Shown here: positions 1 to 32,000 of the stretch, piece by piece
Numbering within the stretch: position 1 is the first letter of the stretch
How the letters are laid out: each line of letters opens with the position of its first letter
Source: an archaeon
Lineage (GTDB): Archaea > Nanobdellota > Nanobdellia > Pacearchaeales > GW2011-AR1
NCBI GenBank assembly: GCA_043811855.1
Contig: JBDRMT010000004.1
Location: 973-32,972 of the forward strand
DNA length: 32,000 nt
Direction: 5' to 3'
Program-made: the position numbers and the translations under genes
The notes under the pieces: generated by a model
Databases searched by the model: none
What the model was told of the DNA's origin: nothing
Seen by the model: the letters and a program-made list of their open reading frames with translations, nothing else

Positions 1-857
1 TTAGATTCTAAGATTTTTGGAGCTATAAACCTAAGGTTTGTTAATAATGGTTTAAAATCTTTTTTTTCTAAAAATTCTTCAATTGATTCTGTTGTTATCA
101 ACTCTGATTTTGGATAAATTTCTTGTCTTTGTTTTAAAAATCCTGCTAAGTTTTGTTCACTATTAAATCCAAAAAATATAGCGTCAGGATTTTTTTCTTT
201 TGCTTTTGTTATTGGAGTTCTTAAATCTGTATCTGTAGGATTTATTTTATATTCAGCTAGTATTTGAATTTCATATTTTTCTGAACCTTTTCTTAGATTA
301 AAAACAGTATCTTCCCAAAAAATATCATTTGATCTTATTATTACTATATTGTTAATATTATTTTCAGATATATATTTAGGTAAAATTTGTAATTCTGCAT
401 CAGATCTATACCATGTAACAAATATGTTTTTATAATTTTCTTCACTTTTGACAGCAGTTACAGCTGCACTCGGCTCCATCATTATAATGTTCTTTGTATT
501 TGATAATGGAGCAGGTCCTAAAAAAGTATCCATCCAAGTAGGTCCTATTATAACATCAACATTATCTACTTCTATTAATTTTGTTACAGCAGAAAGAGTA
601 TCTTTTTGTTCTGATTTAGTATCTTCAATAATCAATTTAACTTTTTTCCCATTAACCCCTCCAAGTTCATTAATCTCTTCGATTGCTAGTAAAGCTCCAT
701 TTCTATCTGCTTCTCCCCAAGTATTAGCAAATCCAGTTAGACCAAATGCTCCTCCTATTTTAATAACATCCTCCTTTTGCTCTTTAGGCATAAATGCAAT
801 TATAAGGGCAATTATTATGATTACAATAATAAGTATTAATAAACTCTTTTTTTTCAT
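1..857 (-). CDS. LivJ-type (type I periplasmic-binding-protein fold) ABC substrate-binding protein, membrane-anchored; 3' end outside the window
   Basis: The minus strand is open from ATG (857-855) to the window edge. My translation is MKKKSLLILIIIVIIIIALIIAFMPKEQKEDVIKIGGAFGLTGFANTWGEADRNGALLAIEEINELGGVNGKKVKLIIEDTKSEQ... It has an N-terminal TM anchor and the IKIG..LTG motif shared with five paralogs in the window. It is absent from the ORF track because it runs off the edge. The 448..861 + ORF is its antisense shadow. Confidence 0.8.
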   Translation of the reverse strand, partial: MKKKSLLILIIVIIIIALIIAFMPKEQKEDVIKIGGAFGLTGFANTWGEADRNGALLAIEEINELGGVNGKKVKLIIEDTKSEQKDTLSAVTKLIEVDNVDVIIGPTWMDTFLGPAPLSNTKNIIMMEPSAAVTAVKSEENYKNIFVTWYRSDAELQILPKYISENNINNIVIIRSNDIFWEDTVFNLRKGSEKYEIQILAEYKINPTDTDLRTPITKAKEKNPDAIFFGFNSEQNLAGFLKQRQEIYPKSELITTESIEEFLEKKDFKPLLTNLRFIAPKILES

Positions 858-887
858 TTAGAAAGTAAGAGAATATATTTTAAAAGT

Positions 888-1988
888 CTATTGGTTGTAA
901 AGCTCTAATTCTCCATTAACAATCTTTACAGAATACATAACAGGATTAATTTCTCCATTAGATTGAATATCTACTTTTCCATTTAAGCTGTCAAATGTTT
1001 TGAGATTGATTATGTTTTGAGCAATTGCTTCTCCATTTAACTTTTGTCCATTAGTTGCTTTAGCAACTAATCTTATTATGTCATATCCAAAATCAGCTCC
1101 TAAAGAAGGGTCCTTGTTATAAGTTTCTTTATAATTATTTTTAAACTCAGAATCCTGCATTAAAAATAGAGCAGCAGATGTATAGACTCCATCTGCTGAA
1201 GCTTGTTTTCTTGTTGATTCAGCTGAAAGAACTGAAGAAGATTCATATAAATCAGCATCTATCTGCAGTTCATTAAATTCTTCTACAATGTTAATTCCTT
1301 CTATTGGTGTTGAGCTTACAAACATAATCATTTCTGGATTTTTAGATTTAATTTTAGATAGTTGAGTTTTAAATTCAGTAGTTCCAGGGTTAAAATTTTC
1401 TTCAGCTACAATATCTATTTGTTTTTCTTCAGCACGTTTTTTAATATGATCTGAAACAGAAACTCCATATTCATCATTAATATACAATAATCCCATTGTA
1501 TTGTAATCTCCTATATTTATATTATTAAAATGAGAGTCTGCATATGCTTTTTCATCTACATAAAATCTAAATGCATAAGGGCTTTCATCAGCAACTCCTT
1601 TTGCTGCAACAATGGTCATAATTAAAGGGATTTTATCATTATCAACTAATGATATAATAGGAATACTAACCCTACTAAAAGCAGAAACAACAACATCAAC
1701 ATCTTTTAATTTTAGACTTTGATATGCTGAAATAGCTTCTTTTGAATCTGCTTTACTATCTTCATAAATAAATTTTATATTAATTCCTTCTTGAGATAAT
1801 TCTTGTTGTGCAATTTCCATACCATTTTTAATTGATTCTCCCCACACAGATGCTCCTCCTGTCAAAGGGAGTATTGCTCCAATAGTTAGGGTTTCAGAAT
1901 TTGTTTTGGGCATAAGAGCTATTACTAAAACAATTATAACAATTAATAGAATAACTAGAAGAATTATAAGTTTGTTCTTGTTTTTCAT
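888..1988 (-). CDS. LivJ-type ABC substrate-binding protein, membrane-anchored (class A, MPK... linker)
   Basis: 366 aa. It has an N-terminal hydrophobic anchor followed by LTIGAILPLTGGASVWGE and INIKFIYEDSKADSKEA, typical of Leu/Ile/Val-binding-protein family receptors. ATG confirmed at 1988-1986. Confidence 0.85.
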   Translation of the reverse strand: MKNKNKLIILLVILLIVIIVLVIALMPKTNSETLTIGAILPLTGGASVWGESIKNGMEIAQQELSQEGINIKFIYEDSKADSKEAISAYQSLKLKDVDVVVSAFSRVSIPIISLVDNDKIPLIMTIVAAKGVADESPYAFRFYVDEKAYADSHFNNINIGDYNTMGLLYINDEYGVSVSDHIKKRAEEKQIDIVAEENFNPGTTEFKTQLSKIKSKNPEMIMFVSSTPIEGINIVEEFNELQIDADLYESSSVLSAESTRKQASADGVYTSAALFLMQDSEFKNNYKETYNKDPSLGADFGYDIIRLVAKATNGQKLNGEAIAQNIINLKTFDSLNGKVDIQSNGEINPVMYSVKIVNGELELYNQ

Positions 1989-2018
1989 GGATAATAGAGG
2001 AATGAGTGGTTTAAAAAA

Positions 2019-3092
2019 TTAATTGATTAAAACAAGTTGGCCCTCTTTGACCAGGTATATTCTCTCAACTCTGTCAAGACTTCCTGAAGGTCCAATGACT
2101 TCTACTAGTCCTTGCTGTAAGTTATTAGGATTAATTTTATATGCATTTTCAATTGTCTTAAGACCATCATATCCAAAAGATACAAGAGTAATATCAATTG
2201 GCTCTTCACCAAATTTTTCAAAATATTTTTGTTTTAAAACATTAACATTCTCAACATAAATGTTTGTGAAGATAATACCTTCTGCTGCATTTCCAGATGC
2301 ATCAATTACATCTTGTATAATTGAATCTCCAGCTAAGATCTGTGCATCAATTCCTAATTCTCTTTTTTGGGTTATAAAATCTGCAATGACTGGAGGGACC
2401 AAAGGAGCATAAATTGCATCAACATTTTTATTTTTAATTTTTAAAAGAGCTGTTCTATAATCTCTTTCATCAGGATTATAAGTTTCATGAATTACAATCT
2501 CTCCTCCTAAGGTAACAAATTTATTCATAAAAGCTTTTGAAATTATCTCAGACCAAACGTCTTTATGAGATATAACTGCAATTTTTCTTAATTTTAATTC
2601 ATTAAAGGCAAATTCTGCCATTTTTTCTCCAGATTTCTCTGTTGAAAACCCGGTGCTAAACAGATTATCAGATTCATAAATAAAATTTGTACTATCCCAT
2701 ACAACAAGCAAGGGAATTTTTTTATTATTGAAAATCGGAGCAATAGGTTTTGCTACCTCAATCATTGTAGTTAAACCAACATCAATATTATCAATGTTTG
2801 TTAACTTATTTGCAGAATTAATAGCTGCAATACTGTTAAAACTTTCTTCATCTTCATAAATAACTTTAATATCTAAATATGATTCATCTAAAGCTAGTTT
2901 TATTCCCCTACTAACTTCCTGACCAATATAACTATAATCTCCTGATAAAGGCAAGATTGCTCCAACAACTAAATCTTTATTATTTTTAATACTAAATCCT
3001 GTCATTATAAAAGTATTAACTAAAATTAACAACATTACTCCTAGTATTGCTATAATAACAATTATTTTTATTGTATTATTTTTGTTTTCCAT
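2019..3092 (-). CDS. LivJ-type ABC substrate-binding protein, membrane-anchored (class B, FSIKNNKD linker); module 1
   Basis: 357 aa. TM anchor, then TGFSIKNNKDLVVGAILPLSGDYSYIGQE. Divergent from the TrmB gene at 3172. Confidence 0.85.
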   Translation of the reverse strand: MENKNNTIKIIVIIAILGVMLLILVNTFIMTGFSIKNNKDLVVGAILPLSGDYSYIGQEVSRGIKLALDESYLDIKVIYEDEESFNSIAAINSANKLTNIDNIDVGLTTMIEVAKPIAPIFNNKKIPLLVVWDSTNFIYESDNLFSTGFSTEKSGEKMAEFAFNELKLRKIAVISHKDVWSEIISKAFMNKFVTLGGEIVIHETYNPDERDYRTALLKIKNKNVDAIYAPLVPPVIADFITQKRELGIDAQILAGDSIIQDVIDASGNAAEGIIFTNIYVENVNVLKQKYFEKFGEEPIDITLVSFGYDGLKTIENAYKINPNNLQQGLVEVIGPSGSLDRVERIYLVKEGQLVLIN

Positions 3093-3126
3093 AACAAAAA
3101 CTTAATAGAAAGATTTATATATTTAG

Positions 3127-3146
3127 TTAGTATGATATCATACTAA
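3127..3146. promoter_or_regulatory. 20-bp perfect palindrome TTAGTATGATATCATACTAA between back-to-back TATA-like boxes; candidate TrmB operator
   Basis: I read it directly and it is its own reverse complement. It lies between TATA-like gatttatatattt (3112-3124, about 26 nt from the minus-strand ATG at 3092) and ctaatataaatg (3143-3154, about 23 nt from the ATG at 3172). Confidence 0.5.
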
Positions 3147-3171
3147 TATAAATGATAATTTGATAAAAAAT

Positions 3172-3894
3172 ATGAAAAACATATTAAGACAAATTGGGCT
3201 AACAGATTATGAAGCAGAAGTTTACATAGTATTGCTTGCACACGGCCAATTGTCTGCTTATGAATTAGCAGAAAAAGCAGGATTATACAGACAGGTAACT
3301 TATGACACATTAAAAAGGCTTCAAGAAAAAGCATTTGTAAGCTCAGTAACTAAAGGAAAAACAAAGCTCTTTAGGGCTTTGGATCCTAAATTAATTCTTG
3401 AAATATTAAATGAAAAAATAGATAATTTTAAGCAAGTTCTTCCAGAATTATCAAACCTTCAAAAACAATCTTCTGATAAAATTATTGTTGAAACTTACAA
3501 AGGTAAAAATGTCATGAGACTTGCATTTAGAGATATAATAAACCAATTAAAAAACAAAGGGGGGGAGGTCTTATGCACTGCTGTAGATGAAAATGTTCCA
3601 TTTACAGATTATGAAATTATCTGTGGACAATATGAAAGAGATATGATAAGATATAAGATTAAAGAAAGAATTATAATCAAACAAGGAGCAGAAGGCGTAT
3701 TTAAGAAAGGAACCTCTAAATATAAAAATATATCTAAAGAATATTTTAATGAAAACCCAGTCCAGATATATGGAAATAATGTTCATACAATAATCTGGGG
3801 TAATCCAGATTATTTAATAATTATAAGAAGTAAAGAAGTTGCTGAAAGTTATAGAAAGCAATTTGAGTTTATGTGGAAGCATGCAAGGGCTTGA
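3172..3894 (+). CDS. TrmB-family transcriptional regulator (wHTH + C-terminal domain), module 1
   Basis: MKNILRQIGLTDYEAEVYIVLLAHGQLSAYELAEKAGLYRQVTYDTLKRLQEKAFV matches the TrmB N-terminal wHTH pattern. The ORF-track start at 3160 is TTG, so I prefer the ATG at 3172. Confidence 0.85.
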   Translation: MKNILRQIGLTDYEAEVYIVLLAHGQLSAYELAEKAGLYRQVTYDTLKRLQEKAFVSSVTKGKTKLFRALDPKLILEILNEKIDNFKQVLPELSNLQKQSSDKIIVETYKGKNVMRLAFRDIINQLKNKGGEVLCTAVDENVPFTDYEIICGQYERDMIRYKIKERIIIKQGAEGVFKKGTSKYKNISKEYFNENPVQIYGNNVHTIIWGNPDYLIIIRSKEVAESYRKQFEFMWKHARA

Positions 3895-4305
3895 TCACAT
3901 TACAACATTAATACTCTTTATATTTAAAAATTCTTTATCAAAAGTTATTAAATCTCTTATTTTATAAATATCCATATAAGCAATTATTATACAATCTGTA
4001 AAGCTAAATTTGGTTTGTTTTTGGTTTGAAAAAACTTCCCAAGCTTTATTAAAAGTATCTTCATTAATATGAGTAACTCCTATTGTTGATATGATATCAT
4101 TTCCTATTATTTTAACTTTATTAATATCTTTTAATAATCTTAAACAAACACCTATAACTTCATCAAAAATATGATCTAAAACAATAAAATTGTCTGAATA
4201 ATCTCTTATTTTTTCAGATAATTCTACTGCTTTTTTATGATGAACATCATCATCATTAAAATACGCTATTAAAAAATTTGCATCAAATAGTATCATTTTA
4301 TTCAT
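3895..4305 (-). CDS. vapC: PIN-domain toxin (VapC-like)
   Basis: ILFDANFLIAYFNDDD...VLDHIFDEV...FSFTDCIIIAYM...LITFDKEF shows the acidic PIN residues in the usual order. The ORF-track N-terminal extension (to 4422) overlaps the antitoxin gene. ATGs at 4305 or 4296 fit the 4298 stop of the upstream gene. Confidence 0.8.
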   Translation of the reverse strand: MNKMILFDANFLIAYFNDDDVHHKKAVELSEKIRDYSDNFIVLDHIFDEVIGVCLRLLKDINKVKIIGNDIISTIGVTHINEDTFNKAWEVFSNQKQTKFSFTDCIIIAYMDIYKIRDLITFDKEFLNIKSINVVM

Positions 4306-4546
4306 AAAGTATTTTATCAATTTCTTCACTAGCCCTTTCAGTTCCAGGACCCCAACTAAAGGGTTTAACTTGTAAAAATTTCTTTTTACTTTTATTCTTA
4401 ATTTTCTGTTTTTCTTTTTCAATATATAATTTCATTGCTAAAGTCAATGCATCACCTAGTTTTAGTCTTTGTTCAACTGATAAAGATCTAAATTTATTAT
4501 AAACTTCTTCATCAATTTCTCTAACTCCTATAAATGTTTTTCCCAT
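4298..4546 (-). CDS. Small antitoxin-like protein (VapB-type partner of the PIN toxin)
   Basis: 82 aa, immediately upstream of and overlapping or abutting the PIN gene. Its size, position and charged C-terminal half are typical of type II antitoxins. Confidence 0.6.
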   Translation of the reverse strand: MGKTFIGVREIDEEVYNKFRSLSVEQRLKLGDALTLAMKLYIEKEKQKIKNKSKKKFLQVKPFSWGPGTERASEEIDKILYE

Positions 4547-4564
4547 ATGTTAAACATGTTAAAC
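4547..4564. promoter_or_regulatory. Tandem ATGTTAAAC x2 containing the 12-bp palindrome TTAACATGTTAA; candidate VapB operator
   Basis: Read directly. It abuts the antitoxin ATG (4546-4544, minus strand). Confidence 0.4.
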
Positions 4565-4598
4565 AAGTATTTAAATGTTTTTGTTAGAAGTATCTTTT

Positions 4599-5723
4599 TT
4601 AATTAATTTCAACTACCTCTCCATCTTCATATATAAACATTGATTCTTTAATACTTCTTGCAACATGATCATCATCAATTGTAATTAATCCTGCAGCTCC
4701 TTGAAAATCTTTTGTATTTTCTAGGTTTGTTTTAATACATTTTATATCTTCTTGATAATTGCATTGGTTCATAGCATTTAGTAGAACAGATGCTGAATCA
4801 TAACCTGCTGTCATAAATAAAACATTATCAGGATCTTTGTTGTGTTCTTGTTTATAAGAATCTATAAGATTTAGGAATTTTGGATTATTTTCAGAACCTT
4901 GCCAAAATGTAAATATTAAACCATTGATATTTTCTTTATTTCCTGCATTTTTTTTAAAATCTTCACTTACAAAAGTATCTATTCCTATAATTTCTGAATT
5001 AATATTTAATTCTTTTGCTTGTTTTACTATTCTTCCTGTTTCTTCCCAACCAATCATTACTATATTATCTTGGGTATTCACTTTAGTTAAAATTGATCTA
5101 AAGTCTGTTGTTGAAAAAGAATAATCTTCTTCTATTACTTGTCCTTTAAATCTTTGTTTAAATGAATTTTTTGTTAAAGTTGAAAATGCATCATCTAGAT
5201 TAGTTATTAACCCTGCACTTTCTGCATTGTTGTTATTTAAATAATCTGCAATAGCATAACCAATGCTTTCATCATATATTCCTATTGAAAAGGTATTATC
5301 ATTTAAATTAGAAAACTCTTCACTTGAATCAAGACTGTTTATTAGCAAAACATTATCTTTTTCTGCTTTATCTGTTAAAGCTAAAAATCCATCATAAGTA
5401 TTTATGAATATTATTTTAACTCCTTGAACATATACAAAATTATTATATGCATCAATTGCTTGTCTTGCATCATATTGGTCATCTTGAACAAACAGCTTTA
5501 TTTTATTATCTTGGTTAATCTCGTCTATTGCAAGTTTAATGCCATTAAGATTTTCAGTTCCAACAACAGCTCCTTCTCCTGTTAAAGGTCCTATAAATCC
5601 TATTTTAATTGTATCTTTATTATCTTTAATAGCAAATTGTGTTATTGATATCTCAAATATAGTTAAGGCTATAATTACCATTATGACTATTATTCCAATG
5701 ATTTTTATTTTTCTTCTTTCCAT
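4599..5723 (-). CDS. LivJ-type ABC substrate-binding protein, membrane-anchored (class B); module 2
   Basis: 374 aa. TM anchor, then TQFAIKDNKDTIKIGFIGPLTGEGAVVGTE. Divergent from the TrmB gene at 5839. Confidence 0.85.
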   Translation of the reverse strand: MERRKIKIIGIIVIMVIIALTIFEISITQFAIKDNKDTIKIGFIGPLTGEGAVVGTENLNGIKLAIDEINQDNKIKLFVQDDQYDARQAIDAYNNFVYVQGVKIIFINTYDGFLALTDKAEKDNVLLINSLDSSEEFSNLNDNTFSIGIYDESIGYAIADYLNNNNAESAGLITNLDDAFSTLTKNSFKQRFKGQVIEEDYSFSTTDFRSILTKVNTQDNIVMIGWEETGRIVKQAKELNINSEIIGIDTFVSEDFKKNAGNKENINGLIFTFWQGSENNPKFLNLIDSYKQEHNKDPDNVLFMTAGYDSASVLLNAMNQCNYQEDIKCIKTNLENTKDFQGAAGLITIDDDHVARSIKESMFIYEDGEVVEIN

Positions 5724-5771
5724 TTTGTTTTATTTTATGTTTATTTTGTTACTACCATTCGGTTTAATTTT

Positions 5772-5805
5772 AGTATTTATACTTATGTCGTAAGTTTTAC
5801 TACGA
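5772..5805. promoter_or_regulatory. Inverted repeats AGTAT-TT-ATACT (5772-5783) and TCGTA-N8-TACGA (5788-5805) in the divergent module 2 promoter region
   Basis: Read directly. The AGTAT/ATACT half-sites are the same as in the 3127-3146 palindrome. TATA-like aaatatttaaatagg (5805-5818) lies about 28 nt before the ATG at 5839. Confidence 0.3.
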
Positions 5806-5838
5806 AATATTTAAATAGGTGAAAATCTATTATTTTCT

Positions 5839-6567
5839 ATGAAAGAAGAACTACATGACTTTGGTTTAACAGAAAATGAAATTAAGACATACTTAGTCCT
5901 ACTAAAGTTAGGAAATGCAAATCCTTCTGAAATAGCTGAAAAAACAGGATTTTCACGTCCTTATGTATATGATATTTTAGAGAGATTATTAGAAAAAAGT
6001 ATTGTTTCTTTTGTTTTAAAGAAAAATAAAAAGTATTATTCTGCTATTGAACCTAGTTTGTTAGAGGAATTAGCAAAACAAAGACTTGATAATATTAAAA
6101 AGATTGTTCCTGATTTAGAGAAGATTAAAAAATCTATTGATGAAGAAATTAAAGTTGAGTTACATAAGGGTGAGTGGGTTTTTAAGATGTTATTAAATGA
6201 TGTTTTATCTATCTTAAAAAAGAATGATGAAGTGTTAATTTATGGCATTGATGAATTATCTATTTTTAAATTAAACAAATTCATGCCTATGTATTTGGAT
6301 CAATATTTTCATAGAATTATAAAAATGAAGACAAAAGAAAGAGTGATTATTGCAGAGGGTGGAAAAAGGTTTCCAGAAGCAACTACTACTAAATATAAAA
6401 CTCTTCCAAAGGAAATTATAGGAAATACTTCTTTTTTTCTTTATGCAAATAAAGTTGCTATTTTTCTCTGGGGAATACCTAATTATCTTATTTTAATTGA
6501 AAACAAAAGAGTTGCAGATTCATATAGAAATCAGTTTGAAATGTTATGGAAAGCTGCTAAAGCCTGA
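5839..6567 (+). CDS. TrmB-family transcriptional regulator, module 2
   Basis: LHDFGLTENEIKTYLVLLKLGNANPSEIAEKTGFSRPYVYDILERLLEKSIV is the wHTH. The C-terminal NYLILIENKRVADSYRNQFEMLWKAA is shared with the other two paralogs. Confidence 0.85.
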   Translation: MKEELHDFGLTENEIKTYLVLLKLGNANPSEIAEKTGFSRPYVYDILERLLEKSIVSFVLKKNKKYYSAIEPSLLEELAKQRLDNIKKIVPDLEKIKKSIDEEIKVELHKGEWVFKMLLNDVLSILKKNDEVLIYGIDELSIFKLNKFMPMYLDQYFHRIIKMKTKERVIIAEGGKRFPEATTTKYKTLPKEIIGNTSFFLYANKVAIFLWGIPNYLILIENKRVADSYRNQFEMLWKAAKA

Positions 6568-7689
6568 TTAATTAACCTCTACAGCTTTTCCATCCTTTAC
6601 TTTCATCATTACAAAATCTTTTGTAAATCCACCTTTACCATCACTTATTAAATGGCCTGATACTCCGTTGTATTCCTTAATATTATTAAGATATTCTTGT
6701 AAAGCTGTTGGGTTTGTTGAACCTGTTTGTTCAATAGCTTCTGCAATCATCATAACTGCATCATATGCAGAATCAGCACCTATATCAATATCTTGATTAA
6801 AAGTTTGTTTATATCTTTGTTCAAAGTCTTTTGTTGGAGTTAAAGATGTTAAAAAGATCATATCATTGTATGCTCCATCTGATGCTTCTATAATAGCATT
6901 ATCTACTGTTACTGAATACAAAGGGAGATTAACTCCTATTTCCTTAATACGTTTTACAACTGAAACTCCTATAATATATTCTCCTGAAGTTACTACAACT
7001 GCATCAATATTTTTTGCATTTTTAATTTTTAGTGCATCTGTTGTTACTTCTGTTTCTCCTGGTAAAGGTTCAACTAAAACTTCAACTTTCCCACCTAACT
7101 CTTCAAATCTACTTTTAAATGCAATTGTTTGATCTTTAACCCAGGGTTGTTGAGCACCAATCATAGCTACTTTTCTATGACCTTCTTTATAGACTAAATC
7201 TGCAAGATTTTTAGATAGTATATAGTCATGAGGCCAGGTATTGAACAAAAATTCACTATTTTCATTAAAATCTTTTACTCCTAATGAAGGTGATATCATT
7301 AAAACTTTATTATCACGAGCTAAATCTTTTAAAGCTAGTCCTGCAGGTGTCCATGTGGTTCCAATTATAATATCAATATCTTGAACATCTACTAAATTTC
7401 TAAAAGCATTAATAGCTTTTGTAGGATCTCCTTGGGAATCTTGATGATTAACAATAAGTTTTTTACTATTAATTCCTCCACCATCATTAATATCCTTAAC
7501 AGCTAAGTCTATTCCATTTTTAGAAGCAATTCCCCAACTAGAACCTTCATTAGTTAATATTAATATGCTTCCTAGATTTATTGTATCTTTATTATTTTTA
7601 ATACTAAATTCTGTTATAAAAAATGTATTTATTGCAAGCAAAGCTACAACTAAGATTGTTACTATTGCTATTATTTTTTTGTTTCCCAT
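6568..7689 (-). CDS. LivJ-type ABC substrate-binding protein, membrane-anchored (class B, divergent ligand-site motif); module 3
   Basis: 373 aa. TM anchor, then TEFSIKNNKDTINLGSILILTNEGSSWG. Its stop abuts the module 2 TrmB stop with no gap (6567/6568). Confidence 0.85.
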   Translation of the reverse strand: MGNKKIIAIVTILVVALLAINTFFITEFSIKNNKDTINLGSILILTNEGSSWGIASKNGIDLAVKDINDGGGINSKKLIVNHQDSQGDPTKAINAFRNLVDVQDIDIIIGTTWTPAGLALKDLARDNKVLMISPSLGVKDFNENSEFLFNTWPHDYILSKNLADLVYKEGHRKVAMIGAQQPWVKDQTIAFKSRFEELGGKVEVLVEPLPGETEVTTDALKIKNAKNIDAVVVTSGEYIIGVSVVKRIKEIGVNLPLYSVTVDNAIIEASDGAYNDMIFLTSLTPTKDFEQRYKQTFNQDIDIGADSAYDAVMMIAEAIEQTGSTNPTALQEYLNNIKEYNGVSGHLISDGKGGFTKDFVMMKVKDGKAVEVN

Positions 7690-7754
7690 TTTATTACCTT
7701 CTGAGAGTCATATTTAATAACTCACTCTCCAATAATGGAGGAGAAAAAGAAAGG

Positions 7755-7770
7755 TTTATATATATAAAAA
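7755..7770 (+). promoter_or_regulatory. Archaeal-type TATA (tttatatatataaaaa) preceded by AAAGG, about 25 nt upstream of the ATG at 7785
   Basis: Read directly. The same AAAGG+TTTTTATAA arrangement occurs at 17774-17787, about 25 nt before the ATG at 17808. This suggests leaderless transcripts. Confidence 0.45.
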
Positions 7771-7784
7771 ATATTATAAATATA

Positions 7785-8513
7785 ATGGATACTCAAATAC
7801 TAGAAGACTTGGGATTTACAAATGCAGAGATTAAGATATATTTGGCCTTATTAGAATTAGGTAAAACTAGTGTAGGGCCAATAATTGAAAAATCTGGATT
7901 ACAAAGCTCTGTTGTGCATACAACAATTCATAAACTAGTGAATAAAGGTTTTGTTTCTTTTATTAAAGAAGGTCAGAGAAATCATTATAGTGCAGCAAAT
8001 CCAAAGCATATTTCTAATTATATTGATGATAAAAAGAAAGAATTTGAAGAATTATTGCCTTTTCTTTTATCTAAGCAAGATAAAGCAACAAAAAAATCAG
8101 AAGTAACAACATATTTGGGAATAAAGGGAGTTAGAGAATTATTATATGAATTATTAGAAGCAGGAGGGAAAGAGCATCATACATTAGGATCTTCGATTGA
8201 TTCGGTTATGATGGGAGATGCTTTTTGGTCAAATTATCATAAAAGAAGGATTGATAAAGGGATAAAGGCAAAATTACTGTTTAATGAATCACTTAAGACT
8301 TGGACTTTAAAAAATAAGTATCCTAATGCTGAATATAAATTTACAAAATCTGGATTTGAACCTTTAACTGAGACAATAATCAGAAACGATAAAGTGGGGA
8401 TAATTATTTGGGTTACTCCTCCCCTAGGAATTTTAATTCATAATAAGGTTGCTGCTGAAAGTTATGATAAGTTCTGGAAAATTATTTGGGATAGTATTAA
8501 GAAAGTTTATTGA
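7785..8513 (+). CDS. TrmB-family transcriptional regulator, module 3
   Basis: MDTQILEDLGFTNAEIKIYLALLELGKTSVGPIIEKSGLQSSVVHTTIHKLVNKGFV. The ORF-track N-terminal 54 residues (from 7623) overlap the SBP gene and look like antisense noise. Confidence 0.85.
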   Translation: MDTQILEDLGFTNAEIKIYLALLELGKTSVGPIIEKSGLQSSVVHTTIHKLVNKGFVSFIKEGQRNHYSAANPKHISNYIDDKKKEFEELLPFLLSKQDKATKKSEVTTYLGIKGVRELLYELLEAGGKEHHTLGSSIDSVMMGDAFWSNYHKRRIDKGIKAKLLFNESLKTWTLKNKYPNAEYKFTKSGFEPLTETIIRNDKVGIIIWVTPPLGILIHNKVAAESYDKFWKIIWDSIKKVY

Positions 8514-8524
8514 AAGTTAAATAA

Positions 8525-9259
8525 TCACTCACCTAAATAAGCTTCTAGAACAGCTTTATTGTTCTTGATTTCAGATGGAGATCCTTCTGCAATAACTTTT
8601 CCTTCATCCATAACAATGACATGATCTGCAATTCCTAAGGTGAAGTTCATGTCATGCTCTATTAGGAGGACTGTTTCTCCTTGTTTTTTAAGCTTAGTGA
8701 GTAGGTCTGAGATTTGTTTTCTTAATTTAGGATTTACACCTGCAACTGGTTCATCTAACATAAGTAGTTTATGAGGATTAATAATTGCCCTTGTTATTTC
8801 TACTAATCTTTTTTGACCAAAACTTAATTCTCCTGCTTGCTTGTTCATAAAGTCTGTTATTCCTACTAGTTCTGCAGTTTTTTTAACTTTGTTGTAATCT
8901 TCTTGAGAAAATTTATAATTTATTAGATTTTTCCAAAATTCTGTATCTTTATTGCTTAAGGCAAGAAGAAGATTTTCTTTAACACTTAGATTATCAAATA
9001 ATCTTGCTTGTTGAAATAACCTAGATATTCCTAGATTAGATATTTTATGAATCTTCATCTTAGTAATATCTTGTTTATTAAAATATATTTCACCTGAATC
9101 TGGTTTTAAAGTTCCAGTTGTAAGATTAAATATTGTTGTTTTTCCACTTCCATTTGGACCTATTAATGCTGTTATCTTATTATCTTTAATTTCAAAACTA
9201 GCATTATCTACTGCTTTTATTCCTCCAAAATGTTTTTTTAAGTTAGTTATTTTTAGCAT
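8525..9259 (-). CDS. livG: Branched-chain amino acid ABC transporter ATP-binding protein, LivG type
   Basis: MLKITNLKKHFGGIKAVDNASF..GPNGSGKTT (Walker A), LSFGQKRLVEITRA (signature), LLMLDEP (Walker B), LIEHDM, and the C-terminal EAYLGE typical of LivG. Start taken at the ATG at 9259, 24 codons inside the ORF-track call. Confidence 0.9.
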   Translation of the reverse strand: MLKITNLKKHFGGIKAVDNASFEIKDNKITALIGPNGSGKTTIFNLTTGTLKPDSGEIYFNKQDITKMKIHKISNLGISRLFQQARLFDNLSVKENLLLALSNKDTEFWKNLINYKFSQEDYNKVKKTAELVGITDFMNKQAGELSFGQKRLVEITRAIINPHKLLMLDEPVAGVNPKLRKQISDLLTKLKKQGETVLLIEHDMNFTLGIADHVIVMDEGKVIAEGSPSEIKNNKAVLEAYLGE

Positions 9260-9263
9260 TTTA

Positions 9264-9860
9264 TTATTTACTCTTAGGTATTTCTGAATCTTCAAATATT
9301 TTATTGTTAAATTTAACCCAACGAGAAACAACTTTTAATAAATAGTTTGAACGATAAAACTCACTTTCTCTTTTATTTTCAAAATAGGTATAAAGAACAA
9401 CCTCGATTTTCATTTTTTCTTTAATCATACTAATTATTGGTGCAAAATCTGAGTCTGAAGAAATTAATATAATTTTCTTAATTTTTGGAAATTCCTCTCT
9501 AAATAAACATAAATCAGCTACAATCCAGGAATCTACTCCTTTTTGATTAAAGATTAGGTCACCTTCTTTTGTTATAATTTTTTGACATCTGCCTTCTCTT
9601 ACTGTAATCCAATTCTTTTTATCCAACATTTTTTTAAAATTATCATATTTTTTCTTTCTATATTTTTCATCGTCTGTTGGAGTATTGCTTTGAAAAGGAG
9701 GAGCTACATAGACATACATATGTTTTAAATTAAGATTTTCATTTTTACATATATTTTTAAAAGTTTGTAAAAACTTCTTCTTTTTACCAGATTTTTTTTG
9801 AAAATATCTTTTAACTAATCTAAAAAATCCATCGTCAACAAATATAATTGTATCTTCCAT
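9264..9860 (-). CDS. NYN-domain (LabA/DUF88-like, PIN-fold) ribonuclease
   Basis: IIFVDDGFF..., NQKGVDSWIVADL and ILISSDSDFAPII match the three acidic NYN motifs. A strong SD (GGAGGTG) lies 8 nt upstream of the ATG. The stop is 4 nt from the livG ATG. Confidence 0.75.
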   Translation of the reverse strand: MEDTIIFVDDGFFRLVKRYFQKKSGKKKKFLQTFKNICKNENLNLKHMYVYVAPPFQSNTPTDDEKYRKKKYDNFKKMLDKKNWITVREGRCQKIITKEGDLIFNQKGVDSWIVADLCLFREEFPKIKKIILISSDSDFAPIISMIKEKMKIEVVLYTYFENKRESEFYRSNYLLKVVSRWVKFNNKIFEDSEIPKSK

Positions 9861-9997
9861 TAATAAACACCTCCAATAAAAGTTAATAGATTAAAAAACA
9901 TCTGGCGACCGCAAAGATCACCAGGGAATATACTCACAGTCCTAAGACTGTTAATAATATTAGTTCTTTCTTCTTTATAAACTTTATTATTGTCCAT
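9860..9997 (-). CDS. Candidate 45-codon ORF whose stop overlaps the NYN start (TAATG); may instead be non-coding leader RNA
   Basis: My translation is MDNNKVYKEERTNIINSLRTVSIFPGDLCGRQMFFNLLTFIGGVY*. I saw no SD. It contains the two hairpins listed below. It is below the ORF-track size cutoff. Confidence 0.3.
   Translation of the reverse strand: MDNNKVYKEERTNIINSLRTVSIFPGDLCGRQMFFNLLTFIGGVY
9893..9951 (-). terminator. Two GC-richer hairpins followed by a U6 tract on the minus-strand RNA; candidate terminator or attenuator ahead of NYN-livG
   Basis: On the minus strand, ACAGUC-UUAG-GACUGU (9951-9936) is a perfect 6-bp stem. CUGGUGA-N9-UCGCCAG (9924-9902) gives 7 bp including one G-U. UUUUUU follows (9898-9893), about 25 nt before the NYN SD. 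Confidence 0.35.
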
Positions 9998-10113
9998 TTT
10001 ATTTTTTGTAAATTTATTAGTATATGTTAAACTTAAGAGGGGAGAGTGGTCTTGATTGCTTAACTAAGGTATTCCTCCTTTTAGTTATATAAGTTATTAA
10101 TAGGTTTAGCATT

Positions 10114-10527
10114 TTATATCTCTTCATATCTTTTGAGTTTACTTATTATTTCAGGTATTTGTTTTAATGCTTCTTTAGCTGTTTCCAAGTTTAAATCTTC
10201 TCCATAATAATTAATACCATTTCTTATTTTTCTGTATCTATCAAATTTTATAGAAATAGACTCTTCTTTTAATATTTCTTTTAAAAAATAGGTAATTGAA
10301 ATGTGATCTAGAAATTTATATCCCTTTAAATATCCTATTGCTTCAATAAACTCCCTAAGACCTTCATACAGCTCTCTAAATATTGTTTTTGAAGTATTAT
10401 TATCTAGAGGTATTATTTTTGCTGTTTCAATTGCTTGTGAATGAAATTTAACCATACTTTTTGCTCTGATTGTATTGATCTCTGCTCTTTTTACCTTTCC
10501 TAATTTTAAACATGTATTAAAATCCAT
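10114..10527 (-). CDS. HEPN-domain protein (partner of the upstream nucleotidyltransferase)
   Basis: 137 aa, all-helical looking, with C-terminal FDRYRKIRNGINYYGEDLNLETAKEAL resembling the HEPN R..RN..Y block. Its start overlaps the stop of the MNT gene (TAATG at 10525-10529). Confidence 0.7.
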   Translation of the reverse strand: MDFNTCLKLGKVKRAEINTIRAKSMVKFHSQAIETAKIIPLDNNTSKTIFRELYEGLREFIEAIGYLKGYKFLDHISITYFLKEILKEESISIKFDRYRKIRNGINYYGEDLNLETAKEALKQIPEIISKLKRYEEI

Positions 10528-11057
10528 TATAAAACCTCTAATTCTCCTGATAAGACTATCCCATTTGCAATATTATTTATCAGAGAGGGATTAGTTTTTT
10601 TTAATTTTACTAAAGATGATTGTGAAAATACTTTTAAGTTTATCTCTTTATTTAGTGTTTTTTCATACTTAGAAACATTAAATTCCTTATTAATATCTGT
10701 TATTACGCAAATATCAATGTCACTTGTTACATCATCCTTTGCCTTTGAATAGCTTCCATATAAAACAATAACAGGATAATCATAATATTTTTCTAAATCT
10801 TGTATTATATTTGATTTTCTTATTTTTTCCATATTACAATATAGTTTTAAATTACTTACTTTTTCAGACTCTAATAACTTATAAGAAGAATAAATCTTAC
10901 CTTTTTCTAATTCTAATATTCCTTCTTTAACAAACTTATTAAGATACTGTCTTACAGTTGTATGATTAATATTAGTAAGCCTAGCTATTTCTCTTATATG
11001 GAACTCCCTATTTGGTTCTTCAAAAAAAGGTTTTAGTATGTTTAATCTTGTTTCCAT
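10527..11057 (-). CDS. wHTH-fused minimal nucleotidyltransferase (MNT) of a HEPN/MNT pair
   Basis: N-terminal IREIARLTNINHTTVRQYLNKFVKEGIL (wHTH), then LYGSYSKAKDDVTSDIDICV (the GS-X10-DxD polymerase-beta-type NTase motif). Confidence 0.8.
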   Translation of the reverse strand: METRLNILKPFFEEPNREFHIREIARLTNINHTTVRQYLNKFVKEGILELEKGKIYSSYKLLESEKVSNLKLYCNMEKIRKSNIIQDLEKYYDYPVIVLYGSYSKAKDDVTSDIDICVITDINKEFNVSKYEKTLNKEINLKVFSQSSLVKLKKTNPSLINNIANGIVLSGELEVL

Positions 11058-11058
11058 C

Positions 11059-11076
11059 TGTAAATATATATTTACA
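11059..11076. promoter_or_regulatory. 18-bp perfect palindrome TGTAAATATATATTTACA directly upstream of the MNT start; candidate promoter/operator
   Basis: Read directly. It is TATA-containing and lies in the 41-nt livM-MNT spacer. It is flanked by an 11-bp direct repeat tgtttccatct (11049-11059 and 11089-11099). Confidence 0.45.
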
Positions 11077-11098
11077 AGTGTTTATAAATGTTTCCATC

Positions 11099-11971
11099 TT
11101 ATTTTAATTGAACTTTTCCGTCAAATCCCTTTGGTTTATATATTAAAATAAGTAATAGGATTAAAGCATAAATTATTTGTCTAGCAGGTCCTACAACTGA
11201 GCTTGGGAATCCAACAAATCTTAGTATTTCTGGTAATATTATTAAGACTATTGTTGCAACTACTGTCCCTCTTAAACTTGCTAGTCCTCCAACAATAACA
11301 ATTAATAAAACAGGAATTAACTGCATTATTGTAAATGAGCTTGGATCTATAAAAGTTATATAATGTGCATATAAACTTCCTGCAATTCCTGCAAAAAAAG
11401 CAGAAACAATTAATGAAGTTGCTTTGACTTTAAATGTATTTTTTCCTAAAGTTTTAGAAGCAAGTTCATCATCTCTAACAGATTCTAATACTTTTCCAAA
11501 AGGAGATATTGTAATCTTTTTAATAACAAGATAAGAAATTATCACTATTATTATTGTGAATATAAGGAAGGCAAGATTGCTTGAAATACTAAATCCAAAA
11601 ATGCTTGGTTTTGGAATTCCAGGAAGTCCTAAGGGACCTCTTGTAAGTTCTGTCCAGTTTAGTAAAACAGCATAGACAACAAAGGAAAATCCCATAGTTG
11701 CAAGTGCAAGATAATCTCCTTTTAGCTTATGGGTGGGTATTGAAAGAAAAAAACCAAAAAGTCCTGCTATTAATCCTGCTAGTAAAAATGCTATCCAAAA
11801 TGGCCAACCTAACAAAGTTAGTAATGCAGATGTGTATGCTCCTATTCCAAAAAATGCAATATGCCCTAAATTAAGCAAGCCTGTAAATCCTATTGCTAAC
11901 TGAAGTGAAATTGCTAATATAATGTAGATTCCTATTAATATTAGTATGTGAATAAAATATGCTTCTATCAT
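11099..11971 (-). CDS. livM: Branched-chain amino acid ABC transporter permease, LivM type
   Basis: 290 aa and polytopic. GLLNLGHIAFFGIGAYTSALL is the LivM-type signature. Its ATG overlaps the upstream SBP stop (ATGA). Confidence 0.85.
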   Translation of the reverse strand: MIEAYFIHILILIGIYIILAISLQLAIGFTGLLNLGHIAFFGIGAYTSALLTLLGWPFWIAFLLAGLIAGLFGFFLSIPTHKLKGDYLALATMGFSFVVYAVLLNWTELTRGPLGLPGIPKPSIFGFSISSNLAFLIFTIIIVIISYLVIKKITISPFGKVLESVRDDELASKTLGKNTFKVKATSLIVSAFFAGIAGSLYAHYITFIDPSSFTIMQLIPVLLIVIVGGLASLRGTVVATIVLIILPEILRFVGFPSSVVGPARQIIYALILLLILIYKPKGFDGKVQLK

Positions 11972-13122
11972 TTTATATCTTTATATGGGATAATTTTCCC
12001 ATTTTTTACTATTTTAAGTTCAAATTCTCTTAATACATCTCCATTTTCATCAAAAGATATTTCACCAGATATTCCTTGATGATTTTTTATTTTAAATAGT
12101 TCATTTTTAATACATTCGGTTTTATCATCAGAACCACATTCTTCAATAGCTATTCCTATAACAATAACAGAATCATAGGCTCTTGCAGCATATATTTCTG
12201 GTTCAGTTTGATATTTCTTTTTATATTGTTCTATAAAATTTTTCATATTTTCATCGCCTGAATCAAGATTAAATTCAGGTGCTGCAATGAATAATCCTTC
12301 TGCAGCATCTCCTGCAATTGTGAATAATTCTTCTCCTCCAAAAATAGCTTGGGAACTAAATATCTGTAAATCTAAATCAAGTTCTTTGGAATTTTTAAGT
12401 AAATAACCTCCTTCTTTTGTATAAGGCGCTATATAAAGAGCATCAGGTTTGCTAGCTTTAACTTTATTAATATGAGTTCTAAAATCAACATCTCCTACAT
12501 TAAATGCTTCTGAAATTACAATCTCTCCACCAAGATTTTTAAACTCTTCTTCAAAAACTCTTTTTACTCCTTCTCCATAATCATTATTAATATATAATGA
12601 AGCAACTTTTCTTATATTAAAATCATTATACATGATTGTTGCAAGATTTTTCATTTCTAAATCAGCAGTTTCATAGGTTCTAAAAGTAAAATCTCCTTGA
12701 GTTGAATAATCTGGAGAAGCTGTTGCAACACCTATTTGAATAACCTTATCCTCATTAACTAAGGGTGTTAAAGCTATACCAACTCCTGAACCCATAGTTA
12801 TAATAATATTAACATTATTAAAATTCCTTAATTTGTTATATGAATTAATAGCTAATTTAGGATCTACTTGAGCATCTTCATATATTATCTCTATCTTTTT
12901 ACCATTAATTCCATTATTAGAATTTATTTCATCCTTTGCGAATTCAAGGCCATTCTGGATCCACTCTCCTTGATTAGCAATGCTTCCAGTTAATGCTAAA
13001 ATTGCTCCTATTTTTATAGTTTCATCTTGCTGTTTTGGTATGAAAATAAGTAAGTTTATAACTAAGATTATGATTATTAAAATAACCAACCAAGTTAATA
13101 GAGTTTTATTTTTAGATTTCAT
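11968..13122 (-). CDS. LivJ-type ABC substrate-binding protein, membrane-anchored (class A), embedded between livH and livM
   Basis: 384 aa. TM anchor, then ETIKIGAILALTGSIANQGEW and GINGKKIEIIYEDAQVDPKLA. There are ATGA overlaps at both ends (13119-13122 and 11968-11971). Confidence 0.85.
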   Translation of the reverse strand: MKSKNKTLLTWLVILIIIILVINLLIFIPKQQDETIKIGAILALTGSIANQGEWIQNGLEFAKDEINSNNGINGKKIEIIYEDAQVDPKLAINSYNKLRNFNNVNIIITMGSGVGIALTPLVNEDKVIQIGVATASPDYSTQGDFTFRTYETADLEMKNLATIMYNDFNIRKVASLYINNDYGEGVKRVFEEEFKNLGGEIVISEAFNVGDVDFRTHINKVKASKPDALYIAPYTKEGGYLLKNSKELDLDLQIFSSQAIFGGEELFTIAGDAAEGLFIAAPEFNLDSGDENMKNFIEQYKKKYQTEPEIYAARAYDSVIVIGIAIEECGSDDKTECIKNELFKIKNHQGISGEISFDENGDVLREFELKIVKNGKIIPYKDIK

Positions 13123-14006
13123 TTATCCTTACCTCCACCTCTTTTAATTCCTAAAATACCATTAGGTCTGAAAAGTAGGAATAAGAATAATAAGATAAAT
13201 GCAATTGCATCTTTATATCCTGAAGGGAGATACCAGATTCCAAAGTTTTCAGAAAATCCAAGTAAAAAAGCTCCTAAGATTGCTCCTGGAACACTTCCAA
13301 TTCCTCCAATAATTGCACCTGTAAATCCTTTTATTATAAGACTTGTTCCCATTGTTGGCTCTAGATTTTGTTCAAGAGCAATAAGAACTCCTGCAATTCC
13401 TGCAATTGCACTTCCTATAATAAAACTATAATTATATATTTTTTTAGAATTTATTCCTACAATTTCTGCAACATCTTTATTATCTGCAACAGCCCTCATA
13501 GCTTTTCCTATTTTTGTTTTTTTCATAAATAAGAAGAGTAAGAGTAACAAAACAAGAGAGGTTACTACAATAAAAATCTGTAGAGGGGTTATTATTGCTC
13601 CTAAAAATTCCATTCCTTTAGCTACTTTAATATAGCCTATTGTTTTAACATCTGCTCCAAAGAAAATTAAAATTACTGATTCTAAAAGTATTAATAATGC
13701 AAAGCTTGCTATAAGGAGTATTACACTACTTGCTTTTCTTTTTCTTAACTCTTTGTAAACAACTATGTTCATTAAATAGCCCATAACTCCTCCAAAGGCT
13801 ATTGCTAAAATTGCTGAAACAAAAAAATTAAATCCTAAAATTGAAAATAAAAAATAAAGAAAATAAGCTGAAAATGCAATTGTTGCTCCGTGTGCAAAAT
13901 GAATAAATTTATTAACAGAATAAATTAATGAAAAACCTGAAGATACTAATGCGTAGATAGATCCTGCAATTAATCCATTGATAAGTAACTGGGTTGCTAT
14001 TGACAT
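13119..14006 (-). CDS. livH: Branched-chain amino acid ABC transporter permease, LivH type
   Basis: 295 aa and polytopic. LINGLIAGSIYALVSSGFSLIYSVNKFIHFAHG matches the LivH N-terminal NFAHG-type motif. SD GAGGTG lies 5-6 nt upstream of the ATG. Confidence 0.85.
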   Translation of the reverse strand: MSIATQLLINGLIAGSIYALVSSGFSLIYSVNKFIHFAHGATIAFSAYFLYFLFSILGFNFFVSAILAIAFGGVMGYLMNIVVYKELRKRKASSVILLIASFALLILLESVILIFFGADVKTIGYIKVAKGMEFLGAIITPLQIFIVVTSLVLLLLLFLFMKKTKIGKAMRAVADNKDVAEIVGINSKKIYNYSFIIGSAIAGIAGVLIALEQNLEPTMGTSLIIKGFTGAIIGGIGSVPGAILGAFLLGFSENFGIWYLPSGYKDAIAFILLFLFLLFRPNGILGIKRGGGKDK

Positions 14007-14065
14007 ATTTACACCTCTATTAAAATAATAAAGAGCAACTTAAAAATATATCTGTTTTTTAATAT

Positions 14066-14272
14066 TTACACAGCTACTAAATCTTGTTCTTTTAAATCAG
14101 CAATCTGAGCATTGCATAGAACACAGTATCCTGCCTTTTCAATAGAGGGCATAGATCCACTATTTTCAACTAAGTCGCGATACCTTAAGGTAAGCACAAC
14201 TTCGTTTGTTTCCCTGTTGTTAAAAGGGGGTTCTTTTAATCTAATCCCGCAACTTGGACATATTCCTATCAT
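14066..14272 (-). CDS. Small zinc-ribbon-like protein (CPSC ... CVLC), unknown function
   Basis: 68 aa with two CxxC pairs about 45 residues apart. It is less AT-rich than its surroundings and sits directly upstream of livH on the same strand. Confidence 0.5.
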   Translation of the reverse strand: MIGICPSCGIRLKEPPFNNRETNEVVLTLRYRDLVENSGSMPSIEKAGYCVLCNAQIADLKEQDLVAV

Positions 14273-14439
14273 TTTATTTCTCCTTTAGTTTAATTTTTGA
14301 AATTTATTCCTTTAAGTATCTTATAAACTTACATGCTTGGACTTTTCTTCCTTATAATTGTTTAATAATTACCTATGGAATTTTATTTAGTAATATTATT
14401 AAAGTGTTAACTATCTCTGACCTCTGTTCTTGTGTTTAC

Positions 14440-14457
14440 TTTATCTTTAAAGATAAA
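14440..14457. promoter_or_regulatory. 18-bp perfect palindrome TTTATCTTTAAAGATAAA
   Basis: Read directly. It lies about 18 nt downstream of the micro-ORF stop on the minus strand and about 170 nt upstream of the 68-aa gene. It could be a terminator hairpin or an operator. Confidence 0.35.
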
Positions 14458-14474
14458 ATCTTTTTCTTTTACCA

Positions 14475-14555
14475 TTATTCAATAAGGCTTTCGATGTCAT
14501 CAATGTCAAGTTCATCAATAGATTCATCATCTAACCAATAACCTATAGTTCTCAT
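14475..14555 (-). CDS. Candidate 26-codon acidic micro-ORF, ATGA-coupled to the Cys-rich gene
   Basis: My translation is MRTIGYWLDDESIDELDIDDIESLIE*. Its ATG (14555-14553) overlaps the TGA (14554-14552) of the upstream gene. Confidence 0.3.
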   Translation of the reverse strand: MRTIGYWLDDESIDELDIDDIESLIE

Positions 14556-14950
14556 TTTGAAACCTCCATTTCTTCAAATTCTTTAGTATATCCTGTATGG
14601 TGAAGATCAAAATTAAAAAAATCAAAAAATTCACTTAATACAAGCTTACCTACATTTATTTTTTGTAGTTCTCTGAATACAAAATCAGTAAAACAATAAG
14701 GACATACATGTGCTCTTTTATCTTTACATTTGATGCATTCAGTTCCATAATTAGTTATGTGGTTTGTTATGTTTTGTAAGTATTTTTTTATTTTTGGAAG
14801 TATTTCTTGACTTAAAGTAGGGTACATTGTAAGCCAAGCTCTTATTTCTGTTGCAAGGCAATAAGGACATATTGGATTTGTAACTGCCTCACTACAAACG
14901 CCACACATATAGTGTGATTCAGCATCCGGATAGTTTTTTTGTATTATCAT
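14552..14950 (-). CDS. Cys-rich protein with two CxxC-X7-CPYC modules, unknown function
   Basis: CGVC-X7-CPYC and CIKC-X7-CPYC lie about 55 residues apart. The ORF-track start at 14971 is TTG, so I prefer the ATG at 14950 (MIIQKNYPD...). Confidence 0.55.
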   Translation of the reverse strand: MIIQKNYPDAESHYMCGVCSEAVTNPICPYCLATEIRAWLTMYPTLSQEILPKIKKYLQNITNHITNYGTECIKCKDKRAHVCPYCFTDFVFRELQKINVGKLVLSEFFDFFNFDLHHTGYTKEFEEMEVSK

Positions 14951-15201
14951 AGTAGAAAAATGTTGATTCAAAACCCAAGGAACTTGGTGAGTTTAAATCA
15001 GATATTTAATAACTGAAAAATCCCCAATAAAGTGACAATCGGAAAAGGGGGTAGTACAACTGAGTCTGTTCCAGAAGTTCATAGAAACTCTATACTTTCT
15101 TATTTCCATATTATATATAGCATAGTAATCTTTATAAATATATCGTCGATAAAATGGTTATTTTTAGGTAGTGACAGTAGAAGTTTATATTTTTAAAAAA
15201 T

Positions 15202-16131
15202 TTACATTTTCTCTAGAATTTCAATTCTTTTTTCTAAAGAAGGGTGAGTTTGAAATAATCCTTTTATGTTTCTTTTAAATGGATCGCTTATAAAGAGCGG
15301 AGCAACTGATTTACTATAATGATGTTTTTGTTCTGAATTTGGTTTATGTTCATTTTTTATTTTTTTAAGAGCATTTTTTAAACCAGTAGGTGAACGAATA
15401 AATTTAACTGCTGAAGCATCTGCTGTAAATTCTCTTTTTCTTGAAATTGCAAGTTGAACTAACATAACAACTATTGGAGCTAAGATAGCAAGGATTACTC
15501 CAATTATTAAAATAACAATCTGAGCTTTTCCATCTCTATCACCTCCTCCTTTTGATATTGAACTGAAAAATAAAGTTCTTAAAAATATTTCAGAAATTAT
15601 TGCAATCATTCCAACTAAAACTGCTGTTAATGTCATAAACCTAATATCATAATTTGCAACATGAGAAAGTTCGTGAGCTAATACTCCTTCTAATTCTTGC
15701 TTGTCAAGTTTTTCTAAAGCACCTGTTGTTAAACATATAACTGCATTTTTTGGATTTCTTCCTGAAGCAAAAGCATTAATATTTGAATCTTCCATTACAT
15801 AAAGTTCTGGTTTTGGTAATCCAGATGCTAAACATAATCCTTCAACAGAATGATGATAATCAGGGTATTGAGATTGAGAAGCTTTTTTAGCTTTAACACT
15901 TGATAAGGCTATTTTATGAGAATTATAAAATCCTACCCAAACATAAATTATTGCTATTATAATGGCAAGTATCATTATAATAAAAAAATAACCTTCACCT
16001 GCTATTAATCCTATAACATATCCTAGGATTACAAATACAGCTATAATACCTAATAAAAGGAAAAAAGATTTTCTTTTATTACTTGCAATCTGGTCGTGGA
16101 AAGATATTCTGTCTTTCATTGTTAATAACAT
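15202..16131 (-). CDS. htpX: M48-family membrane zinc protease HtpX
   Basis: HELSHV zinc motif, two N-terminal and two central TM segments, and the C-terminal THPSLEKRI typical of HtpX. Confidence 0.9.
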   Translation of the reverse strand: MLLTMKDRISFHDQIASNKRKSFFLLLGIIAVFVILGYVIGLIAGEGYFFIIMILAIIIAIIYVWVGFYNSHKIALSSVKAKKASQSQYPDYHHSVEGLCLASGLPKPELYVMEDSNINAFASGRNPKNAVICLTTGALEKLDKQELEGVLAHELSHVANYDIRFMTLTAVLVGMIAIISEIFLRTLFFSSISKGGGDRDGKAQIVILIIGVILAILAPIVVMLVQLAISRKREFTADASAVKFIRSPTGLKNALKKIKNEHKPNSEQKHHYSKSVAPLFISDPFKRNIKGLFQTHPSLEKRIEILEKM

Positions 16132-16162
16132 AAAGTTTATTTACTTAAAAAACTTTCTTATT

Positions 16163-16265
16163 TTAGAGAATTTAGGAAAAAGGTCTAAAAATTCTCTAAT
16201 AAGAACTTTGAGAAATTTCCATAGGAATTAAAATTCCTAGTCCTTCAACCTTAAAAAAGTTGAAG
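16163..16265. promoter_or_regulatory. Cluster of three inverted repeats in the divergent htpX/PEBP intergenic region
   Basis: TTAGAGAATTT-N15-AAATTCTCTAA (16163-16199, 11-bp arms); TAGGAATT-AA-AATTCCTA (16222-16239); CTTCAAC-N9-GTTGAAG (16243-16265). All arms are perfect and were read directly. Confidence 0.4.
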
Positions 16266-16303
16266 TCTTCGGAAAAGTAAACAATTAAAGTTCTATTTAT
16301 AAA

Positions 16304-16762
16304 ATGCAGATAAAAAGTGTTTTTAAGGAAGGAGATGATATTCCTGAAAAATATACAGCAGATGGAGAAAATGTAAATCCTCCCCTAGAAATAAGTGAAA
16401 TTCCTAAAGGCTGTAAGAGTTTGATTTTAATTGTTGATGATCCTGATGCAAATAGAGTTGTTGGATATACTTGGATTCATTGGATTAGATTTAATATTCC
16501 TGTTGATGAAGGTGTTAAAGAATTTAAAATTAAAGAAAATTCTGAACCAGGTGTTGGTGGAATGAATACATATAAAAGTGGAAAATATGGAGGTCCTAAT
16601 CCTCCTGCAGGTTCTGGAACTCATAGATATTTTTTTAAGATTTATGCCTTAGACAGTGAGTTAGATTTAGATGAAAGTGTAGATAAAGAAGCTGTTGAAG
16701 ATGCAATGGAAGAGCATGTTTTAGATGAAGCAGAATTAATAGGGGTTTATCGGAGAGGTTAA
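16304..16762 (+). CDS. PEBP-family protein (YbhB/YbcL, Raf-kinase-inhibitor-like)
   Basis: VDDPDAN...WIHW... and GPNPPAGSGTHRYFFKIYALD are the family signatures. Confidence 0.85.
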   Translation: MQIKSVFKEGDDIPEKYTADGENVNPPLEISEIPKGCKSLILIVDDPDANRVVGYTWIHWIRFNIPVDEGVKEFKIKENSEPGVGGMNTYKSGKYGGPNPPAGSGTHRYFFKIYALDSELDLDESVDKEAVEDAMEEHVLDEAELIGVYRRG

Positions 16763-16763
16763 A

Positions 16764-17198
16764 TTATGCCTCAATACTAGAATTCCAAGTAACATTCCAG
16801 CTAATCAGACCAACCATCTTTTTTTCAAAATCATTATCTGTTAAATGTATTGTAAAAGAACCAGGATGATCTAATACATCAACTTTTTCTATTGTTAAAG
16901 CATAAGCAGGCTTAACATAATCAACTGCAATTTTAGCTGCTTCTTCTTGATCATTGTCTAATTCCCAATCTCTAGTGCAAGCTTTTATATTTGTATTATA
17001 AGAATATCCTCCAGCTGTTAAACATCCTTGCTCATCTCTTTGCCCACCAATTAGTTCTTGATTTTCTGTTTGGTCTTCTTGAATATTTTTTCCATTTTCT
17101 TTCTTATCAATAACAGTTAGTTTAATAAAAAACATAAGGACTAATATTAATATTATAAATAATACTAAAACAGCAATCACTTTTCTTTTATTTGGCAT
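16764..17198 (-). CDS. Membrane-anchored extracytoplasmic protein, unknown function
   Basis: N-terminal TM, an acidic linker, then GGQRDEQGCLTAGGYSYNTNIKACTRDWE (a Cys pair). The ORF-track start at 17213 is TTG, so I prefer the ATG at 17198. Confidence 0.5.
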   Translation of the reverse strand: MPNKRKVIAVLVLFIILILVLMFFIKLTVIDKKENGKNIQEDQTENQELIGGQRDEQGCLTAGGYSYNTNIKACTRDWELDNDQEEAAKIAVDYVKPAYALTIEKVDVLDHPGSFTIHLTDNDFEKKMVGLISWNVTWNSSIEA

Positions 17199-17233
17199 AT
17201 TATAAAAAAACAATGAAGGTTTTTAAAGATTTG

Positions 17234-17437
17234 TTAGTATTCTCCTTCTTGATGAAGATTATTGGTTCTTTTTGCTATTTCATCATCAACCTCTGCTAAA
17301 GCTTCTAATCTTAATTTTCGTCTTTCTTCTATTGATAGCTCTGCTGTAACTTCATCATGTGCAGGACGGGGTATATAAGTTTTAGGTCTTCTAGGTCTGC
17401 TTCCATAATTTCCCCTATCTCTATTTGATTGTGGCAT
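17234..17437 (-). CDS. Small highly charged protein (67 aa), unknown function; paralog of 17478..17747
   Basis: Basic N-terminus (RPRRPKTYIPRP) and an acidic helix (EALAEVDDE). It is visibly less AT-rich than the neighbouring DNA. Confidence 0.5.
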   Translation of the reverse strand: MPQSNRDRGNYGSRPRRPKTYIPRPAHDEVTAELSIEERRKLRLEALAEVDDEIAKRTNNLHQEGEY

Positions 17438-17477
17438 ATTATTATATTATTAGAAATTTATTTAAAAATATTTAGGA

Positions 17478-17747
17478 TTAATAACCATATCTTTGGCGAA
17501 ACCTTTCCCTTCCTGTTCTGTAATGAACATCTTTAGGTATTTTTTCTGATTTAGCTATTAGTGCTTGTTCAGTTAAATCTTTGTTTGCATTTTGTTCTGC
17601 ATCAACCTCTTCTAGTACAAGAAAACTCGCCCTATATGCTTCACTTCTAGTTCCTCCAGTTCCAGTTGCCATATTGGTTTTAGGGGCTCTTGGTACATAA
17701 TGAGATGCCGCTCTTCCACTTGATTCTCTTCTTGATTTTCTTGCCAT
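17478..17747 (-). CDS. Small highly charged protein (89 aa), unknown function; paralog of 17234..17437
   Basis: MARKSRRESS...HYVPRAPKT...LVLEEVDAE. The Y(I/V)PR.P to EVD(D/A)E spacing is the same as in the neighbour. The ORF-track start at 17759 is TTG, so I prefer the ATG at 17747. Confidence 0.5.
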   Translation of the reverse strand: MARKSRRESSGRAASHYVPRAPKTNMATGTGGTRSEAYRASFLVLEEVDAEQNANKDLTEQALIAKSEKIPKDVHYRTGRERFRQRYGY

Positions 17748-17807
17748 ATAATATCTCAAAAACTATTATTTAAAAAGGTTTTTATAATCAAGAATACTTA
17801 TTATCAT

Positions 17808-18233
17808 ATGAAAAAGATAAACCCTTTAGCTGTTTTTTATTCAATAATCATAATTTTTATAATATTATTAATTTATTTTTTTGGTCCTTTTGAACATGAA
17901 TCTAAAAGAGTTTTTTTCCCAGTTATAACTGTTCTTGGAATTGCATTTTTTGTATTAGGAATATGGTTAATTTTTTTAAGAAAAAGAATAAAAGATAAGA
18001 AATTAAGAATATATCTTTTTTTAACAGGAGGTTCTGCTGCTCTTGCTTTGATTTGTGTTATATTACATAATTTAGTTTATGGATTAATGATTCTTTTGTT
18101 TGGTGAAGGGTTTTGGAATGGTGGAGATGAAGCTTTCTTTTTTATTATAGCTTTAATTGTTTGTCCAATCTTACTTATCTGGGGGATTATTGGAGGATTA
18201 ATTAGAATTCGTAAGTTGGAGAAGAAAAAATAG
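17808..18233 (+). CDS. Integral membrane protein (about 4 TM), unknown function
   Basis: 141 aa with four hydrophobic segments. An AAAGG+TTTTTATAA box lies about 25 nt upstream of the ATG. Confidence 0.55.
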   Translation: MKKINPLAVFYSIIIIFIILLIYFFGPFEHESKRVFFPVITVLGIAFFVLGIWLIFLRKRIKDKKLRIYLFLTGGSAALALICVILHNLVYGLMILLFGEGFWNGGDEAFFFIIALIVCPILLIWGIIGGLIRIRKLEKKK

Positions 18234-18234
18234 T

Positions 18235-19578
18235 TTAGCCACAACATTTTTTAAATTTCTTTCCAGAACCACATGGACAAGGGTCATTTCTTCCAACTTT
18301 AGGTTCTTCATTTACAATAGGTTTTCCAGGTTTTCCAGCTCTTGAGAAAGATGGAGGTGGATCTTTTGGATTTTGAGAAGTTTTGTGGAAAAGACTGACA
18401 GATCCTGATGTTGTTCCTTGATAATCTTTTTTTGGAAAACCTTCAAGTCCTTGATCCTTTAACCATTCTACCATAAGGTCAAATTCAGTTCCATCTAGAC
18501 CTAGTTTTCCAGCATATCTGCTAATTAAACCAAGAGTAGTTATTTCTATTCTAAAATCTCCTGAATATGCTTGTAATATACCTTCATTAAATATAGAAGA
18601 AAGGTTTTGTATAAGTTCAGGATTCATAATACTTCCAAAAGTTGCTAAAATTTTTCCATAACTTCCTACAGGTCCTCTCAGATCAATTGTTCTGTTAAGA
18701 ATATTATCTAGTCTACTAGATTCTCTATCAGGTAGTCTTGTTTTTGTTGCCCAATCTACTAAATAAGGTTTTCCATCAACCATATAATAGTTTTGAAAAT
18801 GGGTTTGTAAATGTGCACAACGAGCAACATCATGCAATTCTCTTAAACCAAATGCTAAAGATGAAACATATCCTAGGCTTAAAAGACTAAAGCTCACTAC
18901 ATCTTCTGCTATTCCTGTTCCATGTTCTGTATGAAATTCAATTATTTTTTTTCTTATTTCTTCTGATGAACGTCCTAATTCAATTGAAGGTATTGGATAA
19001 ACTATAAATCCAAAGGGTCCTTCTTGATTTCTTAAATTTTCATCATGAAACCATCCATATGCTTCTACAGTAGGGGTAACTAGTTTTGATAATAATACTC
19101 CTGAAACTTCTGTTGTTTTTCTTACTTTTTCTTCAAGTTCATCATGAGTATAAGTTCCTAAAGCACGATAAGAAGGTCTTGTTCTTTCTACTGCACTATT
19201 TTTTGCATAACTTGTTGACATTAATGTTCCTGGAACTAAAGAAATAAAATTTTCAGCTGTTGGTGGATAAAATTCTTCATTAGATATCAAAGGTAATAAA
19301 TTTGAAAAATCAACTCTTTGATATCCAATACCACTTAGTTGTAATGCACCAAGTTTCATACCTCCTCTATATATTGGATTTTCTCTTTTTATTAAAACAG
19401 ATCTTGAACCTTCATATCTTTCTACATTTCCATTTGGATCTAAATCCCAAGAACTTAGTGCTCCAATTTTATCAATATCTCTTTCTTTTAAAGTAGAAGT
19501 TGTGGGAATATCTAATTGTACATGAAATCTTCCTTTGTAAGTTCTAACATCCTTCACCTCTGTTAGTGGTGAAAACAT
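18235..19578 (-). CDS. Uncharacterised 447-aa protein with a C-terminal SEC-C zinc-binding motif
   Basis: The C-terminal [17 protein letters not shown] is the SEC-C motif. I did not recognise the about 390-aa N-terminal region. It starts 8 nt downstream of the lemA stop. Confidence 0.7.
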
Positions 19579-19586
19579 TTTAAAAT

Positions 19587-20141
19587 CTAAAAATCAATCT
19601 CAGGCATTTTTTTATTTGCTTCTGGTATTTGTAAGAAATCAATCTTTTTTCTTCCGTAAAGCTTAAAGAAGATTACGCTTGGGAATTTTTCTGCTGCATT
19701 TTCATAATCTAATACAGAGTCATTGTAAAATTGTCTTGAATATGCAACTTTATCTTCTATTGCTGCAAGTTCTTTTTGTAAGTGTAAGAAATTTTCATTT
19801 GCTTTTAATTCTGGATTTGATTCTGCTATTGCAAATAATTTTCCTAAAAATCCTTGTAAAACATCTCCTGCTTTAACTTTATCAGCCATGCTTCTGCTTT
19901 TTACTAAATCTGAACGAGCTTGTGTAATCTTTGTAAAAATATCTTTTTCATGTTTTGCATAACCTTTAACAACTTTAACTAAACTTGGAACTAAATCAGC
20001 TCTTTTCTTTAGTTGAACATTAATTTGAGCTTCACTGTTTTGTATTCTGTTTTCAAGTATTACAAACCGATTATAATAATAAATAAGCATAATTACAAAT
20101 AATACTACTACAATAATTAGTATCCATAACCATAATAACAT
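19587..20141 (-). CDS. lemA: LemA-family membrane protein
   Basis: N-terminal TM, then [34 protein letters not shown]...[37 protein letters not shown], the LemA consensus pattern. Confidence 0.85.
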
Positions 20142-20259
20142 ATAATAATATAGACATAATACTTTATAAAGCTTTTTAGATAATTTTATAAAGGCTTAGT
20201 TAGATTTATTATAAACAACAGAGGTTAAAACAATGAAAATTAAAAATTTTCAAGCACTA

Positions 20260-20310
20260 AAAAATCTAAGATTTTTGGTGCCCAAAAATTCTAAAAGAAT
20301 TTTTAGGGCA
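20260..20310. promoter_or_regulatory. Two adjacent hairpins or palindromes in the lemA/ferredoxin divergent region
   Basis: AAAAATCT-A-AGATTTTT (20260-20276), and TGCCCAAAAATTCT-AAA-AGAATTTTT(A)GGGCA (20279-20310, 14 bp with one bulge). Read directly. Confidence 0.4.
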
Positions 20311-20348
20311 TTTAAATTCCAATTAAATATAAGGGAGGAAATTAAAAT

Positions 20349-20522
20349 ATGGTAAAAGTTGATCAAGAAAAATGTATTGGATGTGGAGCATGTGTTGCAG
20401 CTTGTGAAGATGTTTTTGAAATGGGTGATGATATGAAAGCTCATATAAAGACTGGAGCAGATACTTCAAAGGGTTGTGTAAAAGAAGCTATTGATGTTTG
20501 TCCTGTTGATGCTATAAGTTAA
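20349..20522 (+). CDS. fdx: Single-cluster 4Fe-4S ferredoxin (Pyrococcus-type, 57 aa)
   Basis: My translation is MVKVDQEKCIGCGACVAACEDVFEMGDDMKAHIKTGADTSKGCVKEAIDVCPVDAIS*. It shows CxxCxxC...CP plus the extra Cys pair. SD GGGAGG lies about 10 nt upstream. It is below the ORF-track cutoff, and the 20250..20444 minus ORF is its shadow. Confidence 0.85.
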   Translation: MVKVDQEKCIGCGACVAACEDVFEMGDDMKAHIKTGADTSKGCVKEAIDVCPVDAIS

Positions 20523-20618
20523 TTTTTTGTTTTTATTAGTATCTTATAAATATATTATATGTGAGAGTAGATTATAGTGCTTATGTTAAAGAATTACTAA
20601 AACTACTAATAAGATAAA

Positions 20619-21578
20619 CTATTCAAATAAAGCACTTAAACTATGACCATTACTTATCCTTAGAATTGCTTCAGCTAATAGTGAAGCAAAAGATATTATT
20701 TCTAAATTATTATTAGGTTCTTGTTTAATTGTGTCTCCAATAAAGAACTTATTAAAATTTGAAGTGACTTTTTCAACACCTTCTGTAAATAATCCGTGAG
20801 TGCAATAGGCATATATATTTTTTGCACCTTGTTCTCTTAATGATTTTGCAGCATTAATCAATGTATTTCCAGAATCAACTATATCATCAATAATTAAAAC
20901 ATTTTTATCTTTAACATCACCTAATATTTTTAATTTATCTACTTCTCCTTCAGTAGGTCTTGATTTATATCCAAATGCAACATCATTTTTTCCTAGTCTT
21001 TTTGCAAATGATTCTGCTCTTTTTGCACCTCCTGCATCTGGACTCATAATTACAATATCTTCTAAAATTTCAGGATAAAAGTTTTTTATATAACTTATAA
21101 CAATTGGAAAAGTATAAAGACTATCAAAAGGAACACGGTAAAATCCTTGAACAGATAAGTTATGAACTTCAATTGTTAAAATTCTTGTATGATCATAACT
21201 TCCAATATTATCTGCTATTACCTGCGCACTTATTGGAACTCTTGATTCTTCTTTTCTATCTTGCCTACTAAATCTTAGATAAGGAACAACATCAATAATT
21301 TCATGTGCTGATGAGTTTCTCAAGGCATTATTAACTAAACATAACTGCAAGTGCCATTCTGAAGCAAGAAGACTTGAGTCATGAATAAAAAAACAATTTT
21401 TTCCTCTTACGTTTGCCATTATTTTTGGTTTAATTTCACCATCTCTAAACCTTTTAACAGAAAGTTCATTTAATTCAAAATCTTCACTTTTTTCAATTAA
21501 ATATTTATATATTTTACAAGCTAATTCCCAAGAGTTTCCTTTTGGATCTGCAATTATAGAACCTTTATATTGAGCCAT
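20619..21578 (-). CDS. prs: Ribose-phosphate pyrophosphokinase (PRPP synthetase)
   Basis: FRDGEI..., PYLRFSRQDRK, SPDAGGAKRA, and the PRPP-binding loop VLIIDDIVDSGNTL. Confidence 0.9.
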   Translation of the reverse strand: MAQYKGSIIADPKGNSWELACKIYKYLIEKSEDFELNELSVKRFRDGEIKPKIMANVRGKNCFFIHDSSLLASEWHLQLCLVNNALRNSSAHEIIDVVPYLRFSRQDRKEESRVPISAQVIADNIGSYDHTRILTIEVHNLSVQGFYRVPFDSLYTFPIVISYIKNFYPEILEDIVIMSPDAGGAKRAESFAKRLGKNDVAFGYKSRPTEGEVDKLKILGDVKDKNVLIIDDIVDSGNTLINAAKSLREQGAKNIYAYCTHGLFTEGVEKVTSNFNKFFIGDTIKQEPNNNLEIISFASLLAEAILRISNGHSLSALFE

Positions 21579-21645
21579 TTTATCTCTTTTTCAATCTAAA
21601 GAACTTGAGATAGTTTAAAATGATTGTTGTTTAGAATAATATGTT

Positions 21646-22883
21646 TTATAATGGTTTAAAGTGAAATTTTGGAACAACAACAATTCCAGATGAATCTACA
21701 TAAAGTCCATTTGCTCTATCTTCTGCATCATCATATCCTATTCTCATCCCCTTAGGAATATCATTATCCGTATCAACAAAAGCATTTCTTATTTGAACAT
21801 TTTCACCAATTGTAACCTTTGGGAATAAAACACATCTTTCTAAAAAGCTTCCTTTTCTAACTGTGACTCTTGGTGAAAAAACACACATATCCGAAGATCC
21901 TTCTATATTTCCTGGTCCTCCTGAAAATGCACTATAATTTCCATAAGGTCCTGTTCTTACTATCATAGGAGGGCTATGATCTACTAAAGTAGTAAGAACA
22001 TTTTCATCTCTAAAAGCAGTAAGATTAAATTGAGGGGTTTCAGAAACTACATCCATATTTGCTGAATGTAGTGCAGATAAAGTTCCTACATCTTCCCAAG
22101 GGCCATTTTTTTCAGGATCATAAACATGAGCATAAACCTTTTTTTATTTCTTAACATTCCAGGGATTATTTCAGAACCAAAATCATTTCCAAGACCTTTT
22201 CCATCTTTTGAGTAAGGGCTGTTAAGAGAATCAAATAAAGAGCCTGATTTAAAAACATAAATTCCCATTGATACAAAAACAAAACCTGTATCACTACCTG
22301 ACCTGTTTTTTATTTGAGGAGGATTTTCAACTTTTTCATGCAAAGCTTTTACCCTTCCACTAGGATTTACTTCCAAAACTCCAAACCTGTATTTTCCTAA
22401 CCTATCAAAATCTTCTCTTTTTAATTGTTTTTTAAGAGTAAGCACTGTTAAATCTCCCTTCATTGATTGGTGGTCTTGCAGAGGTTGTTCAAACATAAAA
22501 GTATAAAGATGGTCTCCTGCACCTATTATAACGTTTTCTGCAGCAGAATATTGTACTCTATCAATATTATGTCTTACAGAATCTGCAGTTCCTTCATACC
22601 ATCTTTTTCTTGTCCTTGTTATTTGAGGGGTTAATATTGAACAATTAGCTGTTCTTACTCTTCCAGATATATATTTTTCTTCAATATGACGTATTTGAGA
22701 AGCAACTTGATATTGAGGCAATATATAAGTTATAGAACATTGTCTTCCAATTGAGTTAACTGAAGCATCAATCAAACGAAAAGTTCCCCAAACATAAACT
22801 GCAGGTTTTGACCTGAATTTTGTCAAAGGCATTAACCTGCTTCCTTCACCTCCTGACATTATCATTCCTAAAGTTTTTTTCAT
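21646..22883 (-). pseudogene. glgC: Glucose-1-phosphate adenylyltransferase (GlgC-like) split by a frameshift at an A7 run
   Basis: The N-terminal part (22086..22883) has GMIMSGGEGSRLMPLTKFRSKPAV and WYEGTADSV. The C-terminal part (21646..22056) has left-handed beta-helix-like repeats. On the minus strand at 22137-22143, aga aat aaa aaa agg reads through to ...KVYAHVYDPEKNGPWEDVGTLSALHSANMDVV... only after a -1 shift. Confidence 0.75.
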
Positions 22884-23005
22884 CCTTTTAATATAACCTT
22901 TTTTAGGTTAGTAAAAAAAATCTATCTGACTTATAAATATTTATGTAGATTTAATTATATATTCTCAAGTACCAAAAGCTTTATAAAGTATGAACTGTAA
23001 TTCAT

Positions 23006-23332
23006 ATGTATTATAAATCATTTAAAATGGCAGGAATGAATAAATATCATATATTTTTTGGAAATCTTTCAAATAAACTAAAAGTAGATATAATTAGTGA
23101 ATTAAAAGATAAAGAAAGATCTGTTTTAGATTTAGCTAAGAAACTTAATGTTGAGCAATCAAAACTAAGTCATGCTCTTGCATCTTTAAGATGTTGCTCT
23201 ATTGTTAATGTTAAACAGGTTGGAAAGAAAAGAGTTTATAGTCTAAATAGAGAAACTATCTTACCAATATTAAAAATGATTGATGTTCATGAAGATAAAT
23301 TCTGTAAAGAGTGTAAATCTCGATTAGGTTAA
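23006..23332 (+). CDS. ArsR/SmtB-family wHTH regulator with four Cys (CC + CxxC)
   Basis: VDIISELKDKERSVLDLAKKLNVEQSKLSHALASLRCCSIVNVKQVGKKRVYSLN is the ArsR-type HTH and wing. The C-terminus carries FCKECK. The start could be the ATG at 23006, 23027 or 23036. Confidence 0.75.
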   Translation: MYYKSFKMAGMNKYHIFFGNLSNKLKVDIISELKDKERSVLDLAKKLNVEQSKLSHALASLRCCSIVNVKQVGKKRVYSLNRETILPILKMIDVHEDKFCKECKSRLG

Positions 23333-23497
23333 AATGTTTAATAAAAAAGAAATATATTTTGATAGTGCAGGCAAACTTTCTTTAAAAGAAAGTTTGAACA
23401 AAGAAATACCTTTTTTGAAAAAAGGTAAACCAAAATCAATGCACTATCAAAGGAGTTAAAATGTTTAATAAAAAAGAAATATATTTTGATAGTGCAG
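23328..23497 (+). repeat. Perfect 43-bp direct repeat (23328-23370 and 23455-23497) bracketing an 84-bp multi-hairpin segment
   Basis: Both copies read gttaaaatgtttaataaaaaagaaatatattttgatagtgcag, which is the iscS ATG plus 12 codons. Between them are perfect palindromes at 23372-23396 (12-bp arms) and 23407-23427 (10-bp arms), and tgcactatcaaa (23440-23451), which is complementary to tttgatagtgca in both repeat copies. Confidence 0.9.
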
Positions 23498-24633
23498 CAA
23501 CAACTGTTGTTGATGAGAAGGTTGTAAAATCTATGCTTCCTTACTATACTGAAAAGTATGGAAATGCTAGTTCACAACATTTAATAGGACAGGAAGCAAA
23601 AAGAGGGATAGAAGAATCTAGGTCTGTTATTGCAAAGTCTATTTGTGGAAGTTATGATGAGATAGTTTTTACTGGTAGTGGAACTGAAGCAAATAATTTT
23701 GTTTTAAAAGGTTTATTTTTTTGGAATAAAACTCATAATACTGGTAAGAATCATATAATAACAAGCAAGATTGAACATGATTGTGTTTTAAATGCTTGCA
23801 AATGGTTAGAAAAACAAGGAGCTAGAGTTACTTATTTAGATGTTGATAAAGAAGGATTTATTGATATTGAAGATTTGAAAAAAGCTATTAGTGAAGAAAC
23901 TCTTATTGTGAGTATTATACATGGTAATAATGAAATAGGAACTATTCAAGATTTAGAAGAGATTGGAAAGATTTGTAAGGAAAATAATGTTTACTTTCAT
24001 ACAGATGCTTGTCAAAGTTATACTAAAGTTAATTTAAATGTTAAAAAGTTGAATTTAGATTTAGTAACTTTAAATGCACATAAAATTCATGGTCCTAAAG
24101 GGGTTGGTGCTTTATTTATTAGAAAAGAAATAAAAAATAAAATTGATCCTTTGCTGCATGGAGGAGGTCATGAATTTGGCTTAAGAAGTTCAACTGAAAA
24201 TGTTGCAGGAATTGTTGGATTTGCAACAGCATATAAAATAGCAAGTAATTCTGATGTAAAGAAAATGGAAAAGTTAAGAGATTATTTAATTGAAGAAATT
24301 TTAAAAATACCTAATGCAAAACTAAATGGTTCAAAGGGAGATAAAAGATTAGCTAATAATATTAATATTAGTTTTGGAAATATTGAAGGAGAAGCTTTGG
24401 GTGGATATTTAAATGCTTACGGGATATCAACTTCAACAGGAAGTGCATGTTCATCACATTCTTTAGAACCAAGTCATGTGTTGACTGCTCTTGGTTTAGA
24501 GCATGGAGATATTAACAGTTCAATAAGAATTAGTTTAAGTAAGTTTAATACAAAAGAAGAAGCTGATTATTTTTTACAAATATTAAAAAAAGTTGTTGAT
24601 AAACTTAGGAAGATGAGTCCTATTAAATTGTAA
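23461..24633 (+). CDS. iscS: Cysteine desulfurase (IscS/NifS class V aminotransferase)
   Basis: GNASSQH, TSKIEHDCV, the PLP-lysine region NAHKIHGPKGVGALF, and the active-site loop STGSACSS. SD AGGAG lies 6 nt upstream. Confidence 0.9.
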   Translation: MFNKKEIYFDSAATTVVDEKVVKSMLPYYTEKYGNASSQHLIGQEAKRGIEESRSVIAKSICGSYDEIVFTGSGTEANNFVLKGLFFWNKTHNTGKNHIITSKIEHDCVLNACKWLEKQGARVTYLDVDKEGFIDIEDLKKAISEETLIVSIIHGNNEIGTIQDLEEIGKICKENNVYFHTDACQSYTKVNLNVKKLNLDLVTLNAHKIHGPKGVGALFIRKEIKNKIDPLLHGGGHEFGLRSSTENVAGIVGFATAYKIASNSDVKKMEKLRDYLIEEILKIPNAKLNGSKGDKRLANNINISFGNIEGEALGGYLNAYGISTSTGSACSSHSLEPSHVLTALGLEHGDINSSIRISLSKFNTKEEADYFLQILKKVVDKLRKMSPIKL

Positions 24634-24707
24634 AATTATGAAAATGAAACACAATAAAAATCAAAGATTTTTAAGCTTCCCAATTTTGGGAAAGGAGAAA
24701 AACAAAA

Positions 24708-25007
24708 TTGGAAAGAAAAATAAATAATATGATTGAGTATCCTAAGGAAGGAGTTTTAAGTAAAGATATAATAAAAAATGAAAAATTAAATGTAAGTTTG
24801 TTTTGCATGGCAAAAGGAACAGATATAGGAGATCATACTTCAACAAAACAAGGCCATGTTTATGTTGTTGAAGGAAAGGGTATATTTAATTTAGAAGGTG
24901 AAGATATTGAAATGAAACCAGGGGTTTTTATATTTATGAAAGAAAATGCAGTTCATTCTCTTAAAGCAGAAGATGACACTTCATTTATACTTTCATTGGT
25001 AAGTTAA
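24708..25007 (+). CDS. Small cupin-domain protein
   Basis: GDHTSTKQGHVYVVEGKG...GEDIEMKPGVFIFMKENAVHSL is the two-motif cupin pattern. The TTG start at 24708 has AAAGGAG 10 nt upstream. The alternative ATG at 24729 has no SD. Confidence 0.65.
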   Translation: MERKINNMIEYPKEGVLSKDIIKNEKLNVSLFCMAKGTDIGDHTSTKQGHVYVVEGKGIFNLEGEDIEMKPGVFIFMKENAVHSLKAEDDTSFILSLVS

Positions 25008-25008
25008 A

Positions 25009-25386
25009 ATGGCAAAAATTGATAAAAATATTACTTTTTCAGAATTAATGAAAGAACATCCAGAAGCAGTTGAGGTCTTAATGGAAGCTGGGATGCATTG
25101 TATAGGTTGTCCTGCATCGATGTTTGAAACTTTAGAACAAGGTGCAATAGCTCATGGAACAAATCCAGATGAGCTTGTTAAAAAAATAAATAATAATATC
25201 AAGGGTAAGAAAGATGTTAAGAAAAAAGAAACAAAAAAAAGTACTAGTAATTCAAAAACAAAGGGACGAGAATTATCTAAGACTAGCGAAAATAAGAGTA
25301 GTTTAAAAGATACTAAGAAGAAAAAGTTAAGTGAAGAAGAAATTGAAAAAAAATGGAAGGAGAGAATGAAAAATGGCTGTAAATAA
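25009..25386 (+). CDS. DUF1858-type small redox/disulfide domain protein with a long Lys-rich tail
   Basis: ITFSELMKEHPEAVEVLMEAGMHCIGCPASMFETLEQGAIAHG matches the DUF1858 (hybrid-cluster-protein-associated CxxC) domain. The C-terminal 65 residues are K/S/E-rich low complexity. Confidence 0.65.
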   Translation: MAKIDKNITFSELMKEHPEAVEVLMEAGMHCIGCPASMFETLEQGAIAHGTNPDELVKKINNNIKGKKDVKKKETKKSTSNSKTKGRELSKTSENKSSLKDTKKKKLSEEEIEKKWKERMKNGCK

Positions 25387-25801
25387 ATTTGAAACTTACA
25401 ATAAGGAAGTAATGAAGAGATTTATGAATCCTAAAAATATGGGAGAAATAAAAAATCCAGATGGAATTGGGCAAGTTGGAAACATGAAATGTGGAGATAT
25501 AATGAAAGTTTATCTTAAAATGGATAAAGATAAAAAGAAAATAAAAGATATAAAGTTTCAGACTTTTGGTTGTGTTGCAGCTATTGCAAGTTCTGATGCT
25601 TTATGTGATGCTGCAAAAGGAAAGACAATTGCACAAGCTAAAAAGATTAGTAATGATGATATTATAAAAGAGCTTGGTAATCTTCCTATTATAAAACTGC
25701 ATTGTTCTGTTTTAGGAGCTGGTGCATTAAAAGCTGCTATTGCAAATTATGAAGGTGTTGAATATAAAGAAAAAGAACATGATCATAAATGTGTAGGTTA
25801 A
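25373..25801 (+). CDS. iscU: Fe-S cluster scaffold protein IscU/NifU N-terminal type
   Basis: NPKNMGEI..GNMKCGD, FQTFGCVAAIASS and KLHCSVL contain the three conserved cluster-ligand Cys. SD AGGAG is upstream. It overlaps the previous gene by 14 nt. Confidence 0.9.
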   Translation: MAVNKFETYNKEVMKRFMNPKNMGEIKNPDGIGQVGNMKCGDIMKVYLKMDKDKKKIKDIKFQTFGCVAAIASSDALCDAAKGKTIAQAKKISNDDIIKELGNLPIIKLHCSVLGAGALKAAIANYEGVEYKEKEHDHKCVG

Positions 25802-25941
25802 TATTTTTTGAGTATTCTTTATTGTAGTAATAATTAAATACTGATAATTTGATTGATTGAGTATTAATAACTTACACAATTATAAGAGAAGTCTTGCGTG
25901 TTTGATTTGAAGGATACTAATAAAAATTAAAAAACTATAAA

Positions 25942-27192
25942 ATGGAAAATCAAGAAGTATTTGATAGTATAAGAAAGAGACTTGAAAAAGTTTCTGAATT
26001 TATGAAGCTTAGCAAGGAAGAAGTAGATTTGCTTTTAAAACATGAAAAAGTTAGTTATGCTGTTCTTGATGTTAATGGGAAAAATTATGATGCTTGGAGA
26101 ATATTACATAGTAATGCTTTAGGTCCTGGAAAGGGTGGAATAAGATTTCATCCAGATGTTTCAGAAGACGAAGTTAAATCTTTAAGTTTTTGGATGAGTC
26201 TTAAAACAAGCTTGCTTGGATTACCTTTGGGAGGAGGTAAGGGAGGAGTAAGATTTAATCCAAAAGAAGTTAATCAAGAAGAACTAGAACAAATTTCTCG
26301 TGCTTATGTTAGAGCATTTTCAGATGTTATTGGAGCTGATAAGGATATTCCTGCTCCAGATGTTTATACTAACAGCCAGACAATGGCTTGGATGTTAGAT
26401 GAATATGAAAAAATAAAAAATAAAAATGAGCCTGGAATGATTACTGGAAAACCTTTAGAATTAGGTGGAATTGCATTAAGAACAGATTCAACTTCAAAAG
26501 GAGGATTTATTGTTTTAAAAGATTTTTTGGAAAAAGTTGGAGAAGATTCTAAAGATATTAAGATTGCTATTCAAGGTTTTGGAAATGCAGGCTCATACAT
26601 AGGAGAAATGCTAGAAAATGAGGGTTATAAGGTTGTTGCTGTTAGTGATAGTAAAGGGGGGGTTTACAAAGAAGATGGATTAGATGTTGTAGAAATATCT
26701 AATTTAAAGAAAGAAGGGAAAAGTGTTGTAGATTATGATGCTGAAAAGATTTCTAATTCAGAATTATTAGAATTAGGTGTTGATATTTTAATTTTAGCTG
26801 CCTTGGAAAATCAAATTACTTCTGAAAATGCAGATAATATCAAGGCTAAATATATTTTAGAATTAGCAAATGGCCCTATAGATTCAGAAGCTGATGAAAT
26901 TCTATTTAAAAAAGATATTGTAGTTATCCCTGATATTTTAGCAAATGCTGGAGGCGTTGTTGTTAGTTATTTTGAATGGTCACAAAATAAAGTTGGAAAT
27001 ATTTTAGAAGAAGAATTTCTAAAAAATAAATTAACTGAATACATGAAAAATGCTTTTAATAAAGTTTATAAATTATATGAAGAAAATAAAGAGGATTTAA
27101 GTATGAGAGAAGCAGCTTATGTCTTTGCTATAGAGAGAATTCTTAATGCAGAAAGGGTTAGAGGAAATCTATCAAAAAGAGAATCTATCTAA
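25942..27192 (+). CDS. gdhA: Glutamate dehydrogenase (Glu/Leu/Phe/Val dehydrogenase family)
   Basis: GPGKGGIRFHP, the GLPLGGGKGG catalytic-Lys region, and the Rossmann motif IQGFGNAG. Confidence 0.9.
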   Translation: MENQEVFDSIRKRLEKVSEFMKLSKEEVDLLLKHEKVSYAVLDVNGKNYDAWRILHSNALGPGKGGIRFHPDVSEDEVKSLSFWMSLKTSLLGLPLGGGKGGVRFNPKEVNQEELEQISRAYVRAFSDVIGADKDIPAPDVYTNSQTMAWMLDEYEKIKNKNEPGMITGKPLELGGIALRTDSTSKGGFIVLKDFLEKVGEDSKDIKIAIQGFGNAGSYIGEMLENEGYKVVAVSDSKGGVYKEDGLDVVEISNLKKEGKSVVDYDAEKISNSELLELGVDILILAALENQITSENADNIKAKYILELANGPIDSEADEILFKKDIVVIPDILANAGGVVVSYFEWSQNKVGNILEEEFLKNKLTEYMKNAFNKVYKLYEENKEDLSMREAAYVFAIERILNAERVRGNLSKRESI

Positions 27193-27781
27193 ATCTTGAT
27201 GTTAAAAGTTTTGCTAGGTAATATGCAGAACCAAAAACAACTATTCCTGGTAAGAGTGCTATTCCAACAGTAGGTGCTAAAACACTTGCTCCAACAACAC
27301 CTATTGCTCCTGCTCCAACTGATTCTAAAATATCAACCATTTGAGGTACTGATTTTTCAACATTTTTTTGTAATGCATCAATCTGCATTATCATTTTTCC
27401 TTTTTGAAGAATTTTAATTTTTTTATCTTCTTCAGAGACTAAAACTACTAGATTATCATTTTTAGCAGCACTTATTGCAGCACTATGTCTTGTTCCAAAA
27501 TTCTTAATAGTCTTTGTAGTTTTTATCATAACTCCATATGCTTCTAAAAATCCATCTGGTTTTATTATTACTGCACCATCAATCATAGCAAGGGATTCTA
27601 ATAATTTTGAATTTTCATTTATCTTAAAAGAAGGAACTTTTTGTTCAATAAGAGGTTTATAACTAATTTCTCCAACAACAAACAATGCACCTTCTCCTCT
27701 TTTTGCAATTCTCAAACCTGTTTCTATAAGAATTTCTTGGAGTTCTTTTAAAGTTATTTTTTTGTTTTTTGTTTTTTTCAT
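27185..27781 (-). CDS. DisA_N (diadenylate cyclase, DAC) domain protein with a C-terminal hydrophobic anchor
   Basis: GALFVVGE, MIDGAVIIKPDG (DGA motif), FGTRHSAAISAA (RHR position reads RHS) and VLVSEED. The C-terminal GAGAIGVVGASVLAPTVGIALLPGIVVFGSAYYLA is TM-like. Its 3' end overlaps the gdh 3' end by 8 nt. Confidence 0.7.
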   Translation of the reverse strand: MKKTKNKKITLKELQEILIETGLRIAKRGEGALFVVGEISYKPLIEQKVPSFKINENSKLLESLAMIDGAVIIKPDGFLEAYGVMIKTTKTIKNFGTRHSAAISAAKNDNLVVLVSEEDKKIKILQKGKMIMQIDALQKNVEKSVPQMVDILESVGAGAIGVVGASVLAPTVGIALLPGIVVFGSAYYLAKLLTSRFR

Positions 27782-27784
27782 TTT

Positions 27785-27825
27785 ATAACTAGAAAACCTT
27801 GGTTTTTATATGTTTTTCTAGTTAT
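27785..27825. promoter_or_regulatory. 12-bp perfect inverted repeat ATAACTAGAAAA-N17-TTTTCTAGTTAT flanking a TATA-like spacer, just upstream of the DAC-like gene
   Basis: Read directly. The spacer ccttggtttttatatgt carries the TATA-like element. The repeat begins 4 nt from the ATG at 27781. Confidence 0.45.
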
Positions 27826-27926
27826 TAATTTAACTGGTAATTTATAAATCTGATGGATTAGAGTAGTGAAGCTGATTAAGAATTATTCAAGTAGTTATAT
27901 TATAAATTCCTAATACTTAAAACTAA

Positions 27927-29033
27927 TCAATAAATCAAAGAAAGATCATTAATTCTCTTTTTGAACTGCTTTTTTAAAACTAAAAAAGGATTATTTAATC
28001 CTTCAATACTTGGAATAAGTAATGCATGTTGAATTCCTATTTTTCCATAATGCAATAAGTGCAAGCCACTTTGGTTTTTTATAAAATCATTTACTTCATA
28101 AAATCCTTTTAAATAAATAATATCTTTTGTAAAAGCTCCTGGTTTGCTTGTGTCTTTAATTCCTCTTTTAACTCTTACTGCAATGTCCCATGCTTTTTCT
28201 TTGTCAAAAAGATCTATAAGAAAATTATAAGTTTCTCTAAAACTTTTATTTAGTGCTGTTTCAACTGCTAATAATCTTGCTGCATAACTTTTTAAACTTT
28301 TTTTATCTAAAAGTCCTGCTTTTTTTTCCTTATACAAGGCAAGTCCTTCTTCTGTTGATTCATAACCTCCAAGACCTATAGAAAATACTTTATAAGGTTG
28401 TTTTAATCCAAACTCTGTTCTTAAAATGTGAGCATAAATCTCGTGAACAACAAATCTTTTTATTTCTCTTTTACTAAAACTTCTGTCTTTTCTCATTATA
28501 AATTTTCTTTTTTCAGGTATAACTACTGCTTTTGAAGCAATCTCATCTTCTTCAACTTCCCATTTAAGATTTAATTCTTTAAAGATTTTTTTAAATTCAG
28601 TAATTGCTTTTTTAGTGGATATACGTCTTTTTGTTTCATGTATTTTTGAGGATTGATAAACAACAAGTTTTTTTGCTTTTTTTAAAAGTTCTTCATTAGG
28701 TCTTGAATAAATTTTTATTGAATAATTAGTTAGTTTGCTCTTTCCTAAATTTTCAATCATCTTTAAGAAGTAATAGGTTTCTTTTGCTTTTTCTTTTAGC
28801 AACTTATCCATAATTGTATTTTTATATTTTAAAGATTTTAATATTTTGTAAGTTTCTTTAAAATTAATTTTTGGAATAGAATATTCAAACTGAGGATTAT
28901 AAGTGTCATCTTTAAAGAATTTTTCTTTTTCTTGTTCAAGATTTATTGGATATAAATTTGTAATATTTATTTGTTTATTTATATCAAATAGAGCATTATC
29001 AATTTTTTGAAGTCTTTTTATTCTGTTTTTCAT
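27927..29033 (-). CDS. DUF1704-family (QEGLA-motif / MATCAP-like) putative metallocarboxypeptidase
   Basis: HEIYAH (HExxxH) followed by GGYESTEEGLALY (the family's QEGLA-type motif). The size of 368 aa fits the family. Confidence 0.7.
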   Translation of the reverse strand: MKNRIKRLQKIDNALFDINKQINITNLYPINLEQEKEKFFKDDTYNPQFEYSIPKINFKETYKILKSLKYKNTIMDKLLKEKAKETYYFLKMIENLGKSKLTNYSIKIYSRPNEELLKKAKKLVVYQSSKIHETKRRISTKKAITEFKKIFKELNLKWEVEEDEIASKAVVIPEKRKFIMRKDRSFSKREIKRFVVHEIYAHILRTEFGLKQPYKVFSIGLGGYESTEEGLALYKEKKAGLLDKKSLKSYAARLLAVETALNKSFRETYNFLIDLFDKEKAWDIAVRVKRGIKDTSKPGAFTKDIIYLKGFYEVNDFIKNQSGLHLLHYGKIGIQHALLIPSIEGLNNPFLVLKKQFKKRINDLSLIY

Positions 29034-29082
29034 TTTCCTCTTTTAATTGCTAGGAAAACAGTGCTTTTAAATTTTTTTTAAA

Positions 29083-31401
29083 TTAAATTTCTCTTAAATA
29101 TCCCCAGCTATGAAGTTTATCAGAATCTTCAAACCATCTTTCACCAATATCATCCCTATAATACATATGAGGAATTTTTATTTGCTGAATTTTTTTATAA
29201 ACATTATCAATTGTCTGCCTCATAGTAGATCCTGTTGCACAAACAATTATAATAACACCTGAACCTCCACATACAAGCCACTGTCCATCTACTTTTTTTA
29301 CATCTTCTATATGAACTCCTTCTACAGCTTTTTTAAAAAATATTACAGAACCTTTTGATTTTAAGTCAAAGGTTTTTTTATCCTTAAATGGAAAAGGGGG
29401 AACAACGATTCTAACTCCTATTTGAAATCCAGATTTTGTTTTTAATTTTGGATCTTCTCCACTTGCAAGCTTGTATAAAAACTCTCCAATAGGAGTTATC
29501 ATTCCTTCCTGTTGAATGCTTATTGTTGGATATCCAAATCTTGCAGTGAATTCTAAAGGATAAATACCATTTGTATTAACAATACAATTCAGGTCTATAT
29601 ATCCAACATATTTTTCTTCTGCAAGTTTTGTTTCTATTTTTTTTAAAGTTTGATTAAACATTTTATTTGGACCTGACCAGAACATTGTGGTATTACCACA
29701 AAAGCATGACTTTCCATTTCTTCTTACATATAAAGTATGATTTGGAACAGTAACACAATAAACTTTTCCCTTATAGTCTATTATTTCAAAATCTCTTTTA
29801 TCTAACCAAGAAACTTTTTTCTTTATTCTTTCTAATACTTCATATTGTGGATGATTTATTTTTGCCCAATGATCTTTAATCCATATCTTGCCCTTTCTAT
29901 TTCTTTCTTTTATAACTCCTATTTTTTCTATTTTTAATAATAATTCTTGAATATCATCAGCAAGGATTTTAGAACTTGTATAAAATATTCTAAACCCATT
30001 ATTAAGATTCCCATCCCCTTTTCCATACCAATCAAGAAAGATATTTATTTGTTCTTTTGTTAATTCTTTTATATAATCTGGAACAAATTTAAGATTAGCT
30101 TTGCCAAATTGTTTTAAATATGTCCATAATTGTTTATGATATACTACAAATTCAAATTTAGTTTCTTTAAAATTAAAAGGAAGTTTTGCAAGCATTTGTT
30201 TAACCTCTTTTTTGTTTTTCACACAAGATATTGAAACTCTATAACCTTTTGAACAACTTCCTTCTGCAATATAAAATCCAAGAAACCTTAACCAATCCTC
30301 CATAACTATAGTGATATCATTAGTTAGTCTTCCTTTTACCTTCTTTCCTTCTCTATGAAACTTTTCAATTGAAGGAAGAATAAAATATTTTTGTTTTTTA
30401 CCAATCCATTTTGCTGTTCTTGGAATAACAAATTGATAAGGTAAATCTTTTGCTTGTGTAAAACCAAAATTTTTATTTCCAACCTTGTATTTATTAGCTT
30501 CAATTCCATACATATTATGATTTAAAGTTACTGCTAAATCAATTGTCTGATTATTAATCATTAATAGCTTTTTATGGTTATTAAGACATACTAAATCAGT
30601 AGGTTTTTGATATTCTATTTCTCCTTTTTTATTTATTGTAACAAATTCATCTCCTTTTATGGTTTCTTTAAAAAATTTCCATCCTTGTTTTGTTAAGACT
30701 TCTGTTTTATCATCATAACAACCCATTTCTCCTGTTGAAGGTCCAAGGTTTCCTGGAAAAAGTTTTTTATGTTCAAAATTAACATTGATTGGATAAATAA
30801 ATTTATCTCCATTAAAAAAAGCTCCTACTCCTACTTCAACCCCTGATATAACTTTCTGCAATTGAAAAACAGGTATTTTTTTAGATAAAACTCTTTTATA
30901 ATCTTCTAAAACTTGAATAACATCTCTTCCATCATCTTCTTCTCCTACAAATAATAAACCTTTTGTGTTTTGAGCTTCACCACTTGGTTTAATTACATAT
31001 TTTCCAGGGTTTTGTTTTACAAACTTTATTGCTTCAGGAAAATTTGTAAACTCTTTATAGGGAATTATATTAATTCCATATTTTTTTAGTTCTTCTTGTC
31101 CAAAAGTCCTGTCATCTTCTAATCTATCTGTGTAGGGTGTTCCTCCAACAACTAGTTTTCCTTTTTTTCTTAATTCTTCTGCTAAACTTCCTTGTCCTAA
31201 AACATCATCAAAAACTATTATGTCTGCCCAATCAATATGTTCATTATAATCTTCAACCTTTTCAACAAAACCATCGCCTACTTCTTTTTCATCTGTATCT
31301 CTAATATAATATTTAACATTATGACCTTCTTTAACTATTTGCCATGCTATATCTCCAATTAAGGCTCCCCATGAAATAAAAAGAAAATTTTTTGGTTCCA
31401 T
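29083..31401 (-). CDS. PurD-like ATP-grasp ligase (phosphoribosylamine-glycine ligase family) interrupted by an intein
   Basis: The exteins total 429 aa. FEHKKLFPGNLGPSTGEMG|...|TTMFWSGP corresponds to the PurD DHKR..D.GPNTGGMGA block. The C-terminal GGSGVIIIVCATGSTMRQTIDNVYKKIQQIKIPHMYYRDDIGERW corresponds to PurD GGRVL.V.A.G...A...AY..I.F.G..YR.DIG. The N-terminus lacks the canonical GGREHA motif. Confidence 0.7.
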   Translation of the reverse strand: MEPKNFLFISWGALIGDIAWQIVKEGHNVKYYIRDTDEKEVGDGFVEKVEDYNEHIDWADIIVFDDVLGQGSLAEELRKKGKLVVGGTPYTDRLEDDRTFGQEELKKYGINIIPYKEFTNFPEAIKFVKQNPGKYVIKPSGEAQNTKGLLFVGEEDDGRDVIQVLEDYKRVLSKKIPVFQLQKVISGVEVGVGAFFNGDKFIYPINVNFEHKKLFPGNLGPSTGEMGCYDDKTEVLTKQGWKFFKETIKGDEFVTINKKGEIEYQKPTDLVCLNNHKKLLMINNQTIDLAVTLNHNMYGIEANKYKVGNKNFGFTQAKDLPYQFVIPRTAKWIGKKQKYFILPSIEKFHREGKKVKGRLTNDITIVMEDWLRFLGFYIAEGSCSKGYRVSISCVKNKKEVKQMLAKLPFNFKETKFEFVVYHKQLWTYLKQFGKANLKFVPDYIKELTKEQINIFLDWYGKGDGNLNNGFRIFYTSSKILADDIQELLLKIEKIGVIKERNRKGKIWIKDHWAKINHPQYEVLERIKKKVSWLDKRDFEIIDYKGKVYCVTVPNHTLYVRRNGKSCFCGNTTMFWSGPNKMFNQTLKKIETKLAEEKYVGYIDLNCIVNTNGIYPLEFTARFGYPTISIQQEGMITPIGEFLYKLASGEDPKLKTKSGFQIGVRIVVPPFPFKDKKTFDLKSKGSVIFFKKAVEGVHIEDVKKVDGQWLVCGGSGVIIIVCATGSTMRQTIDNVYKKIQQIKIPHMYYRDDIGERWFEDSDKLHSWGYLREI
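29692..30720 (-). mobile_element. Intein (343 aa) with a LAGLIDADG homing-endonuclease domain
   Basis: It begins CYDDKTEVLT (Cys1 at residue 228). Block B is AVTLNH. The two LAGLIDADG motifs are LGFYIAEGS and FLDWYGKGDGN. It ends VYCVTVPNHTLYVRRNGKSCFCGN followed by Thr+1. I checked the coordinates against the codons (tgt at 30720-30718, aat at 29694-29692). Confidence 0.85.
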
Positions 31402-31587
31402 ATTGTTTTTAGTTAAAATTAGTACTCATTTTTTAGTATGTTAATGTATTAATAAAACTGTTGAAGCAAAGCTAATGCTACTATTATCTAAATCTTTTGA
31501 ATATTTTTCTATTAATATATAGATTTTTTGCTTAACCATTTCTAAGTTTTTAATAATATTTAGTTTATAAATCCTTCTAATTTGTTT

Positions 31588-32000
31588 TTACATATCTAAT
31601 ATATCCTGAATTATAGGAAGTTCTTTTTTCTTATATTTCTTAACTAGGAAATAAACAACATAATAGCTTATTATAGTTAGAATTGCTGTTACAATTAAAT
31701 TTCCTATTAAGTATCTAAATGTAAATCTAAATATTTCATTTAATATCTCTATCTTGAAAAAAGTTACAGGAAAGTCTCCTAATATAAAATCTCCAATTGC
31801 TAAATATAAAGGTATTAAAACTGTTAATAATAAAGGGTTCCATACAATAAAAGCTAATAGTAATGAAATTTTGCTTATTTTTTTGTAAACTAAAATAACT
31901 AAAGCTATAATTAAAGGGTCTAATACTAAGGTAGGTAGTAAAGCTATTGCAGTTCCAATTGCAAAACCTAATGCTATTTCATGAGTGGTTGTTTTTAGTT
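31588..32000 (-). CDS. DUF2062-like integral membrane protein; 5' end outside the window
   Basis: My translation is ...TTHEIALGFAIGTAIALLPTLVLDPLIIALVILVYKKISKISLLLAFIVWNPLLLTVLIPLYLAIGDF...KKYKKKELPIIQDILDM*. The HEIALGFAIG motif and several TM segments support it. It is not in the ORF track because it runs off the edge. Confidence 0.6.
   Translation of the reverse strand, partial: LKTTTHEIALGFAIGTAIALLPTLVLDPLIIALVILVYKKISKISLLLAFIVWNPLLLTVLIPLYLAIGDFILGDFPVTFFKIEILNEIFRFTFRYLIGNLIVTAILTIISYYVVYFLVKKYKKKELPIIQDILDM

Follow-up and report, generated by a model that had tools for sequence, protein, structure and literature searches.

Short TrmB-family regulators divergently paired with receptor genes in a Liv-type ABC importer locus of a DPANN archaeon

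Introduction

In a 32-kb stretch of DNA (here called the window; G+C 28%) from a groundwater Woesearchaeota-like DPANN archaeon, six genes for LivJ-type binding proteins (SBPs, S1 to S6) belong to one Liv importer locus, and three of them stand back to back with genes for short TrmB-family proteins (T3, T4, and T5). The question raised by this locus is whether each regulator governs the receptor gene that it faces. In our assessment, the best explanation, with a probability of about 0.6, is that T3, T4, and T5 are local, autoregulated one-component regulators, each acting through a bidirectional promoter on the receptor gene next to it, such that the receptor set of a single translocator would be tuned gene by gene.

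Results

All six minus-strand receptor ORFs (Table 1) matched Pfam Peripla_BP_6 in profile searches (1e-33 to 3e-53), and each opens with a hydrophobic N-terminal helix, in agreement with a preliminary description of six paralogous, membrane-anchored binding proteins. That description also counted one permease pair and one ATPase. LivH and LivM (BPD_transp_2, 9e-40 and 2e-52) are indeed the sole permeases found in the locus, but a second ATPase was missed because LivF falls past the window edge. Contig L119, which matches the window at 99.9% identity over 6401 bp and reaches 972 bp further left, encodes a LivF/UrtE-type ATPase (234 aa, E 5e-69) 1 nt after the end of S1, whose full length on this contig is 372 aa. 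The locus is therefore a complete HAAT-type (LivH, LivM, LivG, LivF) ABC importer, in which extra genes for membrane-anchored receptors have accreted as an array between the LivG and LivF genes. The LivG-type ATPase is 78% identical to a protein of the related locus L005, and stop and start codons overlap along LivH, S6, and LivM (11099..14006, minus strand). Other genes are interspersed. A PIN/VapC-like pair (3895..4546), whose 82-aa ORF gave no family match, sits between units 1 and 2 and is co-directional with S4, and an insert (9264..11057, minus strand) lies between LivM and LivG; the nucleotidyltransferase and 137-aa ORF of this insert occupy the same position in L005. S1, S2, and S6 each lack a regulator of their own; the 30-nt gap between S2 and S1 contains a T/A-rich box at -28..-21. 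The runs that contained the window sequence were DNA runs only.

Table 1. Coordinates of genes and predicted regulatory elements in the window.
Feature	Coordinates	Strand	Remarks
S1, LivJ-type receptor	1..857	-	Partial, N-terminal 285 aa in window; Peripla_BP_6 3e-35
S2, membrane-anchored LivJ-type receptor	888..1988	-	366 aa; Peripla_BP_6 3e-37
S3, receptor paired with T3	2019..3092	-	357 aa; Peripla_BP_6 5e-33
TATA-like element, palindromic	3114..3124		TTTATATATTT; read from sequence, putative promoter element
T3 operator, predicted	3127..3146		Perfect 20-bp palindrome TTAGTATGAT / ATCATACTAA; 0.11 expected in window
T3, short TrmB-family regulator	3172..3894	+	240 aa; PF01978 3e-17; alternative TTG start 3160
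PIN (VapC-like)	3895-4305	-	PIN 6e-13; gene call from L119
82-aa ORF upstream of PIN	4298-4546	-	Gene call from L119
S4, receptor paired with T4	4599..5723	-	374 aa; Peripla_BP_6 1e-39
T4 operator, predicted	5786..5807		TGTCGTAAGTTTTACTACGAAA; core TCGTA-N8-TACGA 5788-5805; 0.03 expected in window
T4, short TrmB-family regulator	5839..6567	+	242 aa; PF01978 5e-18
S5, receptor paired with T5	6568..7689	-	373 aa; Peripla_BP_6 2e-49
T5 operator, predicted	7725..7743		CTCTCCA-ATAA-TGGAGGAG; 0 expected in window
T5, short TrmB-family regulator	7785..8513	+	242 aa; PF01978 1e-12
LivG-type ATPase	8525..9259	-	244 aa from ATG 9259; LivG equivalog model 4e-72, BCA_ABC_TP_C domain
NYN gene (Liv operon insert)	9264-9860	-	
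137-aa ORF (Liv operon insert)	10114-10527	-	
MntA-like nucleotidyltransferase with wHTH (Liv operon insert)	10527-11057	-	
LivM	11099..11971	-	BPD_transp_2
S6, receptor between LivH and LivM	11968..13122	-	Peripla_BP_6 3e-53
LivH	13119..14006	-	BPD_transp_2

The three divergent SBP/TrmB units of the preliminary description (T3/S3, T4/S4, and T5/S5) were recovered, with Pfam domains in agreement, and units 2 and 3 meet stop to stop at 6567/6568. All three plus-strand ORFs matched the TrmB wHTH domain PF01978 (1e-12 to 5e-18) and are homologs over their full length (27-40% identity, E 1e-22 to 5e-25); their starts are likely ATG 3172 for T3 and ATG 7785 for T5, rather than those of the longest ORFs. 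When the AF2 model of T4 (pLDDT 93.4) was searched with Foldseek, TrmBL2 was the best match (E 1e-13, full length), followed by TrmB (2e-9) and the PLD nuclease NucT (2e-6). The regulators have the proposed TrmB fold, with the TrmBL2 architecture of a wHTH, a long helix, and one PLD-like domain. In the alignment, the DNA-contact pair of TrmB (Tyr50-Asp51; PMC4158304) is kept as Tyr-Asp in T3 and T4 and is His-Thr in T5. Moreover, T3, T4, and T5 belong to three separate orthogroups, each 54-80% conserved over many genomes. The T3 orthogroup is represented in L017-L025 at 60-71% identity, and that of T5 is very large (693 matches at E<=1e-20; more than 120 with at least 64% identity). Each orthogroup is old, widely conserved, and of Woesearchaeota type.

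Each of the three divergent intergenic regions contains a conserved palindrome, the predicted operator of the adjoining regulator. The three palindromes differ from one another, each is unique in the window, and in the DNA searched each was seen at its own promoter only. The T3 operator is conserved as TTCGTATGA(T/A)ATCATACTA in the interval between TATA box and ATG in 7 T3-group loci; the nearby TATA-like element, the position of which is kept among T3 orthologs, is separated by about 26 nt both from the S3 ATG (minus strand) and from the operator's right arm (plus strand). The T4 operator, with a TATA-like box on either side (5774-5781 and 5810-5817), is kept in 11 T4-group loci regardless of which gene is divergent. 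The T5 operator is flanked by the S5 TATA-like box (7711-7719, minus strand) and, on the T5 side, by a purine-rich BRE-like stretch and a TATA box (7755-7762); it is kept in 4 + 3 loci, among them L065, L074, L075, L122, L125, and L126. In the window, the start codons (ATG) of S3, S5, T4, and T5 each have a TATA-like box at a distance of about 26 nt (compare the -26/-27 TATA rule; PMC4158304), although strings of this kind are frequent at 28% G+C, which makes such promoter assignments weak by themselves. Three differing conserved operators fit separate control of each receptor, and the His-Thr pair of T5 fits its unrelated operator.

The pairing of receptor and regulator genes was examined in 80 related Liv loci, chosen as those with LivM 42-79% identical. 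Divergent adjacent SBP/TrmB-like pairs numbered 29 under the looser adjacency count, compared with 4.8 +/- 1.8 expected from 2000 label shuffles (maximum 14). By the stricter count, 27 of the 36 TrmB-like genes were divergently paired with an SBP gene; of the other 9, 4 were truncated at a contig end. Paired status also clustered among SBP nearest neighbours (odds ratio 6.4, p 4e-4). For orthologous T5-S5 pairs, regulators were 56-73% and SBPs 53-64% identical, with the partner SBP at rank 1 of more than 100, and S5 orthologs adjoin T5 orthologs in L065, L074, and L075. For the T3-S3 pair in L020, the regulator was 60% and the SBP 42% identical, the S3 ortholog ranking first of 110. These two pairs are co-inherited. 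The one-to-one co-divergence that had been anticipated thus holds for T5-S5 and T3-S3, but not for other regulator lineages, in which 62-69% identity was kept while the partner SBP was just 23-26% identical; the receptor partner was swapped in about half of the lineages. In L005, the T4 ortholog adjoins an N-terminal fragment of an S4 ortholog.

In other genomes, orthologs of T3, T4, and T5 keep the operator while the divergent gene is unrelated, and their neighbours are mostly radical SAM, aminotransferase, or NMT1-type SBP genes, a HAD/PEP-utilizer operon, or small ORFs. A LivJ-type SBP gene was found beside T3 orthologs in 1 of 6 loci (L020), beside T5 orthologs outside Liv loci in 1 of 5 lineages sampled, and none of the 9 T4-ortholog loci that included upstream context had an SBP gene beside the ortholog. 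T3, T4, and T5 are therefore not dedicated receptor regulators, which qualifies the earlier idea of one regulator per receptor even though the distinct operators fit it, and the conserved function could be autoregulation alone. The TrmB-like proteins might then be core regulators of only their own gene or of distant targets, set beside receptor genes as both kinds of gene build up in a fast-turnover, tightly packed accessory region; the partner swapping and the interspersed toxin-antitoxin-like and NYN genes are consistent with such an origin. However, the pairs exceed expectation sixfold in Liv loci and are always divergent, two of them are co-inherited, and back-to-back TATA-like boxes bracket the T4 and T5 operators within 95-115 bp, so that binding could hardly spare the receptor promoter. 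We thus consider regulation that bypasses the receptors to be unlikely, if still a serious contender.

The five extra receptors could instead be orphan sensors, decaying copies, or receptors of another system. The LivJ model scored S6 best (2e-46) and the other five poorly (1e-8 to 1e-17), the binding-site positions differ, with LivJ binding residues not kept in S1-S5 (by a weak alignment), and the S5 ortholog in L126 is split into pieces. The earlier assignment of all six as amino-acid-type receptors accordingly narrows to S6, for which, judged from its sequence, amino-acid specificity is plausible. On the other hand, the six ORFs are intact and lie on one strand between LivG and LivF, no further permease was found in the locus, and the layout of LivG, SBP array, and LivF recurs in L039, L046 (with up to nine receptors), and L065. 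That the extra receptors do not serve the Liv translocator is thus improbable.

Given that TrmBL2 is the best structural match and shares the domain architecture, the short TrmB-like proteins could also be abundant chromatin proteins with little sequence specificity; this is very improbable, as the TrmBL2 equivalog model gives them just 19-35 bits against a cut-off of 530, and three differing palindromes are kept at fixed promoter positions in orthologs. Equally far-fetched is an origin of the modules by tandem duplication of one SBP-regulator unit within the locus: all three units have one architecture, T3 shares 40% identity with T4, and a linker peptide, F[SA]IK[ND]NKD, is common to S3, S4, and S5, but the regulators fall in separate orthogroups, their operators are unrelated, and the SBPs of the three modules are just 25-28% identical (22-29% among all six), which bears out the preliminary view that the paralogs do not stem from a recent duplication; the modules are old.

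Discussion

Under the favoured reading of local, gene-by-gene control, each regulator dimer would bind its own palindrome between two core promoters and thereby control its own gene as well as that of the receptor next to it. In TrmBL1, Tgr, and VNG1451C, an operator upstream of BRE/TATA leads to activation and one at or after the TSS to repression (PMC4158304). The T3 site, which lies downstream of the TATA box of T3 and overlaps the upstream side of the S3 promoter, would be in a repressor position, and the T4 and T5 sites, each upstream of the two TATA boxes that flank it, would be in the activator position of characterised TrmB relatives. A ligand, possibly sensed by the C-terminal domain, may switch binding, and the receptors offered to the single translocator would thus be adjusted gene by gene. 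As the preliminary description had supposed, no account of a receptor-by-receptor TrmB arrangement on one Liv importer was found in the literature searched.

The closest precedent is TrmB in the trehalose/maltose ABC cluster of Thermococcus litoralis and Pyrococcus furiosus, which binds a palindrome at the binding-protein gene promoter (PMC4158304); there too, a TrmB-family regulator within an ABC importer cluster provides local receptor/transporter control. However, TrmB is a 338-aa protein whose sugar-binding domain has two subdomains, and it is the single regulator for one sugar SBP, whereas T3-T5 have 240-242 aa without the second subdomain, do not match the TrmB equivalog model (29-43 bits; cut-off 600), and form three regulators with three operators in one locus, each divergent from a gene for a HAAT (LivJ) type SBP. 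Their short form is not without precedent; it is known from TrmBL2 and TrmBL3, both 264 aa long and devoid of the sugar-binding part (PMC4158304). TrmBL2 (TK0471 / PF0496; PDB 5BPD, 5BOX) shares their length class and their wHTH, helix, and single PLD-like C-terminal domain. Yet TrmBL2 is a chromatin protein and global repressor that binds broadly to coding and intergenic DNA (PMC4158304), whereas the regulators studied here share 16-17% identity with it when the structures are aligned, fall short of its NCBIfam model, and carry in their own promoters palindromic sites that are specific to each lineage. For TrmBL1 / Tgr and Halobacterium VNG1451C, autoregulation is reported, and the effect of a palindromic operator depends on where it sits; in contrast, those are global sugar-sensing proteins of about 340-360 aa with large regulons. 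Several paralogous receptors per translocator are familiar from bacteria: E. coli LivJ and LivK share LivHMGF, and HisJ and ArgT likewise serve one multi-receptor ABC importer, with differing specificities. Those systems have two receptors and global regulators, whereas the present locus has six membrane-anchored receptors between two ATPase genes, some with a private regulator.

The receptor array lies between the two ATPase genes of a complete importer

The window (G+C ~28%) encodes the permeases LivH and LivM, the ATPase LivG, six receptors (S1 to S6) and three regulators (T3, T4 and T5), the last transcribed divergently from S3, S4 and S5, respectively. As listed in the table, these regulator genes lie on the plus strand, and the gene coordinates and description given first were correct. 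The preliminary description had counted only one ATPase. However, a near-identical contig, L119 (99.9% identity with the window across 6401 bp), extends 972 bp further left; in this contig S1 is entire (372 aa), and a gene for a 234-aa ATPase that matches the LivF and UrtE models (~5e-69) starts one base after it. Because this second, LivF-type ATPase sits just beyond the window edge, the importer is a complete LivH-LivM-LivG-LivF system, with the two BPD_transp_2 permeases and two distinct ATPases of a HAAT-type ABC importer. The unusual feature is the receptor array lodged between the LivG and LivF genes. The order LivG, several receptors, LivF was also found in related loci, e.g. L039, L046 and L065. 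The nearest relatives are metagenome-assembled genomes labelled Candidatus Woesearchaeota, Nanoarchaeia or Pacearchaeota, and the eight sequencing runs holding the window sequence comprised groundwater or biofilm DNA, with no RNA runs among them.

Features of the locus and of fetched loci from other contigs (window coordinates unless a locus is named)
Feature	Position	Strand	Match or remark
S1 receptor	1-857	-	Peripla_BP_6; truncated by window edge
S2 receptor	888-1988	-	Peripla_BP_6
S3 receptor	2019-3092	-	Peripla_BP_6
F[SA]IK[ND]NKD patch, S3	~2975-3010
T3 predicted operator	3127-3146		perfect 20-bp palindrome; TATA box on one side, start codon on other
T3 regulator	3172-3894	+	PF01978, 62.7 bits (cut-off 25.6)
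PIN-domain (VapC-like) gene and overlapping 82-aa upstream ORF	3895-4546	-	downstream of S4
S4 receptor	4599-5723	-	Peripla_BP_6
F[SA]IK[ND]NKD patch, S4	~5610-5645
T4 predicted operator	5786-5807		immediately upstream of regulator TATA box; second TATA-like box on opposite side
T4 regulator	5839-6567	+	PF01978, 65.3 bits (cut-off 25.6)
S5 receptor	6568-7689	-	Peripla_BP_6
F[SA]IK[ND]NKD patch, S5	~7575-7610
T5 predicted operator	7725-7743		followed by purine-rich stretch, then TATA box
T5 regulator	7785-8513	+	PF01978, 48.1 bits (cut-off 25.6)
LivG	8525-9259	-	PF12399 (BCA_ABC_TP_C tail); LivG model, 4e-72
NYN-domain gene	9264-9860	-	stop codon overlaps LivG start
Hairpin and T-run	9924-9902	-
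137-aa ORF	10114-10527	-
MntA-like nucleotidyltransferase	10527-11057	-	N-terminal wHTH
LivM	11099-11971	-	PF02653 (BPD_transp_2)
S6 receptor	11968-13122	-	Peripla_BP_6
LivH	13119-14006	-	PF02653 (BPD_transp_2)
Sugar-1-phosphate nucleotidyltransferase, two ORFs	21646-22883	-	NTP_transferase domain 22086-22883; hexapeptide C-terminal part 21646-22056
Glu/Leu/Phe/Val dehydrogenase	25942-27192	+
DAC-domain (c-di-AMP cyclase) gene	27185-27781	-	membrane-anchored
PurD-type ATP-grasp gene (phosphoribosylglycinamide synthetase)	29083-31401	-	~400-aa insert with LAGLIDADG-like match
LivF-type ATPase	L119 6665-7369		beyond window position 1
Nucleotidyltransferase/137-aa pair	L005 4666-5612		58-65% identity
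T3 ortholog (66%) and NMT1-led ABC operon	L018 2405-4961		divergent; binding protein membrane-anchored
Broken S5 ortholog (53-59% identity)	L126 2270-3378		101-aa and 235-aa pieces

The nucleotidyltransferase, 137-aa and NYN genes are located inside the Liv operon, in the LivM-LivG interval (9264-11057), and the first two occupy the same site in L005, to which the window locus is most closely related. The PIN gene borders directly on the T3 stop codon. Neither the 137-aa ORF nor the 82-aa ORF matched a family in Pfam or NCBIfam; that they encode HEPN and VapB proteins, respectively, is only a guess from gene position. Elsewhere in the window, the insert in the PurD-type gene is probably an intein; the divided sugar-1-phosphate nucleotidyltransferase could represent a frameshift, a split gene or a sequencing error; and the dehydrogenase would fit with consumption of imported amino acids.

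The receptors are diverged members of the HAAT class

All six receptors matched Peripla_BP_6 (PF13458) with 115.6-182.1 bits (gathering cut-off 31.7), which places them among type I / cluster B substrate-binding proteins, and every one carries an N-terminal hydrophobic helix, in agreement with their earlier assignment as LivJ-type, membrane-anchored proteins. Pairwise identity among them is only 22-29%. Among solved structures, Leu/Ile/Val- and amino-acid-binding proteins come closest (S6 versus 3TD9, 3e-39; S5 versus 4N0Q, 2e-18). None of the five complete receptors (S2 to S6) reached the cut-off (477) of the LivJ/LivK model NF011933 (PRK15404): S6 scored highest (158.6 bits), and S2 to S5 scored 33-63 bits. 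Close likeness to LivJ was seen in S6 only (2e-46). The LivK residues gripping the alpha-amino and alpha-carboxylate groups are, we assume, Ser79, Thr102, Tyr202 and Glu226. In S6, Ser112 and Tyr234 align with Ser79 and Tyr202, but Gln258 takes the place of Glu226; the other five receptors deviate at most LivK ligand columns, in an alignment of only ~25% identity.

Directly behind the membrane helix, S3, S4 and S5 share a nearly identical patch of ~34 nt coding F[SA]IK[ND]NKD (alignment A6, columns 91-125); outside it, these proteins are ~26% identical. The patch was also present in the S4-ortholog fragment of L005, and was missing from S1, S2, S6, the S5 orthologs of L065, L074 and L075, and the S3 ortholog of L020. 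Gene conversion, a common processing signal or an internal cis element are possible explanations.

The regulators have a short TrmB fold

T3, T4 and T5 (240, 242 and 242 aa) are homologs over their full length, with 27-40% identity to one another. Each scored above the cut-off for the TrmB winged helix-turn-helix (wHTH), and sequence matches to TrmB, TrmBL1 and TrmBL2 were confined to the first ~100-126 residues. Scores in the equivalog models of sugar-sensing TrmB and TrmBL1, whose cut-offs are 600-650, were 26-43 bits, and the TrmB effector-domain family was absent from the Pfam results for all three proteins. The AlphaFold model of T4 (65 homologs; mean pLDDT 93.4) comprises a wHTH (residues 1-70), a long helix (73-97) and a single alpha/beta domain (105-239). 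When this model was searched with Foldseek, the best match was TrmBL2 (5BPD; E 1.1e-13, probability 1.00, ~270 aligned columns); TrmB (2e-9), the PLD-family nuclease NucT (2e-6) and the TrmB sugar-binding domain (3e-4) were also matched. TM-scores against TrmBL2 were only ~0.4 because the relative placement of the domains differs. The expected TrmB fold was thus recovered, and the Foldseek matches place these proteins in the TrmB family with TrmBL2 architecture, lacking the second (sugar-contacting) subdomain. T3, T4 and T5 as TrmBL2 orthologs were ruled out, given that T3 and T4 scored 19.5-34.7 bits against a cut-off of 530 in the TrmBL2 model NF041141, in which no match was reported for T5.

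TrmBL2 and TrmBL3 are 264-aa TrmB members without ~70 residues of the sugar-binding part (PMC4158304), and a short TrmB form was therefore already known. Shortness, which the preliminary description had stressed, is accordingly not new in itself; among the features that differ from the precedents is the apparently sequence-specific local use of this form. A family profile search returned 3418 cluster representatives at E<=1e-30, a number that rose to 12699 at E<=1e-10. Many relatives (P0096, P0098, P0110 and P0126) have one wHTH followed by 2-7 tandem C-terminal PLD-like domains, an example being a 1061-aa protein with seven matched stretches.

T4 has orthologs 54-68% identical in about ten other genomes, T3 has orthologs 60-71% identical in about seven, and more than 120 database proteins are at least 64% identical to T5. 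The three regulators represent one separate old orthogroup each. Recent tandem duplication of a receptor/regulator module was rejected on the basis of these separate orthogroups and their unrelated operators, as had been proposed from the divergence of the paralogs.

Each regulator group has its own predicted operator

Upstream alignments of orthologs revealed a distinct conserved palindrome per regulator group. The predicted operators were TTCGTATGA(T/A)ATCATACTA for the T3 group (alignment A9), TGTCGTAG-N6-CTACRA for the T4 group (A8) and CTCTCCA-N4-TGGAG for the T5 group (A7). Each palindrome was found once in the 32-kb window, within its own intergenic region (chance expectation 0-0.11), and each is kept among orthologs in a fixed position relative to the regulator's own TATA box. 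The ~130 fetched loci were also scanned for additional T4 and T3 operators; matches were found solely at the regulators' own promoters, and no wider regulon was seen for either within those loci. The DNA-contacting Tyr-Asp pair of TrmB is retained in T3 and T4 and is replaced by His-Thr in T5, consistent with the unrelated operator predicted for T5. Conserved, specific palindromes argue against the alternative that these proteins, like a chromatin component, bind DNA without sequence specificity.

S3, S5, T4 and T5 each have a TATA-like box ~26 nt from their start codon in the window. Such spacing points to leaderless transcription from back-to-back promoters that flank the operator or overlap with it; we infer this arrangement, as TATA-like strings are common in such A+T-rich DNA. 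A scan with a sigma-70 promoter model, which is not relevant to archaea, gave 98 sites versus 91 expected, i.e., no enrichment.

Receptor/regulator pairs recur in related Liv loci

Eighty metagenomic loci encoding a LivM 42-79% identical to that of the window were annotated with profiles made from the window proteins. They contain 115 receptors and 36 TrmB-like genes, 27 of which form a divergent pair with a receptor; of the nine that do not, four are cut off by a contig end. Receptor/regulator pairs numbered 29, compared with 4.8 +/- 1.8 (maximum 14) by label shuffling, and the adjacency noted in the window thus extends to related Liv loci. At least one pair occurred in 13 of the 42 loci of at least 8 kb. 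L065, L075 and L079 contain four or five pairs apiece, L046 has nine receptors and no regulator, and the paired regulators form more than 20 clusters at 45% identity. In L005 (LivM 83% identical), the S4-T4 pair is retained, but the interval from T4 to LivG contains another TrmB-like/receptor pair and an S5 ortholog with no regulator.

Paired status clusters among receptor nearest neighbors (odds ratio 6.4, p 4e-4). In L065, L074 and L075, regulators 56-73% identical to T5 adjoin receptors 53-64% identical to S5, which rank first for S5 likeness among more than 100 receptors; the T5-S5 pair has been passed on as a unit. The T3-S3 pair is likewise retained in L020 (regulator 60%, receptor 42% identical, rank 1). 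Overall, the partner receptor was the top match in 9 of 21 nearest-regulator comparisons, and the others show partner swapping, as where 69% identity between regulators goes with 23% between their receptors. One-to-one co-divergence, as originally envisaged, therefore applies to T5-S5 and T3-S3 and fails elsewhere.

Outside Liv loci the regulator and its promoter region are the conserved unit

For a genome scan, the broad TrmB alignment (A1) was too divergent, and a narrower T4-group alignment was substituted, which skewed the sample toward T4 and T3 relatives. Among species-representative genomes and long contigs, members of the three orthogroups mostly face unrelated genes. T4 orthologs are divergent from radical SAM enzymes or small unknown ORFs; T3 orthologs from aminotransferases (class I/II in L022 and L025), a radical SAM/SPASM enzyme, the NMT1-type receptor of a different ABC operon (L018) or a LivJ-type receptor; and T5 orthologs from unknown proteins, a membrane protein, a HAD/PEP-utilizer/TIM operon or a split S5-like receptor. 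In L126, this split S5 ortholog lacks residues ~88-137 and is a pseudogene or an assembly error.

The operator and its place in the promoter are retained at all of these orthologs. What is conserved is therefore the regulator together with its promoter region, and the divergent gene varies. Receptor genes are the most frequent partner wherever a Liv system exists. Hence, the predicted synteny was upheld as an enrichment within Liv loci, but not for orthologs elsewhere, which mostly lie beside unrelated genes.

Proposed control

DNA binding, sign of control and ligand control by T3, T4 and T5 are predictions from sequence. Each regulator would most likely act as a local autoregulated transcription factor, a dimer on its own palindrome, and the bound protein would also set expression of the receptor gene across the common 80-115 bp region. 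For TrmBL1, Tgr and VNG1451C, operator position decides between activation and repression (PMC4158304). By this rule the T3 site would be a repressor site: it is situated downstream of the T3 TATA box, where transcription is expected to start, and it covers the upstream flank of the S3 promoter. The T4 and T5 sites lie upstream of both flanking TATA boxes and would be in activator position, and occlusion of the BRE by the bound regulator is an equally possible outcome. S3, S2, S1 and LivF share direction with gaps of 30, 30 and 1 nt, an order that may place three receptors and one ATPase subunit under T3. Separate leaderless promoters in the 30-nt gaps could instead serve S2 and S1, as each gap contains a T/A-rich box at -28 to -21.

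More broadly, Woesearchaeota-type DPANN archaea may use this large short-TrmB family as portable cassettes of a regulator and a bidirectional promoter, in which any cargo gene beyond the operator is ligand-controlled, receptor genes of a common ABC translocator are favored cargo, and the PLD-like C-terminal domain, present in up to seven copies in some relatives, is the sensor. We consider this reading tentative, with a probability of roughly one in four. If it is true, reduced scavenging cells could change which nutrients they take up through exchange of cassettes instead of whole transporters.

Comparison with known systems

To our knowledge, DPANN archaea cannot yet be grown alone, and next to nothing is known of how they regulate their genes. 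The sequence of the locus predicts three regulator/operator pairs that differ in recognition helices and palindromes and are directly testable. If the model of local control holds, reduced cells tune nutrient capture receptor by receptor for one common importer, the TrmB family is extended from sugar control to amino-acid-type transport, and the short TrmBL2-like form, so far known mainly from a chromatin protein, would prove to be usual in a large family of specific regulators (3418 representatives). Full-text literature searches found no description of the receptor/TrmB arrangement, in line with the initial impression that it was undescribed. The recurring architecture is well supported, and its biology extends known principles rather than adding a new one. 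The multi-receptor principle has a precedent in LivJ/LivK; in function, TrmB of the trehalose/maltose ABC cluster comes closest, and in structure the regulators are nearest to TrmBL2. In contrast to these precedents, the short architecture here apparently serves sequence-specific local control, the receptors are of the HAAT class, several regulators with different operators occur within one transporter locus, and the receptor array parts LivG from LivF in DPANN hosts.

Follow-up and report, generated by a model that had tools for sequence, protein, structure and literature searches.

The window analysed here is a 32,000-nt stretch of DNA from a Woese/Pacearchaeota-like DPANN archaeon of groundwater. 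Its minus strand carries a branched-chain amino acid-type (liv) transport operon in the order livH, substrate-binding protein gene (SBP), livM, a 41-nt gap, wHTH-MNT, a HEPN-like gene, a 116-nt gap, a 45-codon ORF, NYN, a 4-nt gap and livG. Re-reading the coordinates reproduced the gene order and every gap given in the earlier note. The features are as follows.

13119-14006, minus: livH-type permease, first gene of the operon (BPD_transp_2, 9e-40; UrtB and LivH matches in NCBIfam)
11968-13122, minus: LivJ/K-like substrate-binding protein (Peripla_BP_6, 3e-53)
11099-11971, minus: livM-type permease (BPD_transp_2, 2e-52; LivM NF008450, 7e-60)
11058-11098, minus: putative promoter/operator of the MNT-HEPN module (40-nt block conserved across contexts)
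10527-11057, minus: wHTH-MNT, winged-helix domain and minimal nucleotidyltransferase (Polbeta, 3e-10; NTP_transf_2, 1e-5; HTH_5/HTH_24)
10114-10527, minus: HEPN-fold partner, 137 aa, lacking the Rx4-6H motif (predicted structure, Foldseek)
10105-10117, minus: livG start duplicate, left-hand copy, ATAAAATGCTAAA (identical over 13 nt to 9252-9264, in direct orientation)
9998-10104, minus: non-coding filler separating the NYN unit from the old junction (alignment to the livG 5' end)
9860-9997, minus: the 45-codon ORF, an open leader frame overlapping a promoter and a structured RNA and ending in TAATG (frame conservation)
9974-9981, minus: TATA-box-like element of the NYN unit, TTTATAAA (5' of almost every copy in the family)
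9902-9951, minus: conserved structured RNA (covariation, RNAalifold, covariance model)
9870-9898, minus: U-run, variable spacer and GGAGG ribosome-binding site (sequence reading; same layout in all copies)
9264-9860, minus: LabA-type NYN nuclease gene, 198 aa (PF01936, 1.7e-8)
9252-9264, minus: right copy of the duplicated livG start (direct-repeat family D2)
8525-9259, minus: livG-type ATPase, intact (ABC_tran, 4e-33; BCA_ABC_TP_C, 1e-10; LivG NF008449, 4e-72)
7785-8513, plus: convergent TrmB-family regulator (TrmB, 5e-8; gene call in L001)
1-857, minus: sixth binding-protein gene, truncated at the edge of the window (translation and the gene table of contig L089)

The livH/SBP and SBP/livM pairs each overlap by 4 nt (ATGA), the coupling that had been claimed for them. 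Overlaps of the form TAATG join MNT to the HEPN-like gene and the 45-codon ORF to NYN, while the two larger gaps occupy 11058-11098 and 9998-10113. The NYN stop (TAA, 9266-9264) is followed by 4 nt (TAAA) and the livG ATG at 9259. With no intergenic space to itself, livG needs read-through or promoters inside the inserted DNA, as the earlier note had argued. The LivM protein is 81-84% identical to proteins from Pace-, Woese- and Nanoarchaeota MAGs, and the LivG protein 78% identical to LivG of two related loci, L004 and L005. The whole arrangement was recovered in two Logan assemblies, identical pieces of the locus were present in three further groundwater or biofilm metagenomes, and the locus sequence occurs in DNA metagenomes only.

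A livF gene had been reported missing, and none lies inside the window, where livG is followed by the convergent TrmB gene as described. Contig L089, however, which is 99.875% identical to window positions 1-6401 and runs on past position 1, encodes a complete 234-aa ATPase (L089:6665-7369) whose best NCBIfam match is LivF (NF008626, 5e-69, full length). The gene lies ca. 8.8 kb past livG; six binding-protein genes precede it, and it starts 2 nt after the stop of the sixth. Because of this distal livF, the transporter is still complete: as in LIV-I/HAAT transporters (LivJ/K-HMGF), livH, livM, livG, livF and binding proteins are all present. Unlike in those systems, the operon is split by MNT-HEPN and NYN, and by TrmB, binding-protein and VapBC genes. 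The interval from livG to livF holds three TrmB regulators, six extra binding-protein genes and a VapBC pair, the TrmB gene at 7785-8513 being the first of three TrmB/SBP modules. Several relatives likewise have livF behind such modules, by which the liv operons of this clade are also split.

Comparison with relatives showed how the livM-livG junction looks elsewhere. In seven loci with LivM 64-85% identical to that of the window (L005, L006, L009, L012, L014, L016 and L029), livM is joined to livG without interruption by TAA(A)ATG, and the ancestral-type junction in the closest relatives is a livM stop, 1-4 nt and the livG ATG. The inserted DNA breaks up a junction that is contiguous in the closest relatives. 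In L004 (LivM 83% identical), the order is livM, MNT (59%), HEPN (66%), livG, with the same 41-nt spacer, the HEPN stop 1 nt from the livG ATG, and no NYN gene. Because MNT-HEPN occurs without NYN at this same junction, and because both modules are found elsewhere, comparison indicates that the four ORFs are two separately acquired modules and not the single fused cassette proposed earlier. Among about 30 DPANN liv loci, the combination of MNT-HEPN with NYN is unique to this population. MNT-HEPN pairs lie in or next to three other DPANN liv operons, at a place that differs from one to the next (livM/livG in L004, SBP/livM in L013, upstream of livH in L030), a recurrence that could mean that the association with liv is not random. 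When copies were sampled without regard to liv, six out of six lay in other contexts: AsnRS/Hjc twice, RsmB, PheRS, epimerase/5-FTHF ligase and aCPSF1.

The MNT-HEPN insert measures ca. 1.0 kb and lies precisely at the junction, with the livM stop on one side and the livG start position on the other. Its upstream region contains, on the minus strand, a box ATGGAAAC (11090-11097), a TATA box TTTATAAA (11081-11088) and a palindrome TGTAAATATATATTTACA (11059-11076). The MNT ATG lies 23 nt past the TATA box, and the MNT mRNA is therefore predicted to be leaderless. The same 40-nt block precedes MNT in all contexts examined (window, L004, L030, L092, L093 and L094), in diverged form in L013. The two arms of the palindrome change together (TGGAA..TTCCA, TGTAA..TTACA, TGTTAA..TTAACA), which suggests an operator for the module's own wHTH domain that would make the unit autoregulated.

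The nucleotidyltransferase assignment was upheld by profile searches. MNT carries a visible GS...DxD motif (GSYS...SDID), matches PADLOC PDC-M05A over its full length (1e-18) and matches MntA NF047752 at 4e-8, below the cut-off of that model. Its 137-aa partner gave no Pfam match, even at E<=5, so the HEPN part of the earlier assignment stands by fold prediction. The AlphaFold2 model (pLDDT 95) has as top Foldseek matches AF_0298 HEPN (TM 0.74/0.80), sacsin HEPN, and HEPN/MNT and HepT toxins, and the protein is accordingly predicted to have a HEPN fold. It has 682 homologues of about 137 aa. The family has an invariant R102-N-G-I-N-Y107-Y108-G, with Tyr at the His position, and an invariant H75. 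Because R-x4-Y-Y replaces the R-x4-6-H of the family, RNase activity of this protein is doubtful; of the "two RNases" claimed for the locus, the NYN assignment held and the HEPN one is uncertain. HepT/MntA systems are AMPylated at a tyrosine beside the conserved arginine, and in the window protein, too, a tyrosine adjoins that arginine. The pair further resembles the type VII toxin-antitoxin systems of this kind (Shewanella SO_3165/3166; Aphanizomenon, PDB 7ae2, 6m6u) in its gene overlap, with the MNT gene preceding that of the HEPN-fold protein, in the nucleotidyltransferase motif, and in the superposition of the predicted partner fold on these toxins. It differs in the N-terminal wHTH with its matching promoter palindrome, in the altered motif and missing Pfam match of the partner, and in its unusually high conservation (60-76% identity across the 682 proteins). 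The candidate defence system PDC-M05 is likewise a two-gene system, but the HEPN-fold partner matches PDC-M05B weakly (3e-3); we know of no experimental validation of PDC-M05.

The 45-codon ORF and NYN form one unit, composed of a TATA box, a two-hairpin RNA and the LabA-type NYN gene. As a free-standing gene the ORF was ruled out, since it overlaps the promoter-like TATA box and the conserved structured RNA; profile searches gave no family match for it. Between the TATA box and the NYN ATG, its frame has stayed open in 52 of 55 copies (other frames, 0/55), and stops in the variable spacer occur in 1/55 copies in this frame versus 16/55 in the next. In other copies the N-terminus of the frame is a truncated host protein. 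The TATA box lies 22 nt from helix P1 in 54/55 copies, and its variants are A/T swaps (TTTTAAA, TATATAAA), never synonymous codon changes. The 8-mer TTTATAAA is not over-represented in the window (13 found versus 9.3 expected).

In the leader RNA, P1 (9946-9951 with 9936-9941, UUAG loop) is connected by the linker GAGUAUAUUCC to P2 (9916-9924 with 9902-9910), which contains invariant G.U pairs. Across 62 distinct copies (alignment A3), pairing was seen in 100% of 930 cells, compared with 20-44% in slid controls; 7 of 15 pairs had compensatory changes, and none of 500 shuffles reached the pairing/covariation result. RNAalifold yielded the same two-hairpin structure. A covariance model (R1) scored 84 bits at the window leader; in 630 kb of sequence it matched only next to NYN genes, and it found no such leader in loci L003-L044 or L058. 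No Rfam family matches the leader RNA, which stands 5' of about 75 of 80 NYN genes. The U-run (9893-9898) directly follows P2, and GGAGG is at 9870-9874. P2 and the U-run are a putative terminator or attenuator. The layout recalls leader-peptide attenuators and RNases that autoregulate through stem-loops in their own mRNAs (e.g. Regnase-1, rnc, rne), in that a short open frame runs through a hairpin and U-run and a predicted stem-loop-recognising RNase is encoded on the same mRNA; the NYN leader differs in being archaeal and in having no enrichment of particular codons.

The nuclease scored 35.6 bits against PF01936 (cut-off 24.2) and has 413 homologues at 55-83% identity. Its AlphaFold2 model (pLDDT 92) matched best the LabA-like protein 2qip (1e-8) and the MARF1 NYN domain; D110, D116, D136 and D138 do not vary, and D9 hardly does. 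It thus shares the Pfam match, fold and conserved acidic residues of LabA-like NYN proteins (PF01936/COG1432) and of the MARF1 RNase. To our knowledge, neither a dedicated leader RNA nor insertion into gene 5' ends has been described for known LabA-like members, and this family of folded RNA plus nuclease gene is apparently undescribed. A census of the PIN superfamily lists the LabA-like NYN group as 'function unknown' (PMC5499597). Conservation of the NYN and HEPN proteins is comparable to that of LivM (55-83%), a level that would fit useful host genes as well as selfish ones.

The positions of NYN units are those of a mobile insertion. Out of 71 copies, 51 are followed within a few nt of the NYN stop by the start of a co-directional gene; the genes directly 3' belong to 38 Pfam families and are often essential (TsaD, GluRS, GatA, RtcB, fibrillarin). 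One genome (L085) has the unit 5' of deoC, where a related one (L087) has none. Direct repeats of 32-109 nt containing the host gene start flank 12 of 59 copies (threshold, the 99th percentile of mismatched-pair controls; 10 of the 12 exceed the largest control), and each repeat holds the host ribosome-binding site, the ATG and 6-25 codons. The left boundary of the unit varies by 0-25 nt. Tandem insertions and nested ones, the latter within the 5' ends of other NYN genes, were found in L101, L105 and L169. Transposase, integrase and terminal inverted repeats were all absent at the NYN unit, and the NYN nuclease itself may not be the agent of insertion. With only 45-47% identity, copies on one contig represent subfamilies that diverged long ago, and recent bursts are not in evidence.

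In the window, the exact 13-nt repeats lie at both junctions with a spacing of 853 nt. The right one comprises the final base of the NYN stop codon, the 4 nt between the genes and the first three livG codons. The left one is probably the old HEPN-stop/livG-start junction, which is intact in L004, with a degenerate extension to about 10070; the 48-nt degenerate match scores 32, equal to the 99th percentile of the null. The first ca. 35 nt of the filler may be a decayed livG 5' end. Local alignment of the filler including the 13-mer to the livG start was matched by 5 of 500 shuffles, while a global test of the 107-nt filler was not significant (p 0.14-0.29). The filler has no match in any fetched locus, and the duplication would account for all but ca. 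70 nt of the 116-nt gap.

The earlier note had suggested that import is coupled to toxin or defence state, i.e., that MNT, HEPN and NYN were recruited so that expression of the livG ATPase depends on, or reports, that state. The dependence of livG on what lies 4 nt upstream agrees with this, as do the MNT-HEPN pairs at three other liv operons, all three of the pairs within 8 kb on either side of livM abutting liv genes. Yet the combination with NYN is confined to one population, both modules occur mostly in unrelated contexts and bring their own predicted promoters, the closest relatives have an operon without any insert, and the premise of a missing livF was wrong. We consider such coupling very improbable; apart from the hint given by those three operons, nothing in the comparative data indicates that selection has tied import capacity to toxin or defence state. 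A doubtful but somewhat better candidate is an RNA-protein addiction module resembling type III toxin-antitoxin systems (ToxIN, CptIN), in which a short RNA ending at the U-run would neutralise or titrate NYN, read-through would give toxin, and position before essential genes would stabilise the unit. The succession of promoter, structured RNA, terminator-like hairpin with U-run, ribosome-binding site and endoribonuclease gene fits, as does the resemblance of the NYN fold to known RNases such as MARF1, and the G.U pairs that never vary in P2 hint at a site recognised by a protein. Against it, the RNA is single copy, with one covariance-model match and no tandem repeat array, the nuclease fold is NYN and not ToxN/AbiQ-like, and the conserved openness of the leader frame speaks for an RNA that is translated through rather than for one acting as a free antitoxin.

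The NYN gene and its leader RNA might instead be an ordinary, vertically inherited RNA-processing gene, its contexts reflecting scrambled DPANN gene order and the duplications being by-products of illegitimate recombination in the host or Campbell-type integration. Identity across lineages similar to that of LivM, the old divergence of same-contig copies, the lack of transposase or terminal repeats, the variable boundary and duplication lengths, the prior breakage of the clade's liv operons by TrmB/SBP modules and the absence of the family from IMG/VR viral contigs can all be read in this way. Random rearrangement is nevertheless not expected to give such regularity: the unit is nearly always co-directional with the next gene and a few nt from its start, every clear duplication spans a start codon, insertions are nested in NYN 5' ends or doubled in tandem, and filled and empty sites exist in related genomes (L085/L087; the window versus L004). 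We therefore hold an ordinary gene to be unlikely, though a reading to be taken seriously. Among mobile elements, free-standing homing endonuclease genes (e.g. phage T4 seg/mob) offer a parallel: they too are small selfish nuclease genes lodged in or between conserved genes, share the orientation and expression of these genes (for the NYN unit, expression by prediction) and are polymorphic for presence in related genomes. Homing does not produce long, variable target duplications, which the NYN unit has; NYN also belongs to none of the known homing families, and its host genes are many and unrelated.

We conclude that window positions 9252-11098 probably represent two unrelated, self-contained modules inserted in turn at the livM-livG junction, a case of parasitism or hitch-hiking and not an import-toxin device. 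Comparison with relatives shows that the starting junction was a livM stop, 1-4 nt and the livG ATG, and that the ca. 1.0-kb wHTH-MNT/HEPN-fold pair, with its own TATA box and palindrome, entered exactly between stop and start; it is presumably an autoregulated unit with a probably leaderless mRNA. A ca. 0.85-kb NYN unit would later have entered the first livG codons, a step seen in the family and probable for the window, and duplicated the livG start, leaving a dead copy behind the HEPN stop and intact livG 4 nt past the NYN stop. Transcripts started at the liv, MNT and NYN-unit promoters would then read through into livG, whose translation would depend on stop-start coupling to NYN, while P2 and the U-run probably serve as an attenuator and/or as the site at which the NYN RNase recognises and controls its own mRNA. 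Thus, NYN units appear to be an undescribed selfish family that lands in the first codons of host genes and copies their starts.

The ORF map and the sequence reproduced, on the minus strand, the gene order and the gaps described in the earlier note. The genes of the locus are as follows.

Genes of the transporter locus and its two inserted modules
13119-14006, minus strand: livH-type permease gene (BPD_transp_2, 9e-40), with a 4-nt ATGA overlap with the SBP gene
11968-13122, minus strand: substrate-binding protein (SBP) gene (Peripla_BP_6, 3e-53), with a 4-nt ATGA overlap with livM
11099-11971, minus strand: livM-type permease gene (BPD_transp_2, 2e-52), followed by a 41-nt gap
10527-11057, minus strand: wHTH-MNT gene, 176 aa, with a 1-nt TAATG overlap with the HEPN-like gene
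10114-10527, minus strand: gene of the HEPN-like protein, 137 aa, followed by a 116-nt gap
9860-9997, minus strand: 45-codon ORF, with a TAATG overlap with the NYN gene
9264-9860, minus strand: NYN gene, 198 aa, whose stop is followed by 4 nt (TAAA)
8525-9259, minus strand: livG, ABC_tran with a BCA_ABC_TP_C tail (best NCBIfam model LivG, 4e-72)
7785-8513, plus strand: convergent TrmB gene, next after livG

The window has a G+C content of ca. 28% and contains no tRNA and, at gathering score, no Rfam match. LivM shares 81-84% identity with proteins of Pace-, Woese-, and Nanoarchaeota MAGs, and the window sequence was found in groundwater and biofilm DNA metagenomes only, which places the host organism among the DPANN archaea. 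No second ATPase was revealed within the window when all ORFs of at least 90 aa were scanned with Pfam. livG is followed on its 3' side by three TrmB regulators, by five complete SBP genes, by a VapBC-like pair, and by a sixth SBP gene, which is cut at position 1. L089, a near-identical contig running past that position, matches window positions 1-6401 with 99.875% identity and extends 972 nt beyond; its source is one of the two samples that also gave the L001/L002 contigs of the liv locus. A complete 234-aa ATPase is encoded on L089, 2 nt past the sixth SBP gene, and LivF is the NCBIfam model that it matches best (5e-69, full length). The earlier claim that livF is missing is thus withdrawn: the gene lies just outside the window, and the LIV-I/HAAT component set is complete (two permeases, LivG with its BCA_ABC_TP_C tail, LivF on L089, and SBP). 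The same displaced order, livG followed by TrmB/SBP modules and then livF, was also observed in related MAGs (L005, L006, L008, L016, and L023).

In this clade a "shattered" liv locus is seen (window 1-8513; L008, L013, L016, L019, L020, and L024). Modules of a divergent TrmB gene and an SBP gene recur among or behind the liv genes (six SBPs and three TrmB regulators in the window), and each binding protein may have its own TrmB regulator. The VapBC-like pair (3895-4546, minus strand; an 82-aa protein and a PIN-domain protein, PF01850, 6e-13) is a third TA-like insertion in the transporter region, located among the SBP/TrmB genes between livG and livF. Several contigs with liv genes 68-77% identical to the window locus (L006, L007, L011, L013, L017, L018, and L021-L023) are titled as CPR bacteria (Nealsonbacteria, Parcubacteria, Saccharibacteria, Magasanikbacteria) or Methanosarcinales, and TrmB regulators are also present on several of them (L007, L013, L023), which suggests mis-binning or recent transfer. 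Elsewhere in the window, a 772-aa PurD (29083-31401, minus strand) has its GARS_A (98-248) and GARS_C (696-755) domains split by ca. 340 aa; because this insert has a LAGLIDADG_3 match and a weak intein-splicing match, it is probably an intein that contains a homing endonuclease. Two further neighbours on the minus strand are a DisA_N/DAC diadenylate-cyclase domain protein (27185-27781) and a MATCAP-family (tyrosine carboxypeptidase-like) protein (27927-29033).

The history of the livM-livG junction was followed in 80 loci around livM relatives, which were fetched and annotated against the window proteins. The canonical order livH-livM-livG-livF is common among them. In close relatives (L005, L006, L009, L012, L014, L016, and L029) the livM stop is separated from the livG ATG by 1-4 nt (...GAATAAAATG...). 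L004, a Woesearchaeota MAG whose livM is 83% identical to that of the window, has the order livM-MNT (59%)-HEPN (66%)-livG (78%), with the same 41-nt spacer between livM and MNT and with the HEPN stop 1 nt before the livG ATG; neither the 45-codon ORF nor NYN is present in L004. Since relatives have empty junctions and L004 lacks NYN, what the earlier note had regarded as a single four-gene cassette arose in at least two events and consists of two separate modules. By this comparison, MNT-HEPN, which L004 has as well, was inserted first, and the ORF and NYN entered later and are restricted to the window population. The arrangement seen in the window is present in two Logan assemblies, and identical pieces were found in three further metagenomes (2016-2019). 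In the fragmented, low-depth contigs from four sequencing runs the arrangement persists, livG is joined directly to livM in relatives, and no same-strain empty-site allele was found.

The 176-aa protein of the older module is a wHTH fused to a minimal nucleotidyltransferase; its assignment as MNT, made earlier by eye, was borne out by profile matches (Polbeta, 3e-10; NTP_transf_2, 1e-5) and by the GS-x(9-13)-DxD motif, which reads GSYSKAKDDVTSDID in the translation. Wherever the pair occurs, the 40 nt 5' of MNT are conserved and consist of a box (ATGGAAAC), a TATA box (TTTATAAA), a palindrome, and a start (ATGGAAAC) located 23 nt after the TATA box. The palindrome arms co-vary: TGTAAAT...ATTTACA in the window (11076-11059), TGGAA...TTCCA in L030 and L094, and TGTTAA...TTAACA in L013. 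This block is likely the module's own promoter, including an operator to which its wHTH would bind, and the mRNA would be leaderless. The 10-mer GATGGAAACA is present twice, once immediately behind the livM stop and once where MNT starts (11058-11098 and 11049-11057), bracketing a 31-nt TATA/palindrome block; the copies could be operator half-sites or an old gene-start duplication, as around NYN units. Six of the 13 TTTATAAA octamers in the window are intergenic (15131, 20163, 20185, 22980, 27841, and 31564); one of them (20163-20170) precedes the LemA ATG (20141) by 21 nt, and another (22980-22987) precedes an ATG at 23006 by 18 nt. TTTATAAA fits the role of the organism's TATA box, with many mRNAs being leaderless.

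The 137-aa partner has 682 homologues of nearly equal length, ca. 60-76% identical and all unannotated. It matched no Pfam family, even at E<=5, and a PDB sequence-profile search with the HEPN-like family returned no HEPN entry; a fold search alone found HEPN. An AlphaFold2 model (pLDDT 95) matched the HEPN protein AF_0298 (TM 0.74/0.80), sacsin HEPN, and, at a probability of 0.9-1.0, HEPN/MNT and HepT toxins in Foldseek. We conclude that the fold predicted for the partner is that of HEPN proteins; this part of the earlier assignment stood, while the expected Pfam match did not appear. In 40 sequences of the family, R102-N-G-I-N-Y107-Y108-G is invariant, with Tyr at the His position of the RNase motif Rx4-6H, which is absent; H75 is also invariant. 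Because Tyr replaces the histidine of the motif, the label of RNase toxin, which had been attached to the protein, is unjustified. The pair is related to, and probably works like, type VII HepT/MntA but differs from it in lacking this catalytic motif. In HepT/MntA the tyrosine that MNT AMPylates lies beside the motif (RX4HXY); in the window family its possible counterparts, Y107 and Y108, are invariant. The PADLOC candidate system PDC-M05 matched MNT with its component A (1.2e-18) and the partner weakly with component B (3e-3 to 9e-3); PDC-M05 is not mentioned in the embedded-defence preprint. In six look-ups chosen regardless of liv, none of the pairs lay beside liv genes; their surroundings were AsnRS...Hjc (twice), RsmB/PUA, PheRS, sugar epimerase/5-FTHF ligase, and aCPSF1. 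MNT-HEPN pairs do lie near liv in L004, L013, and L030, which may reflect an enrichment there.

The protein of the second module is a member of the LabA-like NYN family, as the earlier assignment had it: it exceeds the PF01936 gathering score (35.6 bits versus a cut-off of 24.2), its model (pLDDT 92) has a PIN-like fold and matches LabA-like 2qip (1e-8) and the MARF1 NYN RNase in Foldseek, and the acidic residues D110, D116, D136, and D138 are invariant, with D9 nearly so. There are 413 homologues of 190-200 aa, 55-83% identical. No match to NYN was found in PADLOC or NCBIfam, and no relatives were found in IMG/VR viral contigs.

In the contexts inspected first, NYN lies directly before a TsaD, PIG-L, DeoC, or Glucosamine_iso (glucosamine-6-P isomerase-family) gene, and the DNA 5' of NYN is conserved. 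A metagenome scan gave 80 more NYN loci, ca. 75 of which have a common leader layout. From the 5' end, it comprises (A/G)NTTTATAAA; a variable sequence of exactly 22 nt (54/55 copies); hairpin P1 with a UUCG-type loop; the linker GAGUAUGAUCC; hairpin P2, usually with a GNRA loop and with invariant U.G, G.U, and U.G pairs; AUGYUUUUAUUUUU; ca. 10-20 variable nt; and GGAGG followed by the NYN ATG. In 62 distinct copies, 100% of 930 pair-cells are standard pairs, with compensatory double changes in seven of the 15 pairs. None of 500 shuffles reached the observed pairing and covariation, and slid controls paired in 20-44% of cells; RNAalifold independently predicted both helices. Four G.U pairs are invariant, and the structure is therefore that of a sense-strand RNA. 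A covariance model matched next to NYN genes only (630 kb of fetched loci). Rfam matches in window positions 9780-10140 at E<=10 were at chance level only (atoC, 14.7 bits; rli43), and a description of the NYN-RNA element was not found in the literature. Known motifs were considered and dropped: the conserved leader sequence does not contain the core required for a box C/D or K-turn RNA, for hammerhead, twister, or pistol ribozymes, for integron attC-like DNA hairpins, or for protein-only RNase P (HARP), and the four invariant G.U pairs, in addition, indicate a sense-strand RNA.

The 45-codon ORF, which covers this leader, has no match in Pfam (even at E<=5), NCBIfam, or PADLOC. A reading of it as non-coding was revised, because 52/55 copies have no stop in the leader frame between the TATA box and the NYN start; in none of the 55 is another frame open over this distance. 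In the unconserved 22-nt spacer a stop occurs in this frame in one copy, versus 16/55 in the next frame. The conserved residues of the frame are dictated by the helices, compensatory changes are non-synonymous, and the TATA box varies by A/T swaps only, never by synonymous codons. The frame runs on from a truncated host-gene N-terminus in L136, L162, and L173, and is continuous with an upstream gene in L111 and L123 and with another NYN gene in L101 and L105. We conclude that the 45-codon stretch is no independent protein gene but combines a putative promoter with a structured RNA and an open leader frame.

The genes that follow the NYN unit are diverse. A co-directional ORF begins within a few nt of the NYN stop in 51/71 copies (17 overlap as ATGA), and the downstream host genes belong to 38 Pfam families, including HsdM (six copies), amidase (three), TsaD (two), RtcB, GluRS, DeoC, RNase HII, fibrillarin, an Obg-like GTPase, and FtsX; since the loci were sampled from metagenomes, lineage redundancy may affect these counts. 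The type I restriction-modification methylase HsdM is the commonest host gene (6/44; L111, L124, L126, L141, L170, and L171). Orthologous sites with and without the unit were found in two cases, the window versus L004, and L085, with the unit before deoC, versus the related L087. When the upstream flank of each copy was compared with the sequence at or after its NYN stop, with mismatched pairs as controls, flanking duplication exceeded the control 99th percentile in 12/59 copies and the largest control in 10. With lengths of 32-109 nt and 85-97% identity, the repeats stop 0-25 nt short of the TATA box and start at -45 to +67 nt of the NYN stop; clear duplications include the host ribosome-binding site, the ATG, and 6-25 codons.

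The duplication in the window itself is short (13 nt exact). On the left side, AATGCTAAA comes after the HEPN stop and is the old HEPN-livG junction as in L004, and the 13-mer ATAAAATGCTAAA occurs exactly twice (10117-10105 and 9264-9252), 853 nt apart. When extended in degenerate form to ca. 48 nt (...AATAACT...GGAGGAATA), the match gets no higher than the 99th percentile of the null. The whole 116-nt gap was considered as a decayed livG 5' end and rejected, similarity past the first ca. 48 nt not being significant; the remaining ca. 70 nt have no homologue in any fetched locus. The repeated livG start at both junctions indicates that the NYN unit entered after the first livG codons and duplicated the start, with the downstream copy probably belonging to the working livG.

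Further arrangements were observed. In L169 (3998-5464) two NYN units stand in tandem in one secreted-protein gene, whose 5' end is present three times, and in L101 (692 region) and L105 (1323 region) a unit is nested after FIDDGF/FIDEGF codons of another NYN gene; these cases suggest re-use of the same kind of site. On a single contig, NYN copies share no more than 45-47% identity and fall into two subfamilies. The second (L085:2187-2899, minus strand; L169:4877 region) shares 45-47% identity with the first, against 58% among its own members; P1 is missing from its leader, which has a P2-like hairpin only (CCGGUAAUC-UGAAA-GGGUUGCCGG), and both examples have clear flanking duplications.

Several known systems share part of this picture. 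Type III TA systems are alike in layout, but their antitoxin RNA consists of tandem repeats and their toxin is a ToxN/AbiQ-type endoribonuclease, whereas the NYN leader is a single covariance-model match and NYN has no PADLOC match; around the unit, TRF found weak AT-rich rows only and no tandem repeats of note. Insertion sequences and transposons have a transposase, terminal inverted repeats, and a fixed short target duplication. The NYN unit has none of the three: its only ORFs are the leader frame and NYN, no transposase or integrase and no meaningful terminal inverted repeats were found, its left end varies by 0-25 nt, and its duplications are 32-109 nt long. A free-standing homing endonuclease gene is alike in lifestyle and shares the presence/absence polymorphism, but the NYN unit contains an NYN domain only and none of the homing families (LAGLIDADG, GIY-YIG, HNH, His-Cys, PD-(D/E)xK, and EDxHD). 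A leader-peptide attenuator has a similar leader, but the defining features of that class are absent from the unit. With its covarying structure and fixed position 5' of one gene family, the leader has the form of a cis-regulatory structured RNA, the regulation being putative. The start-duplicating style of insertion is not shared by any described transposon, homing endonuclease gene, or TA class, and the NYN-RNA unit appears to be undescribed. A reading that we put forward tentatively, and hold to be somewhat improbable, is that the promoter, two-hairpin RNA, and NYN form a new class of transposase-less archaeal mobile element, which would invade the first codons of expressed, often essential genes, regenerate the host gene by a long start duplication, and borrow host transcription and translation via the open leader frame (truncated host N-terminus, then NYN, then host gene), with NYN, the RNA, or both taking part in target choice and insertion.

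The liv operon is split by the two modules, each of which has a conserved promoter-like block, and livG is intact and directly abuts NYN. Judging from the sequence, transcription from the liv and MNT promoters would read into the NYN unit, whose own promoter would start transcripts at P1; the P2 hairpin and the U-run may end part of the transcripts. Ribosomes on the leader frame would melt P1 and P2, favouring read-through, and translation would be coupled first to NYN (TAATG) and next, across the 4-nt gap, to livG. P2, rich in invariant G.U pairs, is a likely place for the NYN RNase to bind or cut, which would result in autoregulation. At most, the modules would impose polarity on livG. The proposal that import capacity is wired to the toxin state found no support in the loci compared, since the modules are self-contained and livF is present. 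The liv-operon story is an ordinary one, in which a permissive junction took up probably selfish modules.

An appealing story that lacked support is thereby removed: there is no livF loss and no evidence for wiring of nutrient import to a toxin. What emerges is a new structured RNA motif, perfectly paired, covarying, absent from Rfam, and tied to one DPANN NYN nuclease family, and a new style of insertion, in which a small nuclease unit is placed before dozens of unrelated housekeeping genes with long duplications of the start region. The widespread HEPN-fold/MNT pair without the canonical RNase motif calls into question the automatic equation of HEPN with an RNase toxin. In genomes as tiny and gene-dense as those of DPANN archaea, the way in which selfish or regulatory modules insert without killing host genes bears on genome evolution and on operon expression.

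Follow-up and report, generated by a model that had tools for sequence, protein, structure and literature searches.

The 32,000-nt stretch of DNA analysed here (the window) carries an intact cysteine desulfurase gene, iscS, whose start region is present twice. The first copy overlaps the end of a gene for an ArsR-family regulator, the second is the functional start of iscS, and between them lies an 84-nt insert containing two hairpins. The features of the locus are as follows.

23006-23332, + strand: gene for an ArsR-family HTH regulator (open reading frame; Pfam HTH_5, E = 6.5e-07)
23328-23370, + strand: direct repeat copy 1, a duplicate of iscS from -6 to +37
23334-23459, + strand: 41-codon upstream open reading frame (uORF), running from the duplicated ATG through both hairpins to the duplicated TAA (23457-23459)
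23358-23369, + strand: upstream copy of a2, TTTGATAGTGCA, the left flank of the core, able to pair with 23440-23451
23368-23438, + strand: core of a dispersed two-hairpin repeat family (cmsearch, 90.1 bits, E = 5e-13)
23371-23454, + strand: 84-nt insert: the repeat-family core, then the inverted copy of the flank, then 3 nt of filler
23372-23396, + strand: hairpin 1, a palindrome with 12-bp arms and one central base
23397-23406, + strand: single-stranded linker AACAAAGAAA (family consensus GAACAAAGAA)
23407-23427, + strand: hairpin 2, a palindrome with 10-bp arms and one central base, with a T6 run in the 5' arm
23428-23438, + strand: 3' tail of the core, AACCAAAATCA
23440-23451, + strand: a2', TGCACTATCAAA, the 12-nt inverted copy of the left flank
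23451-23455, + strand: AGGAG, Shine-Dalgarno-like, composed of the end of a2', the filler GGA and the first base of copy 2
23455-23497, + strand: direct repeat copy 2, the functional iscS start region
23461-24633, + strand: intact iscS/nifS-type cysteine desulfurase gene (Pfam Aminotran_5, E = 2e-86)
23485-23496, + strand: downstream copy of a2, within iscS codons 9-12, the alternative partner of a2'

The two repeat copies are identical at 43 of 43 positions, cannot be extended by one base on either side and are spaced by 84 nt. This is the sole perfect short-range repeat in the window, and its probability of arising by chance is negligible (about 0.3^43 per position pair, estimated from a GC content of 28%). 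The stop codon of the ArsR gene, TAA (23330-23332), falls within copy 1, which trails that gene as in the apparent ancestral junction of stop, 1 nt and ATG. The first 12 codons of the uORF are the first 12 codons of iscS, and its stop lies 1 nt 5' of the iscS ATG. A preliminary description of this DNA had reported the perfect repeat around the insert, the two perfect palindromes, the uORF with its shared codons and adjacent stop, and a 12-mer at 23440-23451 complementary to both repeat copies, whose downstream pairing closes a 33-nt loop (23452-23484). All of these were confirmed in the sequence, the 12-mer being the exact reverse complement of both a2 copies.

Copy 2 encodes an N-terminus, MFNKKEIYFDSAATT, which agrees with that of IscS relatives, and full-length relatives at 70-81% identity are found in metagenome-assembled genomes of Pacearchaeota and Nanoarchaeota. 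Around iscS lies a conserved gene cluster, ArsR-iscS-cupin-DUF1858-nifU. A Shine-Dalgarno-like motif precedes just 7 of the 33 long open reading frames of the window; most of its genes have no such motif and look leaderless, and iscS at copy 2 has a new AGGAG. A search with the 41-residue uORF peptide matched only itself, with no homologues; a conserved gene for a small protein is thus excluded as the identity of the element. The reading frames of the core also differ from copy to copy.

The region folds far better than shuffled sequences, both as RNA (z = -5.0) and as DNA (z = -7.0). As the preliminary description had argued, a2' can enter two mutually exclusive pairings around the Shine-Dalgarno-like motif and ATG of iscS. 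In predicted folds these are nearly isoenergetic (-42.0 versus -41.0 kcal/mol), with pair probabilities of 0.57 and 0.40. The flank would have been copied twice, one copy being inverted and the other direct, which leaves a2' with two exclusive 12-bp partners. The pairings would thus be a by-product of flank copying, rather than a device designed for Fe-S control.

Judged by its sequence and fold, the insert is one copy of a non-coding repeat family of about 70 nt, dispersed in Pacearchaeota-like DPANN archaea. The family core consists, in order, of hairpin 1, GAACAAAGAA, hairpin 2 and AAACCAAAATCA. A pattern scan of metagenomes returned 29 stretches, of which 28, on as many contigs and representing 23 independent loci, were genuine; because the pattern called for TACC in addition to an exact 19-mer, sequence conservation looks higher than it is. 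The linker columns are nearly invariant in the alignment and the 3' tail is invariant, the latter partly since the search pattern demanded it; in diverged copies recovered by a covariance model the tail is variable. The same model found a single core copy within the 32-kb window and further diverged and tandem copies on the contigs of the scan, one of which, Ga0265297_10000027, 647 kb long, bears two separate loci (L045 and L051). The core stands ahead of iscS in seven lineages. Elsewhere the downstream genes encode Cdc48, class I and class II tRNA synthetases, GluRS, RNase PH, an exonuclease, an exosome subunit, a Fer4 protein, SUI1, Pyr_excise and SecY.

The hairpins vary in a concerted way. 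Paired cells in the core amount to 95.4%, both-side changes occur in 14 of 16 pairs, and none of 500 shuffles matches this. In hairpin 1, both-side changes were seen at all seven pairs tested (38 distinct copies), while hairpin 2 covaries, for example, from TACC/GGTA to TAAC/GTTA. No Rfam 15 family matched anywhere in the window at gathering score, and with permissive thresholds the best E-value at 23300-23520 was 0.11, on the wrong strand. Literature searches covering repeats and MITEs of DPANN archaea, Pacearchaeota and Nanoarchaeota turned up neither a description of the element nor its core sequence. With no Rfam family and no paper found, the two-hairpin element appears to be previously undescribed.

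Several other identities were considered and rejected. Two specific core patterns gave no match in viral contigs. The bare 19-mer AAAAGGTAAACCAAAATCA gave 15, all of them phage-gene coding sequence for K-G-K-P-K-S and thus unrelated, which rules out a homing-endonuclease remnant. A bulge-helix-bulge intron is inconsistent with the a2/a2' stem, a perfect 12-bp helix free of bulges. An H/ACA or C/D small RNA would show box motifs, pseudouridylation pockets or an Rfam match, and none of these was present. Nor does hairpin 2 look like an outward promoter, as its commonest loop, CCGAG, is not TATA-like and the ATG may be as near as 2 nt or as far away as 70 nt.

The position of the core is far from random. 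It lies in sense orientation ahead of a gene start at 22 of the 23 loci, with the start codon usually 2-70 nt away. At 19 loci the sense core either lies in the first codons or precedes the start codon by at most 70 nt, at three it is 112-207 nt upstream, and one locus has the opposite arrangement. The preliminary description had held that a MITE-like repeat with no bias towards 5' ends would speak against its reading; the element is indeed multi-copy, but its bias towards 5' ends, in sense orientation, is very strong.

About half of the copies show a direct duplication like that in the window, in which the 5' end of the downstream gene, including its ATG, is repeated. These duplications are 10-60 nt long, starting 0-11 nt upstream of the ATG and ending at +6 to +40, and their length differs at every locus. 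In these copies an inverted copy of the left flank, 8-13 nt long, directly adjoins the 3' end of the core; one of at least 8 nt was seen in 15 of 31 copies compared with 3.6% of non-cognate flank pairs. This complementarity is present even where there is no duplication (L035), and in one old copy (L036) the repeats and a2' have drifted apart. For the window and the majority of other copies, the period cannot be divided by three and the gene restarts at the duplicated ATG; L057, with a period of 111 nt, is an in-frame insertion into a protein. Another copy, L061, lies at the 3' end of a convergent gene. At the leaderless-looking loci L038 and L043 the duplication begins with the ATG itself, and a TATA-like box lies 23-29 nt further upstream. 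A general rule that the left end of the duplication is a transcript start fits these two loci and fails for the iscS copies, where the left end lies inside an operon behind the ArsR gene and has no TATA-like box.

All seven iscS copies lie at exactly the same nucleotide. In each of these lineages, whose IscS proteins share just 68-83% identity, a2' is complementary to that lineage's own codons, with four haplotypes (GATAGT, GACAAT, GATAAT and GATAAC). GGAG(G) follows a2' in five of the seven. All seven copies, with their common site and the GGAG shared by five, could be descendants of one old, vertically inherited insertion. In that case, the long survival of the core and of matching a2 and a2' would speak for function and against neutrality.

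The core is missing from most iscS loci of the clade. In the closest IscS relative (P0002) the ArsR gene ends at 2499 and iscS starts at 2501 with no insert, and in L005, L006 and L007 iscS overlaps the ArsR gene as ATGA, uninterrupted. The 84-nt insert is missing from the iscS loci of L005-L010 and L030-L032. In L004 the core does not adjoin the ArsR gene. The same pattern is seen at Cdc48, where L064 and L065 are without the core and their relative L045 carries it flanked by a 32-37-nt repeat. Lineages with and without the element are interspersed on the IscS tree, and no near-identical pair of genomes differing solely by the insertion was found. Longer IscS homologues, such as the 434-residue P0012, do not harbour the element in frame; their extra length is an internal insertion elsewhere. 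The search for the core in relatives and for iscS loci devoid of it, as the preliminary description had envisaged, thus found both a multi-copy family and empty iscS sites.

The duplicated start of iscS is therefore probably the footprint of a small structured element which inserts into the first codons of genes with a long target duplication. This had been one of the two possibilities put forward in the preliminary description, and it gains from the 23 loci, the empty sites and the recurring anatomy of duplication plus inverted flank. The other, a riboregulator specific to iscS and Fe-S metabolism, loses ground as the same core fronts tRNA synthetase, Cdc48, SecY, SUI1 and other genes. The complementarity of the 12-mer is a general by-product, because a2' is an inverted copy of whatever sits to the left of the core.

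Comparison with relatives shows that the ancestral locus had the ArsR stop, one base and then the iscS ATG, and that the insertion point lies one base beyond codon 12 of iscS. On insertion, 43 nt (-6 to +37) were duplicated, and the left flank was copied in inverted form over 12 nt directly 3' of the core, with 3 nt of filler behind it. The duplicated stretch includes the iscS start codon together with the context ahead of it, so that the gene is restored intact behind the element. Least certain is the manner of integration, which may have involved a polymerase, template switching or end joining, with the flank copied by snap-back. The variable duplication, templated inverted flank, 3' filler and clean 5' junction point to such a process, and a classical transposase with a fixed stagger would fit these features poorly. 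The genes of the window include no transposase, reverse transcriptase or other mobility gene, and the insertion points have no common target motif. The strict sense orientation suggests either coupling to transcription or selection by translation. At the 5' junction there may be microhomology (CAACAAC in iscS against CAAAC in the core). Similarity between the 5' end of the core and its target is suggestive at iscS, L049 and L038, a small number of independent sites of which iscS provides most of the evidence.

How might an essential gene remain expressed behind such an insert? Ribosomes leaving the ArsR gene would reinitiate at the duplicated ATG and translate the uORF, passing both hairpins as well as the inverted copy of the flank. 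Having stopped at the duplicated TAA, they would reinitiate 1 nt further on at the iscS ATG, with AGGAG assisting. Such a relay would render the insertion nearly harmless, and the uORF and duplicated TAA-A-ATG junction plausibly keep iscS translated. Across the family, seven copies have their uORF stop within -1 to +4 of the real ATG (as TAAnATG or an ATGA overlap), and of the 19 units listed 10 have it between -12 and +4; in L004, L038 and L046 neither frame nor stop is conserved. Given the 5' bias of the element and the recurrence of this uORF-to-ATG relay, the element may have a general role in translation.

A more far-reaching formulation can be put forward tentatively. The family may represent an archaeal genome parasite or module of a class not recognised before, a double hairpin of about 70 nt that integrates in sense into the first codons of expressed genes. 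Integration would restore the gene start by means of a long variable duplication and form a stem out of an inverted copy of the target. If so, it would stand either for an integration mechanism coupled to transcription or RNA and undescribed in prokaryotes, or else for a domesticated 5' module that sets the translation of housekeeping genes across DPANN archaea.

A functional interpretation goes further and regards the core as a conserved cis-acting RNA leader of many housekeeping genes, spread once by duplication and since kept by selection. The three-way junction formed by the a2/a2' stem and the two hairpins would, together with the uORF, control translation initiation or mRNA fate, and the iscS copy would be a working regulator, not a tolerated insertion. 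The extreme sense and start-codon bias, the compensatory changes that keep the hairpins and the near-invariance of the single-stranded linkers would all be expected of such a leader; however, the nearest relatives lack the core at iscS and Cdc48, and its presence on the IscS tree is patchy. That seven iscS lineages keep a2' matched to their own codons in four haplotypes could likewise be a sign of selection, but this complementarity arises at insertion by construction, even without duplication as in L035, and it has drifted, along with the repeats, in the old copy L036. The clustering of uORF stops at the real ATG has to be set against L004, L038 and L046, where frame and stop are not kept. 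The GGAG in the filler of five of the seven iscS copies and the energetic balance of the two conformers also accord with regulation. Copies of very different age on single contigs, tandem arrays, the position of L061 at a convergent 3' end and the in-frame L057 do not, and overall this interpretation seems rather unlikely.

It is less likely still that the element moves through an RNA intermediate, in which case a small structured RNA would recombine with, or undergo reverse transcription at, the 5' ends of transcribed genes or abundant mRNAs. Jumps between templates would then account for the duplication of variable length, the inverted copy of the flank and the filler. Copies strictly in sense relative to their target genes, targets that are mostly highly expressed housekeeping genes, and long variable duplications with an untidy 3' junction and possible 5' microhomology are all compatible with this scheme. 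Diversity-generating retroelement reverse transcriptases are common in DPANN archaea; in the window, to which the screen for mobility genes was confined, no reverse transcriptase lies near the copy. Although the duplications of L038 and L043 start at an ATG preceded by a TATA-like box, that of iscS begins within an operon where there is no such box, and its left end is therefore unlikely to be the 5' end of a transcript. There is moreover no poly-A or other hallmark of a retroelement, and the core matches no known small RNA.

A dedicated riboswitch-like leader of iscS, linked to Fe-S metabolism or to ArsR, was suggested by the position of the insert between regulator and desulfurase in a conserved cluster and by the alternative pairings around the Shine-Dalgarno-like motif and ATG. 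This is very improbable, and is already contradicted by the distribution of the core, which precedes at least 20 unrelated genes, does not adjoin the ArsR gene in L004, and is absent from most iscS loci of the clade. Neither a conserved junction resembling a ligand pocket nor an Rfam match was seen.

Finally, there is next to no chance that the duplication is an assembly or sequencing artefact, even though a 43-nt repeat exceeds common k-mer sizes: homologous structures with lineage-specific sequence are found in NCBI, JGI and ENA assemblies of many samples, and dozens of unrelated contigs show the same architecture. The ENA contig L001 (megahit, k141) is identical to the window over 6.8 kb and crosses the duplication unchanged, and a Logan contig from run SRR27458547 ends at window position 23357, these two assemblies possibly deriving from shared reads. 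The Logan contig ends there because a k=31 graph must branch on entering the 43-nt repeat. The worry raised in the preliminary description, that the duplication might collapse on re-assembly, is thus allayed, one assembly spanning the structure and the other breaking where a real repeat predicts.

Small non-autonomous palindromic repeats are well known, among them MITEs, Correia/NEMIS, ERIC and Rickettsia palindromic elements (PMC10969869). Like these, the element is short, non-coding, multi-copy and strongly folding, is scattered in compact genomes and can enter transcripts. MITEs are small, non-coding and multi-copy, and the core, about 70 nt long and present on 28 metagenome contigs, is all three. 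Unlike those of MITEs, its ends, (G/A)CAAAC... and ...AAAATCA, are not complementary, so that there are no element-encoded terminal inverted repeats; the terminal complementarity is instead copied from each target and differs from copy to copy. Its target duplication is variable, at 10-60 nt, rather than short and fixed. L057 resembles the Rickettsia palindromic elements in being in frame within a protein, whereas other copies mostly do not. The near-exclusive sense orientation at gene 5' ends, with regeneration of the start codon, sets the family apart from known palindromic repeats, and the review lists no characterised elements in DPANN archaea (PMC10969869).

Restriction-modification units in bacteria have been reported to insert with long, variable target duplications, leaving repeats of 46-423 bp around a gene cargo of kilobases (PMC2853133). 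Shared with this class are long variable direct repeats, a single-copy empty site in relatives, the lack of an evident transposase or integrase, and repeats that permit both amplification to tandem arrays and precise loss. The class is recognised by repeats of more than 30 bp and an empty site; the repeats here are 43 nt in the window, with empty sites in P0002 and L005-L007, and 32-37 nt at L045, with empty sites in L064 and L065. The cargo is different, being a 70-nt hairpin module (a non-coding insert of 70-84 nt), and across the family the repeats are 10-60 nt. The survey of that class includes no archaeal case and describes neither an inverted flank copy nor a bias towards gene 5' ends (PMC2853133).

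A further parallel is offered by mitochondrial double-hairpin elements. These occur in the mitochondrial genomes of fungi. Double-hairpin or repetitive hairpin elements have also been described in other mitochondrial genomes, for example those of sponges (PMC2800124). They too are tiny two-hairpin units in compact AT-rich genomes, inferred to be mobile with no known enzyme. Their sequence is unrelated, however, and their host different; they are mostly intergenic, and duplication of gene starts has not been reported for them.

The junctions themselves call to mind DNA repair. Alternative end joining of the polymerase theta type produces templated insertions by snap-back and loop-out synthesis. 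The short inverted and direct copies of adjacent flank and the few filler bases would be features in common; templated insertion of this type belongs to eukaryotes and break repair and is not known as a route of integration for a repeat family, and the analysis brought no such polymerase to light. Elements derived from IS200/IS605 have subterminal hairpins at both ends and insert 3' of a fixed tetra- or pentanucleotide with no target duplication. The long duplications and the lack of a common target motif at the insertion points exclude them here. As regards translation, termination-reinitiation coupling at adjacent or overlapping stop and start codons (TAAnATG, ATGA) is general in prokaryotic operons, and the uORF stop at or within a few nt of the main start resembles it. 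The junction differs in that it was made by an insertion-linked duplication of the ArsR-iscS junction, rather than by operon evolution.

The genomes of DPANN archaea are tiny and gene-dense, and mobile elements are thought to be scarce in them. Here a repeat family is tolerated in the first codons of essential genes, including those for IscS, tRNA synthetases, Cdc48, SecY and SUI1. These genes survive because the insertion brings its own repair in the form of a duplicated start, and selfish or regulatory DNA would thereby have a novel means of holding out in streamlined genomes. The combination of variable duplication, templated inverted flank and sense orientation may offer a way into a so far uncharacterised pathway of integration or repair in uncultivated archaea. 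Through expansion, contraction or precise excision, the direct repeats could also serve as a ready-made reversible switch at gene 5' ends. The element has consequences for annotation too, namely spurious hypothetical-protein uORFs, mis-called N-termini, breaks in short-k assemblies at gene starts and in-frame insertions; the uORF of the window is itself annotated by gene callers as a hypothetical protein.

The start of iscS is present twice in the window, as a perfect direct repeat whose two copies are separated by an insert, and this insert belongs to a dispersed repeat family. The features of the region are as follows.

23006-23332: ArsR-family gene (ORF table, Pfam)
23328-23370 and 23455-23497: direct repeat, two copies, identity 43/43, abrupt ends on both sides
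Between the repeat copies: 84-nt insert containing the palindromes and the 12-mer
23334-23459: 41-codon upstream ORF, the uORF (ORF table)
23372-23396: palindrome 1, 25 nt, 12-bp arms
23407-23427: palindrome 2, 21 nt, 10-bp arms
23440-23451: 12-mer TGCACTATCAAA, exact reverse complement of 23358-23369 and 23485-23496
23461-24633: iscS (ORF table, Pfam)

The preliminary description had reported the 43-nt repeat, the 84-nt insert, the two palindromes, the complementarity of the 12-mer and the uORF between the ArsR-family gene and iscS, and all are confirmed at these coordinates. The repeat is the sole perfect short-range repeat in the whole window. The region folds far better than shuffled sequences, both as RNA (z = -5.0) and as DNA (z = -7.0). 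The mutually exclusive pairings that had been proposed for the 12-mer were compared by RNA folding and are nearly isoenergetic, at -42.0 vs -41.0 kcal/mol, with pair probabilities of 0.57 and 0.40. The uORF is carried as a real gene in NCBI (hypothetical protein ABIH37_00230); its peptide has no homologue in a collection of 5.8 billion proteins.

An assembly artefact is ruled out as the source of the duplication by comparative evidence, namely homologous structures elsewhere, whatever the origin of the assembly reads. An ENA k141 contig matches the window over 6.8 kb and spans the structure, duplication included, and the 41-aa ORF was also predicted on it by the gene caller. A Logan contig under a separate accession, which may share reads with the other assemblies, ends at window position 23357. 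This is the end of the last 31-mer still holding a unique base to the left of the repeat, and a stop there is as expected where a k=31 graph meets a real 43-nt repeat.

The window has a GC content of 28%, and its best IscS matches (70-81% identity) are in MAGs labelled Pacearchaeota, Nanoarchaeota or "archaeon", where the cluster ArsR-iscS-cupin-DUF1858-nifU is kept. These matches assign the window to a DPANN archaeon. The relatives include iscS loci that lack the insert. In the closest (P0002, 81% identity) a single base separates the last position of the ArsR gene, 2499, from the first of iscS, 2501, giving the same TAA-A-ATG junction as at repeat copy 1 of the window. The two genes overlap as ATGA in L005, L006 and L007 (79%), and contigs L008-L010 and L030-L032 have different intergenic sequences, again with the insert absent. 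As the relatives have a single start and the N-terminus MFNKKEIYFDSAATT is native to IscS, the ancestral state is one iscS start directly behind the ArsR gene, relative to which the window has a surplus of 127 nt, made up of the insert and one 43-nt copy. Insertion is supported by a second empty-site comparison, at Cdc48, where contig L045 carries the element after codon 11; in two 86%-identical relatives, L064 and L065, with the same upstream gene, the Cdc48 start is uninterrupted.

Stop-1nt-ATG junctions or ATGA overlaps join the ArsR-family gene to iscS in several lineages. The C-terminus of its product has a conserved cysteine pair, H-E-x-K-[FY]-C-x-x-C, also found in relatives (L005, L008, L030, L031, L044). 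The protein is a candidate for redox or Fe-S sensing in the control of the cluster.

A homologous insert is found in L004, an NCBI MAG with an IscS 79% identical, at the same iscS nucleotide and with a copy of the iscS start native to that genome on either side. This site does not adjoin an ArsR gene; upstream are a hemerythrin gene and an intergenic region. Hairpin 2 carries a compensatory change from T-A to C-G, and the 12-mer, TGCATTGTCAGA, fits the GACAAT codons of L004 itself and not GATAGT. Scanning metagenomes with the pattern TACCN{7,11}AAAAGGTAAACCAAAATCA returned 29 stretches, 28 of which have the same core of about 70 nt; the remaining one, L040, was rejected as a chance match. The core is laid out as (G/A)CAAACTTTCTT-loop-AAGAAAGTTTG, then GAACAAAGAA, then TACCTTTT-loop-AAAAGGTA, then AAACCAAAATCA. 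A covariance model built from the 28 cores finds one copy in the 32-kb window and, on other contigs, more diverged or tandem copies in L060, L039, L041, L046, L053 (at 5583) and L057 (at 658); one 647-kb contig has two separate matches (L045 and L051). Across 38 distinct copies, in an alignment that had been fitted to the model, 95.4% of pair cells hold standard pairs and both sides have changed at 14 of 16 pairs, a level of pairing and covariation reached by 0 of 500 shuffles, with slid controls 22-61% paired. Rfam gave no family match, and no copy of the element was found in viral contigs. The 19-mer AAAAGGTAAACCAAAATCA does occur in 15 phage contigs (L015-L029), where it codes for K-G-K-P-K-S in repeated lysine-rich motifs; this is a coincidence of AT-rich codon usage, unrelated to the element.

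The copies share a recurrent anatomy. After tandem units, identical contigs and iscS copies are collapsed, 23 independent loci remain; at 12 of these the core lies between direct repeats of 14-60 nt, and two more have repeats of 9-10 nt. The left repeat copy extends up to the 5' edge of the core, and the right copy is located 0-41 nt past the 3' edge. The ATG of the downstream gene is nearly always part of the repeat, the repeat beginning 0-11 nt before it and ending at +6 to +40. Within one genome most repeats are perfect, despite differences between genomes in the start of a given gene; older-looking exceptions are L004 (27/28 in the aligned part) and the strongly diverged L036. A perfect inverted copy (at least 8 nt) of the left flank stands directly 3' of the core in 15 of 31 copies, vs 3.6% of non-cognate flank pairs. 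It is also seen without a long duplication in L035, where the core is right behind the stop codon of the upstream gene. Since the inverted flank copy recurs in this way, the 12-mer is a by-product of copy formation in general. The whole unit forms tandem arrays in L043 (period 131 nt), L060, L062, L039 and L041, as would be expected from unequal recombination between direct repeats, a process that would also remove a unit precisely. These arrays contain two or three units of gene start, core and inverted flank (L043:3830-4130 and L060:1120-1370, for example); some units in L039 are internally rearranged, and in L041 the 3' end of a core is mutated and appears to contain the start codon.

At 19 of the 23 loci the core is sense-oriented, with its 3' end 2-70 nt before a start codon or within the first codons; random orientation would have about half of the loci facing a gene start. 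At three others a co-oriented ORF begins 112-207 nt downstream. The single exception, L061:2640-2790, has the core where a convergent gene ends; the last six codons and stop of that gene are held in a 20-nt direct repeat, with an 8-nt inverted flank copy. Most of the genes downstream of a core have housekeeping roles: Cdc48, class I and class II tRNA synthetases, GluRS, an RNase PH exosome subunit, an RNase T-like exonuclease, a ferredoxin-like protein, SUI1, pyrimidine-dimer glycosylase and SecY. One copy (L057:41-310, period 111 nt) is in frame and gives a 37-aa insertion in a pilin-like N-terminus; the ORF reads MKTKKAQLKIQ, 32 element-encoded residues, then QLKIQEMSFMLVAV..., in the reading frame of the window uORF. 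Because the same core precedes many unrelated genes, the earlier suggestion of an Fe-S riboregulator is, as such, not supported. Instead, the dispersed family and the empty sites bear out, and generalise, the other earlier suggestion, that of a small inserted element whose target duplication is unusually long.

iscS is a target in seven lineages (the window, L004, L036, L044, L050, L055 and L063), and in all seven the element is at the same nucleotide, after the GCWG of the conserved D-[NS]-A-A-T-T motif. Five of the seven also have GGAG(G) right behind the inverted flank copy, which, together with the common site, suggests shared ancestry of at least those five. Either the iscS insertion was single and old, or the site has been struck repeatedly. 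The former accounts for the common nucleotide and GGAG(G), but IscS lineages with and without the element are intermingled and the repeats are mostly perfect, so that many losses would have to be assumed, and homogenisation of the repeats wherever the insertion was retained; L036, in which the three copies of the left flank have drifted apart, shows what happens without homogenisation. Repeated hits might be favoured by microhomology, as the right flank CAACAAC resembles the core 5' end CAAAC.

As the start codon and the sequence context ahead of it are part of the duplication, the gene would be restored on the 3' side of the insert. Among 33 long ORFs in the window, 26 lack a Shine-Dalgarno-like motif; several of the seven starts that have one belong to genes directly behind or overlapping another gene. 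In many ORFs the ATG is preceded, at about 25-32 nt, by a TATA-like box; this and the scarcity of Shine-Dalgarno-like motifs suggest that mRNAs of this genome are mostly leaderless. Ribosomes leaving the ArsR gene would encounter TAA-A-ATG twice: at the first they would open the uORF and pass through both hairpins and the inverted copy, and at the second they would arrive at the real iscS ATG, now with AGGAG 6 nt upstream. The uORF end is within -1 to +4 of the real ATG in seven copies, as TAAnATG or an ATGA overlap, and between -12 and +4 in 10 of the 19 units listed. One of the three core frames is always shut by the TAA in GGTAAACC (28 copies in the alignment of cores), and the other two are stop-free in 17/28 and 14/28 copies vs about 12% per frame in shuffles, although these statistics are modest and the iscS copies among them are not independent. 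The open frames would fit selection favouring copies that ribosomes can traverse. The T6 run in hairpin 2 might in addition serve as an archaeal oligo-T termination signal and reduce read-through into iscS.

Sequence comparison establishes the family membership, the duplication and inverted flank copy at many genes, and the empty sites in the closest relatives. More tentatively, the element may integrate by a polymerase, template-switch or end-joining process, as the variable duplication length, templated inverted copy, 0-11 nt of filler at the junction and clean 5' junction resemble products of such a route. The same features are at odds with a transposase of fixed stagger, and there is no mobility gene among the genes of the 32-kb window. 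The strict sense orientation may reflect coupling to transcription, or selection via translation. In its behaviour the element is like other small palindromic repeat elements of prokaryotes; of the defining traits of MITEs that were compared, it lacks two, terminal inverted repeats that are the same in all copies and a target duplication that is short and of fixed length. It has in common with bacterial restriction-modification gene units the signature of insertion with long, variable target duplication, in a survey of which archaeal cases were not found (PMC2853133), and the in-frame insertion in L057 is reminiscent of Rickettsia palindromic elements (PMC10969869). A bulk census found a Woesearchaeal genome rich in MITEs but described no such element (PMC11602168), and a review of prokaryotic MITEs has none characterised in DPANN (PMC10969869); neither a description of the element nor a printed core sequence was found in the literature searched. 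It is of note for targeting essential genes of streamlined archaeal genomes within their first codons, for regenerating the gene starts it enters, and for a mechanistic signature as yet unexplained.

Several other features of the window and its relatives were recorded. A glucose-1-phosphate nucleotidyltransferase-like gene (NTP_transferase and hexapeptide C-terminal domain; 21646-22883, minus strand) is split into ORFs of 265 and 136 aa, where L005 has one 405-aa gene in the same place; it may represent a frameshift pseudogene, programmed frameshifting or a sequencing error. The NifU gene of L004 (4482-5972, 496 aa) contains an intein with a LAGLIDADG domain, and several Cdc48 homologues of this clade (P0144, P0215, P0219, P0237; 1227-1261 aa) have intein domains. 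Finally, there are five paralogous periplasmic-binding-protein genes, four in 888-7689, interleaved with three TrmB-family regulator genes (region 888-8513), and a fifth at 11968-13122; the imperfect direct-repeat families D1, D2 and D4 of the window (21-34 nt) stem from these paralogues.
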